Source: an uncultured Acidimicrobiia bacterium (GTDB lineage: Bacteria > Actinomycetota > Acidimicrobiia > UBA2766). Taken from it: a DNA stretch of 64,000 bases. The stretch is from contig CAYJLW010000013.1 in the NCBI GenBank assembly GCA_964370965.1, positions 5,696-69,695 on the forward strand. Reading direction: 5' to 3'. The notes below the pieces were generated by a model that worked only from the letters and a program-made list of their open reading frames with translations, was not told where the DNA came from and did not search any database. The translations under genes were made by a program, and so were the position numbers. Within the stretch, counting starts at the first letter, position 1, and each line of letters starts with the position of its first letter. Below, in pieces: positions 1 to 64,000 of this stretch.

Positions 1-194
1 GCTCCCCGGAACGGGGGGCTCGCCACCGTAGTTGCGGAACGCCAGGAGGACGAGCACGAAGAAGCCGAAGACGAAGACGAGGAGGGTGGCCTGCACCCAG
101 CCCTTTGCGATGATGAGCGGGCGCCGTTCCCCCCCGGCGGACGCCGACTCCGCCCCGGCAGACACCTGCTCCGCTTTCGCCGCCATCTCGCCCT
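1..194 (-). CDS. N-terminal part of a membrane protein of unknown function (partial, runs off the window start)
   Basis: Minus-strand ATG at 194-192 opens MAAKAEQVSAGAES...RRPLIIAKGWVQATLLVFVFGFFVLVLLAF, a hydrophobic helix after a charged N-terminus. GC3-rich codon usage. No family recognised. Confidence 0.3.
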
Positions 195-233
195 CCAGTT
201 CGGCCACGGAGGGAGCCCAGCTCTCCCGGCGCG

Positions 234-1904
234 TCAGCCTAGGCCCGCCTGCGCCATCGCCAGCGTCACCGGTGAGCAGATCTTGGGGTCTATGACGGCG
301 TTGATGCAGGCGGGCAGCCCGGAGGCGAGGGCACGCTCGATCGCGGGGCGGAGCTCGGCGGGATCCTGGACCTCTTCCCCGTACCCCCCCAGGGCCTTCA
401 CCATCTCGTGATAGGGCCGGTGGCCCAGCTCGGTGGCGACGAGGTGGTCGTAGCCGAACTGGATCCCCTGGCCGTGACGGGACATGCCCCAGGAGCCGTC
501 GTTGCCCACGAGGCAGACGATCGGGATCTCGTGGCGGACGGCGGTGTCGAACTCCATGGCGTTGAAGCCGAAGCTGCCGTCCCCCTCCACGAGGATCACG
601 GGGTGCTCGGGGCGGGCGAGCTTGGCGGCCAGGGCGAAGGGGATCCCGACGCCGAGGCAGCCCAGGTACGTCCCGGTGGACATGAGGCGGCCGGGGCCGT
701 GCGCGGGGAACGCCAGGAGTGCCCACGTCATGATGTCGCCCCCGTCGGCCACGAGCGTGGCGTCAGGGCCGGCCACCTCGGCGGCGGCCCTGACCAACTC
801 CAGGGGATGGATCGGCTTCGCCGCCAGCTCCCCGACGGAGGACAGGAGGTTGCGGCGGTTGGCCTCCGCCGCCCCCCTGAGACGGTCGCCCCAGGCCGAT
901 CGGGCGGCGCTCACGCCGCCCTCCCATGCGTCCGCGAGTTGGCGGCAGACGACCTTGGTGTCCCCGACGAGGCGGTGGTCTCCGGGGCGGTTCCGGGCGG
1001 TCTCGGCAGCGTCGAGATCGACTCGGATGATCGTCTTGCCGGCAAAGAGGTTCCCGTTCAGGAGCGTGAAGCCCAGGCGCACCCCCAGGCAGAGGACGAC
1101 GTCCGCGGCCATCGCCTCCCCGAACGCCCCCCCGATGGGCATCGGGAGCCCGAAGGACCACGGGTGCGCGTCGGGCAGGACGCCGCGCCCGGCGTTCACG
1201 GAGAACACGGGGAGGCCGGCGGTCTCGGCGAGGCGGGCCAGGGCGTCGCCGGCTCGCGACCAGTGGGCGCCGCTGCCCACGAGCACGATGGGACGCTCGG
1301 CGGCGGAGAGGACGGCGGCCACCTCGGCCACGGCATCCGGGTCGGCCCCGGGCGGGACGGCAAAGGCGACCGCGGGGGCCGCGGCGTCCTCGGGGACGGG
1401 GGTGGCGAGCACGTCGAAGGGAACGTCGAGGTAGACCGGGCCGGGCCGGCCGCTGCGGGCCTCGGCGAGGGCCGTCGCCGTGTACTCCCCCGCTCGACGC
1501 GCCGTGGCGCAGGACCGCGCCCACTTCGTGACGGGGCGGACCATGTCGAGCTGCGCGAGGTCCTGTAGCGGCCACGTGTCGGCCTCCCGCAGGGGCCGGG
1601 CACCGGCCAGGCAGAGGACGGGGCTGGAAGACATCTGGGCGTTCGCGAGCCCCGTGACCGCGTCGGAGATCCCCGGCCCGGCGGTGACGGCGCAGACGCC
1701 GGTCTCACCCGTGGCGAGCGCCCAGCCCTCGGCCATGTGTGCGGCAGCCTGCTCGTGACGGGTGTCCACGATGCGGAGGCCCTCCCTCTGGCAGGCGTAG
1801 AGGATGGGGTCGATGTGCCCACCGTGGAGACAGAAGAGGTGGTCGACACCGGAGGCCGCCAGCGTGCGGCCGACGAGGCGTCCTGCGTCGTGACGGTCGT
1901 ACAT
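234..1904 (-). CDS. thiamine-pyrophosphate-dependent enzyme (acetolactate synthase / benzoylformate decarboxylase family)
   Basis: 556 aa from ATG at 1904 (MYDRHD..., SD-like GGGGGACGAG upstream). N-terminal PYR domain (GVDHLFCLHGG, VTAGPG) and C-terminal TPP motif GDGSFGFNAMEFDT...NDG. The ORF-track start at 1988 is an upstream extension. Confidence 0.8.
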   Translation of the reverse strand: MYDRHDAGRLVGRTLAASGVDHLFCLHGGHIDPILYACQREGLRIVDTRHEQAAAHMAEGWALATGETGVCAVTAGPGISDAVTGLANAQMSSSPVLCLAGARPLREADTWPLQDLAQLDMVRPVTKWARSCATARRAGEYTATALAEARSGRPGPVYLDVPFDVLATPVPEDAAAPAVAFAVPPGADPDAVAEVAAVLSAAERPIVLVGSGAHWSRAGDALARLAETAGLPVFSVNAGRGVLPDAHPWSFGLPMPIGGAFGEAMAADVVLCLGVRLGFTLLNGNLFAGKTIIRVDLDAAETARNRPGDHRLVGDTKVVCRQLADAWEGGVSAARSAWGDRLRGAAEANRRNLLSSVGELAAKPIHPLELVRAAAEVAGPDATLVADGGDIMTWALLAFPAHGPGRLMSTGTYLGCLGVGIPFALAAKLARPEHPVILVEGDGSFGFNAMEFDTAVRHEIPIVCLVGNDGSWGMSRHGQGIQFGYDHLVATELGHRPYHEMVKALGGYGEEVQDPAELRPAIERALASGLPACINAVIDPKICSPVTLAMAQAGLG

Positions 1905-2000
1905 CTCGTCCCCCTGTCCCCTTGGCTCCTTGCGGCATCCGGCACGTCGCCGTCCGCCAATACCAGCAGCGCTTCCCGCCGACGGCAAGACGGGGCGACC

Positions 2001-2915
2001 TCAGGTGCCCAGAGTCACCGCCCTCACAGCGGCCGGCGCCCCCACGACGGCCGGGGTGAACGTCTCGCCGGCGTCCCTGCTCATCAGGACCTCACCCGCG
2101 GACGTACCGGCGACGACAAGGTCTCCCGAGGCGGCGAGGGCCTGGCGCTCGACGTTGCCGGCGAAGCCCTCGTGGACGAGACGCCAGCGCACCGGCTCGG
2201 CGTCGGCGTCGGCGACGAAGATCGCCGCCTCGGGGCCGCCGGCGTCCCACATCGGGGGCGGCCCGGACGCCGCCGACATCACGAGGCGCCCCCCGGCGAG
2301 GGCGAGGCCCTGGGAGTAGCCGCGGTCCACGCCGTCGGCCTGCCAGGCCCAGGAGCGGCCTTCGTCGCGGCTGCGGTAGAAACCGCCTCCCGTGGTGGCG
2401 TAGAGGTTCGTACCGTCTGCGACGACGTGGTGGACGTCCTCGTAGAGCCCGTCGTTGCGCGCCTCCCAGGTCTCCCCGGCATCGCTGGAGACGGCGACCC
2501 CGCCCACCTCGACGCCCACGACGAGGCGGTCGCCGTCGACGACGATGCTGCAGAGGTCGGCGGGCCCCCAGGGCGACTCCCACGACTCATGGCCCGCCAC
2601 CTTCTCCAGGCCGGCGAGCCCCTCGGCGCCGGCCGGGGTGACCCGCCAGATCGCCGCCGGCTCGAGGCCCACGAAGGCGGTGCCGTCGTCCGTGCCGGCG
2701 ACGGTCCAGATCGTCTCCCCGGTGAGGCCGAGGTGCTCCCACGCTCCTCCCGCCGGGCGCCGGTGGGCTCCCCCGCCTTCGACGGCGGCAAAGGTCCAGT
2801 CCCCGGCGACGCTCACGGCCACGACGGACTCGCCGGGGAAGTCGACGCTCCGCTCCCCACCGGGATCCCTGAGCGTGACGAGCCCGTCCCCGGTTGCCAA
2901 CAGTATGTGCGCCAT
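2001..2915 (-). CDS. BNR/Asp-box repeat beta-propeller protein (Ycf48-like)
   Basis: 304 aa from ATG at 2915 (MAHILLATGDG). Repeated S-x-D-x-G-x-T-W/F motifs (SSDAGETW, SRDEGRSW, SRDAGETF). Confidence 0.7.
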   Translation of the reverse strand: MAHILLATGDGLVTLRDPGGERSVDFPGESVVAVSVAGDWTFAAVEGGGAHRRPAGGAWEHLGLTGETIWTVAGTDDGTAFVGLEPAAIWRVTPAGAEGLAGLEKVAGHESWESPWGPADLCSIVVDGDRLVVGVEVGGVAVSSDAGETWEARNDGLYEDVHHVVADGTNLYATTGGGFYRSRDEGRSWAWQADGVDRGYSQGLALAGGRLVMSAASGPPPMWDAGGPEAAIFVADADAEPVRWRLVHEGFAGNVERQALAASGDLVVAGTSAGEVLMSRDAGETFTPAVVGAPAAVRAVTLGT

Positions 2916-3033
2916 GGGCTCCCTTTCGAGCGTCGTCCGCGTCGAGAACGGTAGTGGCGTCTCCCTGGGTGGGTGCCACCGATCTCGGGAGCCGGGGTCC
3001 CCCGATCCGGGTCTGCGTTCCCGCAACCGTCCG

Positions 3034-4095
3034 TCAGGCCGGCAGGCCGGGTTCGATGACGATGCGCTGTACGTCGCCTCCGCCTGTGCGGAGCATCTCG
3101 AGTCCCTCGGCCGTCTTCTCCAGCGGGAAGCGGTGCGTGATGGAGCCCTCGATGTCGATCTTCCCCTCGGCCTCCATGCGGAGCACCTCCACGAGGTCCT
3201 CCTCGTGGGAGGCGAACGTGCCGATCACGGAGAGCTCGAAGACCGAGAACAACGCCTGGGGGAGGTCGATGCGGGGGGGCATCATGCCCACGCCCACGGT
3301 GAGGCAGCGACCCCCGCCCACGAGGGAGTTCACGGCTTGGGCGACCGTGTCGGGGACACCCACGCACTCGAGGACGACGTCGGCGCCCTCGCCGGTGGCG
3401 GCCCGGATGCCCCCGACGGGGTCGGCGCTGCCGGCGAGGACCACGTCGGTGGCCCCGAGACGCCGGGCCCGTTCCAGGGCGGCGGGGTTGGTGTCGACGG
3501 CGACGACCTGGCCGGCGCCGAGCACCCCGGCCAGGGCCACGGCCATGGAGCCGAGGCCGCCCACGCCGATGACGGCGACCTTCTCGCCCTCTCTCATTCC
3601 CGCCCGGCACTTGAGGGCGTGGTACGGGGTGGCGACGCAGTCCGTGGCCACCGCCGCCGCCGCCAGGGACACCTCGTCCGGGACGCGCACGAGCGCCGAA
3701 TGCGGCACCCGGACGGCTTCGGCGTAGGCGCCGTCGAAGTGCAGACCGACCGCGCCGAGGCGCGGGCAGGACATGGGGTGTCCTGTGGTGCAGGCCCGGC
3801 ACTGCCCGCAGCCGTCGCCGAGGTGCATCGCCACGCGGTCGCCCACCGCCCACCCGGTGACGCCCTCCCCCAGCGTCTCGACGACACCGGCGGGTTCGTG
3901 GCCGAGGATGAGCGGGAGCGGGCCCAGCACCGGCATACCTTCGAGGACGTGGACGTCGGAGTGGCACACCCCACATGCCGCCACGCGCACGACCACGTCG
4001 CCCGGCCCCGGTTCGGGGTAGGGCACCTCGTCGAGGACGAGCGGGGTCCCGGGGGCGTGCGTGCGCACGGCGCGCATCGTGGACGGGTTCGACAT
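3034..4095 (-). CDS. zinc-dependent alcohol dehydrogenase (MDR family)
   Basis: GHEPAGVV catalytic-zinc motif, CGQCRAC structural-zinc motif, GVGGLG Rossmann motif. AT-rich promoter region upstream with a CTAGC-N7-GCTAG palindrome at 4132-4148. Confidence 0.85.
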   Translation of the reverse strand: MSNPSTMRAVRTHAPGTPLVLDEVPYPEPGPGDVVVRVAACGVCHSDVHVLEGMPVLGPLPLILGHEPAGVVETLGEGVTGWAVGDRVAMHLGDGCGQCRACTTGHPMSCPRLGAVGLHFDGAYAEAVRVPHSALVRVPDEVSLAAAAVATDCVATPYHALKCRAGMREGEKVAVIGVGGLGSMAVALAGVLGAGQVVAVDTNPAALERARRLGATDVVLAGSADPVGGIRAATGEGADVVLECVGVPDTVAQAVNSLVGGGRCLTVGVGMMPPRIDLPQALFSVFELSVIGTFASHEEDLVEVLRMEAEGKIDIEGSITHRFPLEKTAEGLEMLRTGGGDVQRIVIEPGLPA

Positions 4096-4393
4096 GTTCC
4101 CTCTTCCGCCTGCGAAAGATGTTGCACTACACTAGCAATCATCGCTAGGAAAACAAGCTTTAGGACCCCGCGAGACTGCGCCCGGCCTGCTTCGGTCAGG
4201 GGGCCGCTCGGGCCCCCTGACGAGACCACCGAGATCACGCTCGGAAGCGAGCAAGTCGTCGACATCGGCGGGATGCCCTCAACAGGGGATACTCGGGTAG
4301 ACACGGGTGTGGGCGGCCTGTCGCGGCTTCGGGTGCGACACGCTCCAGCGCCCGAAAGAACCCGCTTGCCAGCTTCCAGGCCAGGAGGTCGCG

Positions 4394-5524
4394 TCAGCCC
4401 CGCGAGTCCTGATCATCCGAGGGTCCACCTACGGCCTGATGCAGCCACGCCGTCAGGAAGTCCTCGCCGTGCTCCGACGCCTCTTCCTCAAAGGCTCCTG
4501 CTATCTCGGCCACCACGCTCTGAAACTCGTAGCCGACCACCTCGGCCGCGGCTCTGAAAGCGCGCTGATACACCCGCAGGAGCAACTCGGGCCCGACCTT
4601 GCTCTGCGTTAGTTCGTTGAGAGCCGTGCGGCCAACCACGACAGCGGTTGCCGGGGAGGCTCGCAGGACTGCGCCCTTCGAGCGATGTCCCTTTAGGGTG
4701 TTGCCGACAATGGCGGCGTAGAAGGTCCGGGCGCCCCACACCTCCTCCAACGCACGTAGCTGGTCACCGAGCCGCTTACCGTCCCCGCCCTTGGCCGACC
4801 CGGTCTTGCTCTTGATCTGAAACAGACGAATGCGCTCAGGCTCCTCAAGACTCGGCACTTGGCCGACATCTGCGCCAGGAAACGGATTCATGACAGGATC
4901 CAAAGTCTCCTTGACACCACCCTTCCCCCGAGGCTCAGGAATCCGAAAGTTGCCTCGCATAGCGCCCAAGATCTCTTGGTGAAGATTTCCGACAAGGTCC
5001 TCAATCTTCATCAAAATCTTATGGGATGTCGTGCTCTCGATTGTACGACCAAGATCACGTCCGCTGAGCAATTCAAAATTAGCCGAAAGGATGAACGGAT
5101 CCAGCACATCGCCCGGGTTACTTCCGCGGCGCAAACTGTCTGCTGATGCAGGGAACTGGCGGACTACGTCAATAACGATGCGGGCAAGGAATGCAGTTGC
5201 GCGCTCCGGGTCTGAGAAGGCGCGGCAGAGCTGTATCTGATCGGCCAATGCCTCGGCCATGCCGGTACCGGCGGACAATTCCGAGGCCAGCGCACCCAAG
5301 AGGTCGCTGTGGGCCATGTTTCCGAGTTCCAGAGCGCTCCAGTCGCTCGAAAATGGAAACCGGATCGCCCTGGTCGAAATCTTCAGGTCCGTACACGCCT
5401 TATTGAATAAGTCCACGGCCGCAGCATTTCGCAGCCACTTCAGGTCATCGCTGGCTCGGCGAATCTCATCGACAAGATCCGGGGCGAGCCCCTCAAAAGC
5501 GCCGGTGAGCCAATCGGCATTCAA
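4394..5524 (-). CDS. putative type II restriction endonuclease (partner of the C5 methyltransferase)
   Basis: 376 aa. The start (TTG at 5524) overlaps the methyltransferase stop (TGA 5523-5521). Lies immediately downstream of the M gene inside the low-GC island. No recognised family motifs, so the call is inference from context. Confidence 0.45.
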   Translation of the reverse strand: MNADWLTGAFEGLAPDLVDEIRRASDDLKWLRNAAAVDLFNKACTDLKISTRAIRFPFSSDWSALELGNMAHSDLLGALASELSAGTGMAEALADQIQLCRAFSDPERATAFLARIVIDVVRQFPASADSLRRGSNPGDVLDPFILSANFELLSGRDLGRTIESTTSHKILMKIEDLVGNLHQEILGAMRGNFRIPEPRGKGGVKETLDPVMNPFPGADVGQVPSLEEPERIRLFQIKSKTGSAKGGDGKRLGDQLRALEEVWGARTFYAAIVGNTLKGHRSKGAVLRASPATAVVVGRTALNELTQSKVGPELLLRVYQRAFRAAAEVVGYEFQSVVAEIAGAFEEEASEHGEDFLTAWLHQAVGGPSDDQDSRG

Positions 5525-6816
5525 CGTACTCGACGGTTGCGCGCGGCTGCACGAACCTTCCGTACGGCGATGGCTAGCAGCCCATCCTCGTCCTGAGGAT
5601 GGGGCGCAGCAGGTCTAGCGCCTGACATGGCCTCGGCGACGCTCCGCCCAGCTGCCATTCCGAGCGCCATGGGGACTGCGTTGCCGATCTGGACATAGTG
5701 CTGGTTCATCGATCCCGAGAATCTCCAATCATCAGGAAAACCCTGCAGCCTCGCGCACTCTCGAACCGAGAGTGGTCGGGTGTCCTGCGGATGACAGAGC
5801 GCAGAGCCCTTCCGATTCGCTTTACCCGTGATTGTCGGCGCGGGCTCATCCCAACTCAGGCGACGAAAGAACCCCGTCTTCCCACCGCCAGCCGCGTAGC
5901 TTCGTTCTCCCATGGCACGCCGAGCAATATCCGTCGGCAGAGATCGCCAGTTGCCGCCAGGCGGTACTAGATCGAAGACCCGGGCCACGTTGGGGGTATA
6001 TTGCGACCCTGGTCCGGGGTCACTGATGAGGTCTGCAATCGCGTCCTTGAGGGTGACAAAGCCCAAGCTTGATCTTGGTCCATGCGTGACTTGGGGCAAA
6101 GCTGGCGCTCCCTCGTCCCGTGATCCAAGCATTAGGAATCGAAGTCGCTTTTGCGGTGCGCCCAATTCTGAGGAATCGAAGACTCCGAAGGTAACGGCAT
6201 AACCTAACCCGGCGACCGCTGTGTCCAGCAAGAAACGCATCGCTGATCCAGACAGCTCGTCTTCTGCCAAAGGATGTGCGCCTCCGACTTCAGCCGGAAA
6301 GAGGGACGCCTGATCACGGCCGTATCTGGAGAGGTTCCAATGCTTCCCGGGCCGCTCATCGATAGGACGATGTCGAAGCGCTGCAGTCACCAAGTTGGCG
6401 ACATTCTCTAGAATGAAGAATCGCGGGCGGACTTCAGATATGAGGCGAAGATATTCAAGGATTAGGTTTCCCCGAGGATCAGAGAGAGCGGCCCGCTTCC
6501 CACCCGGACAAAAGCTCTGGCATGGGGGGCCGCCCACCATCAGGTCAACCTCGCCCGTTCCGCGGCTAGCGGCCGCCAGGTCTCGGCCGGAGAGCGATGC
6601 AACGTCCGCCTGGAGAACACTCAGGTTGGGCCGGTTGCCACGGATGGTCTCAACGAAGACTGGCTCGATCTCGACAGCCAACTCCGGAGCGAGGCCTATC
6701 GCCTCCAAGCCCAGATCGAGGCCCATCGCACCTGTGAACAAGGACCAGACTCTCGACACCCTTGACCTCTGGCGTCCGTCGGGGCAAGTCGTGAGCGTAC
6801 AGCGCCGGGATCCCAC
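5521..6816 (-). CDS. DNA (cytosine-5)-methyltransferase
   Basis: Motif I LFTGAMGLDLG, motif IV GGPPCQSFCPGG, motif VI ENV, motif X QIGNAVP, and a variable target-recognition domain between them. GTG start at 6816. Confidence 0.9.
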   Translation of the reverse strand: MGSRRCTLTTCPDGRQRSRVSRVWSLFTGAMGLDLGLEAIGLAPELAVEIEPVFVETIRGNRPNLSVLQADVASLSGRDLAAASRGTGEVDLMVGGPPCQSFCPGGKRAALSDPRGNLILEYLRLISEVRPRFFILENVANLVTAALRHRPIDERPGKHWNLSRYGRDQASLFPAEVGGAHPLAEDELSGSAMRFLLDTAVAGLGYAVTFGVFDSSELGAPQKRLRFLMLGSRDEGAPALPQVTHGPRSSLGFVTLKDAIADLISDPGPGSQYTPNVARVFDLVPPGGNWRSLPTDIARRAMGERSYAAGGGKTGFFRRLSWDEPAPTITGKANRKGSALCHPQDTRPLSVRECARLQGFPDDWRFSGSMNQHYVQIGNAVPMALGMAAGRSVAEAMSGARPAAPHPQDEDGLLAIAVRKVRAAARNRRVR

Positions 6817-7014
6817 AACGGTGGATGGGGCGCCTCCCCCCTGGCTGTCATAAGGCTGACGTGAGACACGTGTTGTAGCCCGCTATCTGTCGGGGCGAGA
6901 CCAGGACAGCGTGGAGCCCCATGTCGCCCCTTCGCCACCGCAGGAAACGGGACCCAATCCCCTCGGCCGACAGACGGCCAGCCGCGTCATGTAGAGGGCG
7001 CTCTCGATCGGGCG

Positions 7015-7440
7015 TTACCCCCTGACCACGTCCACGGACACGCAGCGGTCGAAGCGGACGGGCTGCCACTCCATGGGGGCGTACTGGAGGTGGTCGTAGC
7101 CGTCGACGAGGTGGAGCCACTTCACCATCCCGACCTCGACCTCGTTGGGGCCCTTGCCCCCCGGGGATCATGTAGTCCTCGTAGCCGTTGGAGACCGTCA
7201 GGGCGCCCGGACGCCACGTCGGGCTCGTGTGCAGGTTCACCCGAAAGTCGCCCACGTCGTTCCAGACCCCCGCGGTGTCGTCGGCGATGTCGAGAGCGGC
7301 GGCGTCGTCGGGGTGGATGAGCTGCGGACGGTGTCGGGGTGCCCACCGGTCGCTCCGGCCACCCGCTCCGGGCGGCACTCGCTGTCGAGGAGCCGCCGCA
7401 CCCGGGCCAGGAGCGGCTCCACGGTGACCGTCGTGCCGTC
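7015..7440 (-). pseudogene. C-terminal remnant of a molybdopterin bis-MGD oxidoreductase, paralogous to the 3' end of the 27563-30508 gene
   Basis: The minus-strand translation LIHPDDAAALDIADDTAGVWNDVGDFRVNLHTSPTWRPGALTVSNGYEDYMIPGG / KGPNEVEVGMVKWLHLVDGYDHLQYAPMEWQPVRFDRCVSVDVVRG* aligns with VVVHPEDAAREGIADHQPVRVSNEAGSFVVRAKLSPTQRPGGVTVYSGWDGHQFPGW...PSLVKHLGLAAGYGHLRYGPMEWQPVPCDRPVAVDIEAVVEG of the full-length gene. A +1 frameshift at the C6 run 7157-7162 separates the two segments. There is no N-terminal 800 aa, because the region upstream is the crtI-like promoter. Confidence 0.55.
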
Positions 7441-7523
7441 GGCGGGGGCGTCGTCGGTGACACGGGCGTCACCGGTTGTGGCGGGGCCTAATCGCTGGAT
7501 ATATTGGCTATCAATACCCATGA

Positions 7524-9155
7524 GTGGGAACTCACTCTCCGGGGGGATGCACGTTGAGCACACTCACCTACGACGCCATCGTCATCGGGGCGGGACACAA
7601 CGGCCTGTGCCTCGCTGCCTACCTGCAACGGGCCGGCCTCAAGACCGTCGTCGTGGAACGGCGCCACGAGGAAGGAGGCGGCGCGAACACCGAAGAACCC
7701 GTGCTGACGGGCTTCCGTCACAACATGCACGCGCAGTACATGGAGTTCTTCGACGTCATGCCGATGGTCCGGGACTTCGGCCTGGAGGAGATCGGCCTGC
7801 GCACCGTCATGCCCGAGGCGCAGGCGGGCATCACGTTCGCCGACGGCCGACCCCCCGTCGTCCTCTACCGTCCCGACCTCAACGACCGCACGTACGAGTC
7901 CATCGCCCAGTATTCCAAGGCCGACGCCGAGCTCTACGTCGAGCTCAAAGCCCGGGCGATGAAGCTCGAGGCGCTCCTCGCCGCCGGCCTCTACAACCTG
8001 CCCTCGCCCCTGTCCGAGGACCAGGCGCCCATCGTGGAGATGGTCTTCGGGGACCTCGGCCTCACGAAGTACCACGCCACCAAGACCTGCAAGGTCCTCA
8101 TCGACGAGCTCTTCGAGACCTCCGAGCTGCGGGCGCTGCTGTACCGCACCTGCGTGGAGTGGGGCTTCCCCATCGACGACTGGGGCACCGCACCGGGCTG
8201 GCTCACGTTCATCATGTGGACCATGTCCAACTGGAAGCTCACCGTCGGGGGCACCCACACGCTGGCCAAGGCCATGATGCAGGCCTGCTACCGCGAGGGG
8301 GTCGACCTCATCGAGAACACCATGGTCGAGCGGGTCGTCGTGGAGGACGGCCGTGCCGGGGGGGTGGTCGCCCGGGGCCGTGAGATCCGGGCGACCAAGG
8401 TTGTGGCCTCCAACGCCGACCTGAAGCAGACCCTGCTCGACTTCGTGGGCGAGGACCACCTCTCGGAGCTGTGGGTGAAGAGGGCGAAGGCCTACCGCTA
8501 CGGCCCCAGCCACGTCCTGGGCACGCCGATGTTCTGCCTCTACGAAGCCCCCGAGTACAAGTCGGCGCGATGGAACCCAGACATCGACAAGACCTTCTAC
8601 ACGATGGTCGGCTTCGACGGCGCCGACGACACCGCCCGCTACATCCGCGACGCCTACAGCGGGACGATGCCCAAGCCGGCGGCCGGCATGTGGGTGAACA
8701 CCCTCTGGGACCCCCAGCAGGCCCCGGCCGGGCGACAGTCCGCCACCGGCTGGTACTTCCTCCCCCCGGCGAGCGCCCTGTCGAGCGAGGAATGGGCCGA
8801 CGTGCGGGCGACGTTCAACGAACGGTTCCTGTCGGTGTGGCGCCAACACGCCCCCAACATGACCCCGGCGAACGTGATCGCGCACAAGCTCTACACACCG
8901 GACCAGATGGAGCACAAGAACCTCATGCGCGAGGGGGACTTCTCCAACGGCGAGTTCGCCCCCGACCAGTTGGGTGCCAACAGGCCCTTCCCCGAGGCGT
9001 CCAACTACCGCACCGAGGTCGACGGCCTGTACCTGTGCGGCCCTTCGGCCTACCCGGGCGGCGGGGTCCACGCCGCCTGCGGCTACAACGCCTTCAAGGC
9101 GATCGCCGAGGACCTCGGGCTGCCCAGCCCCATCGTGGCCGAGAGGGGGTACTGA
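7524..9155 (+). CDS. CrtI/phytoene-desaturase-family FAD-dependent oxidoreductase (paralog A1)
   Basis: N-terminal dinucleotide-binding YDAIVIGAGHNGL...ERRHEEGGG. C-terminal family motif CGPSAYPGGGVHAACGYNA. Start is GTG at 7524, or TTG at 7554 behind a GGGGGGA SD-like run. Confidence 0.85.
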   Translation: MGTHSPGGCTLSTLTYDAIVIGAGHNGLCLAAYLQRAGLKTVVVERRHEEGGGANTEEPVLTGFRHNMHAQYMEFFDVMPMVRDFGLEEIGLRTVMPEAQAGITFADGRPPVVLYRPDLNDRTYESIAQYSKADAELYVELKARAMKLEALLAAGLYNLPSPLSEDQAPIVEMVFGDLGLTKYHATKTCKVLIDELFETSELRALLYRTCVEWGFPIDDWGTAPGWLTFIMWTMSNWKLTVGGTHTLAKAMMQACYREGVDLIENTMVERVVVEDGRAGGVVARGREIRATKVVASNADLKQTLLDFVGEDHLSELWVKRAKAYRYGPSHVLGTPMFCLYEAPEYKSARWNPDIDKTFYTMVGFDGADDTARYIRDAYSGTMPKPAAGMWVNTLWDPQQAPAGRQSATGWYFLPPASALSSEEWADVRATFNERFLSVWRQHAPNMTPANVIAHKLYTPDQMEHKNLMREGDFSNGEFAPDQLGANRPFPEASNYRTEVDGLYLCGPSAYPGGGVHAACGYNAFKAIAEDLGLPSPIVAERGY

Positions 9156-9156
9156 G

Positions 9157-9624
9157 ATGCCGGAGATCTACAGCGAGGGCTGGTACGAAGCCGTCGTCGA
9201 CACCATCAACACCAAGGTCGGGACCCTCTCGGAGAAGGACGTCCCCAAAGGCGTCTGGCACGCCGTCGTGGAGATCGTCGCCGACGGCAGGTCCCCGTAC
9301 GTGGCGGAGGGCGACACCCGTCGCTTCCTGATCCGCATCGACGGCGGCCGCTGCGCCTGGTACCGGGAGATCGACACCCCGAACCCCGAGGGCGTGGAGC
9401 TCGACTACCGCTTCGTGGGCCCCGCCGCCGCCTTCGACGGCATCGCCGCCGGCATCGTCGACCCCGTCGACGCCGCCCTCGACGGCACCGTGCGGGTGCG
9501 GGGCGACATGCGCTTCCTGATGCGCCAGGCGGAGCTCGTGAAGACGCTCCTTGAGGCCTACACGTCCGGGGTGGACACGGAATGGCCCGCCGGCCGCCCG
9601 CCCTACAACGGTGCCGCCGGCTGA
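9157..9624 (+). CDS. SCP2 sterol/lipid-carrier-domain protein
   Basis: 155 aa. The ATG lies 1 nt after the A1 stop. C-terminal GDMRFLMRQAELVKTL is an SCP2-like helix motif. Confidence 0.7.
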   Translation: MPEIYSEGWYEAVVDTINTKVGTLSEKDVPKGVWHAVVEIVADGRSPYVAEGDTRRFLIRIDGGRCAWYREIDTPNPEGVELDYRFVGPAAAFDGIAAGIVDPVDAALDGTVRVRGDMRFLMRQAELVKTLLEAYTSGVDTEWPAGRPPYNGAAG

Positions 9625-9676
9625 GCCCGGCTGCCCCCTGCATTGGCAGTTCCCGTGCGAGTGAAAGGTCCTGGGG

Positions 9677-11272
9677 ATGCGTGACAGCTACGACGTGATC
9701 ATCGTGGGGGCGGGTCACAACGGCCTCACCCTCGGCTGCTACCTGGCGCGGGCCGGTCTCGACGTCCTGGTGCTGGAGCGCCGCCACGAGGAAGGCGGCG
9801 GCCTCTGCACAGAGGAGGTCACCCAGCCGGGGTTCCTGCACAACATCCACGCCAACTACCACACCTTCGTCGACCTGGCACCGCCCGTGAACGATCTCGA
9901 GGTGCGCGCGCACGGCGCCGAGTACGTGCGGCCCGAGGTGCAGATGGCGTCCCTCTACCCGGACGGCACGGCGCTCACCATCCACACCGACATGGACAAG
10001 ACGCAGGCGTCCATGGCCCGCTTCTCGGAACGGGACGCCGAGACCTTCGGCCGCCTCCACCGGGAGGCACACGGCTACATCGACCTCCTCCTGGGCACCC
10101 TCATGTACCAGCCGCCCATGTCGGTCAAGGAGCTCACCAAGGCGCTGGCGTCCTTCGGCGTCGAGGACCGCTCGGAGTTCCTGTCCGTGAAGCTCCGCCG
10201 CGAGTCGATCAACCAGTTCCTCGACCGCCACTTCGAGAGCGACAAGGTCAAAGCGCACCTCGCCTTCCACGGGGCCGTGTGCTCGTACACCAACGACGTC
10301 CCGGGCCTGGCGATCGGCTACCCGCTCCTGATCGGCAAGATCAGCAACTGGCACGTGTGCGTGGGCGGCTCGCACCGTCTCGCCCACGCCCTCTGGCGGG
10401 ACCTCGCCCAGCACGGCGGCACGATGGTGTCCTGTGCCGAGGTGTCCCGGATCCTCGTCGACGGCGGCCGTGCCGTCGGGGTGCGCCTCGCCGACGGCAC
10501 GGAGATCGCCGCCCGTCAGGCCGTCGCCTCCACGGTGTCGGTGGAGCAGACGTTCCTGGAGTTCCTCAACGCCTCGGCGACCTCGGAGGAGTTCACGCAG
10601 AAGGTCAAGACGGAGGTGCAGCACAAGGACTGGACGCTGTTCTCGGTGCACCTCGCCATGAACCGCTTCCCCGAGTACACGGCGGCGGCCTTCGACGAGG
10701 ACGTGAACCGGGCATGGGTCGTGAACCTGGGCTACGACAGCCTCGACGCCCTGAACGCCGACTGGGCCGCGATACGGGCGGGCGGCCTGCCCGAGCCGAG
10801 GCCCAACGCCGCGGTGAACAGCCTCTACGACCCCACCGACGCCCCCGCCGGATGCGCCACCGGACTCCTGCGCCAGTTCGCCCCCTTCGCCCTCGCCGAC
10901 GGCGGCGAGGGCGCCTGGGAGAAGGCGGGGCGCTGGTACGGCCAGCGTTGCATCGAGGCCTGGCGGGAGTACGCCCCGAACCTCACCGACGACGCCTTCG
11001 TCGAGTGGGCCGTGGACACCCCCCTCGACATCACCCGCAAGCTCCCCAACATGCCCCGGGGGGACTGGATGATGGGCGAGATCAGCCTGGACAACATGCT
11101 GGACGAGCGGCCCCTCCCGGAGCTCGGCCAGTACAAGACACCCGTGGAGCGCCTCTACATGGCGGGTTCCACGCAGCATCCCCACGGCTTCATAACGTTC
11201 GGCCCGGGCTACAACGCCCTCCAGGTGATCGCCGACGACCTCGGCGTCGACAAGTGGTGGCGCAAGATCTGA
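9677..11272 (+). CDS. CrtI/phytoene-desaturase-family FAD-dependent oxidoreductase (paralog A2)
   Basis: YDVIIVGAGHNGL...ERRHEEGGG; C-terminal AGSTQHPHGFITFGPGYNA. Confidence 0.85.
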   Translation: MRDSYDVIIVGAGHNGLTLGCYLARAGLDVLVLERRHEEGGGLCTEEVTQPGFLHNIHANYHTFVDLAPPVNDLEVRAHGAEYVRPEVQMASLYPDGTALTIHTDMDKTQASMARFSERDAETFGRLHREAHGYIDLLLGTLMYQPPMSVKELTKALASFGVEDRSEFLSVKLRRESINQFLDRHFESDKVKAHLAFHGAVCSYTNDVPGLAIGYPLLIGKISNWHVCVGGSHRLAHALWRDLAQHGGTMVSCAEVSRILVDGGRAVGVRLADGTEIAARQAVASTVSVEQTFLEFLNASATSEEFTQKVKTEVQHKDWTLFSVHLAMNRFPEYTAAAFDEDVNRAWVVNLGYDSLDALNADWAAIRAGGLPEPRPNAAVNSLYDPTDAPAGCATGLLRQFAPFALADGGEGAWEKAGRWYGQRCIEAWREYAPNLTDDAFVEWAVDTPLDITRKLPNMPRGDWMMGEISLDNMLDERPLPELGQYKTPVERLYMAGSTQHPHGFITFGPGYNALQVIADDLGVDKWWRKI

Positions 11273-11300
11273 CGGCTCCCCAGAACGGGGACGGAGAGAG

Positions 11301-11828
11301 ATGACGTCTGCAGCGACAACGGCCCCCACGGTCCGCCTGGACGCCGGTGAGGAGGCGTCCGGGCTCGCCATGATCCTCGGCGACCTCATCGAGTCGAACC
11401 TGCGGGACTTCCCCGGCCGACGCCGGGTGGCATCCACGTCCCGGGGCGAGATCGTCCTGTCCGCGTCCGACCGGGACGTCTCGGTGACCCTCTCCTTCCG
11501 GGGAGACGAGATCGTCATCTCCGAGGGCGCCCTCGACACGGCCCCGGCCCTGCGCGGAGCCTGGCTCGAGATGGCCGCCGTCTGCAGCGGCCGCCTGAAC
11601 CCCCTGCGGGCGATGGCCCAGGGCAAGCTCAGCGTCGCCCTGCGCCGCAGCCCCGCCCTCGTCGCCGCCACCGGCTTCGTCCTCTCTGTGCCCGAGTCGT
11701 TCTACGAGGACGACGCGGAGACCGCCGCCCGGCGTCGTCGCCAGGCCCTTGTCGTCGGTGCGGGTGTGGCCGCCGCCGCGACCGGCGTGGGAGTCGCCGT
11801 CTACGCCCGACGCCGGAGCTCCCCATGA
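11301..11828 (+). CDS. SCP2-domain protein with C-terminal membrane anchor
   Basis: MILGDLIESNL...RGAWLEMAAVCSGRLNPLRAMAQGKLSV is an SCP2-like fold signature. C-terminal VVGAGVAAAATGVGVAVY is a hydrophobic helix. RBS GGAGAGAG. Confidence 0.6.
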   Translation: MTSAATTAPTVRLDAGEEASGLAMILGDLIESNLRDFPGRRRVASTSRGEIVLSASDRDVSVTLSFRGDEIVISEGALDTAPALRGAWLEMAAVCSGRLNPLRAMAQGKLSVALRRSPALVAATGFVLSVPESFYEDDAETAARRRRQALVVGAGVAAAATGVGVAVYARRRSSP

Positions 11829-12766
11829 GCGCACCCTCCCTTGTCGTGCTCTGCGGGGGCCTCGGCGGCGCCCGCCTCGCCCTGGCGCTCCAGAGCGCCG
11901 GGGCCGCCGACGAGACCCTGTTCGTGACGAACGTCGCCGACGACGTCGAGGTGGGCGGACTCCTCGTCTGCCCCGACACCGACGCCGTCATCTACGCCCT
12001 CGCCGGCCGCTTCGACGAGGAGCGGGGCTGGGGCGTGCGGGGCGACGCCTTCCCGGGGGCCCGCCCCGGGGAACCCCCCTGGTTCAACCTGGGCAAGGCC
12101 GACCGCGCCCACCACGAACGGCGCCGGGAGCTCCTCGCCTCGGGCCTCACCCTGGGGGCGGCCACGCAGGTGCTCGCCGGGGACCTCCGGGTGCGGGCCG
12201 CGGTGCGTCCCGCCACAGACCAGCCCGTGCGCACCCGGGTCCGCACGGACACGGGCTGGCTGGGCTTCCAGGAGTGGCTCGTACGGGAACGCGCGCAACC
12301 CCCCGCCCGCGACGTCGTCTACGCCGGCATCGAGGCGGCGAAGCCAGACCCGGACACCCTCGACGCCCTCGGCGACGCCGATCTCGTCGTCCTCGCCGCC
12401 TCCAGCCCGGTGGCGTCGCTGCGGCCCACCCTCGCCCTGCGGGGTGTGCGCCGGGCCCTCACCCGTCGCCGCCGGCCCACGGTGGCGATCAGCCCGGTCA
12501 CCGGCCGACCCCTCGTCACCGACCGCGACCGACGCCGCTCCCAGGCCCGCGCCGCTCTCCTCGCGGCCGTGGGTGTCGCCCACGACCCCGCCGCCGTCGC
12601 CGGCCTCTACCGGGGCCTCGCCGACCGCTTCCTCCTCGACCCCGCCGACGCCCACGCCGCCCGGGCGGTCGCCGACCTCGGCCTCCAGCCCGTCGTCGCC
12701 CCCACCGTGGCCGAGACCATCTGGGAGCGGGCGAGGCTCGCCGACGTCCTCCTTTCGATGGCTTAG
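11825..12766 (+). CDS. cofD: 2-phospho-L-lactate transferase (F420 biosynthesis, CofD/FbiA)
   Basis: VVLCGGLGGARLALAL, NVADDVEVGGLLVCPDTDAVIYALAG, WFNLGKADRAHHERR, GFQEWLV and DADLVVLAASSPVASL match CofD/FbiA hallmark blocks. The start overlaps the SCP2-TM stop by 4 bp. Confidence 0.8.
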   Translation: MSAPSLVVLCGGLGGARLALALQSAGAADETLFVTNVADDVEVGGLLVCPDTDAVIYALAGRFDEERGWGVRGDAFPGARPGEPPWFNLGKADRAHHERRRELLASGLTLGAATQVLAGDLRVRAAVRPATDQPVRTRVRTDTGWLGFQEWLVRERAQPPARDVVYAGIEAAKPDPDTLDALGDADLVVLAASSPVASLRPTLALRGVRRALTRRRRPTVAISPVTGRPLVTDRDRRRSQARAALLAAVGVAHDPAAVAGLYRGLADRFLLDPADAHAARAVADLGLQPVVAPTVAETIWERARLADVLLSMA

Positions 12767-12822
12767 GAGGCCGGTGTTCGAGCCGCCGAGGTCGCAGGCC
12801 GCGCCAAGGCGGGAGCACGGTC

Positions 12823-13379
12823 CTACACAACCGTGGATCGACCGCCTGGCGGCTCCCCGATGCCGAAGCGCGACTCCGTGACCGACACGTACTCCCGGCC
12901 CAGGTCCAGGCGGGCCGAGCCGAGCTCGGGACGGTTGGGCGTGTCGGGGAACATCTGGGGCTCCAACGACACCGAGCCGTGACGACGGAACGGCGCGCCA
13001 AGCCCGTTGCCTGTGTACACCTGATCGGCGCTCACGTGCATCCAGCGGCCGCTGGCGGGTGCGTCCAGCACCGCGGCCAGGCGGACGGTCCCCGCTTCTC
13101 CGGCGATCTCGTAGCAGTGGTCGAGTCCCGGCCCCGACGCCTCGCGTATCGCCCGATCGAAGCGCCCAGATGCGGGTTGCGTCCGTGGTCCTCGTACGCC
13201 GCGAGATCCGGCAGGCTGAGGTGGACGTCGGCGAGCTCACCCGACCTGTCCGGTGCTTCCAGCGAACGGATGGCCGCCCCCAGGGCGAGCAACCGCAACC
13301 GCAGCACGGGGCTCTCCAGACACACCTGCTCGACAGCGTGGCCGTCCTCGGTCACCCCCATCTGCTCCGCGAGCGCCAT
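12823..13379 (-). pseudogene. aldose 1-epimerase (mutarotase) N-terminal fragment, frameshifted
   Basis: The first frame gives ...LPDLAAYEDHGRNPHLGASIGRYARR (the mutarotase LGASIGRYANRI block). It then runs out of frame and resumes in another frame (RHGSVSLEPQMFPDTPN). Only about 180 codons remain before the cofD end. Confidence 0.45.
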
Positions 13380-13382
13380 GGG

Positions 13383-14195
13383 TCAGAGCCCCGGGCTGGA
13401 CTGGACCAAACCGCCGTCGACCGTCACCGTCGTGGCTGTCAGGTACGAGGCCCCCGGACCGGCCAGGAAGGCGACCACCTCCGCGATCTCCTCGGGCTGG
13501 GCCATGCGCCCCAGCGGGATCGCCGCATCCAGTACCGCCATCTTCCCCGGGTCCGCCATCGTCGCCGCGTTGATCGGGGTCGCCACCGCTCCCGGTCCCA
13601 CCCCGACCACGTTGATGCCGTGCGACGCCAGTTCCACCCCGGCAGTGCGGGTGAGCATCCGCATGGCGCCCTTCGAGAGGCAGTAGGGCGCGTTGCCGGG
13701 CATCGGCCAGTCCTCGTGCACGGAGGACATGTTGACGATCCGTCCACCGTCGCCCTGCGCGATCATCTGGCGTGCGGCGACCTGCGTTCCGAAGAAGGCC
13801 GATCGCAGGTTCACCGCCAGCACCTTGTCGTACTCCTCCTCGGTGGTGTCGAGCACCGACGTCCGGGTCTCCATCCCTGCGTTGTTGACCCAGACGTCCA
13901 GCCGGCCCCATTGCGCCGTGGCGGCGTCGACCAGTGCCTGCAGGTCGGACACCTTGGTCACGTCCGCGTCGACGCCGATGGCGTGCTCGCCGAGTGCGGC
14001 GATCCAGCGCTCCAGGGTCTCGGTGGCCTCCGGGTGACTGACGTAGTCGATGACCACCTCCGCTCCACGGGCTGCGAGAGCGAGGACGACAGCCTTGCCG
14101 ATGCCGCTGTTGCCGCCGGTGACCACGGCCACCTTGCCCGCCAAAGGCTGTTCGGGGGGGGTGTCAACGGCGTCTGACGGGGTCGTGGCGTTCAT
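13383..14195 (-). CDS. SDR-family oxidoreductase (3-oxoacyl-ACP reductase / glucose dehydrogenase-like)
   Basis: TGGNSGIG cofactor motif, NNAG, catalytic S...YCLSK. Start is ATG at 14195 behind GGAGG. The long upstream ORF extension is an artefact. Confidence 0.85.
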   Translation of the reverse strand: MNATTPSDAVDTPPEQPLAGKVAVVTGGNSGIGKAVVLALAARGAEVVIDYVSHPEATETLERWIAALGEHAIGVDADVTKVSDLQALVDAATAQWGRLDVWVNNAGMETRTSVLDTTEEEYDKVLAVNLRSAFFGTQVAARQMIAQGDGGRIVNMSSVHEDWPMPGNAPYCLSKGAMRMLTRTAGVELASHGINVVGVGPGAVATPINAATMADPGKMAVLDAAIPLGRMAQPEEIAEVVAFLAGPGASYLTATTVTVDGGLVQSSPGL

Positions 14196-14281
14196 GAGCT
14201 CCTCCGTTCGTGTCGTTCGCGGCCGCATCGATGCCGGCCGCTGGATGGACCGAAGACGACCCTGCCGGTGGCGCCCACCGG

Positions 14282-15760
14282 TCAGCCGGCGGATGCGCCG
14301 GCGGGCTGACCCGCTCCTCGAGTCCGGTCGTCGGGCAGGTGCCAACCGAGCGGCGCGCCCAGGTCGTCCACCGACGCCGGACCCCAAGTGCCGGACTCGT
14401 AGGTCTCCACCGGCCGCGGCGCGGCCAACAGCGGAGCCGCGACCTCCCACAGGCGCTCGATGCCCTCGGCGGTGTTGAACAGCGTGCGGTCCCCCAGCAT
14501 GGTGTCGTGCAGCAGACGCTCGTAGGCCTTGAGCTCGGCCCCCGGGTCGAAGCTCTGCCGGTACACGAAGTCCAGGTGCGCCCCGCCCAGCCTCATCGTC
14601 GCTCCGGGTTCCTTCGACCGGAAGTTCACGCGGATGCCGCCGGGCTCGGCGATCTCGAACACGAGCTCGTCCGGCGCCCGGGCGCCCGCGGCGGGGAACA
14701 TGTGCATTGGGGGCTCGCGCAGCGTCAGGGTGATGGCGCGCCGGCTCTCGGGCATGCGCTTGCCGGTGCGCAGGAGGACCGGGACGCCGGCCCAGCGGTC
14801 GTTGTCGATGTGGGCCTCCACCGCGACGAGGGTCTCGGTGTCCGAGTCGTCGGCCACGTCGGGCAGGTCCCGGTACCCGGCGTACTGCCCCCGGACCACG
14901 CGGGCTGGGTCCAAGGGCTGGATGTCGTCGAAGACCGCCTGTCGCCCTGCCCCGAGCGCCTCGGCCGTAAAGGACGCCGGCGACTCCATGGCGAGGAAAC
15001 CGAGCACTTGGAACAGGTGGGTGACCACCATGTCGCGGAAGGCGCCCGTCTCCTCGTAGAACTTGGCGCGATCCTCCACGCCCAGCGTCTCTGGGACGTC
15101 GATCTCCACCCGGGCGACGTGCTCCTTGCACCACACCGGCTCGAACAGCCGGTTGGCGAAGCGCACGGCCAGGATGTTCTGCACGTCCTCCTTGCCCAGG
15201 AAGTGGTCGATCCGGAAGATCTGCTCCTCGGCGAACACACTGCGGAGCACCGCGTTGAGCGCCTTGGCGGAATCGACGTCGGTGCCGAACGGCTTCTCCA
15301 GCACGACCCTCGCCCGCTCGCCGTTGAGCCCCGCCGTCCCCAAGCCGCCGACGATGCCGGGAACGGCCACAGGCGGGATCGACAGATACAGCAACGAGCG
15401 CGCGGAGGGGCCGAGGGCCGTTTCGCCGGCGCCCACGGCGGCCGCCAGCGCCGACATGTCGGTGGCGTCGCTCGGCACGTACGACAGGCGTGACAGGTAC
15501 GTGTCCCTTTCGGGGCCGTGGGTGGGCACGCGACCGAACTCGTCGACCATGTCCGCGGCGTGGCTCCGGAACTCGTCGTCGGTGCCGGACTGGGGCGACG
15601 TGCCGATCAGGCGGAAGTCCGCGGGCATCAGCCCGGCGGAATGCAGGTGGAAGAACCCCGGCAGCAACTTGCGGGCGGCCAGGTCCCCGGTGGCGCCGAA
15701 GAGCACGATCACGTGAGGATCGGCCACGGCGGAGTTCGTCGGGGCGTCGGTGGGATCCAC
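14282..15760 (-). CDS. zwf: glucose-6-phosphate 1-dehydrogenase
   Basis: N-terminal LFGATGDLA NADP motif and the G6PD active-site signature DHFLGKE. Confidence 0.9.
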   Translation of the reverse strand: MDPTDAPTNSAVADPHVIVLFGATGDLAARKLLPGFFHLHSAGLMPADFRLIGTSPQSGTDDEFRSHAADMVDEFGRVPTHGPERDTYLSRLSYVPSDATDMSALAAAVGAGETALGPSARSLLYLSIPPVAVPGIVGGLGTAGLNGERARVVLEKPFGTDVDSAKALNAVLRSVFAEEQIFRIDHFLGKEDVQNILAVRFANRLFEPVWCKEHVARVEIDVPETLGVEDRAKFYEETGAFRDMVVTHLFQVLGFLAMESPASFTAEALGAGRQAVFDDIQPLDPARVVRGQYAGYRDLPDVADDSDTETLVAVEAHIDNDRWAGVPVLLRTGKRMPESRRAITLTLREPPMHMFPAAGARAPDELVFEIAEPGGIRVNFRSKEPGATMRLGGAHLDFVYRQSFDPGAELKAYERLLHDTMLGDRTLFNTAEGIERLWEVAAPLLAAPRPVETYESGTWGPASVDDLGAPLGWHLPDDRTRGAGQPAGASAG

Positions 15761-15894
15761 GTTGTCAGCCTCCTGGGCGGCGGTCGGTCGGTCGGGACGG
15801 ACGGCTCGGATCCGGCGCCACTGGCTTGGACGGCGGGCGCGACGGCGGCGGCGCTGCGGCCCCTTCGGCGGGAGCGCTCTTGTCGTCCTGGCGC

Positions 15895-16584
15895 TCAGGC
15901 GTCACGGCGTGCCTCCGCGGCAGGTCCTGCCGCGGCGGCGTCGGCCAGGACCAGCGATGCCGCCGCCTCCACCCGACCGGCGGGGATGGAGCGGTCACCG
16001 GCCAGGAGCGAGGCCAGCGGCGTGCGCTTCTCCTCGCCGGTGACGAGCCAGAGGAGTTGGCCGGCGCGGGCGAGGGCCGGAAAGGTGAGAGTCATCCGGT
16101 GCCGGCCCTGGTACGTGGCGCCGGTGGGGGCGACGAGCCGGTCGGCCACCTCCAGGACGGGGTCGCCGGGGACCAGGGACGCGGTGTGCCCGTCGGGGCC
16201 GAGGCCGAGGTGGACGAGGTCGAAGCGGTCGGGAAGCTCCGTACCGTAGCGGGATGAGGCCGCTGCCAGGTCTTCCTCCTCGACGGGCATCGGATGGACG
16301 TGGGCCGGCGCGTCGCCGAGCGCGGAGCGGAGGCGCGCCAGGTTGCGGTCCGGGTCGTCCGCCGGGGCCACGCGCTCGTCGACCTGGTAGACGTCGACCC
16401 GGTCCCACGCCACGTCGAGAGCGGCCAGGCGGGCGAACATGACCCACGGCGTCCGGCCGCCGCTCACGGCGAACGTGAACCGGCCGCGCTCGGCCACGCC
16501 GACCCGGACCCATTCGGCGACCAGGGCAGCAGCCGCGGTGGCGACGGCCTCGGCGTCGGACCGGACGACGAGCTCGTGGTCCAC
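15895..16584 (-). CDS. pgl: 6-phosphogluconolactonase
   Basis: LGLGPDGHTASL signature. GTG start at 16584 forms a GTGA overlap with the gnd stop. Confidence 0.8.
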   Translation of the reverse strand: MDHELVVRSDAEAVATAAAALVAEWVRVGVAERGRFTFAVSGGRTPWVMFARLAALDVAWDRVDVYQVDERVAPADDPDRNLARLRSALGDAPAHVHPMPVEEEDLAAASSRYGTELPDRFDLVHLGLGPDGHTASLVPGDPVLEVADRLVAPTGATYQGRHRMTLTFPALARAGQLLWLVTGEEKRTPLASLLAGDRSIPAGRVEAAASLVLADAAAAGPAAEARRDA

Positions 16585-16586
16585 GC

Positions 16587-17618
16587 TCAGGCCTGCTTCT
16601 CGGCGTGGCCGCCGAACTCGCCGCGCATGGCGGAGAGGACCTTGGCGGTGAACAGGCCGAGATCGCGGGACTCGAACCTCTCGTTGAGGGCGGCGCTGAT
16701 GACGGGAGCGGGGACGCCCTCCTCGATGCCGGCGACGACCGTCCAACGACCCTCACCGGAGTCCGACACGCGACCGGCGTACTCGTCGAGCTCGGGGGAG
16801 CGGGCCAGCGCATCGGCGGTGAGGTCCACGAGCCACGAGCCGACGACTGAGCCACGCCGCCACACCTCGGCGACCTCGGCGACGTCGATCTCGTACCGGT
16901 AGTACTGCGGGTCCCGCAACGGCGTGGTCTCGGCGTCCACCTCCTGCCGGCGGAGGCCGGCGTCGGCGCCCTTGATGATGGAGAGGCCTTCGGCGATGGC
17001 GGCCATCATCCCGTACTCGATCCCGTTGTGGACCATCTTCACGAAATGCCCGGCGCCGTTCGGCCCGCAGTGCAGGTATCCCTTCTGGGCCGTGCCGTCG
17101 GTGCGCGTGCGGCCCGGCGTCGGGTCCACGTCGCCCTCACCGGGAGCGATGGTCGTCCAGATCGGGTCCAGGTGCGCCACAGGGGCGTCCTCCCCGCCGA
17201 TCATCAGGCAGTAGCCGCGATCGAGGCCCCAGACGCCCCCGCTGGTCCCGCAGTCTACGTAGTGGATCCCCAGTTCCTTGAGCTGGGCGGCCCGGGCGAT
17301 GTCGTCGCGGTAGTACGAGTTGCCTCCGTCGACGACCACGTCGCCGGCGTCGAGCAACTCCGCGAGCTGGTCGACGGTGCCCTGCACGAACCCGGCCGGG
17401 ACCATGATCCACACCGCCCGGGGGGACTCCAGCTTCGACACGAAGTCGGCCAACGACTCGGCGCCGGTGGCGCCCGCGTCGGCCAGCGCCGCGACCGTCG
17501 GGGCGCTCACGTCGTAGACCACGCAACGGTGGCCGTCGGCCGTCAACCGGCGGACGATGCTCGCGCCCATGCGGCCCAGGCCGATCATGCCCAACTGCAT
17601 CGGGTTCTTGGTCGTCAT
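16587..17618 (-). CDS. gnd: 6-phosphogluconate dehydrogenase (decarboxylating), short form
   Basis: LGMIGLGRMGASIV Rossmann motif; CGTSGGVWG; GHFVKMVHNGIEYGMM signature; about 343 aa. Confidence 0.85.
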   Translation of the reverse strand: MTTKNPMQLGMIGLGRMGASIVRRLTADGHRCVVYDVSAPTVAALADAGATGAESLADFVSKLESPRAVWIMVPAGFVQGTVDQLAELLDAGDVVVDGGNSYYRDDIARAAQLKELGIHYVDCGTSGGVWGLDRGYCLMIGGEDAPVAHLDPIWTTIAPGEGDVDPTPGRTRTDGTAQKGYLHCGPNGAGHFVKMVHNGIEYGMMAAIAEGLSIIKGADAGLRRQEVDAETTPLRDPQYYRYEIDVAEVAEVWRRGSVVGSWLVDLTADALARSPELDEYAGRVSDSGEGRWTVVAGIEEGVPAPVISAALNERFESRDLGLFTAKVLSAMRGEFGGHAEKQA

Positions 17619-17630
17619 CGTGGTGCCTCC

Positions 17631-19269
17631 TCAGGCGTGCTTCAGGTGCCGGTAGGTGCGGATGAGCGCATTGGTGGACGAGTCGAAGTTCAGGTCGGGA
17701 TCGTCGGCGGCGGTGAGCTTGGGGATGATGGCCAGCGCCAGCACCTTGCCCAGCTCCACGCCCCACTGGTCGAAGGAGTCGACGTCCCAGATCGTGCCCT
17801 GGGTGAACACGCTGTGCTCGTACAGGGCGACGAGCGTACCCAGCCGGTACGGCGTGAGGACGTCGGCGAGGATGACGTTGGTGGGCCGGTTCCCCTCCAT
17901 CACGCGGTGGGGGACGACGTCCTCCGCGGTGCCTTCGGCCCGGACCTCGTCCTCGGTCTTGCCGAAGGCCAGCGCCTGGGCCTGGGCGAACACGTTCGAC
18001 GACAGGATGTCGTGGTGGTCGCCCAGCGGGTTGAGAGTCTTGGCGAACCCGATCAGGTCGCACGGGATCGTCGTCGTGCCCTGGTGGATCAGTTGGTAGA
18101 AGCTGTGCTGGCCGTTGGTGCCCGGCTCACCCCAGTACACGGCGCCGGTGTCGGCGGTGACATGCCCACCGGCCAGCGTGACGTGTTTGCCGTTCGACTC
18201 CATCGTGAGCTGCTGCAGGTAGGCCGGAAAGCGCTTGAGGTACTGCTCGTAGGGCAGCACCGCCACGGTCTGGGTGCCCAAGAAGTTGCGGTACCAGACC
18301 GCGAGCAGACCCATCAGCACCGGGAGGTTGGATTCGAAAGGAGCCGTGCGGAAGTGCTCGTCCATGTCGTGGAACCCGCTGAGCATCTCCCGGAACCGGT
18401 CAGGGCCCACCGCCAGCATCGTCGAGAGCCCGATCGCCGAGTCCATCGAATACCGGCCGCCGACCCAGTCCCAGAACCCGAACATGTTCGCCGTGTCGAT
18501 CCCGAACTCCCGCACCCGCCCGGCGTCGGTCGACACCGCCACGAAGTGCTTCGCCACCGCAGCGTCGTCGCCCAGCGCGGCGAGACACCACTCGCGTGCG
18601 GAGCGGGCGTTGGTCATCGTCTCGAGCGTCCCGAACGTCTTCGAGGCGATGACGAACAGGGTCTCGGCCGGATCCAGGTCACGGGTGGCCTCGACGAAGT
18701 CGGTCGAGTCCACGTTCGACACGAACCGGAACGTCATGTCCCGCTCCGCGTAGAACCGCAGCGCCTCGTACGCCATGACCGGCCCCAGGTCCGACCCGCC
18801 GATGCCGACGTTGACGACGTTGCGGATGCGCTTGGCGGTGTGTCCCACCCACTCGCCGGAGCGCACCCGCTCGGAGAAGGCCGCCATGGCGTCGAGCACG
18901 TCGTTGACCTCGGCCACCACGTCCACGCCGTCCACCACCAGCGACTCGCCCCTGGGCATCCGCAACGCCACGTGCAGCACCGAACGGTCCTCGCTCACGT
19001 TGATCCGGTCCCCCCGGAACATCGCATCGATGTGCTCGCGCAGGCCCGACTCCCGGGCCAGCTGCACCAGCAGCCCCATCGTCCGGTCCGTCACCCTGTT
19101 CTTCGAGTAGTCCAGGTACAGGCCGCATGCCTCGGCCGTGAGACGATCACCGCGCCCCGGATCCTCCGCGAACAGGTCCCGCAGGTGCCGGGACTCGATG
19201 TCGTCGCGGTGCGCGGCCAGTGCCGCCCAGGCCGGATGCTCGCTCAGGTGCACGCGGTAGCTCATCGTC
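17631..19269 (-). CDS. pgi: glucose-6-phosphate isomerase
   Basis: SIS-domain PGI blocks ([36 protein letters not shown]). ATG at 19269 behind GGAGG. Confidence 0.9.
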
Positions 19270-20362
19270 GTCTTCCTCCGCTCTCTCGGCTCACGGCCTC
19301 GGCCTGAGACTCGACATGTTCCATCAGGTCCTTCCACGCCGCGACGAAGGAGGACGCTCCGTCGCTCTGGAGCTGAGCGGCGGTGGCGGCCAAGTCGACG
19401 CCCGCGTCCGTGAAGAGCGCCAGCACGTCGTCGCAGTCGCCCCCGTCGGCAGGAAGGACGTCCCCGACCTCTCCGTGGTCCGCGAAGTCCTCCAGGGTCG
19501 CGTCGGGCATGGTGTTCACCGTGAAGGGGGCCGCGAGCCCCGCCACGTAGAGCGTGTCCGGGGCGGCCGGGTCCTTGGTCGACGTGCTGGCCCACAGGAG
19601 CCGCTGCAGGCGGGCCCCCTCGCCGGCGAGGCGCTGCCATCGATCAGAGTCCTCAAGTCGGCGGTAGGCGCGGTAGGTGTCTCGGCCTACGGCCAGAGCC
19701 AGCCGGTCGCGCAGGTCCGCGGGCACCCGCTCGGCCACGGCCTTGTCCCAGCGCGACATGAACACCGACGCCACCGATCCCACCGCCGGGTCCAGGCCGG
19801 CCCGGACCCGCCGTTCCACGCCGCGCAGGTGGGCGTCGGCCGCGTTGCGGTAGTGGTTGGCGTCGAAGAGCAACGTCACGTTGACGGGGATGCCGGCGGC
19901 GACGCACTCCTCGATCGCCGGCAGGCCTTCGGGGGTGCCGGGGATCTTGATAAACAGGTTGTCCCGGCCGGCCCGCTCGTGGAGCGCGCTGGCCGCGGCC
20001 ACCGTGGACGCCGTGTCGTAGGCGAGCTCCGGGGACACCTCGAGGGAGACCCAACCGTCCACCCCGTCGGTGCGCTCGTGGATCCCGAGGAACAGGTCGG
20101 CAGCCCGTTGCAGATCCTCGATGGCCAGGTCGAAGAACAGTTCTTCGCCCGAGCGTCCGGCAGCCGCGCCCGCGCGGATGGCGTCGTCGTAGGCGCCGGA
20201 GGCGATGGCATGGTCGAAGATGGACGGGTTGGACGTCAGGCCCGTCACCGACTTCTCGTCGATGTAGCGCTGGATCGTGCCGTCGTCCAGCATCGTCCGG
20301 GTGATGTTGTCGAGCCAGAGGCTCTGACCCCGCTCGTGGAGGGCGTCCGTCGATTCGGTCAT
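19262..20362 (-). CDS. tal: transaldolase
   Basis: [10 protein letters not shown]...TSNPSIF...FIKIPGT transaldolase blocks. ATG at 20362 behind GGAG. Overlaps the pgi start by 8 nt. Confidence 0.9.
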
Positions 20363-20408
20363 GTCCGGCTCCTGTTCGTCTCGCTCTCGTGCCGCGGACT
20401 CGTCCGGC

Positions 20409-22481
20409 TCATGCGCGGGACCGGGCCGTGGTGAGAACCTCCCGCGCCACCTCCGTGACCCGGTCCGGCGTGAACCCGAACCGGACGAGCAAGTTCTTGA
20501 GCGGCGCGGAGGCACCGAAGGTGTTCATGCCGACCACGGCGCCACCGTCACCGACCCAGCGGTCCCACCCCAGAGTCGAGGCCTGCTCGATCCCCACCCG
20601 GGCCGCGACCCCCGGGGGAAGGACCTCGTCGCGGTACTCGACGGGCTGACGGTCGAACAGCTCCCAGCACGGCATGCTCACCACGCGGGCACCGATGCCT
20701 TCGGCCGCGAGCTCGTCCCGGGCGGACATGGCCAACTGCACCTCGGATCCCGTGGCCAGCAGGATCACGTCCGGAGCACCGCCGGGCGCATCGGCCAGCA
20801 CGTAGGCGCCCCGGGACACCCCGTCGGCGGCGCCGAGCCCGGTGCGGTCAAAGGTGGGAAGGGCCTGGCGGCTGAGGATCAGCGCCGCCGGCTCCCGGTG
20901 CAACCCCATGACCACGCGCCAGGTCTCGGCCACCTCGTTGGCATCCCCCGGCCGGAACACCAGGAGGCCGGGCATGGCCCGCAGCGAGGCCACCTGCTCC
21001 ACGGGCTGGTGGGTCGGGCCGTCCTGGCCGACGCCGATGGAGTCGTGGGTGAACACGTGGATCACTGGGATCTCCATGAGCGCGGAGAGCCGGATGGCGC
21101 CCCGGGCATAGTCGGAGAAGATGAGGAAGCCCGACCAGAAGGGTCGGACCTTGGTGAGCGCCATGCCGTTGACAATGGCGGCGGTGGCGTGCTCGCGGAT
21201 GCCGAAGTGGACGTTGCGGCCGCCCGGCGACGCGGGCTGCAGGTCGCCGGCGTCCGCGGCCGTGATCCTGGTCCTGGTCGACGGTGTCAGGTCGGCGGAC
21301 CCGCCGAGGAGCCAGGGGACCCGGCCGGCCACGGCGTCGAGGACCTGGCCGGACGACACCCGGGTCCCGACGCCTGTGGGGTCCGGGTCGAAGGTCGGGA
21401 CGTCCGCCTCCCACCCCTCGGGGAGCTCGCGGCGCGCCATGCGCTCGATCTGATCGGCGAGCTCGGGGAACCGAGCGCGGTACGACTCGAATTGCTGCTC
21501 CCAGTCCCGGCGGGCCGAGCGGCCCCGCTCGCCCATCCCAGTGGCGAAGTGCTCCCGGACGCCTTCGGGCACCCAGAAGTCCCGGTCCGGGGGCATGCCG
21601 AGGAACTCCTTGGTCGATCGGACGTCGGGCCCGAACGGCTCACCGTGGGCCTTGGGGGAGTCCTCGACCGGCGAGCCGTAGCCGATGTGGCTGTGCACCA
21701 GCATCAGGGTCGGCCGCTCCGTCTCGGCCCGGAACGAGTGCAGCGCCCGCTCGACGGCATCGAGGTCGTTGACGTCGGCCACGGTGGTGACGTTCCATCC
21801 GTAGGCCAGGAAGCGGGCTGCCACGTCCTCGGTGAAGGTGATGTCGGTGTGGCCCTCGATGGTCACCCGGTTCGAGTCGTAGATCCAACACAGGTTCGAC
21901 ATGCGCTGGTGCCCGGCCAGCGACGCCGCCTCCGACGAGATGCCCTCCATCATGCAGCCGTCGCCGGCCAGGGCGTAGACGTCGAAGTCGAAGAGCTCGA
22001 ACGCGTCGCGGTTGTAGCGGTCGGCCAGCCAGCGACCGGCCAAGGCCATGCCCACGGACGTGGCCACGCCCTGTCCGAGCGGGCCGGTGGTGGTCTCGAC
22101 GCCGCTGGTCCAGCGGTACTCAGGGTGTCCTGGGCAGTGCGAGTCGAGCTCGCGGAACGACTTGATGTCGGCCATGGTGACCGCCAGGTCGCGGCCGACC
22201 TCGTAGTCCTCGTCGACGGCATGCACGCCCGTGAGGTGCAGGAGCGACCACAGCAGCGCGGAGGCGTGGCCCTCAGACAGCACGAACCGGTCGCGATTCG
22301 GCCAGATCGGATCCGTGGGGTCGAATCGCAGCACCCGGTTCCACAGCGTGTAGGCGACCGGGGCGACGCCCATCGGGGTGCCCGGATGGCCCGACTCCGC
22401 CCGCTGGATCATGTCCATGCAGAGACCGCGGACGGTGTTCACGGACATCTGGTCCAGGTCGGTCGTGACGGCGTCGCTCAT
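20409..22481 (-). CDS. tkt: transketolase
   Basis: 690 aa from ATG at 22481 (MSDAVTTDLDQMSVNTVRG). SEGHASALLWS TPP-binding region and GDGCMMEGIS motif. The 993-aa ORF-track call is an upstream read-through. Confidence 0.9.
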   Translation of the reverse strand: MSDAVTTDLDQMSVNTVRGLCMDMIQRAESGHPGTPMGVAPVAYTLWNRVLRFDPTDPIWPNRDRFVLSEGHASALLWSLLHLTGVHAVDEDYEVGRDLAVTMADIKSFRELDSHCPGHPEYRWTSGVETTTGPLGQGVATSVGMALAGRWLADRYNRDAFELFDFDVYALAGDGCMMEGISSEAASLAGHQRMSNLCWIYDSNRVTIEGHTDITFTEDVAARFLAYGWNVTTVADVNDLDAVERALHSFRAETERPTLMLVHSHIGYGSPVEDSPKAHGEPFGPDVRSTKEFLGMPPDRDFWVPEGVREHFATGMGERGRSARRDWEQQFESYRARFPELADQIERMARRELPEGWEADVPTFDPDPTGVGTRVSSGQVLDAVAGRVPWLLGGSADLTPSTRTRITAADAGDLQPASPGGRNVHFGIREHATAAIVNGMALTKVRPFWSGFLIFSDYARGAIRLSALMEIPVIHVFTHDSIGVGQDGPTHQPVEQVASLRAMPGLLVFRPGDANEVAETWRVVMGLHREPAALILSRQALPTFDRTGLGAADGVSRGAYVLADAPGGAPDVILLATGSEVQLAMSARDELAAEGIGARVVSMPCWELFDRQPVEYRDEVLPPGVAARVGIEQASTLGWDRWVGDGGAVVGMNTFGASAPLKNLLVRFGFTPDRVTEVAREVLTTARSRA

Positions 22482-22489
22482 CTCTCTCC

Positions 22490-23335
22490 TCAAGGGGTCG
22501 AGCCGTTGCCCAGGGTCGGCAGGACATAGCGCTCCACGGCGTGGGCGAAGCCGTCCTCGGCGTTGGACGCGGTCACATGGCGGGCCGCTCGCTGGACCTC
22601 GCGGTCGGCGTTGCCCATGGCGATGCTCATCCCGGAGCGGGCGAACATGAGGATGTCGTTGGGCATGTCCCCGAGCGTGCAGACCGCCTCCGCCGCTATG
22701 CCGAGCGTCTCGCACAGGTGGCCCGCCACTACTCCCTTGTTGGCGAGGGGGTGGGTGACGTCGAGGTAGTAGGGCTGGGAGCGGGCGGCCGACACGTGGT
22801 GGCCGACGAGTTCCCGCGCCTCGCCCTCCACGCGGGCCACGAGGTCGTGGTCGTCGCTGACTCCGACGATCTTGGCCAGGCCGGCGCCGTCGGCCGCGGC
22901 GGCGACCACGTCGTCGAAGTCGCTCACGACCGTGGGCTCGAACTGCACCGTGAAGGCCTCCCGGCCCACGTGGGGCGCGTCGGCGTCGCGGACCAACCAC
23001 TCGGCGCCGCGGTAGATCCAGGCGTCCAGCCCCCGGGATTCGATCAGTTCGAGCACCGGGCGGACGGCCACCTCGGGCAGAGTCCGCTGATCGAGCACCT
23101 GCATGGTGGCATCGACGTAGACACCGCCGTTGAAGGCGGCGATGGGCGCGGTGAGGGCCAGGGGATCGACGAGCATGGCCATGCCGCGGGGCGGGCGGCC
23201 GCTCGTCACCGCGAAGGCGATGCCGGCGTCGTGAAGCCGGTGCACGGCCTCCACCGCTGCGTCGGTCAGCACCTTGTCGGGCGTCACGAGCGTGCCGTCG
23301 ACGTCGGTGAGGACGAGGTGGACCGCCGTCGTCAC
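22490..23335 (-). CDS. HAD-IIB (Cof-type) phosphatase
   Basis: DVDGTL motif I, TSGRP motif II, GDMPNDILM motif IV. GTG start at 23335. Confidence 0.8.
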   Translation of the reverse strand: MTTAVHLVLTDVDGTLVTPDKVLTDAAVEAVHRLHDAGIAFAVTSGRPPRGMAMLVDPLALTAPIAAFNGGVYVDATMQVLDQRTLPEVAVRPVLELIESRGLDAWIYRGAEWLVRDADAPHVGREAFTVQFEPTVVSDFDDVVAAAADGAGLAKIVGVSDDHDLVARVEGEARELVGHHVSAARSQPYYLDVTHPLANKGVVAGHLCETLGIAAEAVCTLGDMPNDILMFARSGMSIAMGNADREVQRAARHVTASNAEDGFAHAVERYVLPTLGNGSTP

Positions 23336-23646
23336 GTCGTTCCCGTCTCGTCGACGTCGCCCACCACGGGACCTTCCTCGGCCTCGTCACCCCAGTCGAT
23401 GAGCCGGTCCACGAGGGTCACACGAACGTGGGCCTCGGCCAGGGCGACGGCGCAGCCCACCCCGGCGAACCCGCCCCCCGCGACCACGACGTGAGTGCCC
23501 GACCGGCGCTCCTCGGCGGCGCCACGGTGGGACTTCACGGCACATCTCCGCCGGCAAGACCGGCCCGACAGGGGCTCATCCGCTCGGTCTCCTCCAGAGT
23601 GCGGCCGCTGGTCTCCGCCGAGATCCGCAGGATCCACACGAGGCAT
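23332..23646 (-). pseudogene. N-terminal fragment of an FAD/NAD(P)-binding oxidoreductase (about 50 aa of Rossmann fold, then a stop)
   Basis: THVVVAGGGFAGVGCAVALAEAHVRVTLVDR is a classic GxGxxG beta-alpha-beta motif, followed only by LIDWGDEAEEGPVVGDVDETGTT*. Its stop forms a GTGA overlap with the HAD start. Confidence 0.35.
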
Positions 23647-23821
23647 GAGGAGTACATGCGGCGAGGACTCGGTACTTCACCGCCTCGCCGGCGGCTCCTT
23701 CGCGAACTGTACCCCGCCCCCGAGGGGCGCCGGACCACTCTCCCGACGGGCCCGGGAGACCGTCGCCCGGCACCCCGCCCATGCGGCCGGCATCCCAGGC
23801 CGACCGTTCCTGGCGCGCTCG

Positions 23822-25627
23822 TCAGATGGGCATCCGATAACCGAAGAACTCCTGGTCCTCGTTGTACCCGCCCTGTCCGGCACCGAGGCGGTCGAAGCTT
23901 TCCACGAGCTCGATGGCCTCGATCCACTTGACCTGCTTGAAGCCGAGCTCGACCTCGTCGCGCAGCCGGAGTGGCGCGCCGTAGGACTCCCCGAGGGGCT
24001 CGCCGTTCATCTCGTAGGCGAGGATGGTGAGCTCGTGGTACATGTTCTCGATCTTGTGGCAGTCGTAGTAGCGCCCGGTGCCGGGGGTCTCGGGGCCTTC
24101 GGCGAAGGAGTAGAAGACGACCCAGCGGGCGCCGGGGAGCGGCTCGGCGAGGGCGAGGACGTCCGACATCGCGACGCCGCCCCACTTGGCGATCCCGGAC
24201 CAGCCCTGGATGCAGTAGTGCTGGGTGACCTGTTCCCGCTTGGGCATGGCCAGCAACTCGGAGTAGGAGAGCCTGATCGGGTTGGCCACCAGGCCCTCGA
24301 TCTTGAGCGTGTAGTCGGCCCAGCCGCCGGCCCGGAGGCGCCTGTACTCCTCGGAGTCGGGAAGGTGCCCGTTGGGCCAGAAGAAGGCCGAGACGTCCTT
24401 CTCGGAATAGGTGGCCCTGGGGTCCCACCACTCCATCAGCCCCTTGATCCAGCCCACCGTCGCGGCGCCGACCTTCTGCACGGTCCGGGGCCTGCGGATG
24501 GTGAACGGGGACGCCGCCGCCCCCCAGGCGGCGCCGACGGGCAACCCCCCCCCGTAGACGGCCAGCGCCCACCCCGAGTCCGTGTTCGTGCCGAGCGTGA
24601 TGTGGTTGAGGTTCCCGACCAGGCCGGTGGCAAAGACCATCACGGTGTGCATGACGACGAAGAACACCATCCATGCCAGCACGCCGAAGTGGATCGTGCG
24701 GGCCACTTGACGATTCAGCAGTCCGGCGCCGAAGCCGAACTTCCCGGCGATCGAAGGCGCCTGCAGGAGCCCCGTGACGAATGCCAACGGCGCCGCGACG
24801 AAGATCGTCAGGAAGTACGCGAGGATCTGCAACCCGTTGAAGCGGGTGAACCCGGTGTTGGCCGGGAAGTCCAGCGACGCGTACTGGATCGCCGCGGACA
24901 GGGCGTTGGGAAACACGTCAAGTGACCGAGGGACCAGCCGTTCCCACTGGCCGCCGGCGAACAGCAACACGAAGAAGATCACGCCGTTGACGAGCCACAA
25001 CAGGTCGAAGCTGAAGTGCCACCAGCGGGCCAGGCCGACGGAGTGGCGAAACCCGGGGATACCCAGCCACCTCGGCAACGCCACCGAGTCGTCCTTTGCC
25101 GTCCACACCTGGGTCGCCTCGGCCGGGTCCTGGCGATCGGCCGGGACAGGGCCCCGGATGCGCAACCATTCACGGCCCGGTCTGCTCCCCGAGTCCAGGC
25201 TCAGGCGGGGGTGGTCGGCCAGGATCTGCAACCCGGCCCGGATGATGAACATCATGAACAACAGGTTGAAGAAGTGCTGCCAGCGCAGCCACCACGGGAA
25301 CCCTCCGTCGACCTCCGGCACGTAGGACCCCGACGTGCCCGGGTACCGGCGGATGAAGTCCCGCATCCAGTCGTAGTGACGCAGCTGCTGGGCCACGGCG
25401 ATCGACAGCACCAACCCCACCGCGACCAACGGGACCAACCACAACGAACTGAGCCACCGCCGACCCACCCGCACGAACGGCACCGTGGCCTTCTGGTCCT
25501 CCATGCCCCCCGCCCAGTCCTCCACCACGATGCGCCCGTCTAACACGCCCTGACGTTCGTGCGGATCGAGCAGCCCCTCCAGACGCGCGGCCTCGGTCTC
25601 CGGATCCGGCTCGGGTGTACCCGTCAT
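23822..25627 (-). CDS. molybdopterin-dependent oxidoreductase (sulfite-oxidase/YedY-like catalytic domain) fused to an N-terminal polytopic membrane domain
   Basis: The N-terminal 400 aa have at least 6 hydrophobic helices. The C-terminal domain has the Moco-oxidoreductase block HYCIQGWSGIAKWGGV...GAPLRL. Confidence 0.75.
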   Translation of the reverse strand: MTGTPEPDPETEAARLEGLLDPHERQGVLDGRIVVEDWAGGMEDQKATVPFVRVGRRWLSSLWLVPLVAVGLVLSIAVAQQLRHYDWMRDFIRRYPGTSGSYVPEVDGGFPWWLRWQHFFNLLFMMFIIRAGLQILADHPRLSLDSGSRPGREWLRIRGPVPADRQDPAEATQVWTAKDDSVALPRWLGIPGFRHSVGLARWWHFSFDLLWLVNGVIFFVLLFAGGQWERLVPRSLDVFPNALSAAIQYASLDFPANTGFTRFNGLQILAYFLTIFVAAPLAFVTGLLQAPSIAGKFGFGAGLLNRQVARTIHFGVLAWMVFFVVMHTVMVFATGLVGNLNHITLGTNTDSGWALAVYGGGLPVGAAWGAAASPFTIRRPRTVQKVGAATVGWIKGLMEWWDPRATYSEKDVSAFFWPNGHLPDSEEYRRLRAGGWADYTLKIEGLVANPIRLSYSELLAMPKREQVTQHYCIQGWSGIAKWGGVAMSDVLALAEPLPGARWVVFYSFAEGPETPGTGRYYDCHKIENMYHELTILAYEMNGEPLGESYGAPLRLRDEVELGFKQVKWIEAIELVESFDRLGAGQGGYNEDQEFFGYRMPI

Positions 25628-25840
25628 GGCGTCCTCCTGGCCAGGCGACCCGAACGGCCCTTCGACGACCTCACCGATCGAGCACCCGGTCTGGGTCGCG
25701 CGCCCTCACCGTCGGCAGACCCGCCCCTCGGTGCGGATCGTCGCTCGCACAGAGCGGCATCCTATCTTCGCCGGTTCCCGCCCGGCCGACACTGCCGAGG
25801 ACCCGTGCCGCCGCCGCCGCCGAAGCCGGGTCCCGCCCGG

Positions 25841-26704
25841 TCAGGCTGGGGACGGCGGCCCCTGCAAAAGAGCCGCCGGCATCGCCGGGGCCCGGCCCTC
25901 GGCGGCGGCCTGCATGCGCTCCACGGCAGCGGTGGCGAGCTCGGAATGGGGGAAGACCCAGAAGCGACCGGAGCGCACGGCGTCGAGGACCTGGGTCGCG
26001 ACGTCTCCGGGTTCGAGGCCGGCGGCGACGACCTGGCTGAGGGTTTCCCGCATCGCCTGGGTGGACCGCCCGTAGGTGGGAGCGGGGCCGAGACGGTCGG
26101 GCCAGTTGCGCTCGGCGTCGGGGAGCCCGGTGTTCACCCAGCTCGGGCACACCACCGAGACACGCACCGGTGACCCCATCAGGGCAAGGTCGTGGTGGAG
26201 GGACTCCGAGAGTCCCACGACGGCGTGCTTGCTCGCCACGTAGGGGCCGAACACCGGCGCGGCCACGACACCGAGGACCGAGGCCGTGTTCACGACGTGG
26301 CCCTCGCCCTGGGCGACGAGACGGGGCACGAAGGCGCTGATCCCGTGGACGACGCCGTAGAGGTTCACGCCCAGCACCCACTCCCAGACGGAAGCGGGGA
26401 CCTTCCAGCTCAGGCCGCCGCCGGCGACACCGGCGTTGTTGCAGAGCACGTGTACGGCGCCGTGGCGCTCGAAGGCGGCGTCCGCCAGCGCCTCCACGGC
26501 GGCGAGCGAGGCGACGTCGGTGGGGACGGCGAGGACGTCGGTCCCGCGGCGGCGGAGCTTTTCGGCGGCCACCGCCAGTTGGGCCTCTTCCACGTCGGCG
26601 AGCACGACCGCCATGCCCTCGGCGCCGAAGCGTTCCGCCAGGGCGTAGCCGATGCCGCTCGCCCCGCCGGTGACCACGGCGACCTTTCCGCTGAGCTCGT
26701 CCAT
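25841..26704 (-). CDS. SDR-family oxidoreductase
   Basis: VTGGASGIG, NNAG and S...YVASK motifs. ATG at 26704 behind GAGGAG. Confidence 0.85.
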   Translation of the reverse strand: MDELSGKVAVVTGGASGIGYALAERFGAEGMAVVLADVEEAQLAVAAEKLRRRGTDVLAVPTDVASLAAVEALADAAFERHGAVHVLCNNAGVAGGGLSWKVPASVWEWVLGVNLYGVVHGISAFVPRLVAQGEGHVVNTASVLGVVAAPVFGPYVASKHAVVGLSESLHHDLALMGSPVRVSVVCPSWVNTGLPDAERNWPDRLGPAPTYGRSTQAMRETLSQVVAAGLEPGDVATQVLDAVRSGRFWVFPHSELATAAVERMQAAAEGRAPAMPAALLQGPPSPA

Positions 26705-26756
26705 CGCTGACTCCTCGTGTGCGGGGGGCCTTGCGTTCCCCGCCGTTCCGTGTGAT

Positions 26757-26770
26757 AGTACTGCAATACT
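26757..26770. promoter_or_regulatory. imperfect palindrome AGTACTGCAATACT in an AT-rich divergent promoter region
   Basis: 12 of 14 positions are self-complementary around a TGCA core. Sits between the divergent SDR (25841-26704, minus) and the ADC-like/molybdoenzyme operon (plus). Local GC is far below the genome average. Confidence 0.4.
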
Positions 26771-26800
26771 GAACATGGATTCATTTTTCGGAGGCACCCC

Positions 26801-27523
26801 GTGACCGACATCTTCGCCATGCCACAGCCAGGGGAGATGATGTGGATCGGCGCCCGCATCCTCGTCGTCGACGTCGAGGTGCACGCCGAGGCGGCCCGCC
26901 GCCTCCTGCCCCCCACCCTGGAGCTGTCCGAGCCGGCGGCAGCCACCCTCTTCGTCGCCGAGTACCCCGAGACTGCCTTCGGCTCCGTCTACAACGAGGC
27001 CGCCGTCATCCTCCACGGCACCGACGGCAAGGGCGAGATCGGCCACTGCCCCTGGATGGTCGTGGACGAGGACACCGCCCTCATCCTCGGCCGGGAGACG
27101 CTCGGTTTCCCGAAGAAGCTCGCCGACATCAGCCTCCAGCTCGACGGCGACCGCGCCGTGGGCACCGTCGTGCGCCGCGGCGAGGAGGTCCTGCGCCTCG
27201 AGGCTCACCTGGGTGGCGTCGAGACCGACCCCGAGCCCATCCTGGCCCGCCGGGGCGTGAACCTCTTCGGCTCGATCATCGGGGGCATGCGCCTCATCGA
27301 GCTCCCTCCTCCCAACCAGGAGATACACGAATCCCGCAGCGCGGAGGCCAAGGTCGTCCTGGGGCGCACCGACCGCGACCCCCTGGGCGACCTCCGGGCC
27401 GGGACGGTCCGCGGGGCCCGCTACGTCCACCTGGACTTCGGCTCCGGCACCGACATGCCCAAGCTCCTGGGCAAGGTCGACTTCGCCTGGAGCCTCCCCC
27501 GGTTCCTCGCCAACGCCCTCTGA
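26801..27523 (+). CDS. acetoacetate decarboxylase (ADC) superfamily protein
   Basis: About 240 aa of a beta-rich protein. Blocks typical of ADC-like family proteins (AAVILHGTDGKGEIGHCPWMVVDED, RETLGFPKK). Called by pattern memory. Confidence 0.65.
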   Translation: MTDIFAMPQPGEMMWIGARILVVDVEVHAEAARRLLPPTLELSEPAAATLFVAEYPETAFGSVYNEAAVILHGTDGKGEIGHCPWMVVDEDTALILGRETLGFPKKLADISLQLDGDRAVGTVVRRGEEVLRLEAHLGGVETDPEPILARRGVNLFGSIIGGMRLIELPPPNQEIHESRSAEAKVVLGRTDRDPLGDLRAGTVRGARYVHLDFGSGTDMPKLLGKVDFAWSLPRFLANAL

Positions 27524-27562
27524 GCGCACCGAGCCACGCTCCCTTCCCCACGAGGCACTGAC

Positions 27563-30508
27563 GTGAGCGCACCAGACCCCTCCCGCCCCGGCGAAGCCCG
27601 CCACCGCTCCCGCTGGACATGGGACAGCGTGGCGTGGGGCAGCCACTGCGTGGACTGCTACCCGGGCAACTGCAGCTACCGCCTGTACGTGCGCGACGGC
27701 AAGGTCGTGCGCGAGGAGGTCGCCGGCGCGGGCGAGCCCTCCTCGGGCTCCCTCCCTGACGGCCTCCCCCTGGGATGCAACAAGGGGGCGGCCTGGAGCG
27801 CCCAGATCGAGGGCCCCGACCGCGTACGCTGGCCGATGCGCCGGGTGGGAGAGCGGGGCTCGGGCGCGTGGGAACGCCTGAGCTGGGACGACGCCCTCGA
27901 CGCCGTCGCCGACGTCCTCGTCGACACGATCGAGGCCGACGGACCCGGCGCCATCCTCCGGGAGGGGACACCCCAGGTCGGCGTCGGTCTCGCCCCGGAT
28001 CGTTTCGTACACCTCCTCGGCGGCACCGTCACTGACCTGAACGGGGCGATCAACGACTTCGCCAACGGCCTGCACATCACGTTCGGGAAGTCCAACCCGG
28101 TCTACTCGCCCCGCAGCGTCTTCGAAGCCGACGTCCTCCTCCTCTGGCACATCAACCCCGCCTACACGCTGATTCCCGTCTACCACTGGATGACCGAGGC
28201 CCGCTACCGGGGCGCCGAGGTCGTCCTCTTCTCCCCCGACGTGAACCCCACCCACAGCCACGTCGACTACGCGGTGCCCGTACGCTGGGGCGCCGACGCC
28301 GCGGTCGTCCTCGCCATGTGCCAGGTGGTCGTCGCCGAAGGCCTCGTCGACGAAGGCTTCGTCGCGACCCAGACCGACCTCTCGCTGCTCGTGCGCACCG
28401 ACACGGAGCGGTTCCTGCGCGAGAGCGACGTCGTCGCCGGCGGCCACGAGGAGCAGTTCTTCCACCTCGACCCCGGGCGGGGCGTCGTCCCCGCCGACCG
28501 CGCCAACCTCCTGTGCGACTACGAACCCGCTCTCCGGGGCCGGACGACGGTCACCCTCGCCGACGGCGGCGAGGTCGTCGTGGCGCCCCTGTTCGAGCGG
28601 GTGGCGTCCCTCCTCGCCGACTACACGCCCGAGGCCGCCGCCGAGGTGGCCGGCACGCACCCGGAGACGATCCGCACCGTCGCCCGCAAGGTGGCCGCCG
28701 GACGCACGTATGCCGCCATCGGAGGGGGCGCCGAGAAGCTCTACCACGGCGACCTCTTCCAGCGCTCCGCCCACCTCCTCCTCGGCCTCACCGGGAACTG
28801 GGGTCGCCCCGGTGCCGGGACGACGTCGTGGTCGGTGCCTCATGGCGACGGCTCGCTCCTCACGTCCGCGAAACGGACCCCCGGCCCCGAGGGCGCCGAA
28901 GTCGTCCTCGCCCTCCTCGAGAGCCTCGCCGCCGCCGTGAAGGCGTCGGACCCCACGATGTCCGACGAGCTCGCCGCCTTCGCCCTGCACCGGGGACCCC
29001 TCGCCGACAAGGCCATGGTGCCCCCGTTCTTCTTCTGGTATTGGCACGCCGGGTTCGCGGAGCGGCTCAACAACACCGCCTGGGGCGACCCCACGATGAA
29101 ACGCACCTATGACGAGTACGTCCAGGAGGCCCTCGACGAGGGCTGGTGGGCCGGCTTCGACCGCCCCGGCCCCGACGACACCCCCCGGGTCCTGATCGAG
29201 TGTGGAGGCAACATCCTGCGCCGCACCCGGGGCGGTGGTCGGCTCCTCCTCGAACACCTCTGGCCGAAGCTCGAGCTGATCGTCACCATCGACTTCCGCA
29301 TGTCCCTCACCGCCCTGCACTCCGACGTCGTCCTGCCCGCCGCCCAGCCCTACGAGAAGGTGGGCACGCACATGCCCTCCATGGAACTCACCCTCTCGGA
29401 CAGCGCCGTGGAACCCGTCGACGACGCGCTCCCCGAGTGGGAGATCTTCGCCGGTCTCTGCCGGGCCGTCGAGCGCCGCGCCGCCGCGCGGGGCCTCGAG
29501 CACTTCCGCCACTCGGGCGGCGCCCGGCGCCGCTACGACAAGCTCTGGGCGGCCTTCACCCTTAAAGGCGTCCTACGCACGACCGAGCACGTCGTGGACG
29601 AGACCATCCGGGACGCCGCCTACGCCGGGATCCTTCCCGAGGGCACGACGCTGGAGTCCCTGCGGGAGTCCGGGCGCATGAACTTCACCGGCTGGGGCGT
29701 GACCGCCTTCGGCCAGAGCCAGGCAGCGGACTGGCAGGACGACGTCCGGACCGTCGTCCCCTGGAGCAACCACGTCGAGAAGGGCGACCCCTACCCCACC
29801 CTCACCCGCCGGGCGCAGTTCCTCGTCGAGCACCCCTGGTTCGTGGAAGCGGGCGAGGACCTCCCCTGCCACAAGGAGCCCCCGCAGATGGGCGGCCCCG
29901 GCCGCTACTGGATGACCACCGGGCACAACCGCTGGTCGATCCACGCCATGAACATGGCGAACCCGTGGCTCATCCAGACCCACCGGGGCGAGCCCCACGT
30001 CGTCGTCCACCCCGAGGACGCCGCCCGCGAAGGCATCGCCGACCACCAGCCGGTGCGGGTCTCCAACGAGGCGGGCTCCTTCGTCGTGCGGGCGAAGCTC
30101 TCCCCCACCCAGCGCCCCGGCGGCGTCACCGTCTACTCGGGCTGGGACGGCCACCAGTTCCCGGGCTGGAACCCGCCCAGCGACGTCGAGCCCAGCCTCG
30201 TCAAGCACCTCGGACTCGCCGCCGGCTACGGCCACCTCCGCTACGGACCCATGGAGTGGCAGCCCGTCCCCTGCGACCGCCCCGTCGCCGTCGACATCGA
30301 GGCCGTCGTGGAGGGGGTGGGGGGGGGGGTGGCGCCCCCCCCCCCCCCCCGGGCCGGGGGGCCCGCGGCCCCCCCCCCCCCCCCCCCCCGCTCGCCCGGG
30401 GGCGCCGGCGGCACCACACCACCACACGACCGGGATGGCGGTGGCGCCGGAGACGAAGGTCCTTGCTCACGAGCGGCCAACCGTGTTCCACCGCCGTGGC
30501 ATAGATGA
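27563..30508 (+). CDS. molybdopterin bis-MGD oxidoreductase (DMSO-reductase superfamily) with N-terminal Cys-cluster motif; 3' end unresolved
   Basis: The N-terminal HCVDCYPGNCSYRLYVRDGKV...LGCNKG is an FeS-type Cys motif with atypical spacing. Size (about 920 aa) and the C-terminal molybdopterin-dinucleotide-binding domain fit the family. There is no twin-arginine signal. The reading frame continues through G/C homopolymer tracts at 30313-30400 as poly-Gly/Pro. The truncated paralog at 7015-7440 suggests the true stop lies near 30315. Confidence 0.75.
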   Translation: MSAPDPSRPGEARHRSRWTWDSVAWGSHCVDCYPGNCSYRLYVRDGKVVREEVAGAGEPSSGSLPDGLPLGCNKGAAWSAQIEGPDRVRWPMRRVGERGSGAWERLSWDDALDAVADVLVDTIEADGPGAILREGTPQVGVGLAPDRFVHLLGGTVTDLNGAINDFANGLHITFGKSNPVYSPRSVFEADVLLLWHINPAYTLIPVYHWMTEARYRGAEVVLFSPDVNPTHSHVDYAVPVRWGADAAVVLAMCQVVVAEGLVDEGFVATQTDLSLLVRTDTERFLRESDVVAGGHEEQFFHLDPGRGVVPADRANLLCDYEPALRGRTTVTLADGGEVVVAPLFERVASLLADYTPEAAAEVAGTHPETIRTVARKVAAGRTYAAIGGGAEKLYHGDLFQRSAHLLLGLTGNWGRPGAGTTSWSVPHGDGSLLTSAKRTPGPEGAEVVLALLESLAAAVKASDPTMSDELAAFALHRGPLADKAMVPPFFFWYWHAGFAERLNNTAWGDPTMKRTYDEYVQEALDEGWWAGFDRPGPDDTPRVLIECGGNILRRTRGGGRLLLEHLWPKLELIVTIDFRMSLTALHSDVVLPAAQPYEKVGTHMPSMELTLSDSAVEPVDDALPEWEIFAGLCRAVERRAAARGLEHFRHSGGARRRYDKLWAAFTLKGVLRTTEHVVDETIRDAAYAGILPEGTTLESLRESGRMNFTGWGVTAFGQSQAADWQDDVRTVVPWSNHVEKGDPYPTLTRRAQFLVEHPWFVEAGEDLPCHKEPPQMGGPGRYWMTTGHNRWSIHAMNMANPWLIQTHRGEPHVVVHPEDAAREGIADHQPVRVSNEAGSFVVRAKLSPTQRPGGVTVYSGWDGHQFPGWNPPSDVEPSLVKHLGLAAGYGHLRYGPMEWQPVPCDRPVAVDIEAVVEGVGGGVAPPPPPRAGGPAAPPPPPPRSPGGAGGTTPPHDRDGGGAGDEGPCSRAANRVPPPWHR
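30313..30400. repeat. G/C homopolymer tract cluster (G11, C16, C24 runs) at convergent gene ends
   Basis: Directly visible: gggggtgggggggggggtggcg, then C16, then gggccgggggg, then C about 24. Both flanking genes lack proper stop codons here. Confidence 0.8.
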
Positions 30509-30803
30509 GCCGGTCCGCCGGGTCGCCGGGGAACGAAGCCGGCAGGGCCGCGGCGATGTCCGCCACGGCCGGCGAGACCGCCACAGTGCGGATCTGCACC
30601 GCCAGGGACTCCAGCCAGGAGCGCACCGGAACCGACACGCGGATCCTGTCGTGGCGCGCCAACCACGCCAACTCGAACCACGTGATCCCACTCACAGCCA
30701 GCTCGTCGGCGCCGGCGACCGTCTCGGTGGCGGTCCGACTCAACCGCTCCGGCTCAGCAGACCACCACTGCACCACGTGCGTGTCGAGCAGGACGGTCGT
30801 CAC
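30440..30803 (-). CDS. vapC: PIN-domain toxin VapC (C-terminus runs into the homopolymer tract; end uncertain)
   Basis: GTG at 30803 forms a GTGA overlap with the antitoxin stop. VTTVLLDTHVVQWW gives the PIN motif with its N-terminal Asp. ...IYATAVEHGWPLVSKDLRLRR is the usual C-terminal block. Confidence 0.6.
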
Positions 30804-31027
30804 TGGAGTTCCCAATCGGCGCCGGTCGAGAAGAGGTCGTCCTCCTCCGCTGCGCTCACGGCCACTCCGGAGAGCCGTCCTCTGAGACCCGCGGGCCCTC
30901 CTGCCGGGACGAGGCGGGCGACCGGGCGTCCCCTCTTGGTGATGAGCACCTCCTCGCCGGCGGCCACCTCGTCGAGCAGGGCGAGGATGCGGGCCTTCAC
31001 CTCGGTGGCGGTCATCTGACGGGTCAT
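30800..31027 (-). CDS. Phd/YefM-family antitoxin
   Basis: MTATEVKARILALLDEVAAGEEVLITKRGRPVARLVP is the Phd/YefM signature. Confidence 0.75.
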   Translation of the reverse strand: MTRQMTATEVKARILALLDEVAAGEEVLITKRGRPVARLVPAGGPAGLRGRLSGVAVSAAEEDDLFSTGADWELQ

Positions 31028-31078
31028 GTGGTCATGTTAGTGGCCGCCACACATTCCAAGCCGCCGGACCGGCTGCGC

Positions 31079-31510
31079 CTACTCGTCGAGGGGGTGGGCC
31101 CAGCGCAGACCGGGGAACCGGGCGAAGCCCCGGTCGGCCGACACCCAGGTGCTGCCCTGCTCGACCGCGATCGCCGCCAGGTAGGCGTCCGGGACGACGT
31201 TGCCCTTCGCGCCGACCCGCCGGCAGAGGTCCGAGAAGATGCCCCAGTGCCGGTCGCCCGGCGCCACGGTCGTCGTGGCCGGGGAGGCACGGAGCGCATC
31301 CACGAAGTCCAGGGCGACACCGAGGGGGGTGGGCTCACGGAAGACGCGAGGATGGGTCACGACCCGAAGGAAGCCACTCGCCACGACGTCACTGAGCCCC
31401 AGCGGTTCGGGAGAGCGACGAGCCGCATCGAGCCACCCGCGGTAGGCCTCGTGGCCGAGCGACTCCGGCCGGTGGGCGAACACGAGGACGTTGACGTCAA
31501 CGCAACGCAT
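31079..31510 (-). CDS. vapC: PIN-domain toxin VapC
   Basis: MRCVDVNVLV (Asp5), VPDAYLAAIAV and WVSADRGF are PIN catalytic acidic positions. 143 aa. Confidence 0.8.
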   Translation of the reverse strand: MRCVDVNVLVFAHRPESLGHEAYRGWLDAARRSPEPLGLSDVVASGFLRVVTHPRVFREPTPLGVALDFVDALRASPATTTVAPGDRHWGIFSDLCRRVGAKGNVVPDAYLAAIAVEQGSTWVSADRGFARFPGLRWAHPLDE

Positions 31511-31754
31511 CGCCAGGCGTGCTCTCGTCCATCACGTCTGCGAGGGCGGCGTTGCTCGTGAGGTCGACGCCGGCCAGGACGCCGCTCCCCCCGAAGACGG
31601 GCAGGGGCGCCACCCCTTGTTCCGGTGCCCGCCGGGGCCGCAGGGCCTCCCGGACGGCGTCTTCGATGACCTCGCCGACGGTGCGACCGGTCTGGGCGGC
31701 GCGGGCCTTCACCCGCCGGTAGAGCTGGTCCTCGATCCGGATCGTGGTCCGCAT
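31497..31754 (-). CDS. vapB: ribbon-helix-helix (CopG/VapB-type) antitoxin
   Basis: MRTTIRIEDQLYRRVKARAAQTGRTVGEVIEDAVREAL is the RHH fold signature. Overlaps the vapC start by 14 nt. Confidence 0.7.
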   Translation of the reverse strand: MRTTIRIEDQLYRRVKARAAQTGRTVGEVIEDAVREALRPRRAPEQGVAPLPVFGGSGVLAGVDLTSNAALADVMDESTPGDALR

Positions 31755-31772
31755 GGTGCATCTTAGCACCAT
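31753..31772. promoter_or_regulatory. inverted repeat ATGGTGC-N6-GCACCAT overlapping the vapB start codon (likely autoregulatory operator)
   Basis: Perfect 7-bp arms, seen directly in the sequence. Confidence 0.45.
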
Positions 31773-32146
31773 ACGGAAGCACCAAGATGCCGGGGCGGAG
31801 GCCCCCCTCCCCGCGACCCCCGCTCGCGCACGGTCGCTGGTCCCGGCCTGGGGCGCCTGTCGCCGACGAGTAGCCTCCGGGGAGTGAGACGCTCGAAGGG
31901 CTTTTGTCTCACCGAGGGGGGCGGTGAACTCGCAGGCGAGAGGTCCGAGATCCGCCCCCCGCCCGCAATGTCCTGCTCAGCGGGGACATGACGCACCCGT
32001 CACAGACCATTGCGCTCATGCTGCAAACTCTTGTATCGTTCGTCAGGAAAGCGAGGATTTCTCCTCGTTACCGCACGTAACTCAGAATCAAGAGACAGCG
32101 CAACGCCAACCGGGCCGTTCCGGCCGACCACCACGGGGGGTTAACC

Positions 32147-33847
32147 ATGGAGGAGCGCTTCGACTTCGTCATCGTCGGGGGCGGCCACAACGGCACCACG
32201 ATGGCGGCCTACCTGGCCAAGTCAGGGGCGTCGGTCTGCGTCGTGGAGGCGAGACCGGAGTGCGCCGGGGGCCAGGAGAACACCGAGCCCGTCCCCGGCT
32301 TCCGCATCGACCCGCACGCCACGTACCTGTACGGCGGCGCCGCCCCCGGCTTCGAGCAACTCGAGCTCGCCAAGTACGGGTTCCGTTTCGTCCCCTACCG
32401 CTCCATGTTCGGCTTCGTCACCTCCGACGGCGCCGCCGTCAACTCCGGGAGCCGCTGGGACCAGAACATCGGCATGGAGTCCCTCACCGCCGTCGCCGGC
32501 GCCGAGGTCGCCCAGCGCCGTTTCATGATGGACAACATGCCCATCGAGGTCATGCGCGACTTCCTGCGGGCCATGTTCTGGACGGCGCCCTACCCCGCCG
32601 AGATGGAGTTCGAGGCCATCGACCTCCCCTGGGCGCAGTACCTGAAGAAGGCCCTCAACGGCGCCTTCTCGGAACGCTGGCTCGAGATGTCCCTCATCGA
32701 GTTCATGGACGAGGCCTACGGCTACGAACCCATGAAGGTCGCCCAGGCGATGGCCTCCTGGTACTCCGGCGCCCACCCCACCTGGGAAGGCCAGGCGCTC
32801 CCCTCACTGGGGGGCGCCATGCTCGCCGGCTACGCGTCCGGCTCCCCGCGGGGCGGCATGCACGCCTACGCCCACGCGATCATCCGCTGCGCGCTCGCCC
32901 ACGGCGCCCGCATCATCACGAACTCCGAGGTCGAGGAGATCGTCGTCCAGAACGGCCGCGCCGTGGGCGTCCGCCTGGGCGAGGACTCCGCCTTCCCCGA
33001 GAAGGTCATCTGGGCGGACAAGGGCGTCATCTCCGGCGTCGACGTCAACCAGACGTTCCTGCGCCTCATCGGCAAGAGGCACGTCGACGCCGGCTTCTAC
33101 CAGCGGGTGAGCGACGTGAACTTCAAGGGCGGGAGCCTCTACGTGCTCTCCGTCGCCTGCCGGGAGCTCCCCCGCTACCACGGCAACCCCGACTACTTCC
33201 GCGACGAGGTCTACCCCTCCTGCGTGGTCTGGCCCTCGGACTCCTACGAGAACCTCTACGCCCAGACCGAGGACGTCTACAGCCGCAAGGTCGTGCCGGA
33301 GCTCACCAAGGAGCACCTCACGATGATGGTCATCACCCACGACCCCTACGACCCCACGCGCACACCCGAAGGCCACCACCTCCTCTCCCCCATCTACCTC
33401 CAGATCCCCCCCACGCACTACGACGTCGCGGGGCCCGAGGGCCTGAACAAGGTCAAGGACCAGGTCACCAAGGCCGTCCTCGACCTCCTGGAAGAGGGCG
33501 CCCCGAACATGACCTCGGACAACATCGAGCACATCTGGGTGAACACCCCGTACGACTCGGAGTTCCGCAACGCCGGCATGGTGGCGGGGAACTGGTACGG
33601 CGCCCGCCAGTCCGCCGACCAGTGGTTCCACACCCGACCGCTCCCGGAGCTCTCCCGCTACCGGACGCCCATCGAGAGCCTCTACCTGTGCAACCACACC
33701 TCCCACCCCGGTGGCCTCTGCCTCATGGCGGTGCCGTACAACCTCATGCACATCCTCATCGAGGACGACCTCGTGGCGCCCGGCTCGTGGTGGTACCCGT
33801 CGCCGTGGCACGTGACCGAAAACGGCAAGCAGCTCCAGGAGGCGTGA
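32147..33847 (+). CDS. CrtI/phytoene-desaturase-family FAD-dependent oxidoreductase (paralog B1)
   Basis: FDFVIVGGGHNGT...C-terminal CNHTSHPGGLCLMAVPYN. Preceded by a leader of about 390 nt that is relatively AT-rich. Confidence 0.85.
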   Translation: MEERFDFVIVGGGHNGTTMAAYLAKSGASVCVVEARPECAGGQENTEPVPGFRIDPHATYLYGGAAPGFEQLELAKYGFRFVPYRSMFGFVTSDGAAVNSGSRWDQNIGMESLTAVAGAEVAQRRFMMDNMPIEVMRDFLRAMFWTAPYPAEMEFEAIDLPWAQYLKKALNGAFSERWLEMSLIEFMDEAYGYEPMKVAQAMASWYSGAHPTWEGQALPSLGGAMLAGYASGSPRGGMHAYAHAIIRCALAHGARIITNSEVEEIVVQNGRAVGVRLGEDSAFPEKVIWADKGVISGVDVNQTFLRLIGKRHVDAGFYQRVSDVNFKGGSLYVLSVACRELPRYHGNPDYFRDEVYPSCVVWPSDSYENLYAQTEDVYSRKVVPELTKEHLTMMVITHDPYDPTRTPEGHHLLSPIYLQIPPTHYDVAGPEGLNKVKDQVTKAVLDLLEEGAPNMTSDNIEHIWVNTPYDSEFRNAGMVAGNWYGARQSADQWFHTRPLPELSRYRTPIESLYLCNHTSHPGGLCLMAVPYNLMHILIEDDLVAPGSWWYPSPWHVTENGKQLQEA

Positions 33848-33851
33848 GACC

Positions 33852-35567
33852 GTGACCCGTCAGACCTACGAAGTGCAGGTTCCTCCCGAAGAGCGCATCC
33901 TCGACGAGTTCCCGGAGCGCTCCGAGTTCGACGTAGTCGTCGTGGGTGGGGGCCCGAACGGCCTCATGACCGCCGCCTACCTCGCCCGTGCCGGACTGCG
34001 CACCGTCGTCGTGGAGCGCCGCCACGAGATCGGCGGCGGCCTCGCCACGGAAGAGGTCCTCTTCCCCGGCTACTACACCAACGTCCACGCCGTCTATCAC
34101 ATGATGACGGACTTCATGCCCCTGTTCCGGGACTTCGACTTCGCCAAGCACGGCCTCACGTTCGTGAAGCCCAACGCCCAGACGGCGGCGGTCTTCCCCG
34201 ACGGCAAGAGCCTGCTCCTCTGCAACCAGCTCGAGGACACCAAGGACTCCATCGCGAAGTTCTCCCGCCAGGACGCCATCAACTTCGGCAAGGTCATGCG
34301 CACCTGGCGCAAGGTCGTCGACGAAGTCGTGGGGCCCGCCACCTACGTGCCGCCCGTGGCCCCGATAGACATGATCGAGGCGTTCGAGCGCACCGAAACC
34401 GGCCGTGAGACGCTGCGCCTCACGGAGATGTCCCCCGTCGAGATCATCGACGAGATCTTCACCGACGACCGCGTGAAGATGACGATGCTGTACGCCGCCT
34501 GCATGTGGGGCCTGGACCCGACCGACACCGGCCTCGGGTTCATGGTGCCCCTGCTCATCGACCGCACGATGAACAAGGCGATCGCCTATGGCGGCTCCCA
34601 CAAGCTCGCCGGAGCCCTCTCCCGCGAGATCCACAAGGCCGGCGGCCTCGTCGTCGACAACGCCGAGGTCACCCGGATCATCGTCGAGGGCGGCGCCGCC
34701 GTCGGCGTGGAGACGTTCGACGGGCGCGAGATCCGGGCGAAGGCCGTGGTCTCCAGCCTCGACCCGCAGACCAACTTCCTCCGCCTCCTCGAGCGCGACC
34801 AGGTGCCCGCCGACCTCGTCACCCGCGCCGAGGGTTGGGAGTGGGACAAGTGGTCCTTCTTCACGGTCTCCCTCGCCATGACCGAGGCGCCCAAGTACGT
34901 CACCGACGACCCCTGGGTGAACAAGGCGTTCATGACGATCCTGGGCTTCGACTCCACCGAGGCTCTCCTGGCGCACTGGGACGGCGTCCTGAACAACCGC
35001 CTCGGCCCCGGTCTCGGCGGTCACGCCACCACCGAGACCCTCTACGACCCCACCCTGTCGCGGGTGCAGAGCGGGTCGCCGCACCCGTGGGCCGAGGAAC
35101 CGCCGGCAGCCAAGGGGCCCCGCCACCACGTGGCGTTCCTGCAGATGCACGCCCCCTACGACCTCGAGGGGGGCTGGAAGCAGCGTCACGACGCCCTCGT
35201 CGAGGAGACCATCGAGACCTGGGGGCGCTACGCCCCGAACGTCAAGGCCGAGAACATCCTCATCCGCTCCGGCGAGTCGCCCCTCGACATCGAGCGGCGC
35301 ATGCCGAACATGGTGCGGGGTTCCATCAAGCACGGCGACTACAACTCGCTGCAGATGGGCGTGTTCCGTCCCGACGACTCCTGCGTGGGCGGCCGCAGCC
35401 CGATCCAGGGCCTCTACCTCTGCGGCGCCTCCAACTACCCGGGCGGCCTCGTCATCGGGGGGTCCGGCTACATCGCCGCCAACACCGTGGCCGAGGACCT
35501 CGGCGTCGAGAAGTGGTGGACCCCGCCCCGGCACGTGGCCCGCTTCGAGGAGACGTACATGTCATGA
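33852..35567 (+). CDS. CrtI/phytoene-desaturase-family FAD-dependent oxidoreductase (paralog B2)
   Basis: FDVVVVGGGPNGL...ERRHEIGGG; C-terminal CGASNYPGGLVIGGSGYIAAN. GTG start 4 nt after the B1 stop. Confidence 0.85.
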   Translation: MTRQTYEVQVPPEERILDEFPERSEFDVVVVGGGPNGLMTAAYLARAGLRTVVVERRHEIGGGLATEEVLFPGYYTNVHAVYHMMTDFMPLFRDFDFAKHGLTFVKPNAQTAAVFPDGKSLLLCNQLEDTKDSIAKFSRQDAINFGKVMRTWRKVVDEVVGPATYVPPVAPIDMIEAFERTETGRETLRLTEMSPVEIIDEIFTDDRVKMTMLYAACMWGLDPTDTGLGFMVPLLIDRTMNKAIAYGGSHKLAGALSREIHKAGGLVVDNAEVTRIIVEGGAAVGVETFDGREIRAKAVVSSLDPQTNFLRLLERDQVPADLVTRAEGWEWDKWSFFTVSLAMTEAPKYVTDDPWVNKAFMTILGFDSTEALLAHWDGVLNNRLGPGLGGHATTETLYDPTLSRVQSGSPHPWAEEPPAAKGPRHHVAFLQMHAPYDLEGGWKQRHDALVEETIETWGRYAPNVKAENILIRSGESPLDIERRMPNMVRGSIKHGDYNSLQMGVFRPDDSCVGGRSPIQGLYLCGASNYPGGLVIGGSGYIAANTVAEDLGVEKWWTPPRHVARFEETYMS

Positions 35568-36076
35568 GGCTCAAGTCCCGCGGCCTGGGCCGCAAAGAGC
35601 TCGTGATGGACTTCCGCGAATACGACGTCGTCGCCGACGGCGACGAGATCGTGATCATGGGCACCATCCACGAGCCCGTCCACTGGGATTTCTCGATCCG
35701 GGTCTGCGAGGACGACCTCGCCGGGATCATCAACGTGGCCCTGAAGAAGTCGACGCGGCGTTTCGCCCTGCGGGCGATCTTCCGGCGCGACAAGCGCCAC
35801 CACTGGAACACCGACCGCGCCCGGCGAGTCGTCCTCGCCCGCGAGCACAGCCTGGACCTCGCCCGCAAGGAGGCGAAGGCCGCGCTCCCCGAGGGCGTCG
35901 AGGCCGACGCTGCCGAGGCCGCGATCGAGAACGACAAGGGCGTCCGCAAAGCGAGGAAGAGAGCCGAGAAGGCCCAGCGGAAGTACTCTGCCCAGGAGGA
36001 GACCGCCGCGACGGTCGTCGCCCCGGCCCCCGGTGACGCCGAGAGCCTCTCGGACGTCGGTTCGGGAGCCGCGTGA
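35566..36076 (+). CDS. hypothetical protein (compact N-terminal domain plus Lys/Arg/Ala/Glu-rich tail)
   Basis: ATG forms an ATGA overlap with the B2 stop. Codon usage is consistent with coding. No family recognised. Confidence 0.45.
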
Positions 36077-36271
36077 CGGTGTCGGGCCGTCGTCCCGGCC
36101 CCGCCCAGAACCGGCCCCGCTCCCGGGCGGGCCAGGTGAGCGTGGTGGCGGTGAAGTTGTCGGTGCCCGGGGCGAATCCCTGCGTCTGATACCCGTCGGG
36201 ATCCCCCCCAAAACGCCCCGGGCTCCGGCTTCGGGGGGGGAGTTCCGCTCCCCCCCCGGACTCTCACGCCG

Positions 36272-36933
36272 CTACTCGGCGTCCTGGCGTCTCAGACGGA
36301 GGACGCAGCCTGCGCGCCTCGGGTCCCGCACTTCGAGGTCGACGACGGTGACGCCTCCGCCGAGGGCCTCGAGGATGCCCTCGGCCAGGCCGCGGTGGAG
36401 AGCGCAGACAGTCTGCGGGTCCTGTGTGGCGGCGCTGGAGAACGCGCAGCGCTCCAAGACCAGCTCCACCGTGGCGTCCTCACACACCCGGCGACTGGGG
36501 GCGAAACCCTGCCGGGCGATCTCGCGTTCCAGGACGTCCACCGCGTCCCCTGCGGGCCCCCCGGCCCCCGTCGGGCCCGCCGCCCCGGCAGAGCGACCAA
36601 CCCTGCGGGGGTCCTCTCCCGTGCGGATGATCTCGAGCAGCCAGCCGGCGAGGCGTTCGTAGGCGTCCGGCCCGCCCCACTGCGCTGCGAGGTCCGGAAC
36701 AGGCCGGTAGCGCAGGGGAGGCCGGCCCGGCCGGCCGCCGGACTCGGTCTCCTCGACCAGGAGGTCCGCGGCCACGAGACAGGCCAGGTGCTGGCGCACG
36801 GCGTTGTGGTTGAGGCCCACGAGCTCGGTGAGGGCGGCGACCCCGACCGGCTCGGGCGACTCGAGAATGTGACGGTAGATGAGGTGACGCGTGGGATTGC
36901 CGAGCGCCCGGGCCTGCTCCTGCAGCGTGCTCA
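36272..36933 (-). CDS. ArsR-family HTH transcriptional regulator with extended C-terminal domain
   Basis: GTG at 36933. ALGNPTRHLIYRHI...GLNHNAVRQHL is a winged-helix HTH of the ArsR type. An additional C-terminal domain of about 100 aa contains Cys residues. Confidence 0.65.
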
Positions 36934-38160
36934 CGGCGCCTCCCCCGCCGGCACCCCGCGAGCGGGCACCCGCTCCCCCCGGCCGGCCAAGAGAAGGCCG
37001 AGCCGGACTCCCGTGTCTGCCACCCACAGCCCCGTCACGACCCACGCCGCCACGCCGGCGCCCGCGGCCCATGCCACAGCAGCCACGTTCGCCGCCGCGA
37101 GGCCCGGCCAGCTCCGGGTGAGGCGGAATCCGGCCCCCAGCCGCTCGTGGCCCCCGCCCCGCAGCACGGGCCCCAGGTAGGCGAGGGCGCCCGCCAGGAT
37201 CTGGCCGTAGCCCCCGACGAGGAGACATCCCAAGATCCTCGGGTCCGCTACCGGTCGCCCCGCCCCTGCGCGGGCCCCCGCCCACACGACAGCGCCCGCC
37301 CACCACGCCGTCCCGGCGAGGATCTGCACCAAGCGGGGTCCTGCCCAGCGGATCTGCTTCCCGCCCAGGCGGGGGAGGATCCCCGCCGTGGCGACCACGC
37401 CGGCGCCATAGGCGAACAGCCCGGCCGCCGCGAGGCCGCCGTTCCCGGCCAGGGCGCCCCCGGCCGCCAGGGCGCCGCCGGCGGCGAGGGTGCCGAGGAG
37501 AGCGCCCCGGTTCCGGGGAGTGGCCCGGGGACTGGGCTTCACGCGCGCCTCCGTAGCCGTGAAGAACGGCAGCGTGCCCGCCACCACAAGGCCCACGAGG
37601 CCGAGCAGGTTGAGGATGAGGTGGCCGTCACGGACGGCGTCGGTGCCCCGGACCGCCCCTGTCGCCACGAGGATCCCGACCGCGCAACCCGCGACCCCGA
37701 AGAGGACCGCTGTCTCATAGAACAGGGCCGACGGGCGGAAGCGGTCCGCCACGCCGTTCGCCACCGTCCAGCGCACCATTCCCGCCCAGAGGACGAGAGC
37801 GCCGACGACCAGGGCCCCCGAGACACCCGCGAGCGCCGGCAAGCGGAGCTCCCGGGCGAGGAGGAGACCGCCGGCGCCGCCGGCGAGCAGCCAGCGCTGC
37901 GTGGCCGCCAGGGCGCCGGGGGGAGCGGGGCCCGCCGACCAGGTGACCGCAAAGAGGAGGCCGGCACCGGATATCGCCAGCAGGAGCGCCCCCACGCCAA
38001 AGACGTGCACCGGTGCCCAGGGACCGGTGCGATGAGGGACCGCGGCAACGACGGGAGTGGCCGCCACGAAGGCGACGGCGACGAGCAGGGTGGCGCGGGC
38101 CTGACCCTGGGCGCGCACGACGCGACCGGCGTCGGCGCCATCCCGTCGGTCGCCGGCCAC
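36931..38160 (-). CDS. polytopic integral membrane protein, unknown function
   Basis: 409 aa, about 10 hydrophobic segments. Stop overlaps the regulator start. Confidence 0.5.
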   Translation of the reverse strand: MAGDRRDGADAGRVVRAQGQARATLLVAVAFVAATPVVAAVPHRTGPWAPVHVFGVGALLLAISGAGLLFAVTWSAGPAPPGALAATQRWLLAGGAGGLLLARELRLPALAGVSGALVVGALVLWAGMVRWTVANGVADRFRPSALFYETAVLFGVAGCAVGILVATGAVRGTDAVRDGHLILNLLGLVGLVVAGTLPFFTATEARVKPSPRATPRNRGALLGTLAAGGALAAGGALAGNGGLAAAGLFAYGAGVVATAGILPRLGGKQIRWAGPRLVQILAGTAWWAGAVVWAGARAGAGRPVADPRILGCLLVGGYGQILAGALAYLGPVLRGGGHERLGAGFRLTRSWPGLAAANVAAVAWAAGAGVAAWVVTGLWVADTGVRLGLLLAGRGERVPARGVPAGEAP

Positions 38161-38168
38161 AGCCGACC

Positions 38169-38489
38169 CTACCGGCGGAATCCGAGCGTGGCGGCGGCCT
38201 CTTCCTCCATGCGCTCGGGGGTCCAGGGTGGGTCCCAGACGACGTTCATCTCGACGCCCCCGGGCGCGGCGTCACCGAGGGACTGCGTGACCACGGCCTT
38301 GGCCTGCTCGGGCAGGCTGTCGGCGATCGGACACCCCGGCGTGGTCAGGGTCATGTCGATCACGACCTTGTCGTCTTCGGCGCGAATGTCGTAGACGAGA
38401 CCCAGAGCGACGACGTCGAGGCCGAGCTCCGGGTCGTAGACGAGGCGGAGCGCCTCTCGGGCGCGCTCGACGAGGTCGGGCGTGGTGCT
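38169..38489 (-). CDS. DUF59/MIP18-family FeS-assembly protein (SufT-like)
   Basis: LVYDPELGLDVVALGLVYDI...MTLTTPGCPIADSL is the hallmark block. ATG at 38489 behind AGGAGGAACG. Confidence 0.75.
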   Translation of the reverse strand, partial: STTPDLVERAREALRLVYDPELGLDVVALGLVYDIRAEDDKVVIDMTLTTPGCPIADSLPEQAKAVVTQSLGDAAPGGVEMNVVWDPPWTPERMEEEAAATLGFRR

Positions 38490-39871
38490 CATCGTTCCTC
38501 CTGGGCGGTCACGGGTGTCGCAAGGGCGGGTATGTCGAGGACTGTGGCGCTGCGGCCTGCCCGGCGGGGGCCGAATCCCAGGTTGGAGAGGGCGAGGACC
38601 CCTGTGAGCGAGAGCAGGAGGCCGCCCGCCGCAAACGCCCAGGAGGTCGCCGCGGCCGCCCCCGCGAGCAGGAACCCCACTCCGAGCGTCATGGACGCGA
38701 GTGTGAGGCGGGCCACCCGGCCGTCGAAGAGATCGGCGAAGAGGAGGGGCTTTCCGTCGGGACGCATGAGGAAGCCCCTTTCCCGGAGCTTCGTCCAAGA
38801 GATGAACGGGACGATCTTGTGGGCGTGGCCGACGACGGCGAGGCCGAGCCAGCCGAAGAGGCCCAGCACCTCCACGGTGAGGAGGCGCTGGCGGGCGGTG
38901 ACGGTGACGGGGGCGAGGGCGCCCACGACCCCTGCCGCCACGGCGACGAGCAGGGAGAGGGCCGAGGCGAAGATGAAGGCGTGGAGGAGCTCCAGGGGCC
39001 GGCGGCGGTTGCGCACGTACGCCGCGAGGGCGCCGAGATGACATGCCAGACCCGCGGCCACCCCCAGGCCACCGAGGACGCAGAGCCACCGCCACTGCAA
39101 GAGGAGTCCGCCCACCAACAGGGTGACGCCGGTAGCGGCCAGCCAGATCCCCCACCGCGCCGGGCTCCTCTCGACATGGGCGAGAAGGAACATCGGCCAG
39201 AGCTTCTCGGCCACGGCCATGTAGGTGATCCCCAGCCAGCCGAGGAGGCCGAGGTGGGCGTGGGCGAGGATGCGCACCGGGAGCAGGGAGAACCAGCCGG
39301 TGTCGAGGTCGAGGGCGTAGACGACGCCGAAGCCGGCAGTTGTCACGAGGAACGCGAGGGAGAGGCGGATCCCGACGATCGGGGTTCCCTTGCCCCGGCC
39401 CGCCAGAGGTCGCGAGAGGTTCCAGACCATGAGGAGGATCGCCGTCCAGGCCAGCGCCCCGGCCGTGGCCGCCAGCCAGAGGACACCCCACTCCAGCGAG
39501 CCGGCGAGAACCCAGACGGACGGGACGAAGAGCGCCGCCGAGACCCCGGCGACACGGACCGACCGCAGGGGTGCCATGCCGATGACGGGTGAGAACTGGT
39601 GGAGTGCTCCCAGCACGGAGGTCGTGAGGAAGGCGAGCATGCTCAGGTGGAAGACGCCCGCCACCCGCATCGACGTGGGTGCGGTCACGGCCCGGGAGGC
39701 GACCTCGGCGAGGCCGATCCCCCCCACGACGAGGCCCACAGCGCCCGCGGCCAGGAATGTGAGGGGGACGCGGGCGGGGGGGATCGCAGGGGACGCGCCC
39801 GGGCCGGCCGGCACCCCGGGGGGTGAGGGCGTACCGGCCGGCGGGGCGAGGGACGGATCGGGTTCGCTCAT
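38489..39871 (-). CDS. polytopic integral membrane protein, unknown function
   Basis: 460 aa, more than 10 hydrophobic helices. Translationally coupled on both sides. Confidence 0.5.
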   Translation of the reverse strand: MSEPDPSLAPPAGTPSPPGVPAGPGASPAIPPARVPLTFLAAGAVGLVVGGIGLAEVASRAVTAPTSMRVAGVFHLSMLAFLTTSVLGALHQFSPVIGMAPLRSVRVAGVSAALFVPSVWVLAGSLEWGVLWLAATAGALAWTAILLMVWNLSRPLAGRGKGTPIVGIRLSLAFLVTTAGFGVVYALDLDTGWFSLLPVRILAHAHLGLLGWLGITYMAVAEKLWPMFLLAHVERSPARWGIWLAATGVTLLVGGLLLQWRWLCVLGGLGVAAGLACHLGALAAYVRNRRRPLELLHAFIFASALSLLVAVAAGVVGALAPVTVTARQRLLTVEVLGLFGWLGLAVVGHAHKIVPFISWTKLRERGFLMRPDGKPLLFADLFDGRVARLTLASMTLGVGFLLAGAAAATSWAFAAGGLLLSLTGVLALSNLGFGPRRAGRSATVLDIPALATPVTAQEER

Positions 39872-40224
39872 CCGGGGGTCAGGGCCAGGAAGCGCCGCGT
39901 GCGGCGGGCGTCTTGCAGGCCTCGGGTCACCTCCTCCAGGGTGCGGCCCAGAGGCACGTGCTCGAGCAGCCTGCCGAGGGCCTCGTCGTCGACTTCGTCA
40001 GAGGCTACTTCTCGTGCGGCGGCCTGGAATCGGGCGGCGAAGCCGTGGCCGCCGATCTCCCCGATGGTGACCTCGACGCGCTCGCCGTCGGCCACGCCGG
40101 CGAGGCGTTCGTCACCGAGGCAGATGAGGCGGTCACCCTGGGCGGCGTAGCGGGCACTGGCACTGTGGCCGTTGACCCGCAGCGACACGGTGTAGCGGCC
40201 CTTCACTTCACTCGGCAACGCCAT
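39868..40224 (-). CDS. hypothetical protein (first gene of a three-gene operon)
   Basis: 118 aa. Its stop overlaps the downstream membrane-protein start. A perfect palindrome lies 20-45 bp upstream. Confidence 0.45.
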   Translation of the reverse strand: MALPSEVKGRYTVSLRVNGHSASARYAAQGDRLICLGDERLAGVADGERVEVTIGEIGGHGFAARFQAAAREVASDEVDDEALGRLLEHVPLGRTLEEVTRGLQDARRTRRFLALTPG

Positions 40225-40242
40225 CGTGGGCTCCTGTCGTGC

Positions 40243-40270
40243 GGTATTTCTAGTAACTAGTAGAAATACC
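40243..40270. promoter_or_regulatory. perfect inverted repeat GGTATTTCTA-gtaactag-TAGAAATACC (candidate operator)
   Basis: 10-bp perfect arms with an 8-bp spacer, AT-rich in a 70% GC genome, immediately upstream of the 39868-40224 operon start. Confidence 0.55.
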
Positions 40271-40348
40271 TCACGAGGTCAAGGGCGGCCGGCTCAGCGG
40301 CGCCGGGCACTGCGGCCCGCGTCGTGCACACGAGACGACGTGTGAGGC

Positions 40349-41542
40349 TCACCCGAGCGGCCGGGGCTGACCGAGGTGCACGCAGCGGACGCCGCCCACC
40401 TCCATCTCGGCCACACAGAGGTTGCAGGGAACGCAACGGGACGCCGTCGCCCCGCCCGTCTCCATGCGGGACACGAGGTCGGGTTCGGCGATGAGCGCCC
40501 GACCCATGGCGACGAACTCGAAACCGTCCTCCATCGCCTGCGTAACGCCGGCGAGGCTCTTGACGCCTCCCAGAAGGACCACGGGGACCTCCACGGCATC
40601 CTTGACCTGCCGGGCGCCCTGCAGGAAGAAGAGCTCCGTGAAAGGGATCTCCTTCACGACGAATCGCCCGAAGAGGCCGAGGCCGACGCGGGCGAGGGGC
40701 TTGGTCTCGTGCGCGACCATCTCTTTGACCGGCACGTTGCCCCGGAGCATGTAGAACGGCGTCCGGCTCGTGAAACCGCCGCTGGGGACTATGGCGTGCA
40801 CCCCGGCACCCTCGAGGGCCCGGGCCACGGCGACGGACTCCTCCAGGGTGAGGCCGCCCCGGAAGCCGTCGGTGAGGTTGAGCTTGGCCAGGACCGCTGC
40901 CCGCTCTCCCACCTCCTCGACCACACGTCGGACGGTGCCCACGGGCATCCGCATCCGGTTCTCCAGGCTCCCGCCCCAGCGGTCCCGGCGCCTGTTCGTG
41001 TACGGGCTCAGGAACTGGCTGAGGAGGTAGCCGTGGCCCACGTGGACCTCGACGGCGTCGAAGCCCGCTTCCACGGCGAGATGCGCCGCCCGGCCGTAGT
41101 CGTCCACGAGCGCATCGATCTCGGCCTCGCCGAGGGGGCGCGAGAAGCTCATGCCGTAGGCGTTGAAGACCCGCGACGGAGCCACCGGCGTCGCCCCGAT
41201 CGTCTTGCGGTCGGCGAAGTACCCGGCGTGGCCGAGTTGCAGGGCGGCCGCCGCCCCCTCGGCGTGCACGGCGTCGGTGACCTCGCGGAGGTGCGCAACG
41301 AGCTCAGGGCGCATGTGCATCTGATCGGCGAACGTGAGACCGAGGGGCGACACCGAGCAGTAGGCGACCGTGGTCATCCCGGCTCCCCCCGCCGCTATCG
41401 CCCGGTGGTGCGCGACGAGGGCTGCGCCAGGCACGCCACCGGGCGACATCCCCTCGAAGGTGGCCGCCTTCACGAAGCGGTTGCGCAACTGCACAGGACC
41501 GATCCGCCCCGGAGTGAAGGCCTTGTGTACCGCCGTCGCCAT
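40349..41542 (-). CDS. Old-Yellow-Enzyme-family NADH:flavin oxidoreductase (2,4-dienoyl-CoA-reductase-like N-terminal module)
   Basis: TIM-barrel OYE blocks (HGAHGYLLSQFLSP-like HVGHGYLLSQFLSPYTNRR) and a C-terminal CVPCNLC...C cysteine cluster. ATG at 41542. Confidence 0.8.
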   Translation of the reverse strand: MATAVHKAFTPGRIGPVQLRNRFVKAATFEGMSPGGVPGAALVAHHRAIAAGGAGMTTVAYCSVSPLGLTFADQMHMRPELVAHLREVTDAVHAEGAAAALQLGHAGYFADRKTIGATPVAPSRVFNAYGMSFSRPLGEAEIDALVDDYGRAAHLAVEAGFDAVEVHVGHGYLLSQFLSPYTNRRRDRWGGSLENRMRMPVGTVRRVVEEVGERAAVLAKLNLTDGFRGGLTLEESVAVARALEGAGVHAIVPSGGFTSRTPFYMLRGNVPVKEMVAHETKPLARVGLGLFGRFVVKEIPFTELFFLQGARQVKDAVEVPVVLLGGVKSLAGVTQAMEDGFEFVAMGRALIAEPDLVSRMETGGATASRCVPCNLCVAEMEVGGVRCVHLGQPRPLG

Positions 41543-41631
41543 GCCTGCCCCCTTGTCCAGGAGAGGGATAGCCGACGGGGCCGCCGGGCGCCATCCGGCT
41601 GCCACGGGACGACGCGCCGTACCCTGGTTCC

Positions 41632-42711
41632 ATGCGCACCGGCCACGCGGACCTCCCCCTCCATGGGGGACGTGCACCCCGCTGGCTGTTCGAACGCATG
41701 ACGGCGCTCGCCCGTGAGATGTCCCTCGTGATCGTGGCCGACCAGGGGCCCGCCGGCCTCCTGCGACGGATCTCGGACCCGGTGTGGTTCCAGGCCTTCG
41801 GCTGTGTCCTGGGCTTCGACTGGCACTCCAGCGGCGTCACCACCACCGTCTGCGGAGCCCTCAAGGAGGCCCTGACCGGCCTCACCGCGGACACCGGCGT
41901 CGTCGTGGCCGGCGGGAAGGGGAGGGCCTCGCGCCGCACCCCGGCGGAGATCCAGGCCGCCTGCGAGGCCTCCGGAAGAGACCCGAACCCCCTCGTGCGC
42001 GCCAGCCGCCTCTCGGCCAAGGTCGACTCCGCTGCCGTACAGGACGGCTTCCAGCTCTACCACCACACGTTCCTGTTCACCACCGACGGCAACTGGGCCG
42101 TCGTGCAGCAGGGCATGCAGGACTCCTCCGGGATGGCCCGCCGCTACCACTGGCTCACGCAGGCCCGCTTCGACTCGGACCCCCACGCCGCCGTCGCCGG
42201 GGTCCGCTGCGGCGACATCCTGAACCTCGTGGCCGCCGAGGCCGGAGGCAACCGGGACACGTCGGCGGCCTTGTCCCGCGAGGGTCCGCGTGTGGTCCTG
42301 CGCGAGATCGGCCGCATGCGCGAGCTCTCCCTTCCCCGCCGCCACGCCGTCCGCCTCGGCGACGTCCACCCCGACCGCCTGGAACGGGTTCTCCTCGCCG
42401 CCTACGCAGCCCAGCCCGCCGACTTCACCGGCCTCCTCGCCACCCCCGGCGTAGGCGCCGCCGGCCTCCGGGCCCTCGCCCTCGTCGCCGAGCTCACCTA
42501 CGGCGAACCCACGTCGGTACGGGACCCGGTCTCGTTCTCCTTCGCCCACGGCGGCAAGGACGCCACCCCGTTCCCCGTCGACCGCACCACCTATGACGCC
42601 ACCATCGAGTCCCTCCGGAGCACGATGCGGGAGACGAGGACCGGCCGCACGGACAAGGCCGACGCCCTCAGACGCCTCGCCCGCCTGCAGGCAGGGGCAC
42701 CCTCCGGGTAG
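41632..42711 (+). CDS. DUF763-family protein
   Basis: N-terminal MRTGHADLPLHGGRAPRWLFERM resembles the conserved DUF763 start. 359 aa. Called by pattern memory. Confidence 0.5.
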   Translation: MRTGHADLPLHGGRAPRWLFERMTALAREMSLVIVADQGPAGLLRRISDPVWFQAFGCVLGFDWHSSGVTTTVCGALKEALTGLTADTGVVVAGGKGRASRRTPAEIQAACEASGRDPNPLVRASRLSAKVDSAAVQDGFQLYHHTFLFTTDGNWAVVQQGMQDSSGMARRYHWLTQARFDSDPHAAVAGVRCGDILNLVAAEAGGNRDTSAALSREGPRVVLREIGRMRELSLPRRHAVRLGDVHPDRLERVLLAAYAAQPADFTGLLATPGVGAAGLRALALVAELTYGEPTSVRDPVSFSFAHGGKDATPFPVDRTTYDATIESLRSTMRETRTGRTDKADALRRLARLQAGAPSG

Positions 42712-42776
42712 GTGTCGCCCGGGCGGCCCGGGCAGGTTACGCTCGAAGAACCGCCGAGCACCGCGAGGGAAGACCG

Positions 42777-44180
42777 ATGGCCGAAGTCGTCGACGTCCAC
42801 ATGCGCCAGAGCGACGCCTTCGCCTGGTACATGGAGGACGACCCGCTGTTGCGCTCCACGATCGTCGCCGTGGCGACGCTCGACCGGGCCCCCGACAGGG
42901 ACAGGTTCATGGAGGCGATGGAACGGGCGAGCCGCATGATCCCCGCCTTCCGCCAGAAGGTCGTGACCCCTCCGATGCGCCTCGCCACTCCCCGCTGGAC
43001 CTACGACCCCGACTTCGACCTCTCCTGGCACGTCCGGCGGGTCGAGGCCCCCGCCCCCAAGACGTTCGACACCGTCCTCCAGTTCGCCCGCAACACCGGC
43101 ATGACCGGCTTCGACCGCGCGCGGCCCCTGTGGGAATTCACCGTCGTCGAGGGCCTCGAGGACGCCCGGGCGGCGATCGTGATGAAGGTCCACCACTCCC
43201 TCACCGACGGCATCGGCGGCATGCAGCTCGCCATGCAGATCATCGACTTCGACCGCCAGGGCACCGATCGCGGGCCCCTGCCCGACGCCCCCGAAGGGGA
43301 GGACGTGGGCGCCGTCGACCTCATCCGCGACGCGATCGCCTACGACTGGGGCAGGGTGTACGAGGCCGCCCGTCACAGCGCCGGCGCCGCCCTTCCCACC
43401 GCGGTGGCGGCCGCCCGTCACCCGTTCCAGACAGCGTCGGAGGTCCTGCGCACGGTGCGCTCGGTGGCCCGCTTCGCCAGGCCCGTGAGCGAGACCCTCT
43501 CCCCCGTGATGACCGAGCGCCGCCTCGCCTGGCACTACGAGGTCCTGGACATCCCCTTCGACCGCCTCAAGGCGGCGGCCCGCGCCGGCGACTGCACGCT
43601 CAACGACGCCTTCATGGCCGGGGTACTGGGGGGGATGCGCCGCTACCACGAGCACCACGGCGCCCCCGCCGACGAGCTCCGCGTGACGATGCCGATCAGC
43701 CTTCGCAAGGCGGACGACCCCGCCGGGGGCAACCGCATCACGCTGGTCCGCTTCCAGGTTCCCGTCACCCTCACCGACCCCATCGCCCGCATGCAGGCGA
43801 TCGACTCCATCACGAAAGCCTGGCGCAACGAGCCCGCGATCCCCCTCTCCAACATCGTGGCCGGGGCGCTCAACCTTCTGCCCACGGGCTACACGGGCGG
43901 GATGCTCAAGCACGTGGACTTCCTCGCCAGCAACGTCCCCGGGGTGCCCATCCCCGTGTTCGTCGCCGGCGCGCAACTGGAGCGCTACTACGCTTTCGGC
44001 CCCACCATCGGGGCGTCCGTGAACATCACGCTCATCTCCTACTGCGGCGTCTGCTGCATCGGCGTGAACACGGACACGGGCGCCGTGGCCGACCACGAGG
44101 TCTTCCTGGACTGCCTCCGCGAGGGCTTCGAGGAGGTCACGTCCCTGGCCGATGACGTCCCCGCCGCCGGGCGCACGTGA
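42777..44180 (+). CDS. wax ester synthase / diacylglycerol acyltransferase (WS/DGAT)
   Basis: Catalytic HHSLTDGIGG (HHxxxDG) motif. About 467 aa, typical family size. Confidence 0.8.
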   Translation: MAEVVDVHMRQSDAFAWYMEDDPLLRSTIVAVATLDRAPDRDRFMEAMERASRMIPAFRQKVVTPPMRLATPRWTYDPDFDLSWHVRRVEAPAPKTFDTVLQFARNTGMTGFDRARPLWEFTVVEGLEDARAAIVMKVHHSLTDGIGGMQLAMQIIDFDRQGTDRGPLPDAPEGEDVGAVDLIRDAIAYDWGRVYEAARHSAGAALPTAVAAARHPFQTASEVLRTVRSVARFARPVSETLSPVMTERRLAWHYEVLDIPFDRLKAAARAGDCTLNDAFMAGVLGGMRRYHEHHGAPADELRVTMPISLRKADDPAGGNRITLVRFQVPVTLTDPIARMQAIDSITKAWRNEPAIPLSNIVAGALNLLPTGYTGGMLKHVDFLASNVPGVPIPVFVAGAQLERYYAFGPTIGASVNITLISYCGVCCIGVNTDTGAVADHEVFLDCLREGFEEVTSLADDVPAAGRT

Positions 44181-46506
44181 CAGCCCAACCGGTCGCCCGG
44201 CCGTGACCGAACCGCTTCGGCGGCGCTTCGTCGTGCGGGGCGTCGTACAGGGCGTCGGCTTCCGGCCCTTCGTGCACCGCCTCGCCGAGGATCTCGGCCT
44301 CTGCGGTTTCGTGGGCAACGACACCACGAGCGTCTTCGTGGAGGTCGAGGGCCTCGGGGGAGCCCTGGTGGACTTCGCCTCCAGACTCCGCTCGGAGGCC
44401 CCCGCCCTCGCCCGCATCGAGGACGTGAGGGCGGAGGACGTGCCCGCGCTGGGCGAGCCGGGCTTCGCGATCGTGCCCAGCCGCCACGAGCCCGGGACCG
44501 TCACACTCGTCCCCCCGGACGTGGCCACGTGCCCGGACTGCCTGGCGGAGCTTCGCGACCCGGCGGACCGCCGCTACCGGTACCCGTTCGTGAACTGCAC
44601 GAGATGCGGGCCCCGCTTCACGATCATCCGGGCCCTGCCCTACGACCGCTCCCGGACGACCATGGCGGCCTTCGCGCTCTGCCCCGACTGCGCCACGGAG
44701 TACGGGGACCCCAGGGACCGCCGCCACCACGCCGAGCCCGTCGCCTGCCCCGCCTGCGGACCCCGCCTCGAATTCCTCCCGGGGGCGGGGACGCCCGGTC
44801 ACCGCTCCGCTCGCGGAGCTCCGGCGCTGGAGGCCGCCCGCGACGTCCTCGCCGCCGGGGGGGTCCTGGCTGTGAAGGGTCTCGGCGGCTACCACCTGGC
44901 GTGCGACGCCGCCGACCCGGCGGCCGTGGCCCGTCTCCGGGAACGCAAGCGCCGGGAGGCCAAGCCCCTCGCCGTGATGGTCCGGGACCTCGCCGCCGCC
45001 CGGGCCCTCGCCGGCGTGGACGCCGCCGCCGCCGCCGTCCTCACGAGCCCGGCGCACCCCGTCGTCCTCCTCCGCAAACGGCACCGTCACGGCCCCGCCG
45101 AGCTCGCCGCTCCCGGCAACCCCGACGTCGGGATCATGCTCCCGTACACGCCCCTCCACCACCTCCTCCTGGAACCGGTCGCCGGTGCGCCCGCCGTCCT
45201 CGTCATGACGTCCGGGAACCTCTCGGACGAGCCCATCGCGTACGACGACACCGACGCCCGGAAGCGGCTCGCCCCCCTCGCCGACGCCTGGCTCGTCCAC
45301 GACCGGCCGATCCACGTGCCCTGCGACGACTCCGTGGTTCGGGTCCTCGACGGCGAGGTGTCTCCGATCCGACGCTCCCGGGGCTATGCCCCCTACCCCG
45401 TGGGCCTCCCGTTCGACGCCCCACCCACCCTCGCCGTGGGTGGGGAGGTCAAGAACACGTTCTGCCTCGCGGCGGGGAGGCACGCCTGGATGAGCCAGCA
45501 CATCGGGGACATGGCGGACCTCGAGACCCTCCACGCCTTCGAGCACTCCGTCGCCCGGCTCACGGACCTGTTCCGCGTGACGCCCGGGCGCGTGGCCGGG
45601 GACAGGCATCCCGGCTACCTGTCCGCCCGCTGGGCGCGGGAACGGGCGGCAGCCTCAGGGGTCCCTCTCGTCACCGTCCAGCACCACCACGCCCATCTCG
45701 CCGCCCTCCTCGCCGAGCACGGCCGGCCCCCCGGGGAACCCGCCATCGGGATCGTCTTCGACGGCGCCGGATACGGTGACGACGCCACGGTCTGGGGGGG
45801 CGAGGTCCTCGTGGGCGACTACGCGGGGTTCCGCCGTTTCGCCCACCTCGCGCCCGTCCCCCTGCCCGGCGGGGACGCCGCCGTGCGCCTCCCCCGCCGC
45901 ATGGCCCTCTCCCACCTCTGGGCGGCCGGAGTGCCGTGGGACGCCGACCTCCCCCCGTTCGCCGCGGCGGGCGCCGCGGAAAGCCGCGTGCTCGCCCGCC
46001 AACTCGAGACCGGATTCGCCACCACGCCCACGTCGAGCATGGGTCGCCTCTTCGACGCCGTCGCCTCCCTGGCCGGCCTCCGCCACGAGACCACGTTCGA
46101 GGCCCAGGCAGCCGTCGACCTCGAAGCCGCCGCGGCCGGTCGGGTCGAGGACGGCTACCGCTTCTACGTCCCCGCCGGAGGTGGGCCGGTGACGCCGACC
46201 CCGGTGGTGCGGGCCGTCGCCGGCGACGTCCGTGCCGGGACGGACCCTTCACTGGTCGCCGCGAGGTTCCACGGGGCCGTCGCCGACCTGGTCCTCCAGG
46301 CGGCGCGGCGCGCCCGGGACGCCACAGGCGTCCACGCAGTCGGCCTCACGGGCGGCGTGTTCCAGAACGGCCTCCTCGCCCGCAGCGCGGCCGCACTCCT
46401 CGCCGGCGACGGTTTCAAGGTCCTGGTCCACAAGGAGGTCCCCCCCAACGACGGGGGCATCGCCCTCGGCCAGGCGGCGGTGGCGGCGTTCACGCCCCTG
46501 GTGTGA
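44152..46506 (+). CDS. hypF: [NiFe]-hydrogenase maturation carbamoyltransferase HypF
   Basis: Acylphosphatase domain VRGVVQGVGFRPFV. Two Zn-finger pairs (CPDC...CTRCGPR, CPDC...CPACGPR). YrdC block AVKGLGGYHLACDA. Kae1-like C-terminal GGVFQN. Start is ATG at 44152, overlapping the WS/DGAT end, or GTG at 44213. Confidence 0.85.
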   Translation: MTSPPPGARDSPTGRPAVTEPLRRRFVVRGVVQGVGFRPFVHRLAEDLGLCGFVGNDTTSVFVEVEGLGGALVDFASRLRSEAPALARIEDVRAEDVPALGEPGFAIVPSRHEPGTVTLVPPDVATCPDCLAELRDPADRRYRYPFVNCTRCGPRFTIIRALPYDRSRTTMAAFALCPDCATEYGDPRDRRHHAEPVACPACGPRLEFLPGAGTPGHRSARGAPALEAARDVLAAGGVLAVKGLGGYHLACDAADPAAVARLRERKRREAKPLAVMVRDLAAARALAGVDAAAAAVLTSPAHPVVLLRKRHRHGPAELAAPGNPDVGIMLPYTPLHHLLLEPVAGAPAVLVMTSGNLSDEPIAYDDTDARKRLAPLADAWLVHDRPIHVPCDDSVVRVLDGEVSPIRRSRGYAPYPVGLPFDAPPTLAVGGEVKNTFCLAAGRHAWMSQHIGDMADLETLHAFEHSVARLTDLFRVTPGRVAGDRHPGYLSARWARERAAASGVPLVTVQHHHAHLAALLAEHGRPPGEPAIGIVFDGAGYGDDATVWGGEVLVGDYAGFRRFAHLAPVPLPGGDAAVRLPRRMALSHLWAAGVPWDADLPPFAAAGAAESRVLARQLETGFATTPTSSMGRLFDAVASLAGLRHETTFEAQAAVDLEAAAAGRVEDGYRFYVPAGGGPVTPTPVVRAVAGDVRAGTDPSLVAARFHGAVADLVLQAARRARDATGVHAVGLTGGVFQNGLLARSAAALLAGDGFKVLVHKEVPPNDGGIALGQAAVAAFTPLV

Positions 46507-46543
46507 AAGGATTCCCCGTGTCGCCGTCCAGCCCGAGCCTGCC

Positions 46544-47650
46544 GTGACCCCCGACACCGTACGGGCGATGGTGCTGGAGGCCCCCCGGCGCCTCGTCGCG
46601 CGGGACTTCCCGGTGCCCTCCCTCGGTGACGACGACGGCCTCCTGCGGGTCGAGGCGTGTGGCCTCTGCGGCACGGACCATGAGCAGTACACGGGGGCCC
46701 TCGCCGTCGGGTTCGCGTTCGTGCCCGGCCACGAGACGGTGGGAGTCCTGGTCGCGGCCGGCCCCGCGGCAGCACGGCGATGGGGCGTCGAGGTCGGAGA
46801 CCGGGTCGCCGTGGAGGTGTTCCAGTCCTGCCGTGCGTGCGAGCGGTGCCAGATCGGCGAGTACAACCGCTGCCCGGCGCACGGCCTCGCCGACATGTAC
46901 GGATTCGTCGACGCCGCTCGGGCGCCGGGCCTCTGGGGCGGCTACGCGCAGTACCAGTACCTCGCCCCGGACACGATGCTGCACAGGGTGCCCGACGGCC
47001 TCGACCCGGCCCTCGCCACGCTCTTCAACCCGTTGGGGGCCGGGATCCGTTGGGGTGTCACGCTGCCCGCCACGAGGCCCGGCGACGTCGTCGCCGTGCT
47101 CGGCCCGGGCGTTCGCGGCCTCTCTGTCGTGGCCGCCGTGCGAGAGGCCGGAGCCGGCTTCGTCGTCGTAACCGGCAGTGGCGAGCCTGACCGGCCCCGC
47201 CTCGGGCAGGCCGGCGCTTTCGGCGCCGACCTCACCCTCGACGTGGCGACGACCGACCCCGTCCGGGCCCTGAAGGACGCCTCTGGCGGCCTCGCCGACG
47301 TGGTGGTCGACGTGACCGCCAACGCGCCCGATGCCTTCGCCCAGGGCGTCGCTCTCACGCGCCCGGGCGGCACGTTCGTCGTCGCCGGCACCCGTGGGGC
47401 CCGCGGCGCTCCGGGCTTTCAGCCGGACACGGTGGTCCGCAGGGAGATCCGCATCCTGGGAGCGCTCGGCGTCGACGCCCCGGCGTACAGGGACGCTCTC
47501 GGAGTACTCGCCGGCGGCAGGTACCCCTTCGCCCAGTTGCCGCGGACAGTCGTTGGTCTCGACGGCGTCGCCGGGCTCCTGCGCGACATGGCCGGCGAGG
47601 GCAGCGGCGCCCCGCCGCTGCACGGGGTCGTGGCACCCCAACCGCCGTGA
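46544..47650 (+). CDS. zinc-dependent alcohol dehydrogenase (MDR family)
   Basis: CGLCGTDHE and GHETVG catalytic-zinc blocks, CRACERC structural-zinc block, GPGVRG Rossmann motif. Start is GTG at 46544 or ATG at 46568. Confidence 0.8.
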   Translation: MTPDTVRAMVLEAPRRLVARDFPVPSLGDDDGLLRVEACGLCGTDHEQYTGALAVGFAFVPGHETVGVLVAAGPAAARRWGVEVGDRVAVEVFQSCRACERCQIGEYNRCPAHGLADMYGFVDAARAPGLWGGYAQYQYLAPDTMLHRVPDGLDPALATLFNPLGAGIRWGVTLPATRPGDVVAVLGPGVRGLSVVAAVREAGAGFVVVTGSGEPDRPRLGQAGAFGADLTLDVATTDPVRALKDASGGLADVVVDVTANAPDAFAQGVALTRPGGTFVVAGTRGARGAPGFQPDTVVRREIRILGALGVDAPAYRDALGVLAGGRYPFAQLPRTVVGLDGVAGLLRDMAGEGSGAPPLHGVVAPQPP

Positions 47651-47662
47651 GTTGCCCGTGGT

Positions 47663-48331
47663 TCAGCCGATCGCCGGGCTCGCGCCGGTGGTGCCGGTGA
47701 GGCCCGCCGGGCAGGCCACGCCGGTACCGCCGGCCCCGCAGTGGCCCGCGGGGTTCTTCGCCAGGTACTGCTGGTGTGAGGCCTCCGCGTAGAAGAACGG
47801 GGGTGCCGCACGGATCTCGGTGGTGATCTCCCCGAATCCCGCGGCCGCGAGCACTCCCTGGTAGGCCTCCCGCGACGCCTCCGCTTCGAGGAGTTGGCCC
47901 TGGGACGTGCAGTACACGGCGCTGCGGTACTGCGTGCCGACGTCGTTTCCCTGGCGCATCCCCTGCGTGGGGTCGTGGGCCTCCCAGAAGAGGCGGAGCA
48001 GGTCTCCGTAGCCGGTGGCCGCCGGGTCGTACACGACGAGGACGACCTCCGCGTGGCCGCTGAGGCCGGTGCAGACCTCGTCGTAGTCCGGGTTCAGCGT
48101 GTACCCGCCGGCGTAGCCCACGGCCGTCGTGTAGACCCCCGGCGCCTCCCAGAAGAGACGCTCGGCGCCCCAGAAGCACCCCATCCCGAACACGGCGACC
48201 TCGGTGCCTTCCGGGAACGGGGGAAGCATCGGGTGGCCGTTCACATGGTGCTCGGGGGGCACCGGCATCGGCGCGGCCCGCCCCGGGGGGGCTTCGCTAA
48301 CCGATGGCATCCTCGTGTAGCGCCTGTTCAC
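47663..48331 (-). CDS. msrA: peptide methionine sulfoxide reductase MsrA
   Basis: GCFWG active-site motif. GTG at 48331 behind GGGAGGG. Confidence 0.85.
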
Positions 48332-48567
48332 GGAATCGTGTCCCTCCCGCGCGTGCGCGTTCCCCAGAATCTACGGCGATGAGACCACGTCGTGGCGGCA
48401 GTCCTCCCGGCGCATGAACCCGGCGATCCCGTTCATGACGTAGTGGTGTGTGGGCTCAGGCGGGGACGGCACGACACGGCGGTCGACGAAGAACGTGTTC
48501 GCTCCCGGGCCGCCGCCCGCCTTCTCATCGGCACCTCGGGCCGGACTGAACCCGGGCGGCTCAACCG

Positions 48568-48588
48568 ACATGGCAATCCTGTATTCGG
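48568..48588. promoter_or_regulatory. AT-rich repeat CTGTATTCGGTTGTATTACAG (TGTATT direct repeat within a CTGTA/TACAG inverted repeat) upstream of the BrnTA-like module
   Basis: Seen directly in the sequence. Lies in the low-GC leader 20 bp upstream of the toxin-gene start. Confidence 0.35.
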
Positions 48589-48606
48589 TTGTATTACAGT
48601 GGCAAG

Positions 48607-48913
48607 GTGGCTGAGCGGTTCGAACTCGAGGCGTTGGACGACGACGACCCGTTCGAGATCGATCGACAGTACGACACACCTGTTCAAGCATGCGGGCCTC
48701 GGCATTGACGACGTCTACGACGTGTGGCAATCCGACCCTCTCTTCTACCCGGCAAAGCCGCCGGCGCACTGGCTCATGGTGAGCGACGTCGCGGGCGACA
48801 TTCTCGTCGTGCCACTCGCCCCGTCCGATACCGCCCACCCAGCCAAGTGCCGTCCAATCGGGTGCTATGTCGCATCGGCGCACCTCGCCGCCCTCTACCG
48901 GAAGGACCAATGA
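48607..48913 (+). pseudogene. BrnT-like (DUF497) toxin, frameshifted
   Basis: Frame 1 from GTG at 48607 gives VAERFELEALDDDDPFEIDRQYDTPVQACGPRH*, an FEWD-like N-terminus. Frame 2 continues HLFKHAGLGIDDVYDVWQSDPLFYP...ILVVPL...CRPIGCYVASAHLAALY, which parallels BrnT N..KHGVSFEEA..VF.DP ... IRIISAR.A. Stop forms an ATGA overlap with the antitoxin start. Confidence 0.45.
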
Positions 48914-49143
48914 AGGATCACATGTCTCGCGAAGAGGAATACGAGTTCTACGCCCGGCCGGAGAACCAAGAGCCCCAGGGGCCCGCCCGCCGCCGGAAGC
49001 CGAAGCTGACCGAGATGGTGCCGGTGCGCTTCCCAACAGACACCCTCGAAGAAGTCCGACGGCGAGCCGGCGACGACGACCGGTCGGTCTCGAGCTGGAT
49101 CCGGCGTGCCGTCGAGGAAGCGCTGCACCGCCAAGCAGGGTGA
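48910..49143 (+). CDS. BrnA-like RHH/CopG-family antitoxin
   Basis: MKDHMSREEEYEFYARPENQEP...LTEMVPVRFPTDTLEEVRRRAGDDDRSVSSWIRRAVEEAL has a C-terminal RHH signature. Confidence 0.55.
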   Translation: MKDHMSREEEYEFYARPENQEPQGPARRRKPKLTEMVPVRFPTDTLEEVRRRAGDDDRSVSSWIRRAVEEALHRQAG

Positions 49144-49342
49144 CACACCCCTCGCTGGTCTTCACACGGATGTTCCTCACACCCGATCCGGTCGCGTGGC
49201 CGCGACCCGTTGCAGGAGCTCCGCCTGCCCCCGCGGGAGCCGAACGGTGTTCGCGTGCAGGACGTAACGTCTGCGTTCCATCCTGCACGCGATCAGCCCC
49301 CAACCTGACCCGGATGCCAGCGGGATCAACCCTGACGAGCTG

Positions 49343-49750
49343 TTGATCGGCTTGCCCGAGGTCAACGTCCGAGGGGTGCACGACGAGCCCGGCGGGCCGC
49401 TGCGGGTCCATGTTGAGTCCCGGCTCGATCAGGGCTGGTGCCGCGAGTGCGGGGCCCGCGCTGCGATCAAGGACCGGTCGGCGGTCGAGTTCGTAGACTT
49501 GCCGCGCTTCGGGCGGCCGACCCGGCTGGTGTGGCACAAGCAGCGGTGGCGCTGCCGCGAACCGGCGTGTCCGGCGGGGTCCTGGACGATCCTCGACGAG
49601 CGGATCGCCGGGGCGCGGGCCGCGTTGACGAACCGGGCCGGGCGGTGGGCGACGGTCCAAGTCGGCCGGTTGGGCCGCTCGGTGAACGAGGTCGCCGGCG
49701 AGCTGAGCTGTGACTGGCACACCGTGAACGACGCGGTGATCGCCTCATCA
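49343..49750 (+). mobile_element. ISL3-family transposase N-terminal fragment (IS remnant)
   Basis: zf-ISL3 region CRECGARAAIKDRSAVEFVDLPRFGRPTRLVWHKQRWRCREPACP followed by an HTH block (GRSVNEVAGELSCDWHTVNDAV). Sense breaks after about 135 aa, with no DDE domain. An 11-bp-stem inverted repeat lies at 49252-49291 upstream. Confidence 0.6.
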
Positions 49751-51373
49751 GGCGTCTTCCCAGCGCATCCGCTCGGCCGCCTCCACGGCGGCGAGCACGC
49801 CGCGGGCCTTGTTGCGGGTCTCCTTGTACTCGAGCTCCGGCACCGAGTCCGCCACCACACCGCCGGCGGCCTGGACGTGTGCGACGCCGTCCTTGATGAC
49901 AGCCGTCCGCAACGTGATCGCGAGGTCCATGCTCCCGGAGAAGTCCACGTAGCCCATCACGCCGGCATACGGGCCCCGCTGCGTGGGTTCGAGCTCGTCG
50001 ATGATCTCCATGGCGCGCACCTTGGGGGCGCCCGTCACCGTGCCGGCGGGGAACGTCGCGCGGAACACGTCCACGGGCCTGACGCCGGGGCGGGTCCGGC
50101 AGTCGACGGACGACACGATGTGCATCACGTGGCTGTAGCGCTCGACCACCATGAGCTCCCCGACATGCACGGTGCCGAAGGCCCCGACGCGCCCGAGGTC
50201 GTTGCGGGCGAGGTCGACGAGCATGACGTGCTCGGCCCGCTCCTTCGGGTCCCCGAGGAGCTCGCCTGCCAGGGCGGCGTCCTCCTCGTCCGTGCGCCCC
50301 CGCCGTCGCGTACCGGCCAGGGGCCGCGCGTGGACACGGCCGTCCGAGAAGCGCACGAGCTCCTCGGGCGACGCCGACACGATCGTGACCTCAGGGTGGC
50401 GGATGAAGCTCATGTACGGCGACGGGCTCACAAGGCGCAGCGCCCGGTGCACGGCGAAGGGATCGACGGTGAGCGGGCGACTGAAGCGCTGGCTCACCTG
50501 CACCTGGAAGACGTCCCCCGCCAGGATGTACTCCTTGGCCGCCTCCACCGCCGCGCAGAAGTCCGACTTCGTGCGGTTCGACCGGGCGTCGGGCACTTCC
50601 GCAGGGAAGTGCGGCGCCACGGGCGGGTAGACGGCGGGCACCCGCAGCTCCGCCCGGAGACGCTCGAGCTCGTCGAGGCCGTCGTTGTAGCGGCGCCTGA
50701 GCTCGCCCACGTCCCCCCGGCCGTCGAGGTCGTCGAGGTAGACGTTGCGGATGAGGACGAGGCGCTGGCGGAAGTGGTCGAAAGCCACCACCGTGCCCGT
50801 GGCCGCCAGGAGCACGTCGGGCACCCCGAGGTGGTCCGGGTTCGAGACCGGCACACGGGGCTCGATGAAACGCACGGTCTCGTATCCCCAGTAGCCCACG
50901 AGACCCGAATGCAGCGGCGGGAGACCGTCGAGACGGGGCGCACGGTAGCGCTCCAGGAGGGATTCGATCATCACCAGCGGGTCGCCGCCGACGGTTCCCG
51001 CGGGCGCCTCGCCCTCCCAAGTCACCGTGTCCCCTTTGGACTTCATGACGAGGTGCGGGTCTCGCCCGAGGAACGAGAACCGGCCCCAGCGCTCGCCCCG
51101 GATCACGGACTCCAGGAGGAAGCTCCGCTCGTCGCCGAGCTTCAGGAAGGCGGAGACGGGCGTCTCCACGTCGGCGAGCACCTCGCACCACACGGGCACG
51201 ACCGTGTAGTCCGCGGCCAGGCTGGCGAACGTGCCGAAATCCGGCAGGACGACGGTTCCGGCGGGGTCCTCGGCCTCGGGACCGGGGCCCACGCCCGTGA
51301 GCTCGCTCACGGCACGGCCGGAGCGGGGCTGGGCGACTGCCCCGTGCCGCTGCCGAAGCGCCGGTAGAAGCAC
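49748..51373 (-). CDS. trpE: anthranilate synthase component I
   Basis: Chorismate-binding C-terminal blocks ([32 protein letters not shown]). Start is ATG at 51373 or GTG at 51320; both overlap the hisI end. Confidence 0.75.
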
Positions 51374-51687
51374 GACCGCTCCCCGGTGTGGCAGGCGGCC
51401 CCGTGCTGGCGCACGACCACGAGCAGGCAGTCGACGTCGCAGTCGTAGCGCACCTCCACCACCTCCTGGTAGTTCCCGGACGTGGCGCCCTTCACCCAGT
51501 ACTCCTGGCGGCTCCGGCTCCAGTAGCAGGTGCGTCCGGAGTCGAGAGTGCGCGCCAAGGCCTCCGCGTCCATGTAGGCGACCATGAGAACCTCGAGGGT
51601 GTCGACGTCCTGCACGACCGCGGTGACAAGGCCGGCGCCGTCGAAGCGGACGGCGGCGATCTCTTCGGCAACGACCGGGATGCTCAT
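51307..51687 (-). CDS. hisI: phosphoribosyl-AMP cyclohydrolase
   Basis: 126 aa. HisI zinc-binding C...C region ([10 protein letters not shown]). Confidence 0.85.
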
Positions 51688-51735
51688 CGGCCGGTCATGG
51701 TAGGCGCTGCGTAACTCGCTCCCCCCGGAAATCCC

Positions 51736-52509
51736 TCAGGCCCGGGGGAGGCGCACGGTGACACCCGCGGCGGCGAGGGCCTCCTTGGCCTCGCGGATCG
51801 TGTGTTGGCCGTAGTGGAAGACGGAGGCCGCGAGGACGGCGTCCGCGCGACCCGCCACGACGCCCTCCACGAGGTGATCAAGGGCGCCGACCCCGCCGGA
51901 CGCCACGATGGGAACGTCGACCGCCCGCCGCACGGCCCGCAGGAGACCGATGTCGTAGCCGTCCCTCGTGCCGTCCCGGTCCATCGACGTGAGAAGGATC
52001 TCCCCCGCCCCGAGCTCCACGACGGTCTCGGCCCACACCGCCACGTCCAGACCGGTGGGGGTGCGCCCCCCGTGCGTCCAGACCCGCCAGGAGTCCCCCG
52101 CCCGGCGGGCGTCGACGGCGACGACGACGCACTGCGCCCCGAAGGCGTCGGAGGCCTCCGCGACAAGGCGGGGGCTCTCGACGGCGGCGGTGTTGATCGA
52201 CACCTTGTCCGCCCCCGCCCGCAAGAGGCGCCGGACGTCGTCGACGGAGCGCACCCCGCCGCCCACGGTGAGGGGGATGAACACCTCGCCCGCCGTCTCC
52301 TCGACGACGTGGTAGAGCGTCTCGCGCTCCTCGTGGCTCGCCGTGATGTCGAGGAAGACGAGCTCGTCGGCGCCCTCGGCGTCGTAACGGGCGGCGAGCT
52401 CCACGGGATCCCCCGCGTCGCGGATCTCGACGAACTGCACGCCCTTGACGACGCGGCCGGCGTCGACGTCCAGGCAGGGGATGACACGGGTGGCCAGGGA
52501 CGACTTCAC
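51736..52509 (-). CDS. hisF: imidazole glycerol phosphate synthase cyclase subunit
   Basis: [16 protein letters not shown]...SGGVG (beta/alpha)8 HisF blocks. GTG start forms a GTGA overlap with the hisA stop. Confidence 0.9.
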
Positions 52510-53267
52510 GCCGCACCCGCCCCGGCGCCGTCCGGGGCGCCCCCGATGGCAGCGAGCGCCTCGCCCACCCCGAACCGGTCCTCGTAGATCGCCTTGCCCA
52601 CGACGGCGCCCCCGAGACGCCGCCCGGCGACCTCCAGGCGGGCCAGCACCCGGAGATCCTCCAGGCAGGACACCCCGCCGGACGCGAGCACGGGCACGTC
52701 CACCCGGGCGAGAAGGCGGGCGAGGCCGGCGTGGTCAGGGCCGGCGAGCATGCCGTCCCGGCCGACCTCCGTGGCCAGCAGGGCGGCCACCCCGAGGCCG
52801 GCGAGGCGTCCGGCGAGCTCCTCCGGGGTCACGTCACCCGCCCGCCGCCAACCGTCGACGGCCACCTGGCCCTCACGGGCGTCCACGGCGGCGGCGACAC
52901 GCCCCGGGTGACGGCCGGCGAGGCGCTCCACGAGGCCGGGGTCGGCCACAGCCGCCGTTCCCAGGACGACCCGCGCACAGCCGGCGGCGAGAGCGGCCTC
53001 GGCGCTCGCTTCGTCCCGGAGGCCACCCCCGGTCTGCACGCTCACGTCAACGGTGGAGGCGATCGCCGCCACGACGTCGTGGTTGTCCCGCCCGGTCCCC
53101 AGGGCGCCGTCGAGGTCGACGACATGGATCCAGCGGGCGCCCGCTGCCGCGAAGCGTTCCGCCCGACCGACCGGGTCGTAGTCGTAAACCGTGACGTCGT
53201 CGGGGTTGCCCTGCAGGAGACGCACGCAACGGCCCCCCAACAGATCGATCGCCGGATACAGGTCCAT
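52506..53267 (-). CDS. hisA: phosphoribosyl isomerase HisA/PriA
   Basis: [15 protein letters not shown]...SGGV blocks. In Actinobacteria this enzyme is usually the bifunctional PriA. Confidence 0.85.
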
Positions 53268-53269
53268 GC

Positions 53270-53947
53270 TCAAGCCTCCCCCGCCTCACGCTCCGCACGG
53301 GCGCCGAGGCAGAGACCGAGGAAGTTCTCCCAGATCCGCAGGCCGTCGCCGGAGGACTTCTCGGGGTGGAACTGCACCGCCCACGTCCTGCCCTGTTCCA
53401 GAGCGCCCACGAAGACCGGCCCGTACTCCGCCAGCGCCTCCTCGGCCCCGGTGCCGGGAACGACCCCGTAGGAGTGGCAGAAGTAGAAGCGGGTGGACGG
53501 ATGGACGCCGGCGAAGAGCCTGCCACCGGTCTTCCAGGTGAGCTGATCCCAGCCCATGTGGGGAACCGACAGGCCGCCCCCTCCGACCTTCACACAGTTC
53601 CCGGCCACGATGCCGAGACCGATTGCCCCCCCCTCGTCGGAGCTCTCGGCAAGGATCTGCATCCCCACGCAGATACCGAGGAAGGGCCGGTCCCGCTGGC
53701 ACCACTCCATCACGACGTGGTCCAGCTCGGCCTCACGGAGGTTCTCCACACAGCGGTCGAAGTGCCCCTGGCCGGGGAGGACGAGGCCGTCGAAGGCCTG
53801 CGGGTCGAAGCCGTCGCCGTGGGAGACGAGGGCAGTGACCGCGCCCGCCTTCTCCGCGGCCCGCGACACCGAACGCAGGTTGCCCATCCCGTAGTCGCAG
53901 ATCGCCAAACGGGCGGGGCGCTGTTCCCCGCGCGGAGGGCCGTTCAC
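53270..53947 (-). CDS. hisH: imidazole glycerol phosphate synthase glutamine amidotransferase subunit
   Basis: ICDYGMGNL N-terminus, catalytic GICVGMQ, and C-terminal HPEKS. Confidence 0.9.
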   Translation of the reverse strand: MNGPPRGEQRPARLAICDYGMGNLRSVSRAAEKAGAVTALVSHGDGFDPQAFDGLVLPGQGHFDRCVENLREAELDHVVMEWCQRDRPFLGICVGMQILAESSDEGGAIGLGIVAGNCVKVGGGGLSVPHMGWDQLTWKTGGRLFAGVHPSTRFYFCHSYGVVPGTGAEEALAEYGPVFVGALEQGRTWAVQFHPEKSSGDGLRIWENFLGLCLGARAEREAGEA

Positions 53948-54534
53948 GCCAGCATGCCCTTCGTCGACGGCACTGCGCCCCCCCGGCGGGGATCCGGGGT
54001 GAGGGCGTCAGAGAGCGCCCGGGCGATGCCCTTGAACGCCACCTCGCAGACGTGGTGCGGGTTGCGGCCCGTCTCGGAACGTACGTGCAGCGTGATCCCG
54101 GCGTCGGTCACGAAGGCGCGCAGGAACTCCTCGAGGAGCTGCGGGTCGAACTCGAGGATGCGTTCGCCGCCGGTGTCCACCTCGTAAAGGAGGTAAGGCC
54201 GCCCCGAGAGGTCGAGCGCCACCGTGGCCCGGGCCTCGTCGAGGACCGTGGTGGCCCAGCCGAAGCGGCGCAGCCCACCACGGTCGCCCACGGCCGCCCG
54301 GAAGGCCCGCCCCAGGGTGATGCCCACGTCCTCCACCGTGTGGTGGTGGTCGACATCGAGGTCGCCGGTGGCCGCCACGGCGAGACCGAGGCCGCCGTGG
54401 CGCCCGAGCTGGGCGAGCATGTGGTCGAAGAAGGGCATCCCGGTCTCCACGGTGACCTCGCCCCCGTCGAGGTCGAGCTCGACGGCGACATCGGTCTCGC
54501 CCGTGGTGCGCCGCTCGGACGACTTCCGGCTCAC
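53944..54534 (-). CDS. hisB: imidazoleglycerol-phosphate dehydratase
   Basis: RTTGETDV...FFDHMLAQLGRHG...DVDHHHTVEDVGI motifs. GTG start forms a GTGA overlap with the hisC stop. Confidence 0.85.
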   Translation of the reverse strand: MSRKSSERRTTGETDVAVELDLDGGEVTVETGMPFFDHMLAQLGRHGGLGLAVAATGDLDVDHHHTVEDVGITLGRAFRAAVGDRGGLRRFGWATTVLDEARATVALDLSGRPYLLYEVDTGGERILEFDPQLLEEFLRAFVTDAGITLHVRSETGRNPHHVCEVAFKGIARALSDALTPDPRRGGAVPSTKGMLA

Positions 54535-55604
54535 GTGCCCACGTCCGCCAGGGCTGCCGCGAGGGCGTCGAGGAACATCTCGTTCTCCTCCGGGGTGCCG
54601 ACATTCACCCGGAGGCAGTTCGGTGTCTCCGGGTTCCCGGCGAAGTCTCGCACGAGGACGCCGCGATCGAGGAGACCCTGCCACACGACCTCGGCGTCGC
54701 CGGCGGGGCGGAAGAGCACGAAGTTCGCCTCCGACGGCCAGGCCCGCACGCCGGGCAGTGCGGCGAGGCCCTCCTCGATGCGGCGGCGGCCGGCGACGAG
54801 CGCGTCCACCCGGGCCCGCATCTCGTCCGGGTAGCGCAGGGCGAGGACGCCCGCCGCCTGCGCCACGGCGTCGACGTGGTAGGGCAGGTGCGCCGGCTCG
54901 AGGAGGTCGACGATCCCGGGTGCGGCCACCACGTAGCCGATGCGGAGGCCGGCGAGGGACCATGCCTTGGAGAGGGTGCGCACGACGGCGAGGTTGGCGC
55001 GCCGGCCCACCCAGCCCACGACGCTCTCTCCGGCGAACTCGGCGTAGGCCTCGTCGACGACCACGAGGGCGTCGGGGGCGGCATCGAGGGCCGCCGCCAC
55101 GGCGTCGAAGCGCTCGGCGTTCCCGGTGGGGTTGTTCGGGTGGCAGAAGAACACGACGTCAGGACGGTGCGCGGCGAGGGCGTCGCTCACGTCTCCGGGA
55201 CCGACACGGAAGTCGGCGTCACGCGGAGCGCGCACGACCGTCGTGCCCGTCATCTCTGCGATGTGCGTGTGGAGCGCGTACGTGGGCGTGAAGACCAATG
55301 CCCGGCGTCCGGGGCCCCCGAAGGCGAGCAAGAGCGTGAGGAGCACCTCGTTGGACCCGTGCCCGGCGAAGACCGCCCCGGCGTCCACCCCGCAGTACCC
55401 GGCGAGCTCCTCGCGCAGCGCCGCCGCCGCCCGGTCGGGGTAGCGGTTGAGGGGCAGCTTCTCCACGGCCGCGGCGAGCTCGACCATGAACCCGGGGGGC
55501 GGCGGGTAGGGGCTCTCGTTGGTGTTAAGGCGTGCGGCGACGTCCACTTGCGGGGAGTGGTAGCCCGCCATGACGGCGAGGTCGGCGCGGAGTCGCGGGG
55601 GCAT
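54531..55604 (-). CDS. hisC: histidinol-phosphate aminotransferase
   Basis: Class-II aminotransferase with a PLP-lysine block TLSKAWSLAGLRIGY. ATGA overlap with the hisD stop. Confidence 0.85.
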   Translation of the reverse strand: MPPRLRADLAVMAGYHSPQVDVAARLNTNESPYPPPPGFMVELAAAVEKLPLNRYPDRAAAALREELAGYCGVDAGAVFAGHGSNEVLLTLLLAFGGPGRRALVFTPTYALHTHIAEMTGTTVVRAPRDADFRVGPGDVSDALAAHRPDVVFFCHPNNPTGNAERFDAVAAALDAAPDALVVVDEAYAEFAGESVVGWVGRRANLAVVRTLSKAWSLAGLRIGYVVAAPGIVDLLEPAHLPYHVDAVAQAAGVLALRYPDEMRARVDALVAGRRRIEEGLAALPGVRAWPSEANFVLFRPAGDAEVVWQGLLDRGVLVRDFAGNPETPNCLRVNVGTPEENEMFLDALAAALADVGT

Positions 55605-56905
55605 CAGGCTCCACCCCCCGGGTCTCCGAGTCGCGCTCGGACCGCCTCGGCGTGCGCGGGGAGGCCCTCGGCGTCGGCGAGCGCCGCCGCCGTGGCGCCG
55701 AGGTCCGCGAGGGCGGCGGGGCCGGGGCAGGTCACGACGTGGATCGACTTGCGGAAGTCCGCCACCCGGAGAGCGGAGGCGAAGCGTGCCGTGCCCCCCG
55801 TGGGGAGGACGTGGGACGGCCCCGCCACGTAGTCACCGAGGGTCACGGGGGTCCAGTACCCGCAGAAGACGGCACCGGCGTTGCGCACTCCGGCCAGGAG
55901 GGCGCCGGGGTCCGCGACCATGAGCTGCAGGTGTTCGGCGGCGGCGGCGTTGGCCACCTCCAAGGCCTGCTCGGGCCCCTCGCAGAGGACGAGCCGGCCG
56001 CCGGCCCGGAGGCTCTCCGCGATGAGGCCACCCCTGGGCGCAGCGGCCACGACGAGCTCCAGCTCCGCCTGGACGGCGGCGGCGAGGTCGTCGGACCACG
56101 TGACGAGGAGGGTGAAGCCGCCGGGGCCGTGCTCGGCCTGGGCGACGAGGTCGAGGGCGAGGGGACGCACGGGGGCGCCGGCGTCGGCGACGACCACGCA
56201 CTCGCTGGGCCCGGCCAGGGACTCCACCCCCACGTCACGGGACACCTCGGCCTTGGCGAGGGCGACGTACACGTTTCCGGGCCCGCAGACGACGTCCACG
56301 GGCCGGATCGTCGCCGTGCCGTAGGCGAGAGCGGCGATCGCCTGGGCGCCCCCGACCCGGTAGACCTCGGTGAGGCCGAGCATGTAGGCGGCGGCCGCGC
56401 TCACCTGCGGGATCGACCCGTCGGGACCTGCCGGGGTGGCGAGGACGACCTCGGCGACCCCGGCGACCTGGGCGGGGACGGCGGTCATGAGGATCGTGGA
56501 CGGGTACGCTGCCCGGCCGCCGGGCACGTACACGCCCGCCCGGGCGACGGGAACGTCGATCTCGTTCACGGTGATGCCGTCGGCTTCGAAGACCCGCGGG
56601 CAGTCGGGGGATTCGTGGTACGCGCGGACGCGGGCGGCGGCACGTTCGAGGGCGAGACGGAGCGCTGGATCCGTGGCCTCCCATGCCCCCGCGAGTTCGT
56701 CGGCGGTCACGCGGAGCTGCCCCGGTGTGAGGGCGACGCCGTCGAAACGCTCGGTGAGCTCGCAGAGGGCGACGTCGCCTCGGGCCCTGACGTCGCCGAC
56801 GATGGCGCGCACCGCCTCGAGCGGCCGGTCCCCCGCCGGGGACGGTCGGGCGACGGCCGCGGCGAAACCACCGGGGTCCGTGCGGAGATCGGTCAGGGCG
56901 AGCAT
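55604..56905 (-). CDS. hisD: histidinol dehydrogenase
   Basis: 433 aa from ATG at 56905. HisD blocks (AGPSECVVVAD, QAEHGPGG). Confidence 0.9.
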   Translation of the reverse strand: MLALTDLRTDPGGFAAAVARPSPAGDRPLEAVRAIVGDVRARGDVALCELTERFDGVALTPGQLRVTADELAGAWEATDPALRLALERAAARVRAYHESPDCPRVFEADGITVNEIDVPVARAGVYVPGGRAAYPSTILMTAVPAQVAGVAEVVLATPAGPDGSIPQVSAAAAYMLGLTEVYRVGGAQAIAALAYGTATIRPVDVVCGPGNVYVALAKAEVSRDVGVESLAGPSECVVVADAGAPVRPLALDLVAQAEHGPGGFTLLVTWSDDLAAAVQAELELVVAAAPRGGLIAESLRAGGRLVLCEGPEQALEVANAAAAEHLQLMVADPGALLAGVRNAGAVFCGYWTPVTLGDYVAGPSHVLPTGGTARFASALRVADFRKSIHVVTCPGPAALADLGATAAALADAEGLPAHAEAVRARLGDPGGGA

Positions 56906-57054
56906 GGAGCCCTGTAGCCTACGTGAGCCCACCGGCACCGCCGTTCCCGGTTTCCACCCGCCGGTGGCCGCAGGACCGCCGCTTGCGCCGGTGGGGGCCG
57001 TCGGCCAGACTGCCCTCCTGATTCCAGGCGGCTGCAGCAGACACAGGGGTTGCC

Positions 57055-58014
57055 GTGGCACTGCAGGGCACGTTCGAGACGGTTCGTTCCTTCGACGGAA
57101 CCAGGCTGGCCTACGCCGTCTGGGGACCTGCCGTTCCTCCCGGGGAGCAGGCGCCCACCGTCATCCTCGCCAACGGCATCGCCTGCACCGACACGTACTG
57201 GGGCGCTCTCGTGCCCTTCCTCGTCGAGCACGGCCACAGGGTCGTGTTCTTCGACTACCGGGGCCACGGCCGCTCCGGGGCGCCGAGGAACCCGAACGAG
57301 ATCGGCGTCCCGTCCCACGCCCGGGACCTCTGGCGGGTCGCCGACGAGACCGGGTCCGGCCCCGCCGTCCTCGTGGGCCACTCGATGGGTTCCCAGACGA
57401 TCCTGGAGGCCTACCGCCAGCAGCCCGCACGGGTGGCCGGACTCGTCCCGGTGGCGGGCCCCTACGAGCATCCTCTGGACACGTTCATGGGCTCTCCCGC
57501 CATGCACTACATGTTCCCGTTCTTGCAGTTCGGCATGGAGCCCGTGCCGTGGCTGACGCGGGCGCTGTGGCGGGCGGCAGGCAGCAACACGACCTGGCCG
57601 TACGTGGTGGGCCGGGCGAGCCGCATGATCGGACCAAACGCCGGGCGGGACCTCATGGACGAGTACTTCCGCCACCTCGCCCGCCTCGACCCGATCCTCC
57701 TCATGCGCATGGCGCGCGAGATGCAGGCCCACAGCGCCCGCGACCTCCTCGCCGACGTCGAAGTCCCGGTCGTCGTCGTCGCCGGCAAGCACGACGTCAT
57801 GACCCCGCCCCGCGTCGCCAGGGAGATGGTCGCCGTGATCCCTGACGCCTCCCTGGATCTGTTCCAGGACTCCGGCCACACCCTCCCCGCCGACGAACCC
57901 GACCACCTCAACGACGTCGTGCTGGGCTTTCTCCGGGAACGCGCCGGGTTCGTCCCCCTCCCTGCGCGCAAGGCCCGCATCACCCCCCAACGGTCCGGCA
58001 CCCAGCCGGGCTGA
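57055..58014 (+). CDS. alpha/beta-fold hydrolase
   Basis: GHSMGS nucleophile elbow and HGRSG oxyanion region. GTG start at 57055. Confidence 0.75.
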   Translation: MALQGTFETVRSFDGTRLAYAVWGPAVPPGEQAPTVILANGIACTDTYWGALVPFLVEHGHRVVFFDYRGHGRSGAPRNPNEIGVPSHARDLWRVADETGSGPAVLVGHSMGSQTILEAYRQQPARVAGLVPVAGPYEHPLDTFMGSPAMHYMFPFLQFGMEPVPWLTRALWRAAGSNTTWPYVVGRASRMIGPNAGRDLMDEYFRHLARLDPILLMRMAREMQAHSARDLLADVEVPVVVVAGKHDVMTPPRVAREMVAVIPDASLDLFQDSGHTLPADEPDHLNDVVLGFLRERAGFVPLPARKARITPQRSGTQPG

Positions 58015-58036
58015 GCGCCCGCGGAATCAGACCCTC

Positions 58037-58681
58037 TCAGCCCCGGGTGTAGGACGAGGGGCAGAAGTCCTGCAGCACGCACACGTCGCAGCGGGGCTTC
58101 CGGGCGGTGCACACGCCCCGGCCGTGGAGGATGAGGCGGAGGCCGAAGTCCGTCCACTCCGACTCCGGGAGGAGACCGCAGAGGTCGCGCTCGATCTTCA
58201 CCGCCTCGGTGTGCTCGGTGAGGCCGAGGCGGCGGGCAAGACGGGCGACGTGGGTGTCCACGGCGATCCCGGGCAGGCCGAACGCCACGCCCCTGATGAC
58301 GTTCGCGGTCTTGCGACCCACGCCCGGGATCGTCACGAGATCTTCCATGTCGCGGGGAACCTCGCCCCCGAAGCGTTCCACAACGGCGGTGGCGGCGCCC
58401 TTGATCGAGCGGGTCTTGTTCCGGAAGAAGCCCGTGGGCCGCACGGCGTCCTCGACGTCCTCCGGTGCGGCGGCGACGAACGCCTCCGGGTCCGGGCACG
58501 CGGCGAAGAGCGCCGGCGTGACCCGGTTCACCCGCTCGTCCGTGCACTGGGCGGACAGGATCGTGGCCACCAGCAGCTCCCACGGTGAGGCGAACACCAG
58601 GGCGCACTCCGCCGGGTAGTCGGCGGCGAGGCGGGCGGCGGCCTCACGGGCACGGCCTTTCGGCGAGCGGGGGCGACCCAT
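58037..58681 (-). CDS. nth: endonuclease III
   Basis: HhH-GPD block LVTIPGVGRKTANV and a C-terminal 4Fe-4S motif C-X6-C-X2-C-X5-C. ATG at 58681. Confidence 0.85.
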   Translation of the reverse strand: MGRPRSPKGRAREAAARLAADYPAECALVFASPWELLVATILSAQCTDERVNRVTPALFAACPDPEAFVAAAPEDVEDAVRPTGFFRNKTRSIKGAATAVVERFGGEVPRDMEDLVTIPGVGRKTANVIRGVAFGLPGIAVDTHVARLARRLGLTEHTEAVKIERDLCGLLPESEWTDFGLRLILHGRGVCTARKPRCDVCVLQDFCPSSYTRG

Positions 58682-58813
58682 GCCGGCGAGGCTAACGGGG
58701 CGGCCCCGGTGGCGTCGCACCGGAGGGAGCCGGCATCCCGACGTCGAAGAAGACCGCAGAAGACCACAGCGCACGTCACCCCGGTCCTTCGTCGCGAGAC
58801 CCCTCGGAGCCCC

Positions 58814-59440
58814 ATGCAGCAGATCACGAAGCTTTTCGAGCGCCTGTTCACCTGGGCGATCGACCATCTCCCCATGCCCGCCGGCCTCCGGCGCACCCTC
58901 TCGGGCCGGCGCGACGTCGTCGAGGAGATGGCGAAGTTCCTCTTCACCGGCGGCGTCGCCACCCTGGTGTTCTCGGTCGCGTTCAACGGCGGATGGTGGA
59001 TCCTGGAGCGTGCCGGTGTGTCCGCCGAGATCCTCGACAAGACGTGCTTTCTCCTCGGCCAGTTCGTCGCGGTTCTCGTGGCCTACTTCATGTCGTTCAA
59101 GTTCGTGTTCACCAACGACAGCGGCCGCAAACGCTTCACGGAGGCCGTCCTCTTCTTCGGGCTGGCGGCGGTGGCGATCGCATGGGGCATGGGCGCCCTC
59201 GCCCTCTTCGAGGCGATCGTGGGCCACCACCTCGGCCAGCTCGAGGCGTTCCTGGTGAGCGCGGTGGCGATCGTGACGTCCTGGGGCCTACGCTTCTTCC
59301 TCGCCCGCAACTTCGTGTTCCGGGCGCACCTCGACCGTCCCGCCGTGAGCGTCGTCACCGAGCTCGCCCACGTCTCCGAGGAGGCCCACGAGGGCGACTC
59401 CTCCGGCAACGAGCCCGCCGAGCGCGCCGGTCGGCAATAG
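58814..59440 (+). CDS. GtrA-family membrane protein (polysaccharide-synthesis associated)
   Basis: Four hydrophobic helices with the GtrA-like pattern (KFLFTGGVATLV...FVFRAH). Confidence 0.6.
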   Translation: MQQITKLFERLFTWAIDHLPMPAGLRRTLSGRRDVVEEMAKFLFTGGVATLVFSVAFNGGWWILERAGVSAEILDKTCFLLGQFVAVLVAYFMSFKFVFTNDSGRKRFTEAVLFFGLAAVAIAWGMGALALFEAIVGHHLGQLEAFLVSAVAIVTSWGLRFFLARNFVFRAHLDRPAVSVVTELAHVSEEAHEGDSSGNEPAERAGRQ

Positions 59441-59584
59441 GCCGGCCCATGCGAAGCGCACCGGCGTCTGCGGCTCCTGACGCACGTGCCTCGCGTGGCA
59501 CCCCCCGGCCGCGACCGGCGCTCCCCGACCCCCCGCCGAACGGGAGTGCGGACCCCCCGGGAGTCCGCGCTACAGTCCGAAACG

Positions 59585-60109
59585 ATGGAGTTGCTCCTCG
59601 TCCGCCACGCCAAGGCGCTCCCCCGCCACCGCTGGGACGGCCGTGACGTCGACCGGCCGCTGAACGACAAGGGCGTGGCCCAGGCCGCCGAGCTGGCCCG
59701 CCGCCACGCCGGCCGACGCGTCGCCGCCGTCTACTCCAGCCCGTCGGTGAGATGCGTCGACACCGTCGCTCCCCTCGCCGAGACCTGCGGCCTCGGCGTG
59801 AAGGAGGAACCGCTCCTGGGCGACCTCGCCTCCGCCGATCCGCCCGCGCAAGCCCTCCGCGATTCCGAGAGCGCCCTCGGCTGGCTCGGCGAAAGGGGTC
59901 TCCGCTTCTGCCGGCAGGCCGCCGCCGCCCACGCCGGCGAGGTCGTCGTGGCCTGCTCCCACGGCGACCTCATCCCCGTCACGCTCGACCTCCTCTTCAC
60001 ACACGACGGCGTCGAGGTGGACGGCTCCGGCATCGAGAAGGGCTCGGTGTGGACGCTGCGGTTCGAGGGCGGCGTCTGCACCGGCGGCCAGTACGCGCCG
60101 GCGCCGTAG
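59585..60109 (+). CDS. histidine-phosphatase-superfamily protein (SixA/PGAM-like)
   Basis: LLLVRHAKA phosphohistidine motif and C-terminal ACSHGD. Confidence 0.7.
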   Translation: MELLLVRHAKALPRHRWDGRDVDRPLNDKGVAQAAELARRHAGRRVAAVYSSPSVRCVDTVAPLAETCGLGVKEEPLLGDLASADPPAQALRDSESALGWLGERGLRFCRQAAAAHAGEVVVACSHGDLIPVTLDLLFTHDGVEVDGSGIEKGSVWTLRFEGGVCTGGQYAPAP

Positions 60110-60112
60110 GCC

Positions 60113-61165
60113 GTGCCCCCGACGCTTCTGGAACTCGCCGACGACGCTCTCGCCGCTCTCGTCGGTCCCCCCGCCTACCGCCTCGGTCAGGTCAAGCACT
60201 GGATCTACCGCAAGGCGGTCGGCAGCGTGGACGAGATGACCGACCTGCCCAGGGCGCTTCGCGAACGCCTCGCCCCCGCCGGTGTCGACCCGCTGCGCCC
60301 CCTCGCCGTGCGCAGCGCCGACGGCGACATGACCGTGAAGTGGCTCCTCGACGCGGGCGGCGCCGAGATCGAGACCGTCCTCCTGCGCTACTCCCGGCGG
60401 GCCACCGTGTGCGTCTCCTCGCAGGCGGGCTGTGCCATGGGCTGCCCGTTCTGCGCCACGGGCCGGGACGGCTTCCAGCGGCATCTCAACGCCGGAGAGA
60501 TCGTCGCCCAGGTCCTCGTCGCCCAGCGCCACCTGCGCGCGGCTGACGACCGCGGCCCCGACCACGTCACCAACGTCGTGTTCATGGGCATGGGGGAACC
60601 CCTCGCCAACTACGACAACGTGCTCTCGGCGATCCACCGCCTCACCGCGGACGTCGGCCTCTCCGCCCGCTCGATCACCGTCTCCACGATCGGGATCCCC
60701 GACGCCATCCGCCGCCTGGCGACGGACGCGCCCCCGGTCACGCTCGCCCTCAGCCTGCACGCCCCCGACGACGCCCTCCGCGACGAGCTCGTGCCCCCGA
60801 ACCGCCGCTGGCCCGTCGCCGCCGTGCTCGACGCCGTGCGCGACTACCGGGCGGCCGGAGGACGACGCGTGACGGTGGAGTACACGCTCATACGTGACGT
60901 GAACGACTCGCCCGCACAGGCGGCGGCTCTCGCCGGACTCCTGCGTCCCCTGCGGGTACACGTGAACTGCATCCCCATGAACCCCACGGGCGACCCCCGC
61001 CACCGCCCGCCCGACCGGGCCCGGGTGGCGGCGTTCGCCTCCGCCGTGCGCGCCGCCGGCGTGAACACGACCGTGCGCCAGAACCGGGGCCGCGAGGTCG
61101 ACGGCGCCTGCGGGCAACTCCGGCGCCGCCCCTCCCTGGACGCCACAGCGGAGGTCGCCCACTAA
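60113..61165 (+). CDS. rlmN: 23S rRNA m2A2503 / tRNA methyltransferase RlmN (radical SAM)
   Basis: CAMGCPFC radical-SAM cluster motif, GMGEP, and C-terminal conserved ACGQL. Confidence 0.85.
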   Translation: MPPTLLELADDALAALVGPPAYRLGQVKHWIYRKAVGSVDEMTDLPRALRERLAPAGVDPLRPLAVRSADGDMTVKWLLDAGGAEIETVLLRYSRRATVCVSSQAGCAMGCPFCATGRDGFQRHLNAGEIVAQVLVAQRHLRAADDRGPDHVTNVVFMGMGEPLANYDNVLSAIHRLTADVGLSARSITVSTIGIPDAIRRLATDAPPVTLALSLHAPDDALRDELVPPNRRWPVAAVLDAVRDYRAAGGRRVTVEYTLIRDVNDSPAQAAALAGLLRPLRVHVNCIPMNPTGDPRHRPPDRARVAAFASAVRAAGVNTTVRQNRGREVDGACGQLRRRPSLDATAEVAH

Positions 61166-61175
61166 CCTGGGCGCC

Positions 61176-61541
61176 GTGAACGACTTCCGATGGTTCAACC
61201 AGGGCCAACCCCAGACCCTGCAGATCGCCACGTTCCTGTGCTACTTCAACGGGGTCTTCGGCCTGCTCTTCGGCATCGGCCTCGGCCTCTGGGCCCTCGT
61301 GGGCGTCCTGTTCGCGCTGGGCTGGATCGCCTCCGCCCTGGGGATCGCGAACGACAAGCGTCCCGGCTACTACCTGGGTGTCGTCCTCGCCACCCTGACG
61401 CTCGGGTTCAGCCTCTTCAGCCTCTTCACGGGGGGCGCCGTGATCTTCGCCCTCATCCTGAACCTCATCTTCGAGATCGCCCTCTTCGCCGCTCTCATCC
61501 ACCCGCAGTCCCGGGAGTACCAGAAGGTCTGGTTCCACTAG
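61176..61541 (+). CDS. small integral membrane protein (3-4 TM helices), unknown function
   Basis: 121 aa, strongly hydrophobic with GC3-rich codon usage. GTG start. Confidence 0.45.
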   Translation: MNDFRWFNQGQPQTLQIATFLCYFNGVFGLLFGIGLGLWALVGVLFALGWIASALGIANDKRPGYYLGVVLATLTLGFSLFSLFTGGAVIFALILNLIFEIALFAALIHPQSREYQKVWFH

Positions 61542-61597
61542 ACCCTCGCAGTCCCCCGGTCCCCGGCTCGCGATGCCCCCGTTCCGTACGCCCCCTC

Positions 61598-61637
61598 CCG
61601 GGGAGCGCGAGCACGGGTGCCCGGCTGCGCTCCCCGG
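61598..61637. terminator. bidirectional hairpin (11-bp stem CCGGGGAGCGC / GCGCTCCCCGG, 18-nt loop) between convergent genes
   Basis: Seen directly in the sequence. No U-tract, which is typical of high-GC intrinsic terminators. Confidence 0.4.
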
Positions 61638-61652
61638 CCGGGACGGCCGCCT

Positions 61653-62897
61653 CTACCAGGGAGGCAGCGGGTATGTGAGGGGCGTCTTCGCGTCGCTCTC
61701 GGGGAACTCCACTGCGGTCTCGCCGTCCTTCGTCCACTGCAGGACCACGAGCTTGAGTGGGGCGGCGTGGTCCTTGTCGAACTTCACGCTCCCGCTCACG
61801 TACTCGCCGTCTGTCTTGGAGAGCTCGTCGCCGATCGCCTTCGGCTCGGTGCTGCCTGCCTTGGAGATGGCATCCATGAGGACCTGGGCGATCGTGTAGG
61901 CGTCCGTGACCTGGCCGATCTCGACGTTGCCCTTGGCCTCCTTGGCGAACGTCTTCTCCACGAAGGCGGTGTCCGGGTAGCCGAGCTCGGGCGCCCACCA
62001 GCCCGTCGCCATCGTGCCCGTGGCGTCGGTCTCCAGACCGGCCCACCAGGCGCCGCTGTTCGCGGCCTTCTCCACGAACGCCGCCTTGGGCTTCCAGTCC
62101 AGCGCCTTCATCTGCTTCCAGAGTGCGATGGCGTCCGGGGGAATCATCTGGGCGATCATGATGTCCGCCCCGGACTGCTGCGCCTTGCGGATGAAGTCGC
62201 CGTAGTCGGTCGTGCCCACCGGGAACGTGGCGTGGTAGGCGATCGTGTAGCCGTTCTTGGCGGCGTTGTCGGTCCAGAGCTTGCCCATGACCTCGCCGTC
62301 CTGCTCCTGGTCCGTGAAGAGGGCGACCCTCTTGTTGGACTCCACGCGGTCCATGGTCTTGTAGGCGAGCTGGGTCATCTCGGGCTCGTCGAAGAACATG
62401 ACGTAGGACCACTTGTAGCCGCCCTTGGGCGCCGCGGACAGGAACGCCCGGATCGGCGTCCCGGTGACCACGAGGGGGATGCCCCGGGCCTCGGCCACCT
62501 GGGCGACGGGGATGTTCTGTGGCGGCGTGACGGAGCCCAGGAGGGCCACGGCCTTGTCCTTCAGGATGAGCTCGTTGGCGTTCTCCGACGCCTTCTTCGG
62601 GTCGCTCTGGTCGTCGAGGATCTTCAGCTCCACGGGACGCTTCCCGCTCCCCACCTTCAGGCCGCCGGCGTCGTTCACCTTCTTCACGGCCGTCTCGTAG
62701 CCCAGCTTCGTGAGGACGCCGAAGCGCTCGAACGCGCCCGTCATGGGCAGGCTGGCCCCGATGACGACGGGGTCGCCTTTCGCCCCGCTCCCTCCCCCGC
62801 TCTTGTCCGTGCTCTCACATGCGCCCACGCTCAGGGCGAGGGTCGCCACGACGAGGGTCAGGATCGCGACCCTGCTCCGCCGGTACCTGGTGGTCAT
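61653..62897 (-). CDS. ABC transporter substrate-binding lipoprotein (Liv/branched-chain amino-acid type)
   Basis: ATG at 62897 behind AGGAGG. Lipobox LSVGAC after a signal peptide. Periplasmic-binding-protein type I fold blocks. Confidence 0.8.
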   Translation of the reverse strand: MTTRYRRSRVAILTLVVATLALSVGACESTDKSGGGSGAKGDPVVIGASLPMTGAFERFGVLTKLGYETAVKKVNDAGGLKVGSGKRPVELKILDDQSDPKKASENANELILKDKAVALLGSVTPPQNIPVAQVAEARGIPLVVTGTPIRAFLSAAPKGGYKWSYVMFFDEPEMTQLAYKTMDRVESNKRVALFTDQEQDGEVMGKLWTDNAAKNGYTIAYHATFPVGTTDYGDFIRKAQQSGADIMIAQMIPPDAIALWKQMKALDWKPKAAFVEKAANSGAWWAGLETDATGTMATGWWAPELGYPDTAFVEKTFAKEAKGNVEIGQVTDAYTIAQVLMDAISKAGSTEPKAIGDELSKTDGEYVSGSVKFDKDHAAPLKLVVLQWTKDGETAVEFPESDAKTPLTYPLPPW

Positions 62898-62951
62898 GCA
62901 GCCTCCTATTCCGTGCTGTCTCCGCTGCTGGCCGAACAACTCACACTCGCG

Positions 62952-64000
62952 TCACGCCCTGTCGCCACCTCCCGCGTCCGACGGAAGATCGCCGGGCTCC
63001 GGCGGCCGCACGCCGCCGGTCGCGCGGACGTAGATCTCGGCGAGCTCGTCCTTGCTGCCCCGGATGTGGCGGGCTGTGTCGCGGAAGACCACGTTCCCCC
63101 GCTCCATGACGTAGGCCTCCTCGGCGATCTCCAGGGCCTCCCCGACGTGCTGCTCCACGACGACGAGGGTGAGGCCCCGGGCGAGCATGAGGCGGAGGCT
63201 GTCGTAGATGCGCATCGCCACCTGGGGGGTGAGGCCGAGGGAGAGCTCGTCGACTACGAGCAGGCGGGGGTCCGCCATGAGGGAGCGCCCGATGCCGAGC
63301 ATCTGCTGCTGGCCGCCGGAGAGGGTCCCCGCCTGTTGGCGGGTGCGCTCGGCGAGCTCCGGGAAGAGCGCCAGGACGGAGTCGAGGCGCTCCTCCCTGG
63401 CGCGCCTCCCGGCGGCCACGGCGCCGAGCTCCAGGTTCTCCACCACGCTCTGGTCCGCGAAGACGTGACGGCCCTCGGGGCACAGCGCCATGCGGGCCTC
63501 CCGCACACGGCGCTCCGTCGCCCAGGTCGTGACGTCCTCGCCGTCCACGAGCACCGACCCGCCCGCCGGGCGCACCAGCCCCATGAGCGCCCGGCACAGG
63601 GTGCTCTTGCCGGCGCCGTTGGGCCCGAGCACCGCCACGGCCTCCCCCTCGCGGACGGAGAGGCTGACGCCGTTGAGTGCCCGCACCTTGGCGTAGCTCA
63701 CGTGCAGGTCCCGGACCTCGACCAGGGCTCGCGGGGGGCCGTCGCTGTTGCGCCCGGGAGCGGCGGCGGCGGGGACCGCAGCGGACGCCATGACGGCCGT
63801 CTCGGCACCGTCGGACCCCGCCGCCTTCCCGGCTGCCGGCGGGGCGGCGGCCGCCGGTTCCCTGTCTACGCCGAGGTACGCGTCGATGACGACCGGGTCG
63901 CGGGCAACCTCCTCAGGCGTCCCGGATGCCCTGACGTGGCCCATGTCCATGACGACGACGCGGTCGGCGACCTCCATGATGAAGTCGATCACGTGCTCGA
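62952..64000 (-). CDS. ABC transporter ATP-binding protein, LivF-like, in-frame with a LivG-like C-terminus upstream (possible LivG-LivF fusion; partial at window end)
   Basis: Walker A GPNGAGKST, signature LSGGQQQML, Walker B LLVVDE, and H-loop. The upstream in-frame segment ...DPVVIDAYLG resembles a LivG C-terminus with no intervening stop. An internal ATG at 63791 could start a separate LivF. Confidence 0.7.
   Translation of the reverse strand, partial: EHVIDFIMEVADRVVVMDMGHVRASGTPEEVARDPVVIDAYLGVDREPAAAAPPAAGKAAGSDGAETAVMASAAVPAAAAPGRNSDGPPRALVEVRDLHVSYAKVRALNGVSLSVREGEAVAVLGPNGAGKSTLCRALMGLVRPAGGSVLVDGEDVTTWATERRVREARMALCPEGRHVFADQSVVENLELGAVAAGRRAREERLDSVLALFPELAERTRQQAGTLSGGQQQMLGIGRSLMADPRLLVVDELSLGLTPQVAMRIYDSLRLMLARGLTLVVVEQHVGEALEIAEEAYVMERGNVVFRDTARHIRGSKDELAEIYVRATGGVRPPEPGDLPSDAGGGDRA

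Follow-up and report, generated by a model that had tools for sequence, protein, structure and literature searches.

The low-GC island studied here is very probably a self-contained, horizontally acquired restriction-modification cassette of Type II (orthodox, IIP-like), made up of a C5-cytosine DNA methyltransferase (M) and a coupled endonuclease of the PD-(D/E)XK type (R). This reading draws on the order of the two genes, their overlap, their foreign composition, the identity of M, the match found for the predicted fold of R, the conservation of residues in R, and the linkage of M to R across phyla. As for its mode of action, M would methylate cytosine and so protect the host DNA; translation of R would re-initiate at the overlap with M, such that synthesis of the nuclease would follow that of the methyltransferase, never precede it, and keep pace with it; and incoming unmethylated DNA would be cut at a recognition site common to M and R. 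The cassette is ordinary in kind, and it leaves the concept of how restriction-modification systems work unchanged. The nuclease family to which R belongs is widespread and is publicly annotated as "hypothetical".

Locus and composition

The features of the locus are summarized in Table 1, with positions referring to the window, i.e., the whole 64,000-nt stretch of DNA that was analyzed.

Table 1. Features of the M-R locus and its surroundings
Feature	Position	Strand	Remarks
C5-cytosine DNA methyltransferase gene (M)	5521..6759	(-)	412 aa from GTG 6759
M open frame	5521..6816	(-)	431 aa from the first GTG (6816)
Putative Type II restriction endonuclease gene, PD-(D/E)XK type (R)	4394..5524	(-)	376 aa, TTG start
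TTGA overlap	5521..5524	(-)	R start TTG overlaps M stop TGA; translational coupling, M first; read from the sequence
Low-GC tract of foreign composition	4394..6816	(.)	Contains both genes; from GC and GC3
M leader, non-coding	6760..7015	(-)	About 255 nt, upstream of M; from the sequence
Strong GC hairpin GTCAGGGGGCC-CGAGC-GGCCCCCTGAC	4195..4221	(-)	From the sequence; 13-pair stem in the MFE fold
Zinc-ADH gene	3034-4095		Neighbour of the cassette
Molybdopterin dinucleotide-binding domain remnant	6848-7378		PF01568, 27 bits, E 5e-6

The first-pass annotation had described a sharp compositional drop and had proposed GC-content and codon-usage plots as a check. Both GC and GC3 fall sharply over the cassette. 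In 400-nt windows, GC is 0.53–0.63 across positions 4600–6800 versus 0.70–0.78 on both sides. The 2423-nt cassette as a whole has 60.5% GC versus a window mean of 71.1%, which is the lowest value among all 2423-nt windows and about 3.9 SD under their mean. The GC3 values are 0.62 for M and 0.68 for R, versus 0.93 for the neighbouring ADH gene and 0.94 for a neighbouring FAD oxidoreductase gene. Within the window, the genes around the cassette are metabolic and of native composition, and the cassette marks a recent horizontal acquisition in the host genome.

The position of the cassette between the ADH gene and a decayed molybdoenzyme gene, also noted earlier, is correct. The accompanying suggestion that the insertion had deleted part of the molybdoenzyme gene is unsupported. 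The remnant carries a frameshift near position 7165. Its 3′ end, which points towards the cassette and has a stop near 7016, seems complete, while the missing 5′ part is on the far side, towards 7380–7520; no convincing direct or inverted repeats flank the cassette. A search of metagenomes for an empty-site comparator, with the ADH protein as the query, found none: there was one close relative (79%), and the other matches were at most 40% identical. That relative was rejected as an empty site, its contig being a chimera joined to DNA of 35–40% GC with dnaX and an arginase gene.

Concerning expression, the promoter of the M-R operon presumably lies in the M leader, which contains no match to the sigma-70 consensus, a result that is not informative for a host of 71% GC. 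The GC hairpin, located about 170 nt past the R stop and ahead of the ADH promoter region, is possibly a terminator without a U-tract. A T-run terminator scan does not call it, such a scan being uninformative at this high GC. No gene for a controller (C) protein was found at the locus or conserved among homologous loci, and there is no Vsr gene in the window.

Methyltransferase

The assignment of M as a C5-cytosine methyltransferase, made earlier from the sequence, was confirmed by PF00145 (E 3.6e-51) and TIGR00675 (E 3.5e-46), both over their cut-offs, and by the PADLOC models, among which MTase_II scores best (E 3.8e-83). The best sequence match of M in the PDB is M.HaeIII. The catalytic motif set expected of a Type II methyltransferase is complete in the translation, with motifs I (LFTGAMGLDLG), IV (GGPPCQSF), VI (ENV), VIII (QKRLRF), IX (RPLSVRECARLQGFPD) and X (GNAVP). 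Of the two GTG codons considered, the one at 6759 is most likely the start, rather than that at 6816; it is the one chosen by gene callers on identical contigs, and an AGAGG lies 6 nt before it.

Putative endonuclease

R matched no profile of Pfam, NCBIfam, PADLOC or PHROGs, so no sign was found of the non-nuclease family that the first-pass annotation had named as the result that would speak against an endonuclease. Searches of PDB sequences, with R as a single sequence and with two family profiles, yielded chance matches only (e.g., designed helical repeats), and no characterised nuclease is significantly similar to R in sequence. When the R family was used for an HMM search of 1.84 billion representatives, the 113 matches obtained, mostly fragments, were to the family only; a link to other nucleases came instead from Pfam profiles run on the most divergent family members.

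The predicted fold of R, on the other hand, matches that of EcoO109I over nearly its full length, with both the catalytic domain and the helical dimerisation part included. The order of elements (helix 158–188, two strands, strand 233–240, a helix and a further strand) is that of the PD-(D/E)XK core. Four residues, E175, D219, Q236 and K238, are invariant among relatives down to 28% identity, while position 183 is Q in the window protein and E in most relatives. As far as the model goes, R combines a nuclease fold with intact catalytic residues, as do Type II enzymes. The endonuclease assignment put forward earlier agrees with this fold match and with the invariant PD-(D/E)XK-type residues. 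Regarding the PD...(D/E)xK motif then suspected, one part holds and the other does not: the (D/E)xK element is found as Q236-I-K238 in LFQIKSK, but the partner aspartate is the invariant D219 in PFPGAD and not D209 of DPVMN, which is not conserved in the family.

In the catalytic centre so predicted, D219 would open the second core strand, Q236 would replace the usual acidic residue and K238 would be the lysine, while the second metal ligand could be either the invariant E175 or the helix residue 183, a glutamine in this protein and a glutamate in most relatives. It seems reasonable to interpret R as a PD-(D/E)XK restriction endonuclease with an AvaII-like active site, presumed catalytically active on the basis of the model, and probably dimeric. 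More than 20 contigs of the window's population carry the open reading frame, undamaged and without differences. Apparent truncated variants, with gene calls of 339 aa and 165 aa, on ENA contigs of this population were discarded as gene-caller artefacts, the DNA being identical to that of the window.

Conservation of the gene pair

An orthologous methyltransferase gene (51–69% identity) is located directly upstream of the R homologue, on the same strand, in 59 of 60 loci, which come from Actinomycetota, Planctomycetota, Verrucomicrobiota, Acidobacteriota, Pseudomonadota and Bacteroidota. The two genes are adjacent and separately encoded, as in Type II systems, and 35 of the 55 evaluable homologous loci display a 4-nt NTGA overlap, with a 1-nt overlap in four more. 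The TTGA-coupled arrangement of the window, read correctly in the first-pass annotation, is part of a recurrent pairing, and the proposal of a horizontally acquired low-GC restriction-modification pair gains from this linkage as well as from the EcoO109I fold and the invariant residues. No third gene is conserved across the 60 loci, and the flanks differ everywhere. A Vsr gene occurs besides the M-R pair in 8 of them.

The single locus with R and without M has lost the 5′ end of R to an IS3 transposase. Elsewhere, two loci have a frameshifted R next to an intact M, and a further two have neither gene whole. Such a pattern of decay agrees with R being toxic and dependent on M. Against it stands one long-read MAG in which M appears frameshifted with R intact, which is probably an assembly error.

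Clustered at 90% identity, the R family gives at least 571 clusters, and at 50% about 25 full-length ones, with members in at least six phyla. The complete genome sequence of Corynebacterium variabile DSM 44702 encodes a homologue of R that is 54% identical, together with its methyltransferase; in the literature on restriction-modification systems of this species nothing was found about the locus. The plasmid collection contained no R homologue.

Alternative explanations

It could be thought that R, although built on a nuclease fold, performs no restriction and is either a catalytically dead DNA-binding partner or regulator of M or a decayed gene kept by chance. The glutamine in place of the acidic residue of (D/E)xK, the lack of sequence matches to characterised enzymes and the state of position 183, a Q here and an E in most relatives, would agree with it. 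However, AvaII is catalytically active with the Q-x-K variant, none of the putative catalytic residues varies in a family whose members go down to 28% identity, and the reading frame is unchanged on the more than 20 contigs of the population. Moreover, the patterns of loss, in which R is truncated or frameshifted where M is missing or is left by itself, suggest a constraint on R that is tied to M. We consider a non-restricting R very unlikely.

It is quite improbable that M and R form a non-classical pair in which R acts on methylated or mismatched DNA, as a Vsr-like T:G nickase or a modification-dependent enzyme. A repair endonuclease often accompanies m5C methyltransferases, and the window lacks a Vsr gene. 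Against this, the predicted fold of R matches that of a dimeric Type IIP enzyme almost from end to end, and not that of Vsr, and the occurrence of a genuine Vsr gene beside the M-R pair in some of the homologous loci indicates that the 376-aa protein is not its equivalent. Also, for a methyl-dependent nuclease, co-transcription and translational coupling with a methyltransferase of its own site would amount to self-destruction. It seems very improbable indeed that M belongs to a larger defence system of the DISARM or Druantia type, with R as an accessory component. M does score high on the PADLOC models DruM and DrmMII (E 1e-71 to 1e-77), but these are generic C5-methyltransferase profiles and the Type II model scores best, while R matches no PADLOC model. 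Across the 60 loci, no helicase, PLD or DUF1998-type partner is conserved; the two genes alone are, and their neighbours in the window are metabolic genes of native composition. A Type II cassette of methyltransferase and endonuclease is the reading that we prefer.

Recognition site

By analogy, the recognition site of the Type II cassette would most likely be built on a GGNCC/GGWCC core and be cleaved to leave a 3-nt 5′ overhang, which is the case for EcoO109I, AvaII and their relatives. Three leads point to a site of this type, namely the EcoO109I/AvaII fold, sub-threshold matches of R relatives to the RE_Eco47II profile, and the pairing of M relatives with SinI or TdeIII enzymes; each of them is weak, but they agree with one another. 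Among the nine nearest plasmid relatives of M, five are paired with a SinI-family enzyme (GGWCC) and one with a TdeIII-family enzyme. In the target-recognition region, these relatives align with the window M with few and short gaps. The loop after the conserved PT(I/L) is GKANRKGSA in the window M versus SPxMPATS in the SinI-partnered enzymes, and because of this difference the site may well differ from GGWCC. A convergent gene for a 358-aa hypothetical protein, found beside the closest plasmid methyltransferase (Rhodococcus), is not detectably related to the R family (hhalign probability 0.7%).

Site depletion in the host part of the window, computed for GGNCC-type sites and control palindromes, was uninformative, with 0.85 for GGNCC, the same as for GGCC (0.84). 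The 7-mer sites were at about 1.0 in this part of the window, and CGGWCCG was not depleted (19 observed versus 19.9 expected).

With regard to its usefulness, the R family, not covered by Pfam, NCBIfam, PADLOC or PHROG models, becomes nameable as a Type II endonuclease whose predicted fold is like that of EcoO109I and whose Q-x-K active site is like that of AvaII. This would allow better counts of defence and restriction-modification systems in Actinomycetota, Planctomycetota, Verrucomicrobiota and others, and makes the family a candidate source of genes for enzymes with a GGNCC-type core. The m5C methylation predicted in the host would affect cloning, transformation and methylation-aware sequencing.

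Comparison with known restriction enzymes

EcoO109I (PDB 1WTD/1WTE) recognises RGGNCCY, leaves a 3-nt 5′ overhang and is accompanied by a C5 methyltransferase. The likeness of R to it is one of fold: the identity is 12–14%, and phmmer and hmmsearch runs on the PDB miss 1WTD even at E up to 10. R is about 110 residues longer, mostly by a poorly conserved N-terminal helical extension. EcoO109I has no acidic residue at the (D/E)xK position either, and carries an EPD motif (PMC3424549). Compared to its EPD-XXK residues (E108, D110 and K126), R has G217-A218-D219, without a glutamate two residues before the aspartate, so that the compensating E108 of EcoO109I has no counterpart.

The active site of R is closer to that of the AvaII/SinI family (Pfam PF09570; GGWCC; AvaII structure 6G3B). 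In AvaII it is formed by E123, D147, Q161 and K163, with the glutamine as a metal ligand, and this Q-x-K variant is active in catalysis (PMC7337904). In hhalign alignments, D219, Q236 and K238 of R are placed on D147, Q161 and K163 of AvaII, and position 183 (Q/E) on E123; for five members of the AvaII/SinI family, E was 0.004–0.05, with probabilities of 1–8%. The E...D...Q-x-K variant, with its glutamate on a helix, is found in R as in that family, and both have the flanking sequence LQ(I/V)K(N/S)(R/K) in common. Neither the window protein nor any of the 52 members of the R family scanned matched the PF09570 profile.

The Eco47II family (Pfam PF09553; GGNCC) consists of proteins of about 200–240 aa. 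Its RE_Eco47II profile matches four of the five most divergent full-length members of the R family (E 1e-4 to 5e-2), with the matches spanning the catalytic core (approximately positions 22–147 of the 202 in the profile), and three of 42 closer members match it weakly. The best score of a family member was 22.2 bits (E 1.2e-4), below the gathering threshold of 25.9 bits, and the window protein itself gave no match. The repetition of matches in the same region suggests remote homology, not membership.

RsrII/CpoI (CGGWCCG), as well as PpuMI and SanDI, are enzymes with 7-bp sites on a GGWCC core and the same 3-nt stagger as AvaII and EcoO109I. Their connection with R, a lead only, is the homologue in Corynebacterium variabile; Caseobacter polymorphus, which we take to be the source of CpoI, is a synonym of this species. 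It is conceivable, though we regard it as a tentative and rather unlikely proposal, that R represents a distinct, unannotated family of endonucleases that links EcoO109I, AvaII/SinI and Eco47II into a single clade with a GGNCC core and a 3-nt stagger. The larger size of R would then correspond to an extended 7-bp site, either new or that of a commercial enzyme without a public profile, of which CGGWCCG (CpoI/RsrII) is given as an example because of the Corynebacterium variabile homologue.

Gene Pair and Composition

The product of M is a C5-cytosine methyltransferase (PF00145, E 3.6e-51; TIGR00675, E 3.5e-46), with M.HaeIII as its best match among PDB sequences, and its translation carries motifs IV (GGPPCQSF), VI (ENV), VIII, IX and X. 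The open reading frame is longest when counted from the first GTG, but the true start is most likely GTG 6759, giving 412 aa, since M is called there on identical contigs, with AGAGG ahead and motif I directly after. The first-pass annotation had claimed a sharp compositional drop and a coupling of M to R, the 376-aa gene, through TTGA. The coupling was borne out by the minus strand at 5524-5521, where the TTG start of R overlaps the TGA stop of M. So was the drop, GC being 0.53–0.63 over 4600-6800 versus 0.70–0.78 on either side (400-nt windows), and third-position GC 0.62 and 0.68 in the pair versus 0.93 (ADH gene) and 0.94 (FAD-oxidoreductase gene) in the flanks. The cassette formed by M and R has 60.5% GC, compared to 71.1% for the window, which is about 3.9 SD under the mean and the minimum among all windows of the same size. 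From these contrasts with the flanks in GC and third-position GC, the cassette is foreign and recently acquired.

Identical cassette sequence was found on more than 20 contigs of one study, with no stop codon within M or R; the cassette is fixed in its population. Gene calls on this same DNA diverged between ENA contigs (L061-L063) and Logan contigs (L064-L069), M being given as 339 or 412 aa and R as 165 or 376 aa. The shortened calls were rejected as real variants because the DNA is identical; they are gene-caller artefacts, internal ATG starts having been picked in ENA, and would conceal the nuclease family from protein-level surveys.

Features of the cassette and its surroundings (window positions)
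Feature	Position	Strand	Remarks
ADH gene	3034-4095		gene and upstream region intact
CTAGC-N7-GCTAG inverted repeat	4132-4148	minus	AT-richer stretch just upstream of ADH start
Strong GC hairpin	4195-4221		between R stop and ADH promoter region
R ORF	4394..5524	minus	376 aa, TTG start
M ORF	5521..6816	minus	431 aa counted from first GTG
Molybdopterin oxidoreductase remnant	6848-7378, continuing in another frame to ~7016	minus	C-terminal domain; PF01568, 27 bits
FAD-dependent oxidoreductase gene	7524-9155	plus	phytoene-desaturase-like
Paralogous FAD-dependent oxidoreductase gene	9677-11272	plus	phytoene-desaturase-like
CofD gene	11825-12766		F420 biosynthesis

Homologous Loci

A survey in which one genome per species was scanned yielded 60 loci from Actinomycetota, Planctomycetota, Verrucomicrobiota, Acidobacteriota, Pseudomonadota, Bacteroidota and others. 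An orthologous methyltransferase gene (51–69% identity) was immediately upstream on the same strand in 59 of them and, when all locus ORFs were clustered, M and R were the sole conserved genes, while the flanks varied at every locus. The 4-nt overlap NTGA occurred in 35 of the 55 evaluable loci and a 1-nt overlap in four more, the remainder being mostly at ≤30 nt. The only locus having R without M was that of Novosphingobium barchaimii LL02 (L051, 4898-6969), where an IS3-family transposase gene occupies the place of M and has taken the first ~66 codons from R. Two loci showed an intact M with a frameshifted R, and in two further ones both genes were broken; some of these exceptions belong to long-read MAGs, in which sequencing errors are possible. 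The exceptional loci agree with a toxic nuclease dependent on its methyltransferase.

Genes for the very-short-patch repair endonuclease (Vsr) are expected beside m5C methyltransferases. A true Vsr gene, either upstream and divergent or downstream, adjoins the cassette in 8/60 loci (L009, L010, L012, L016, L029, L032, L038 and L044), and a search of the whole 64 kb window gave no Vsr homologue.

Neighbouring Genes and the Question of Insertion

The neighbouring molybdoenzyme gene had been proposed to owe its deletion to insertion of the cassette. The remnant of this gene, separated from the M start by ~255 nt, is frameshifted near 7165 and keeps about its last 120 codons, with native GC and an apparently complete C-terminus (stop near 7016). 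What is missing is the 5′ portion; its expected place, distal to the cassette, is the stretch from ~7380 to the divergent FAD-oxidoreductase gene. As, in addition, no repeats were found in the cassette flanks, nor any mobility gene or empty-site comparator, the proposed deletion by insertion, though conceivable, is unsupported by the geometry.

On the other flank, the inverted repeat preceding the ADH gene is a possible operator in its promoter region. The only close metagenomic relative of ADH (79% identity) is on contig L070, which has 35–40% GC over 1-6200, encoding DnaX, arginase and a TPR protein, and ~70% GC over 6250-9768. L070 is almost certainly a chimeric assembly and therefore gives no synteny information.

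The tandem paralogous FAD-oxidoreductase genes, each followed by a small ORF, precede the CofD gene. The variant contig L062, over 6.2 kb compared, differs from the window at 8784 and 8822 and, in the other 15 of 17 differences, within 73 nt (8296-8368) inside the first gene of the tandem. This cluster has the appearance of a short tract produced by recombination or gene conversion, the second gene being a possible donor.

Family, Predicted Fold and Putative Active Site of the 376-aa Protein

Searches of the 376-aa protein against Pfam, NCBIfam, PADLOC and PHROGs gave no matches, nor did PDB sequences, even with family profiles. Its homologues in public data form at least 571 clusters, and every named one is a "hypothetical protein". 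When 1.84 billion representatives were searched exhaustively by HMM, a compact family emerged (113 matches, ~25 full length), with no relatives outside the nuclease family itself. The order of secondary structure elements (long helix 158-188, three strands, helix, strand) is that of the canonical PD-(D/E)XK core.

Eight residues are invariant across 28 sequences with identities down to 28%: H168, M172, E175, H182, E197, D219 (in PFPGAD), Q236 and K238 (both in FQ(I/V)KSKTG). The first-pass annotation had correctly placed the (D/E)xK element in LFQIKSK, while the aspartate it chose, D209 in DPVMN, is not conserved, the invariant one being D219. A glutamine at the (D/E)xK position does not amount to a defect: crystal structures of AvaII (PMC7337904) show the catalytic metal ligated by Q161 jointly with D147, K163 and E123, the last a helix residue. 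In a profile comparison with plasmid-borne SinI-family enzymes, close AvaII homologues (E 4.9e-73 to 6G3B), D219/Q236/K238 aligned in constant register with AvaII D147/Q161/K163, although weakly (E 0.004–0.05, probability 1–8%). In the same weak comparison and the same register, position 183, which is Q in the window protein but E in the majority of its relatives, aligned with AvaII E123, and H168, M172 and E175 with SinI-family residues that are likewise invariant.

Leads on Specificity

A GGNCC/GGWCC-type core is favoured by three independent and concordant leads, each weak alone. The structural relatives of the 376-aa protein, EcoO109I (RGGNCCY) and AvaII (GGWCC), are a related pair of 3-nt-stagger enzymes. 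The Pfam family RE_Eco47II was matched over the catalytic core, under the gathering score (E 1e-4 to 5e-2), by 4/5 of the most divergent full-length members and 3/42 closer ones; Eco47II cleaves GGNCC (PMC10305163). The nearest plasmid relatives of the M product (33–41% identity) can be aligned with it across the target-recognition region, where gaps are few and short. Among nine such relatives inspected, the nuclease partner was of the SinI family in five and of the TdeIII family in one, the TdeIII site being also GGNCC. Against a simple GGWCC assignment count the loop past the conserved PT(I/L), which is GKANRKGSA in the orthologue group of the window versus SPxMPATS in the SinI-partnered group, and the lack of visible site avoidance within the window. 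Suggestive only is a tie to the site CGGWCCG: Corynebacterium variabile DSM 44702 has, in its complete genome, a 54%-identical R homologue with its methyltransferase, and Caseobacter polymorphus, a synonym of this species, is the source of CpoI, a CGGWCCG isoschizomer of RsrII.

The closest plasmid relatives of M are on Rhodococcus pyridinivorans plasmid pRh5Ap-243 (L144 2968-5366, 41%) and an Agrobacterium plasmid (L146 2977-6273, 39%). The partner is, in the former, a convergent unannotated 358-aa hypothetical protein adjoining IS21, with no detectable relationship to the window nuclease, and, in the latter, an unannotated small ORF plus an AAA ATPase. These neighbours may be further restriction partners.

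Comparison with Known Systems

Taken together, the locus is best read as a Type II restriction-modification cassette that is genuine and intact, was acquired recently and has predicted nuclease activity. Its mechanism would be ordinary, the methyltransferase being made first and then the translationally coupled PD-(D/E)XK nuclease; the sole novelty lies in the nuclease family, which is widespread yet has no public profile or name. EcoO109I, with its EPD-XXK arrangement, is also devoid of an acidic residue at the (D/E)xK position (PMC3424549), but it has the EPD glutamate, which the 376-aa protein does not. On predicted fold and residue comparison, the nuclease family can be placed in the structural clade of EcoO109I and AvaII, EcoO109I being nearest by fold and AvaII by active-site chemistry.

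Follow-up and report, generated by a model that had tools for sequence, protein, structure and literature searches.

Two enzyme families act in sequence in anaerobic plant-sterol breakdown (PMC11061730). In Sterolibacterium denitrificans, the flavoprotein Δ24-steroid desaturase (Δ24-SD), an (αβ)4 enzyme (Zhan et al. 2024, PMC11061730), makes a conjugated diene, the molybdenum-dependent S26DH2 then hydroxylates the allylic C26 methyl group with water, and the step that follows requires a further enzyme, an alcohol dehydrogenase (PMC11061730). Uncharacterised Δ24-SD homologs in Acidimicrobiales have already been mentioned (PMC11061730). CtmAB, the limonene dehydrogenase of Castellaniella defragrans, is encoded in the cluster ctmABCDEFG (Petasch 2014, PMC4109377; also Puentes-Cala 2018, as cited in PMC11061730). 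On the molybdenum side, all characterised members of the EbdABC/S25DH group are periplasmic (PMC10100899), and eight α paralogs of S. denitrificans share β3/4 and γ3/4 (PMC6016249).

Here, we analyzed a 64-kb stretch of DNA from an uncultured Acidimicrobiia bacterium (the window). Judging from sequence and from analogy with the systems above, we favor, with moderate confidence, the interpretation that it carries a split flavoprotein-molybdenum gene set for O2-independent oxidation of isoprenoid- or sterol-type chains. Gene calls based on third-position GC, Pfam and NCBIfam scans and direct reading reproduced almost to the base the gene positions that a preliminary description had given for two loci in this region (Table 1). 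That description had linked a molybdoenzyme with CrtI-like flavoproteins and had speculated about lipid or isoprenoid oxidation. Its linkage and its metabolic area hold up, while four of its readings had to be replaced.

Table 1 Features of the window relevant to the flavoprotein-molybdenum gene set and its surroundings.
Feature	Position	Strand	Family match or remark
BNR/Asp-box repeat protein, 341 aa	2001..3026	-	Pfam BNR
Zn-dependent alcohol dehydrogenase (Zn-ADH)	3034..4095	-	Pfam ADH_N/ADH_zinc_N
Low-GC insert	4394..6816	-	GC 62-65% vs ~71% for the window
Methyltransferase partner, 376 aa	4394..5524	-	No family match
C5 cytosine DNA methyltransferase	5521..6816	-	Pfam DNA_methylase, E=3.6e-51
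Decayed EBDH-type Mo α pseudogene (remnant)	7018..7443	-	Pfam Molydop_binding; head-to-head with A1
A1, 543 aa	7524..9155	+	CtmAB/Δ24-SD-family flavoprotein subunit
SCP2a, 155 aa	9157..9624	+	Soluble SCP2-family lipid-binding protein
A2, 531 aa	9677..11272	+	CtmAB/Δ24-SD-family flavoprotein subunit
SCP2b, 175 aa	11301..11828	+	SCP2-fold protein (predicted), C-terminal membrane anchor
CofD-like phosphotransferase, 313 aa	11825..12766	+	Pfam CofD, E=2.6e-37
Short-chain dehydrogenase (SDR)	25841..26704	-	Pfam adh_short, E=3.8e-50; divergent from the ADC-Mo pair
Acetoacetate-decarboxylase-family (ADC-like) protein	26801..27523	+	Pfam ADC, E=4.6e-35
Mo-bisPGD enzyme α, intact (Mo α)	27563..30508	+	EBDH / steroid C25/C26 dehydrogenase type; Tat-less
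Toxin-antitoxin block	30800..31772	-	
Orphan Phd/YefM antitoxin	30800..31027	-	Pfam PhdYeFM_antitox
VapC PIN toxin	31079..31510	-	Pfam PIN
RHH antitoxin	31497..31772	-	Pfam RHH_1
B1, 566 aa	32147..33847	+	α-like CtmAB/Δ24-SD-family flavoprotein subunit
B2, 571 aa	33852..35567	+	β-like CtmAB/Δ24-SD-family flavoprotein subunit
p170, 170 aa	35564..36076	+	Conserved small protein

By sequence, the four flavoproteins A1, A2, B1 and B2 belong to the CtmAB/Δ24-steroid desaturase family. In BLASTP comparisons with the Δ24-SD subunit sequences from Table S2 of PMC11061730, B2 matched the β subunit over its full length (37% identity, 348 bits, E=7e-118), and it is sister to Δ24-SD β in the flavoprotein tree. 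The full-length matches of A2, A1 and B1 to the α subunit range from 28 to 31% identity, with A1 at 31% and 187 bits. A2 matches α and β at 30-32% and 208-210 bits, while for B1, the most divergent of the four, Δ24-SD α is the best characterised match (182 bits vs 115 bits for β). The histidine motif for covalent binding of flavin occurs in each of the four (GFRHNMHA in A1, residues 63-70; GFLHNIHA in A2, residues 52-59; GFRIDPHA in B1, residues 51-58; GYYTNVHA in B2, residues 73-80). It is conserved inside each orthologous group and, for B1, identical in every ortholog examined. Pairwise identities of only 27-36% indicate that the four are old paralogs, as had been proposed. In the tree, they form four separate orthologous groups and not the orthologous pairs A1/B1 and A2/B2 that had been considered. 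A2 is the most conserved: about 45 loci carry an ortholog that is 75-82% identical to it. Most likely, the four subunits assemble either as two pairs of the αβ type or into a single larger hetero-oligomer.

The original label "CrtI-type" is appropriate at the level of the superfamily but not at that of the family. If the proteins were CrtI/CrtO/CrtD-like carotenoid desaturases, ketolases or isomerases acting in the biosynthesis of a pigment or of some other isoprenoid, this would fit with CrtO β-carotene ketolase being their best NCBIfam model (157-241 bits), with their matches to the crtI_fam and Amino_oxidase models and with CrtI (4dgk) as their nearest solved structure by sequence. However, the CrtO scores are 4-6 times under the cut-off of 1000, those for crtI_fam are under the cut-off of 238, and similarity amounts to up to 348 bits for Δ24-SD as opposed to 38 bits for CrtI, which carries glycine at the position of the flavin-binding histidine. 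Furthermore, crtB, crtE and crtY were found neither in the window nor in related loci, and the conserved neighbours of the flavoprotein genes are catabolic. We consider a carotenoid-type function very improbable.

The flavoprotein genes are accompanied by genes for two small putative lipid carriers. All 20 SCP2a orthologs match Pfam SCP2 (best E=1.6e-6), and the SCP2a profile aligns collinearly and over the full length with Thermus SCP2 2cx7, although the E-value is weak (0.23). For SCP2b, whose family was found only in Acidimicrobiia, the predicted structure (AF2, pLDDT 84) has an SCP2 fold: nearly all of the top ~40 Foldseek matches in the PDB are SCP2 folds, UbiJ-SCP2 included, with a probability of 1.0. 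A hydrophobic helix with arginines on its flanks can be read from the sequence at residues 139-172. The start of p170 overlaps the B2 stop codon. Its family comprises 313 members with a conserved N-terminal part of ~85 aa and without a Pfam match, and comparison of its predicted structure (AF2, pLDDT 82) with the PDB yielded no fold match.

In at least ten other loci (L093, L097-L099, L101, L103, L104, L112, L115, L027/L081), these genes are contiguous in the order B1-B2-p170-A1-SCP2a-A2-SCP2b, with p170 between B2 and A1 in every case. An eleventh locus, L120, is cut at its 5' end and shows the same order from B2 on. In the window, the two halves lie ~20 kb apart (end of SCP2b at 11828, start of B1 at 32147). 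The A half abuts the dead α paralog, and the B half is located 1.6 kb 3' of the live one. Since the module is contiguous elsewhere and its flavoproteins form four separate orthologous groups, the window holds one seven-gene module split in two, and not two paralogous loci as first thought. The region as a whole may be a copy, rearranged and decayed in part, of a neighbourhood that uncultured Acidimicrobiia have conserved; we state this with the same moderate confidence as the overall interpretation.

Mo α can be aligned from end to end with EbdA (PDB 2ivf_A, E=8.6e-197, 660 bits). It scores 688 bits with the EbdA model and 766 bits with TIGR03479, where it does not reach the curated cut-off of 985. 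The FS0 ligands H28/C32/C37/C72, the molybdenum ligand Asp165 and Lys392 are conserved, and His192 of EbdA is replaced by Gln138; this replacement, like the TIGR03479 score, counts against the favored interpretation. The gene is intact as described, but the reading frame encompasses 981 rather than 920 aa. The part shared with the family stops at about residue 915 and is followed by a Pro/Gly-rich read-through tail of ~65 aa. A Tat signal was not found: there is no RR motif, and only 37 codons lie between the upstream stop and the FS0 motif. The enzyme should therefore be cytoplasmic and not periplasmic.

Some homologs carry the source annotations "Perchlorate reductase subunit alpha" or "Dimethylsulfide dehydrogenase subunit alpha", and PcrA-type structures (4ydd, 5e7o) match Mo α at 405 bits. 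It could thus be argued that the protein is an oxyanion (perchlorate, chlorate, selenate or nitrate) reductase or a dimethylsulfide dehydrogenase unrelated to lipid oxidation. Such a function is highly unlikely in view of the better, full-length match to EbdA (660 bits vs 405 for PcrA and 135 for NarG) and the lack of a Tat signal, as those reductases, NarG excepted, are periplasmic. Scores for the NasC, NarG and DmsA models are far under the cut-offs (73 bits vs 1100 for NasC). The enzyme is therefore not an assimilatory nitrate reductase, an identity that the preliminary description had named as contrary to its reading. Moreover, the genes next to the closest α relatives encode ACAD, acyl-CoA ligase, thiolase-like, ADC and Zn-ADH proteins, not respiratory or chlorite-dismutase functions.

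Genes for EBDH-type β, γ and δ subunits, a ferredoxin or ETF were not found within the window, which also counts against the favored interpretation. In related loci, EbdB/EbdC/chaperone-like β, γ and δ genes adjoin paralogous α genes, and α-γ-β-δ operons reside beside orphan α genes in L006, L021 and L023. As the FS0 iron-sulfur ligands are kept, an orphan α that borrows β/γ is likelier than the single-subunit enzyme originally suggested, and Mo α probably relies for electron transfer on β/γ subunits whose genes lie outside the window.

The molybdoenzyme remnant next to A1 proved to be a real, decayed pseudogene. It is made up of three tblastn fragments, which in the numbering of a family member cover aa ~347-387, ~816-890 and 885-932 with the stop codon. 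It has lost the N-terminal ~346 aa and shows an internal deletion of ~430 aa and one frameshift; further pieces were not found elsewhere in the window. The fragments are 73-90% identical to the homolog P0092. The last 46-48 aa share 90% identity with this protein and only 57% with the window's intact α, identifying the remnant, by sequence comparison, as a different α paralog.

Co-occurrence of the two enzyme types is not confined to the window, where two different α paralogs adjoin the two module halves. Among 79 Mo-centred loci, four (L010, L013, L016, L027) carry module genes at most 10 kb from a family α, and in two flavoprotein-centred loci, L114 and L120, the module is directly followed by a family α; in a third, L088, one lies 5 kb 3' of it. 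Linkage is facultative: most flavoprotein-centred loci with flanks of 5-10 kb show no α, namely about 10 of the 13 that extend at least 5 kb 3' of SCP2b. In the window itself, toxin-antitoxin genes and a 375-bp gap between Mo α and B1 argue against a single operon. Module and molybdoenzyme might thus serve different pathways and lie near each other only as common cargo of lipid or hydrocarbon catabolic islands. Note in this context that α paralogs are very dense, with five on one 403-kb Microthrixaceae contig and a second α within 6 kb in 26 of the 79 loci, which makes proximity alone weaker evidence than it appears, and that one of the two α genes in the window is a pseudogene. On the other hand, adjacency at operon distance recurs in different orientations and with different α subclades (at least four in the α tree). 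In L114 and L120, α directly follows SCP2b. In L013 it is divergent from B1 at a distance of 0.6 kb, and in L027 likewise, with only a radical-SAM gene between. Both enzyme families also act consecutively in S. denitrificans. We regard separate pathways as unlikely, though a possibility of some weight, and retain the interpretation of a joint function.

Further genes of the window recur in related loci. Zn-ADH orthologs (60-65% identity) adjoin a family α in ten Mo-centred loci and occur in four flavoprotein-centred loci, which makes this enzyme a candidate, on the basis of sequence, for oxidation of the alcohol product. SDR homologs (30-53% identity) are present in 11 loci. The ADC-like gene ends 40 nt 5' of Mo α; the same order is found in L004 (ADC identity 55%), and ADC-like genes are close to α in about 8-10 loci. 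As a control, we considered housekeeping genes of the window, among them the pentose-phosphate operon; these turn up in only 0-1 related loci, compared with 14 for Zn-ADH, 11 for SDR and 8 for ADC. Orthologs of the BNR protein (56-57% identity) occur in eight flavoprotein-centred loci, in L093 directly 3' of SCP2b. The CofD-like protein (203 bits with TIGR01819, under the cut-off of 257) is an uncertain member of the system: its gene overlaps the SCP2b stop codon, and such a gene follows SCP2b elsewhere only in L088 (54% identity). The low-GC insert, without homologs in related loci, is presumably a restriction-modification island outside the pathway. The toxin-antitoxin block is a mobile-type insert between Mo α and B1, with an identical layout in L080, a 96%-identical relative, and absent from the other related loci. 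Of the two modules previously noted, one is a complete RHH/PIN pair (31079-31772), and the other consists of the orphan antitoxin only.

In the proposed pathway, SCP2b and SCP2a, as putative carriers, would extract a hydrophobic chain of the isoprenoid or sterol type and keep it bound. By analogy with Δ24-SD and CtmAB, the flavoproteins would either take hydrogens from an allylic position or hydroxylate it, in a reaction that needs no O2. The molybdenum enzyme, like S26DH, S25DH and EBDH, would then add a water-derived hydroxyl group to the resulting allylic or to a tertiary carbon. SDR or Zn-ADH would oxidise the alcohol towards the acid, which would proceed to CoA activation and then β-oxidation, as suggested by the conserved neighbours in related loci.

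The pairing had been thought not to be described as a pathway. However, a two-step sequence of Δ24-SD and then S26DH2 has been published (PMC11061730), and as this order has been shown biochemically in S. denitrificans, the pairing is not new in kind. Shared with Δ24-SD/S26DH2 are flavoprotein subunits that have diverged from each other but keep the flavin-binding histidine (the module's flavoprotein genes being adjacent), a partner hydroxylase from the EBDH clade of the class II DMSO reductase family and an alcohol dehydrogenase as a separate downstream step. In contrast, four flavoprotein paralogs instead of two are present here together with two SCP2-fold proteins and p170, the molybdenum enzyme is Tat-less and cytoplasmic without adjacent β/γ/chaperone genes, and the host is an actinobacterium and not a denitrifying betaproteobacterium. 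CtmAB, likened here by published description and not by alignment, resembles the flavoproteins as a heteromeric pair of COG1233 proteins, about 27% identical to each other, with the same histidine motif (PMC11061730). A further similarity, to the reaction proposed here, is that it attacks an isoprenoid at an allylic methyl group independently of O2. In addition, ctmB is followed by the small hypothetical genes ctmC and ctmD, much as B2 is by p170. The ctm cluster differs in lacking SCP2 and a molybdoenzyme and in having, with ctmE and ctmF, genes for a 2Fe-2S ferredoxin and for ferredoxin reductase, a pair not found here. With EbdABC (PDB 2ivf) and S25DH1-4, Mo α shares the FS0 His/Cys ligands, the molybdenum Asp ligand and Lys450, but neither the His192 of EbdA nor the Tat leader nor β/γ/δ genes at hand. 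Many α paralogs per genome, some of them orphan, are also a feature of S. denitrificans. The Ubi metabolon is similar in its mode of working only: an SCP2-fold protein, UbiJ-SCP2, binds an isoprenoid lipid of the membrane on behalf of soluble flavoenzymes, which are O2-dependent monooxygenases of a biosynthetic pathway without sequence relationship to the module's proteins. What is new here is the cytoplasmic form of the molybdenum enzyme, the module that combines four flavoproteins with SCP2 proteins, and the fact that this module lies repeatedly beside different α paralogs.

At a GC content of 71%, the window yields many spurious open reading frames, and genes were therefore called by third-position GC and confirmed with Pfam and NCBIfam scans. 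All genes listed in the preliminary description of this DNA were recovered in this way, at the positions given in the table. Locus 2 has the same layout in L080, a metagenome contig of a 96%-identical relative.

Positions of the flavoprotein and molybdoenzyme genes and their neighbors in the window
Feature	Position	Strand	Half
Flavoprotein A1	7524-9155		locus 1
SCP2a	9157-9624		locus 1
Flavoprotein A2	9677-11272		locus 1
SCP2b	11301-11828		locus 1
CofD-like gene	11825-12766		locus 1
SDR	25841-26704	minus	locus 2
ADC-like gene	26801-27523		locus 2
Molybdoenzyme α	27563-30508		locus 2
RHH/PIN toxin-antitoxin pair and orphan Phd/YefM antitoxin	between molybdoenzyme and B1		locus 2
Flavoprotein B1	32147-33847		locus 2
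Flavoprotein B2	33852-35567		locus 2
p170 (170-aa protein)	35564-36076		locus 2

The four flavoproteins A1, A2, B1 and B2 had originally been labeled CrtI-like, i.e., of the carotenoid type. Pfam returned only generic FAD and amine-oxidase models for them, the best NCBIfam model, CrtO ketolase, scored 157-241 bits against a cut-off of 1000, crtI_fam reached 50-94 bits against a cut-off of 238, and the CrtD models also remained far below their cut-offs. BLASTP with the published sequences of Δ24-steroid desaturase (Δ24-SD) from Sterolibacterium denitrificans (Table S2, PMC11061730) gave full-length matches for all four proteins: B2 is 37% identical to the β subunit (348 bits), A2 scores 208 and 210 bits with α and β, respectively, and A1 and B1 score 187 and 182 bits with α, to which A2, A1 and B1 are 28-31% identical. 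The subunits of Δ24-SD, 26% identical to each other, stem from two adjacent genes (Zhan et al. 2024, PMC11061730), and each of them binds FMN covalently via the histidine in the motif G-F-L/R-x-N/S-T/L-H-A (PMC11061730). The window proteins carry this motif as GFRHNMHA (A1), GFLHNIHA (A2), GFRIDPHA (B1) and GYYTNVHA (B2), with His-Ala invariant in all four, inner positions differing in B1 and B2, and each version kept inside its own orthologous group. B1 and B2 are adjacent and 28% identical; A1 and A2 are 34% identical and separated by the gene for SCP2a alone. Carotenoid enzymes of the CrtI, CrtO or CrtD type are very unlikely in view of the scores below cut-off, the similarity to Δ24-SD and the flavin-binding histidine, the position of which is occupied by glycine in CrtI (4dgk), a protein that resembles the window flavoproteins with just 38 bits. 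The carotenoid genes crtB, crtE and crtY were found neither among the scanned genes of the window nor among the conserved neighbors in 143 loci. The closest characterized relative of Δ24-SD is limonene dehydrogenase CtmAB, and it is the identity of Δ24-SD itself to CtmA and CtmB (34% and 38%, PMC11061730) that ties the window proteins to this enzyme. Judged by sequence, all four belong to the CtmAB/Δ24-SD family and are predicted to carry covalent flavin and to catalyze allylic dehydrogenation or hydroxylation independently of O2. In L090 (7524-10777) and L091, a B1-like gene and a set of A1, SCP2a and A2 have close homologs of Δ24-SD α and β (57% and 63% identity) directly downstream, which shows that at least three flavoprotein pairs of this family can occur on one contig.

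The preliminary description treated the two gene groups as paralogous loci and raised the possibility that A1/B1 and A2/B2 form orthologous pairs. Neither holds. In a neighbor-joining tree, A1, A2, B1 and B2 fall into four clean orthologous groups, with B2 as sister to Δ24-SD β and B1 as the most divergent. Metagenome contigs scanned with A2 orthologs yielded 59 loci, and the contiguous order B1-B2-p170-A1-SCP2a-A2-SCP2b is present in at least ten loci, including L027 and L081 from the genome collection. The window thus contains one ancestral module that has been interrupted between p170 and A1; its halves now lie about 20 kb apart with the CofD-like gene, a second SDR gene, a pentose-phosphate operon and other genes between them. 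Two genes near the left end of the window are part of the conserved neighborhood of the module: that for a BNR-repeat protein (2001-3026) has orthologs with 56-57% identity in eight loci, where it can directly follow SCP2b (e.g., L093), and that for a Zn-dependent alcohol dehydrogenase (Zn-ADH, 3034-4095) has orthologs with 60-65% identity beside α subunits of the molybdoenzyme family in ten loci. In contrast, the housekeeping genes of the window recur in none or one of the related loci.

Further genes surround the halves. Two short overlapping ORFs in different frames with coding-like GC3 (12823-13379, minus strand) lie between the CofD-like gene and the second SDR gene (~13383-14140) and look like a frameshifted gene fragment. 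The two halves are parted by the pentose-phosphate cluster (13383-22529, minus strand), made up of zwf, pgl, a 6PGDH-like gene, pgi, tal and tkt, after which comes a gene for a HAD phosphatase. A 601-aa ORF (23822-25627, minus strand) resembles an MsrPQ fusion, with a membrane region similar to cytochrome b561 and a molybdopterin domain of the sulfite-oxidase type; the equivalent stretch of L080 is called as two genes. Downstream of p170 (36272-41677, minus strand), a series of unassigned genes encodes, in this order, an HTH_20 regulator, a protein of 409 aa, one of the FeS_assembly_P type (seen in L080), one of 460 aa containing a weakly COX1-like stretch and one of 118 aa, and is succeeded by a gene for an Old Yellow Enzyme flavoreductase; none of the genes of this region recurs in related loci. 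To the right of both halves, the window encodes a wax-ester synthase (WS/DGAT, 42777-44180) and HypF, a protein of hydrogenase maturation (44152-46506).

Among the small proteins of the module, SCP2a is a clear member of the SCP2 family, as all 20 of its 20 orthologs match PF02036. For SCP2b, structure prediction alone settled the fold because sequence searches gave little: only three of 15 orthologs match SCP2, a profile search against the PDB gave no match and hhalign found no significant similarity between the profiles of SCP2a and SCP2b. The structures matched by the AF2 model (pLDDT 84) are almost without exception SCP2 folds, UbiJ-SCP2 among them (probability 1.0, target-normalized TM-score 0.5-0.69), and the C-terminus forms a long hydrophobic helix with arginines on its flanks, so that the original labeling as an SCP2 protein with a transmembrane segment was correct. 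p170 represents a family of 313 unannotated proteins with a conserved N-terminal part of ~85 aa and matches neither a Pfam model nor a PDB fold. A role as an SdhE-like flavinylation factor, considered on account of an R-R-E-L stretch, is unsupported by the predicted β-sheet-plus-helix fold. The start of the CofD-like gene overlaps the stop codon of the SCP2b gene (translational coupling). Its product matches Pfam CofD (2.6e-37) and scores 203 bits with TIGR01819, below the cut-off of 257 for the F420 CofD equivalog; it may be a paralog using another acceptor than CofD, the 2-phospho-L-lactate transferase. Elsewhere, a CofD-like gene follows SCP2b in L088 only (4324-5094, 54% identity).

The best PDB match of the molybdoenzyme is the catalytic subunit of ethylbenzene dehydrogenase, EbdA (2ivf_A; 8.6e-197, full length), far above perchlorate and nitrate reductases. 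An assimilatory nitrate reductase, offered in the preliminary description as an example of a well-characterized enzyme with unrelated neighbors, is not indicated by the scores (NasC 73 bits versus 1100, NasA 41 versus 1000). With 766 bits for TIGR03479 (cut-off 985) and 688 bits for the EbdA equivalog (cut-off 2000), the protein is probably to be placed in a sister clade to ethylbenzene dehydrogenase (EBDH) and the steroid C25/C26 dehydrogenases rather than among the curated members. The family and flavoprotein assignments correct the annotations "perchlorate reductase" for the molybdoenzyme and "phytoene desaturase family" for the flavoproteins. H28, C32, C37 and C72, which belong to the FS0 [4Fe-4S] cluster, as well as D165 (the Mo ligand Asp223 in EbdA) and K392 (Lys450 in EbdA) are invariant across 22 family members, while Gln138 takes the place of EbdA His192. 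Only 37 codons separate the upstream stop from the FS0 motif, which leaves no room for a Tat leader; there is no RR motif, and none of the 40 N-termini examined from the family contains a Tat motif. All characterized relatives are periplasmic (PMC10100899), and a literature search for a described cytoplasmic EBDH-like clade returned periplasmic characterized members only. The Tat-less family comprises 728 proteins at E<=1e-20, mostly ~915-940 aa in length and with several paralogs per genome, from Acidimicrobiia, Chloroflexota and Myxococcota MAGs.

The enzyme had been taken for a single-subunit molybdoenzyme, and a tblastn search with representatives from related loci detected no genes for a β (FeS), γ (heme b, EB_dh) or δ (chaperone) protein in the 64-kb window. 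Among 79 loci centered on the molybdoenzyme, an EbdB-like FeS β is encoded in 31, an EB_dh-type γ in 20 and a NarJ-type chaperone (δ) in 14, and complete α-γ-β-δ operons adjoin orphan α genes in L006, L021 and L023. The FS0 cluster serves electron transfer to the β subunit. In S. denitrificans, eight α paralogs share two sets of β and γ (PMC6016249). This sharing and the retention of FS0 argue against a single-subunit enzyme; the window protein is best read as an orphan α and putative water-dependent hydroxylase of alkyl carbons. Its ORF of 981 aa runs ~65 Pro/Gly-rich residues past the normal end of the family (window 30300-30508), and the counterpart in L080 (10001-13456) reads to 1151 aa, crossing the Phd antitoxin region in antisense; it seems that the original stop codon is no longer present. 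The neighboring ADC-like protein has a G-F-P-K-K stretch, which may correspond to the Schiff-base lysine pair of acetoacetate decarboxylase. In one α subclade, a conserved protein of ~519 aa without Pfam match follows and slightly overlaps the α gene, usually after α-γ-β-δ operons (L088 11956-13533, L114 5672-7231, and ten molybdoenzyme-centered loci, e.g., L041 17783-19342); conceivable roles are those of an additional subunit or a maturation factor. In several loci (L081 6879-8156, L082 4426-5703, L115 2355-3548; also L014, L066 and L075), the gene immediately upstream of that for α or B1 encodes a radical-SAM/SPASM protein with a SEC-C motif, which points to a maturase or to a partner that modifies a peptide or a cofactor.

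The molybdoenzyme remnant noted in locus 1 is real and resides on the minus strand. Three fragments identified by tblastn correspond to aa ~347-387 (7443-7321), aa ~816-890 (7321-7148) and, past a frameshift, aa 885-932 through the stop (7164-7021) of a family member. The fragments are 73-90% identical to their closest relative, P0092, and only 57% identical to the intact α of the window, and are therefore what is left of a second α paralog, distinct from the intact one. Elsewhere in the window, including the region upstream of B1, no further pieces were detected. P0092 itself is encoded on a contig of only 5.9 kb next to Macro-domain and CoA-transferase genes and without flavoprotein genes, and is thus uninformative on the context of the remnant. 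Directly left of the remnant, between it and the Zn-ADH gene, lies a low-GC insert (62-65%; 4394-6816, minus strand) with the gene for a C5 cytosine DNA methyltransferase, which overlaps a 376-aa ORF that matches no family. The insert has no homologs in any related locus and is presumably a restriction-modification island.

The linkage of molybdoenzyme and flavoprotein genes is found outside the window as well. In L010, L013, L016 and L027, a family α gene is located no more than 10 kb from module genes; in L114 and L120, such a gene comes directly after SCP2b, and in L088 it lies 5 kb downstream. The orientation of the linked α genes varies by locus, they stem from at least four subclades of the α tree, and in the window itself each half of the module has a different α paralog as its neighbor, which argues for repeated juxtaposition and against shared ancestry of the arrangement. 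Most flavoprotein-centered loci have no α gene inside their flanks. These genomes contain α paralogs at such density (one 403-kb contig has five) that proximity to the module is weak evidence on its own. The closest relatives of the window α are encoded among genes for ACAD, acyl-CoA ligase, thiolase-like, ADC-like and Zn-ADH proteins, which is a context of side-chain β-oxidation. In L117 (3708-7382), as also in L119 and L129, genes for a class II DMSO reductase α of NarG size (1224 aa in L117) with a clear Tat motif, together with β, γ and δ, adjoin divergent A1-SCP2a and A2 genes. This Tat-dependent enzyme does not belong to the Tat-less family, and these loci were left out of the association.

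A precedent for the combination exists in S. denitrificans, where Δ24-SD produces a Δ22,24 diene and the Mo-dependent steroid C26 dehydrogenase S26DH2 then hydroxylates the allylic C26 methyl group with water (PMC11061730). A separate alcohol dehydrogenase is required thereafter, before CoA activation and β-oxidation (PMC11061730). All of these parts have counterparts in the window and its relatives, namely the flavoproteins, an α of the EBDH type, an SDR and a Zn-ADH; in addition there are the putative SCP2 carriers, which would fit a substrate that is insoluble in water. On the basis of this parts list we propose an O2-independent oxidation of isoprenoid or sterol chains. With family assignments and folds established, we infer an order of steps in which the flavoproteins and the α subunit would desaturate or hydroxylate an isoprenoid- or sterol-type chain without O2.

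A wider reading, which we put forward as a rather improbable one, is that the module forms one membrane-tethered hetero-oligomer of four covalent-flavin subunits, two SCP2 lipid holders and p170, which would cooperate with interchangeable cytoplasmic EBDH-type α subunits in the O2-independent cytoplasmic desaturation and hydroxylation of sterol, hopanoid or other membrane isoprenoid side chains in the largely aerobic Acidimicrobiia. On this wider reading, the hundreds of members of the Tat-less α family in Acidimicrobiia, Chloroflexota and Myxococcota would constitute a large unexplored reservoir of water-dependent C-H hydroxylases.

To our knowledge, only a few denitrifying Proteobacteria are known to hydroxylate C-H bonds of unactivated isoprenoid chains with water, and to desaturate such chains, without O2. 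If the oxidation of isoprenoid or sterol chains proposed above is correct, the same two-enzyme logic would also operate in the cytoplasm of abundant uncultured Acidimicrobiia of soil, sludge and water, in an elaborated form with four flavoprotein subunits and dedicated SCP2 carriers coupled to a very large family of Tat-less Mo hydroxylase paralogs. More organisms would then have to be credited with sterol and terpenoid turnover, and candidate biocatalysts for regioselective hydroxylation would become available. The steroid C25 dehydrogenase S25DH is already in use for making 25-hydroxyvitamin D3.

Of the preliminary description, the gene inventory and the linkage stand, while the readings as paralogous loci, as a single-subunit enzyme and as an undescribed pathway are not supported. 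The last of these does not hold because the pairing of a flavoprotein with a subsequently acting Mo hydroxylase is known biochemically from S. denitrificans (PMC11061730), and so the pathway is not categorically new. What has been undescribed is the Tat-less cytoplasmic α clade, the conserved module of four flavoproteins plus SCP2 proteins and the recurrent linkage of both in Acidimicrobiia.

Follow-up and report, generated by a model that had tools for sequence, protein, structure and literature searches.

A remnant of an ethylbenzene-dehydrogenase-like molybdoenzyme gene, probably decayed in place, beside a low-GC methylase cassette in an uncultured Acidimicrobiia bacterium

Within the 64,000-nucleotide stretch of DNA from an uncultured Acidimicrobiia bacterium that is called the window here, an intact gene for a Zn-dependent alcohol dehydrogenase (ADH; 3034-4095, minus strand) is followed by a low-GC cassette made up of a 376-aa ORF (4394-5524) and a 431-aa ORF for a C5 cytosine DNA methyltransferase (5521-6816), both on the minus strand, by a 198-nt spacer (6817-7014), and by a minus-strand relic of a molybdoenzyme gene that reaches from a stop codon at 7015-7017 to about position 7485. 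Beyond the relic, as read from the sequence, lies the AT-rich upstream region (7488-7555, plus strand) of a divergent crtI-like FAD oxidoreductase gene, whose ORF spans 7524-9155 and whose start is placed at ~7554 (533 aa) by the gene callers of sister assemblies. A further molybdoenzyme of the same family is encoded elsewhere in the window, at 27563-30508.

The relic was mapped from a three-frame translation of 7000-7560 (minus strand) together with tblastn searches that used the in-window molybdoenzyme, with the whole window included. It has no start codon and requires three reading-frame segments. Piece 1 (7327-7485, minus strand) corresponds to codons ~321-386 in the middle of a ~933-codon molybdoenzyme (Mo) alpha-subunit gene, in the Molybdopterin domain region; its homology is evident at the nucleotide level over 7444-7327 and at the protein level as far as ~7485, dwindling over 7445-7487 on the 5′ side, which carries the relic past the end at 7440 proposed in the first-pass annotation. 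Piece 2 (7166-7321, minus strand) covers codons ~832-884 of the Molydop_binding domain in a frame different from that of piece 1, and contains a deletion of one codon and compensating 1-nt indels. Piece 3 (7018-7164, minus strand) covers codons ~885-933 and retains the native C-terminus (…EWQPVRFDRCVSVDVVRG). The native TAA stop codon, read from the sequence as the complement of 7015-7017, directly follows VDVVRG, confirming the clean end described earlier.

The closest intact counterpart found is P0107, a 933-aa protein from a Logan assembly with 73-90% amino acid and 79% nucleotide identity to the relic, which ends at the same alignment position. By blastn, window positions 7444-7327 match nt 1038-1155 of the P0107 gene with 78% identity and positions 7321-7034 match nt 2494-2783 with 79% identity (E values for the two segments, best first, 4e-68 and 1e-23; relic minus strand). 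By tblastn, P0107 residues 347-387 match piece 1 with 73% identity (E 2e-15), and the C-terminal pieces are matched with E 5e-44, including 90% identity between piece 3 and the last 48 residues (885-932). The in-window protein gives the same picture at lower identity: in the whole-window tblastn, residues ~322-372 match 7485-7321 (44%), residues ~815-870 match 7321-7148 in another frame, and residues 867-912 match 7164-7027 (57%), the latter two with a joint E of 1e-22. When 120 family members were used as tblastn queries, this three-block pattern recurred, with residues ~318-387 matching 7485/7443-7321, residues ~815-875 matching 7321-7148, and residues ~867-915 matching 7164-7027. The reconstructed relic peptide had a best E of 1.4e-33 in a search of 5.8 billion proteins. 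Homology to the in-window molybdoenzyme, as first claimed, is therefore real, yet the claim that about 140 codons represent the contiguous last ~140 residues of that protein does not hold, since the matches fall into two distant parts. Only ~100 codons (7321-7018) are C-terminal, matching residues 815-912 of the in-window protein or 832-933 of P0107, whereas the ~40-55 codons upstream of them (7485/7443-7327) match residues ~322-372 or 347-387, respectively, and not the adjacent residues.

The relic's parent gene clearly belonged to the type II DMSO reductase alpha subunits, and specifically to the ethylbenzene-dehydrogenase-like members. P0107 scores 788 bits with TIGR03479 (DMSO_red_II_alp) and 685 bits with the EbdA model (NF042978), and the in-window protein scores 766 and ~685 bits; both are below the curated cutoffs of 985 and 2000 bits, as even intact members of the Acidimicrobiia clade are. 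The TIGR03479 match starts at model position 45, leaving the N-terminal (signal) segment of the model unmatched, and the Pfam domains found are PF00384 and PF01568. The canonical family is encoded in an alpha-beta-gamma-delta operon; the intact genes of the Acidimicrobiia clade lie instead near genes for an acetoacetate-decarboxylase-family protein (ADC), an acyl-CoA dehydrogenase (ACAD), and an ADH, and near crtI-like genes. Stand-alone Molydop_binding proteins of 123-156 aa occur in other metagenomes (P0012-P0014).

Set against this family, the relic aligns with the middle of the protein and with the Molydop_binding domain at its C-terminus, and the native stop is kept, but the relic does not have what functional members have, namely an N-terminal His/Cys FS0 motif, PF00384, a full PF01568, and a length of ~915-935 aa. 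Its reconstructed peptide matches PF01568 with 28.1 bits (cutoff 26.8) over profile positions 33-91 of 110 only, and yields no PF00384 match in Pfam; the FS0 cluster motif is missing, as is the greater part of the Mo-bisPGD-binding domains. The longest ORFs over the relic, of 94-176 aa, for the most part read in other frames than the homology. With codons 1 to ~320 and ~387-831 gone, ~168 of ~933 codons (~18%) are left, and the relic cannot encode an enzyme. The original description of a truncated, frameshifted molybdoenzyme pseudogene with most of its gene deleted is thus borne out, although the missing part is split in two rather than forming a single 800-aa block at the N-terminus.

Two frame changes had been proposed, one of them in the C6 run at 7157-7162, and both are present. 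The second proved to be the junction of an internal deletion at 7322-7326 (minus strand), the point at which the two blastn alignments to the P0107 gene meet; a base-level comparison of both sides has the left block running on to 'CGCA' and the right block beginning 'G CTC', with no microhomology evident at the junction. The deletion removed 1333 nt (P0107 gene nt 1160-2492, codons ~387-831) and fused codon ~386 to codon ~832, and because 1333 nt is 3×444+1 it is out of frame. The homopolymer lesion is a +1-nt insertion, relative to the P0107 gene, in a C6G4 tract at 7157-7166 in plus-strand reading (C6 at 7157-7162, G4 at 7163-7166), which puts pieces 2 and 3 in different frames. On the minus strand the window reads ATCCCCGGGGGGCAAG where the intact P0107 gene reads TTCCCGGGTGGCAAG, one base fewer, and removing one base from the tract restores I-P-G-G-K-G-P-N-E-V. 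A programmed ribosomal frameshift was considered at this site and rejected, as intact homologs are in frame with TTCCCGGGTGGCAAG and what the relic keeps of the gene is a small part with no start codon.

The in-window molybdoenzyme gene has a different neighborhood, with an ADC gene upstream and PIN/RHH genes downstream, and it had been treated implicitly as the parent of the relic. Its identity to the relic (57% in piece 3 and 44% in piece 1, compared with 90% and 73% for P0107) shows otherwise, and by these sequence comparisons the relic is the remnant of a second paralog, closest to the P0107 clade. It does retain the normal family C-terminus, with 13 residues after the EWQPV motif, the most frequent length among ~90 homologs that range from 13 to 31. 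Past this motif the in-window ORF continues for 79 residues, and its near-identical counterpart P0016 from another assembly (96% overall by BLASTP) for 249, because both ORFs, with no stop codon in the way, run on into a G12/C16/G6/C21 homopolymer block (30310-30395) that varies between assemblies. The earlier reading of the long 27563-30508 tail as non-family sequence is therefore correct, but the relic cannot be said to reveal the C-terminus of the family, which is evident already from the ~90 intact homologs and to which the relic adds nothing.

An intact relative at the corresponding position, the check that had been proposed, was found in L122-L124. These 11-kb contigs, which extend the P0107 contig L001 (99.95% identical), were retrieved by look-up of P0137, the best match (79%) of a search with the window ADH. 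L122 carries, in order, Macro(-), an intact Mo gene (+, 3093-5894), ACAD(-), ADC(-), and ADH(+, 8008-9078). DNA comparison yielded three blocks, all colinear and in one relative orientation: L122 4130-4247 with window 7444-7327 (79%), L122 5586-5875 with window 7321-7034 (79%), and L122 8035-9081 with window 4080-3031 (77%). The relic and the ADH gene therefore descend from one ancestral locus, and decay took place in situ. The window ADH shares 79% amino acid and 77% nucleotide identity with its L122 counterpart, and 62-69% identity with the cluster-terminal ADH in L039, L042, L044, and L063. In a metagenome scan with P0107 followed by local tblastn, L042, L044, and L063 were found to have the order Mo-ADC-ACAD-ADH, and L039 the order Mo-ADC-ACAD-LGT-ADH, so that intact counterparts exist at the syntenic position in these clusters as well. 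On the contigs with the closest C-terminal fragments (P0001 and P0004), an ADC-family gene and an ACAD gene likewise come after the Mo gene. The conserved ADH is thus the downstream anchor of an ancestral Mo-ADC-ACAD-ADH cluster, a feature overlooked in the first-pass annotation, as was the position of the methylase cassette in place of ADC and ACAD.

Some features of these comparisons bear on how closely the ancestral state can be drawn. The ADC-ACAD pair of L122 is inverted relative to L039, L042, L044, and L063, which leaves the exact ancestral gene order uncertain. The nearest intact comparator is ~79% identical in DNA, and the state immediately before decay is absent from the sister strains found. 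The ADH context is not universal: L126, with an ADH 78% identical, has no nearby Mo gene, and L127 (74%) is arranged differently. Neither ADC, ACAD, LGT, nor 4Fe-4S beta-subunit remnants were detected below E 0.01 by tblastn of 3900-7700 and of the whole window, where the sole match in the ADC search was the intact paralog at 26801-27523. ACAD and ADC occupy 2113 nt in L122, and the corresponding interval of the window (4096-7014) is 2919 nt long and holds the methylase cassette. The spacer at 6817-7014, from the relic stop to the methylase ORF start, holds the right-hand boundary of the replacement, and the conserved ADC start PISMPWS is absent from its three-frame translation.

The cassette is set apart by its base composition, with a GC content of 53-63% across ~4400-6800 compared with ~70% in the flanks, the window being high-GC (about 70%) actinobacterial sequence. 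The methylase ORF matches PF00145 (E 3.6e-51) and TIGR00675 (E 3.5e-46) and includes both motif I (FTGAMGLDLG), which lies upstream of the start chosen by the gene caller, and motif IV (PPCQ). The 376-aa ORF, which shares 4 nt with the end of the methylase ORF, lies in the lowest-GC part of the window and presumably encodes the endonuclease partner of the methylase; no family match was obtained for it in Pfam, NCBIfam, or PDB sequences. Of the restriction-modification island reported earlier, the C5 methylase is confirmed and the restriction component remains putative; the cassette may be a working restriction-modification system. Searches for direct or inverted repeats or a target duplication bracketing 4394-7014 returned only short, chance-level matches, and no integrase or transposase was present among the neighboring gene calls. 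Given this lack of flanking repeats and mobility genes, the earlier idea of an insertion and deletion hotspot is suggestive only.

The cassette is foreign in composition and lies between conserved flanks, at the place where relatives carry ADC and ACAD, and its arrival may have caused the loss of these two genes. Rearrangements of the restriction-modification 'substitution' class are common, accounting for 116 of 760 locus pairs in a classification built on intraspecific genome pairs (Furuta, Abe & Kobayashi 2010, PMC2853133). The present locus likewise has a methylase cassette where relatives hold >1 kb of unrelated genes, here ADC and ACAD, but it differs from that class in that the comparator is distant (~78% nt), the endonuclease partner is putative, and no repeats or mobility genes flank the cassette.

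On the other side, the 5′ truncation point of the relic adjoins the upstream region of the crtI-like gene. This region contains a palindrome, TATTG-N5-CAATA (7502-7516), that occurs once in the window, and it lacks conservation in relatives; a sequence scan of 6500-7700 found no promoter or terminator consensus. A search of GTDB species genomes with the crtI-like protein retrieved 32 loci with 55-87% identity, all the relatives retrieved being Acidimicrobiia MAGs, and none of the 32 loci has a Mo gene directly upstream of the crtI-like gene. The upstream context varies, with cytochrome oxidase genes in L004 and two further crtI-like genes at many loci. Among the crtI-like loci retrieved, L020 is the only one in which a P0107-like Mo gene is divergent from a crtI cluster, and there a radical-SAM-like ORF, assigned by eye, lies upstream of the Mo gene and is followed by the divergent cluster. 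Elsewhere the Mo gene is preceded by Macro and acetyl-CoA hydrolase genes (L122) or, in L043, L045, and L063, immediately by a gene for a 4Fe-4S beta subunit.

The lesions are fixed across the available assemblies. Contigs L036-L038 (7-21x coverage) match window 4000-8000 with 100% identity, and L130-L134, which came from a look-up with the ADH gene, match 4100-7600 with 99.94-100% identity; together these eight independent assemblies from different samples are 99.9-100% identical through the lesions at 6-21x coverage, and one of them was made by a different assembler (Logan, run ERR4863019). A low-coverage ninth contig, L002 (99.4% identical), has the identical junction and G6 run, and the C6G4 tract is the same in all nine. 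Because nine assemblies share them, the lesions are features of the population and not errors of sequencing or assembly. Exact-protein look-ups of window genes, including the crtI-like protein at 9677-11272, encoded in 22 contigs from numerous samples within a single ENA project, returned the same population with the same arrangement and no intact allele of the relic.

Divergence from the intact L122 gene over the 140 codons that can be compared gives the relic a dN of 0.159, a dS of 0.735, and a dN/dS of 0.22, slightly higher than the 0.15 of the ADH gene. Such a low ratio implies that most of the divergence accumulated under purifying selection and hence that inactivation was fairly recent. 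Of 25 family positions with conservation of 90% or more, 4 are substituted in the relic (G→D, Y→S, G→D, and P→R), compared with 0-2 of 29 such positions (mean 0.46) in 90 intact homologs, a pattern that appears consistent with drift since inactivation.

From this evidence, the minus-strand sequence at 7015-7485 is very probably a non-functional, in-situ remnant of the gene for a cytoplasmic, ethylbenzene-dehydrogenase-like alpha subunit of the type II DMSO reductase family. The ancestral locus comprised the Mo alpha-subunit gene followed by ADC, ACAD, and a Zn-dependent ADH, and at least four lesions dismantled it. All sequence 5′ of codon ~320 was lost, leaving the relic abutting the upstream region of the crtI-like gene; the out-of-frame 1333-nt deletion joined codon ~386 to codon ~832; slippage in the C/G homopolymer tract added 1 nt; and ADC with ACAD (~2.1 kb in the closest relative) gave way to a 2.9-kb segment holding the low-GC cassette. 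Any order among these events is presumptive. The ADH gene is the sole intact survivor of the cluster.

Other explanations for the relic were weighed against decay in place. The relic directly adjoins the low-GC cassette, both of its ends are breakpoints, and no ADC or ACAD remnant ties it to the host cluster, all of which could suggest passenger DNA, that is, a donor Mo-gene fragment carried in with the methylase. This is very unlikely, since the relic has a host-like GC content of ~70% and not the 53-63% of the cassette, the linkage of Mo gene to ADH recurs in five independent loci, and L122 is the closest contig both to the relic and to the ADH gene beyond the cassette (79% and 77% nt), with order and orientation kept, the near-equal divergence being what vertical descent of one locus predicts. 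An intragenomic origin, by duplication or recombination, as a decayed partial copy of the gene at 27563-30508 has its attraction in a significant alignment to a same-family gene only 20 kb away, but has next to no probability given the identities to P0107 reported above, which exclude the relic as its decayed duplicate, the ADH synteny that marks the relic as the counterpart of a P0107-type gene, and the different neighborhood of the in-window gene; a recent copy of that gene was rejected on the same identities. It is scarcely conceivable, too, that the gene is intact and was broken by a homopolymer miscall, a chimeric assembly, or both. One lesion does lie in a homopolymer tract, the data are metagenomic assemblies, and the block at 30310-30395 does vary between them; however, the near-perfect identity across both lesions in eight assemblies, with coverage reaching 21x and two assemblers represented, is joined by the same lesions in L002 and by flanks (the crtI-like gene and the methylase) that are continuous in all contigs, and even with the frameshift repaired ~82% of the gene would be absent.

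A last group of explanations holds that the remnant has been retained for a purpose. It might still function in a new role, as a small protein, as the product of a frameshift in the homopolymer, or as a leader or antisense element for the crtI-like operon: the relic is fixed, with no differences among many samples, gene callers predict ORFs of 94 aa and 37 aa over it, its overall dN/dS is still low, and stand-alone Molydop_binding proteins exist in other metagenomes. Such a role is extremely unlikely, as the 94-aa ORF is homologous to the enzyme in its first ~55 codons only, then runs out of frame, and has no Pfam match; the Molydop_binding segment is broken by the frameshift and is without the first ~30 profile positions; intact homologs have no slippery-site requirement here; and the scan of 6500-7700 for promoters and terminators was negative. 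Identity across samples, moreover, reflects a single recent population rather than selection, and recent inactivation alone predicts a low dN/dS. A related proposal, highly unlikely as well, is that the remnant was co-opted as a noncoding or antisense RNA or as a short peptide (the 94-aa ORF, 7237-7521), with transcription starting either in the control region of the divergent crtI-like gene or on the methylase side. If true, such a product might affect how the crtI-like operon or the methylase cassette is expressed, and co-option would explain why ~470 nt survived between two deletions.

Decay in place, the preferred reading, is ordinary bacterial gene decay; pseudogenes formed by deletion and slippage and restriction-modification substitutions are both well known, and the relic opens no new biological question. 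It resembles bacterial unitary pseudogenes in its multiple disabling lesions, its syntenic intact counterpart, and its loss of conserved residues, and differs from them in nothing essential, apart from lesions that are cleanly mappable and a dN/dS that is still low. Its main value lies in annotation, where one pseudogene feature should replace the two spurious ORFs. It also offers a tidy example of a catabolic cluster (an ethylbenzene-dehydrogenase-like molybdoenzyme, ADC, ACAD, and ADH) dismantled in an uncultured Acidimicrobiia population, with a methylase cassette now exactly in place of two of the cluster genes. Two other gene remnants are present in the same window. Taken with these, the relic points to active deletional gene loss in this lineage.

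The decayed ethylbenzene-dehydrogenase-like molybdoenzyme gene at 7015-7485 (minus strand) is apparently accompanied in the window by a further internally deleted remnant, on the minus strand at about 12823-13379. Here two small ORFs, called at 13147-13395 and 13356-13703 in the same-population contig L036, match only positions 231-297 and 3-61 of the aldose 1-epimerase profile PF01263, and the middle ~170 profile positions are missing. A third truncated relic may lie at about 23332-23657, also on the minus strand, where a 68-aa ORF precedes one of 40 aa (called at 5591-5797 and 5794-5916 in database contig L003). The 68-aa ORF carries an N-terminal FAD/NAD Rossmann motif only (DAO/Pyr_redox profile positions 1-30). 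Outside the window, three database proteins from other metagenomes (P0012, P0013, and P0014; 123-156 aa) comprise just the C-terminal Molydop_binding part of the molybdoenzyme family. These could represent additional pseudogene fragments, or else true proteins that consist of this domain alone. One of them was not cut by a contig end, since its contig is 23 kb long.

The C5 methylase gene adjoining the relic (5521-6816, minus strand) is begun by gene callers in sister assemblies at an internal ATG, giving a 339-aa product without motif I (FTGAMGLDLG). These public calls are probably 5′-truncated, because the 431-aa ORF from GTG 6816 includes that motif. On the other side of the relic, a perfect palindrome, TATTG-N5-CAATA, lies at 7502-7516 in the short AT-rich stretch that precedes the crtI-like FAD oxidoreductase gene (7524-9155). 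It occurs once in the window, with 0.02 occurrences expected by chance. The palindrome could be an operator for a TetR-like regulator, and the region around it (7497-7519) showed no conservation in relatives that are 68-80% identical.

An extraordinary G/C homopolymer block of about G12, C16, G6, and C21 occupies 30310-30395, between the convergent intact molybdoenzyme paralog, which starts at 27563, and a PIN-domain gene starting at 30815. Both ORFs are extended because neither has a stop ahead of this block, the former to 981 aa versus a family norm of ~920 aa and the latter to 204 aa versus 143 aa in the L003 gene call. The window and L003, elsewhere 99.8% identical, disagree in this block, which could be a tract that assembles unstably, a terminator hairpin, or an element that is hypervariable.

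In part of the relic's clade (loci L043, L045, and L063), a 4Fe-4S (Fer4_11) beta-subunit gene lies directly upstream of the molybdoenzyme gene. No such gene was found near the intact paralog (27563-30508) or near the molybdoenzyme gene of L122, the closest relative, and no beta-subunit homolog was found anywhere within the 64-kb window. Across Acidimicrobiia MAGs, ethylbenzene-dehydrogenase-like molybdoenzymes repeatedly have crtI-like FAD oxidoreductases beside them, in pairs and each accompanied by a small SCP2-like ORF, and acetoacetate-decarboxylase-family genes adjoin molybdoenzyme genes in the window, in L003, and in loci of the clade of P0107, the relic's nearest intact counterpart. 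Taken over 7524-11800, 26801-30508, and 32147-36000 in the window and nine other loci (L007, L015, L017, L020, L021, L022, L025, L029, and L127), the crtI-like, SCP2-like, acetoacetate-decarboxylase-family, and molybdoenzyme genes together look like a conserved catabolic gene neighbourhood.
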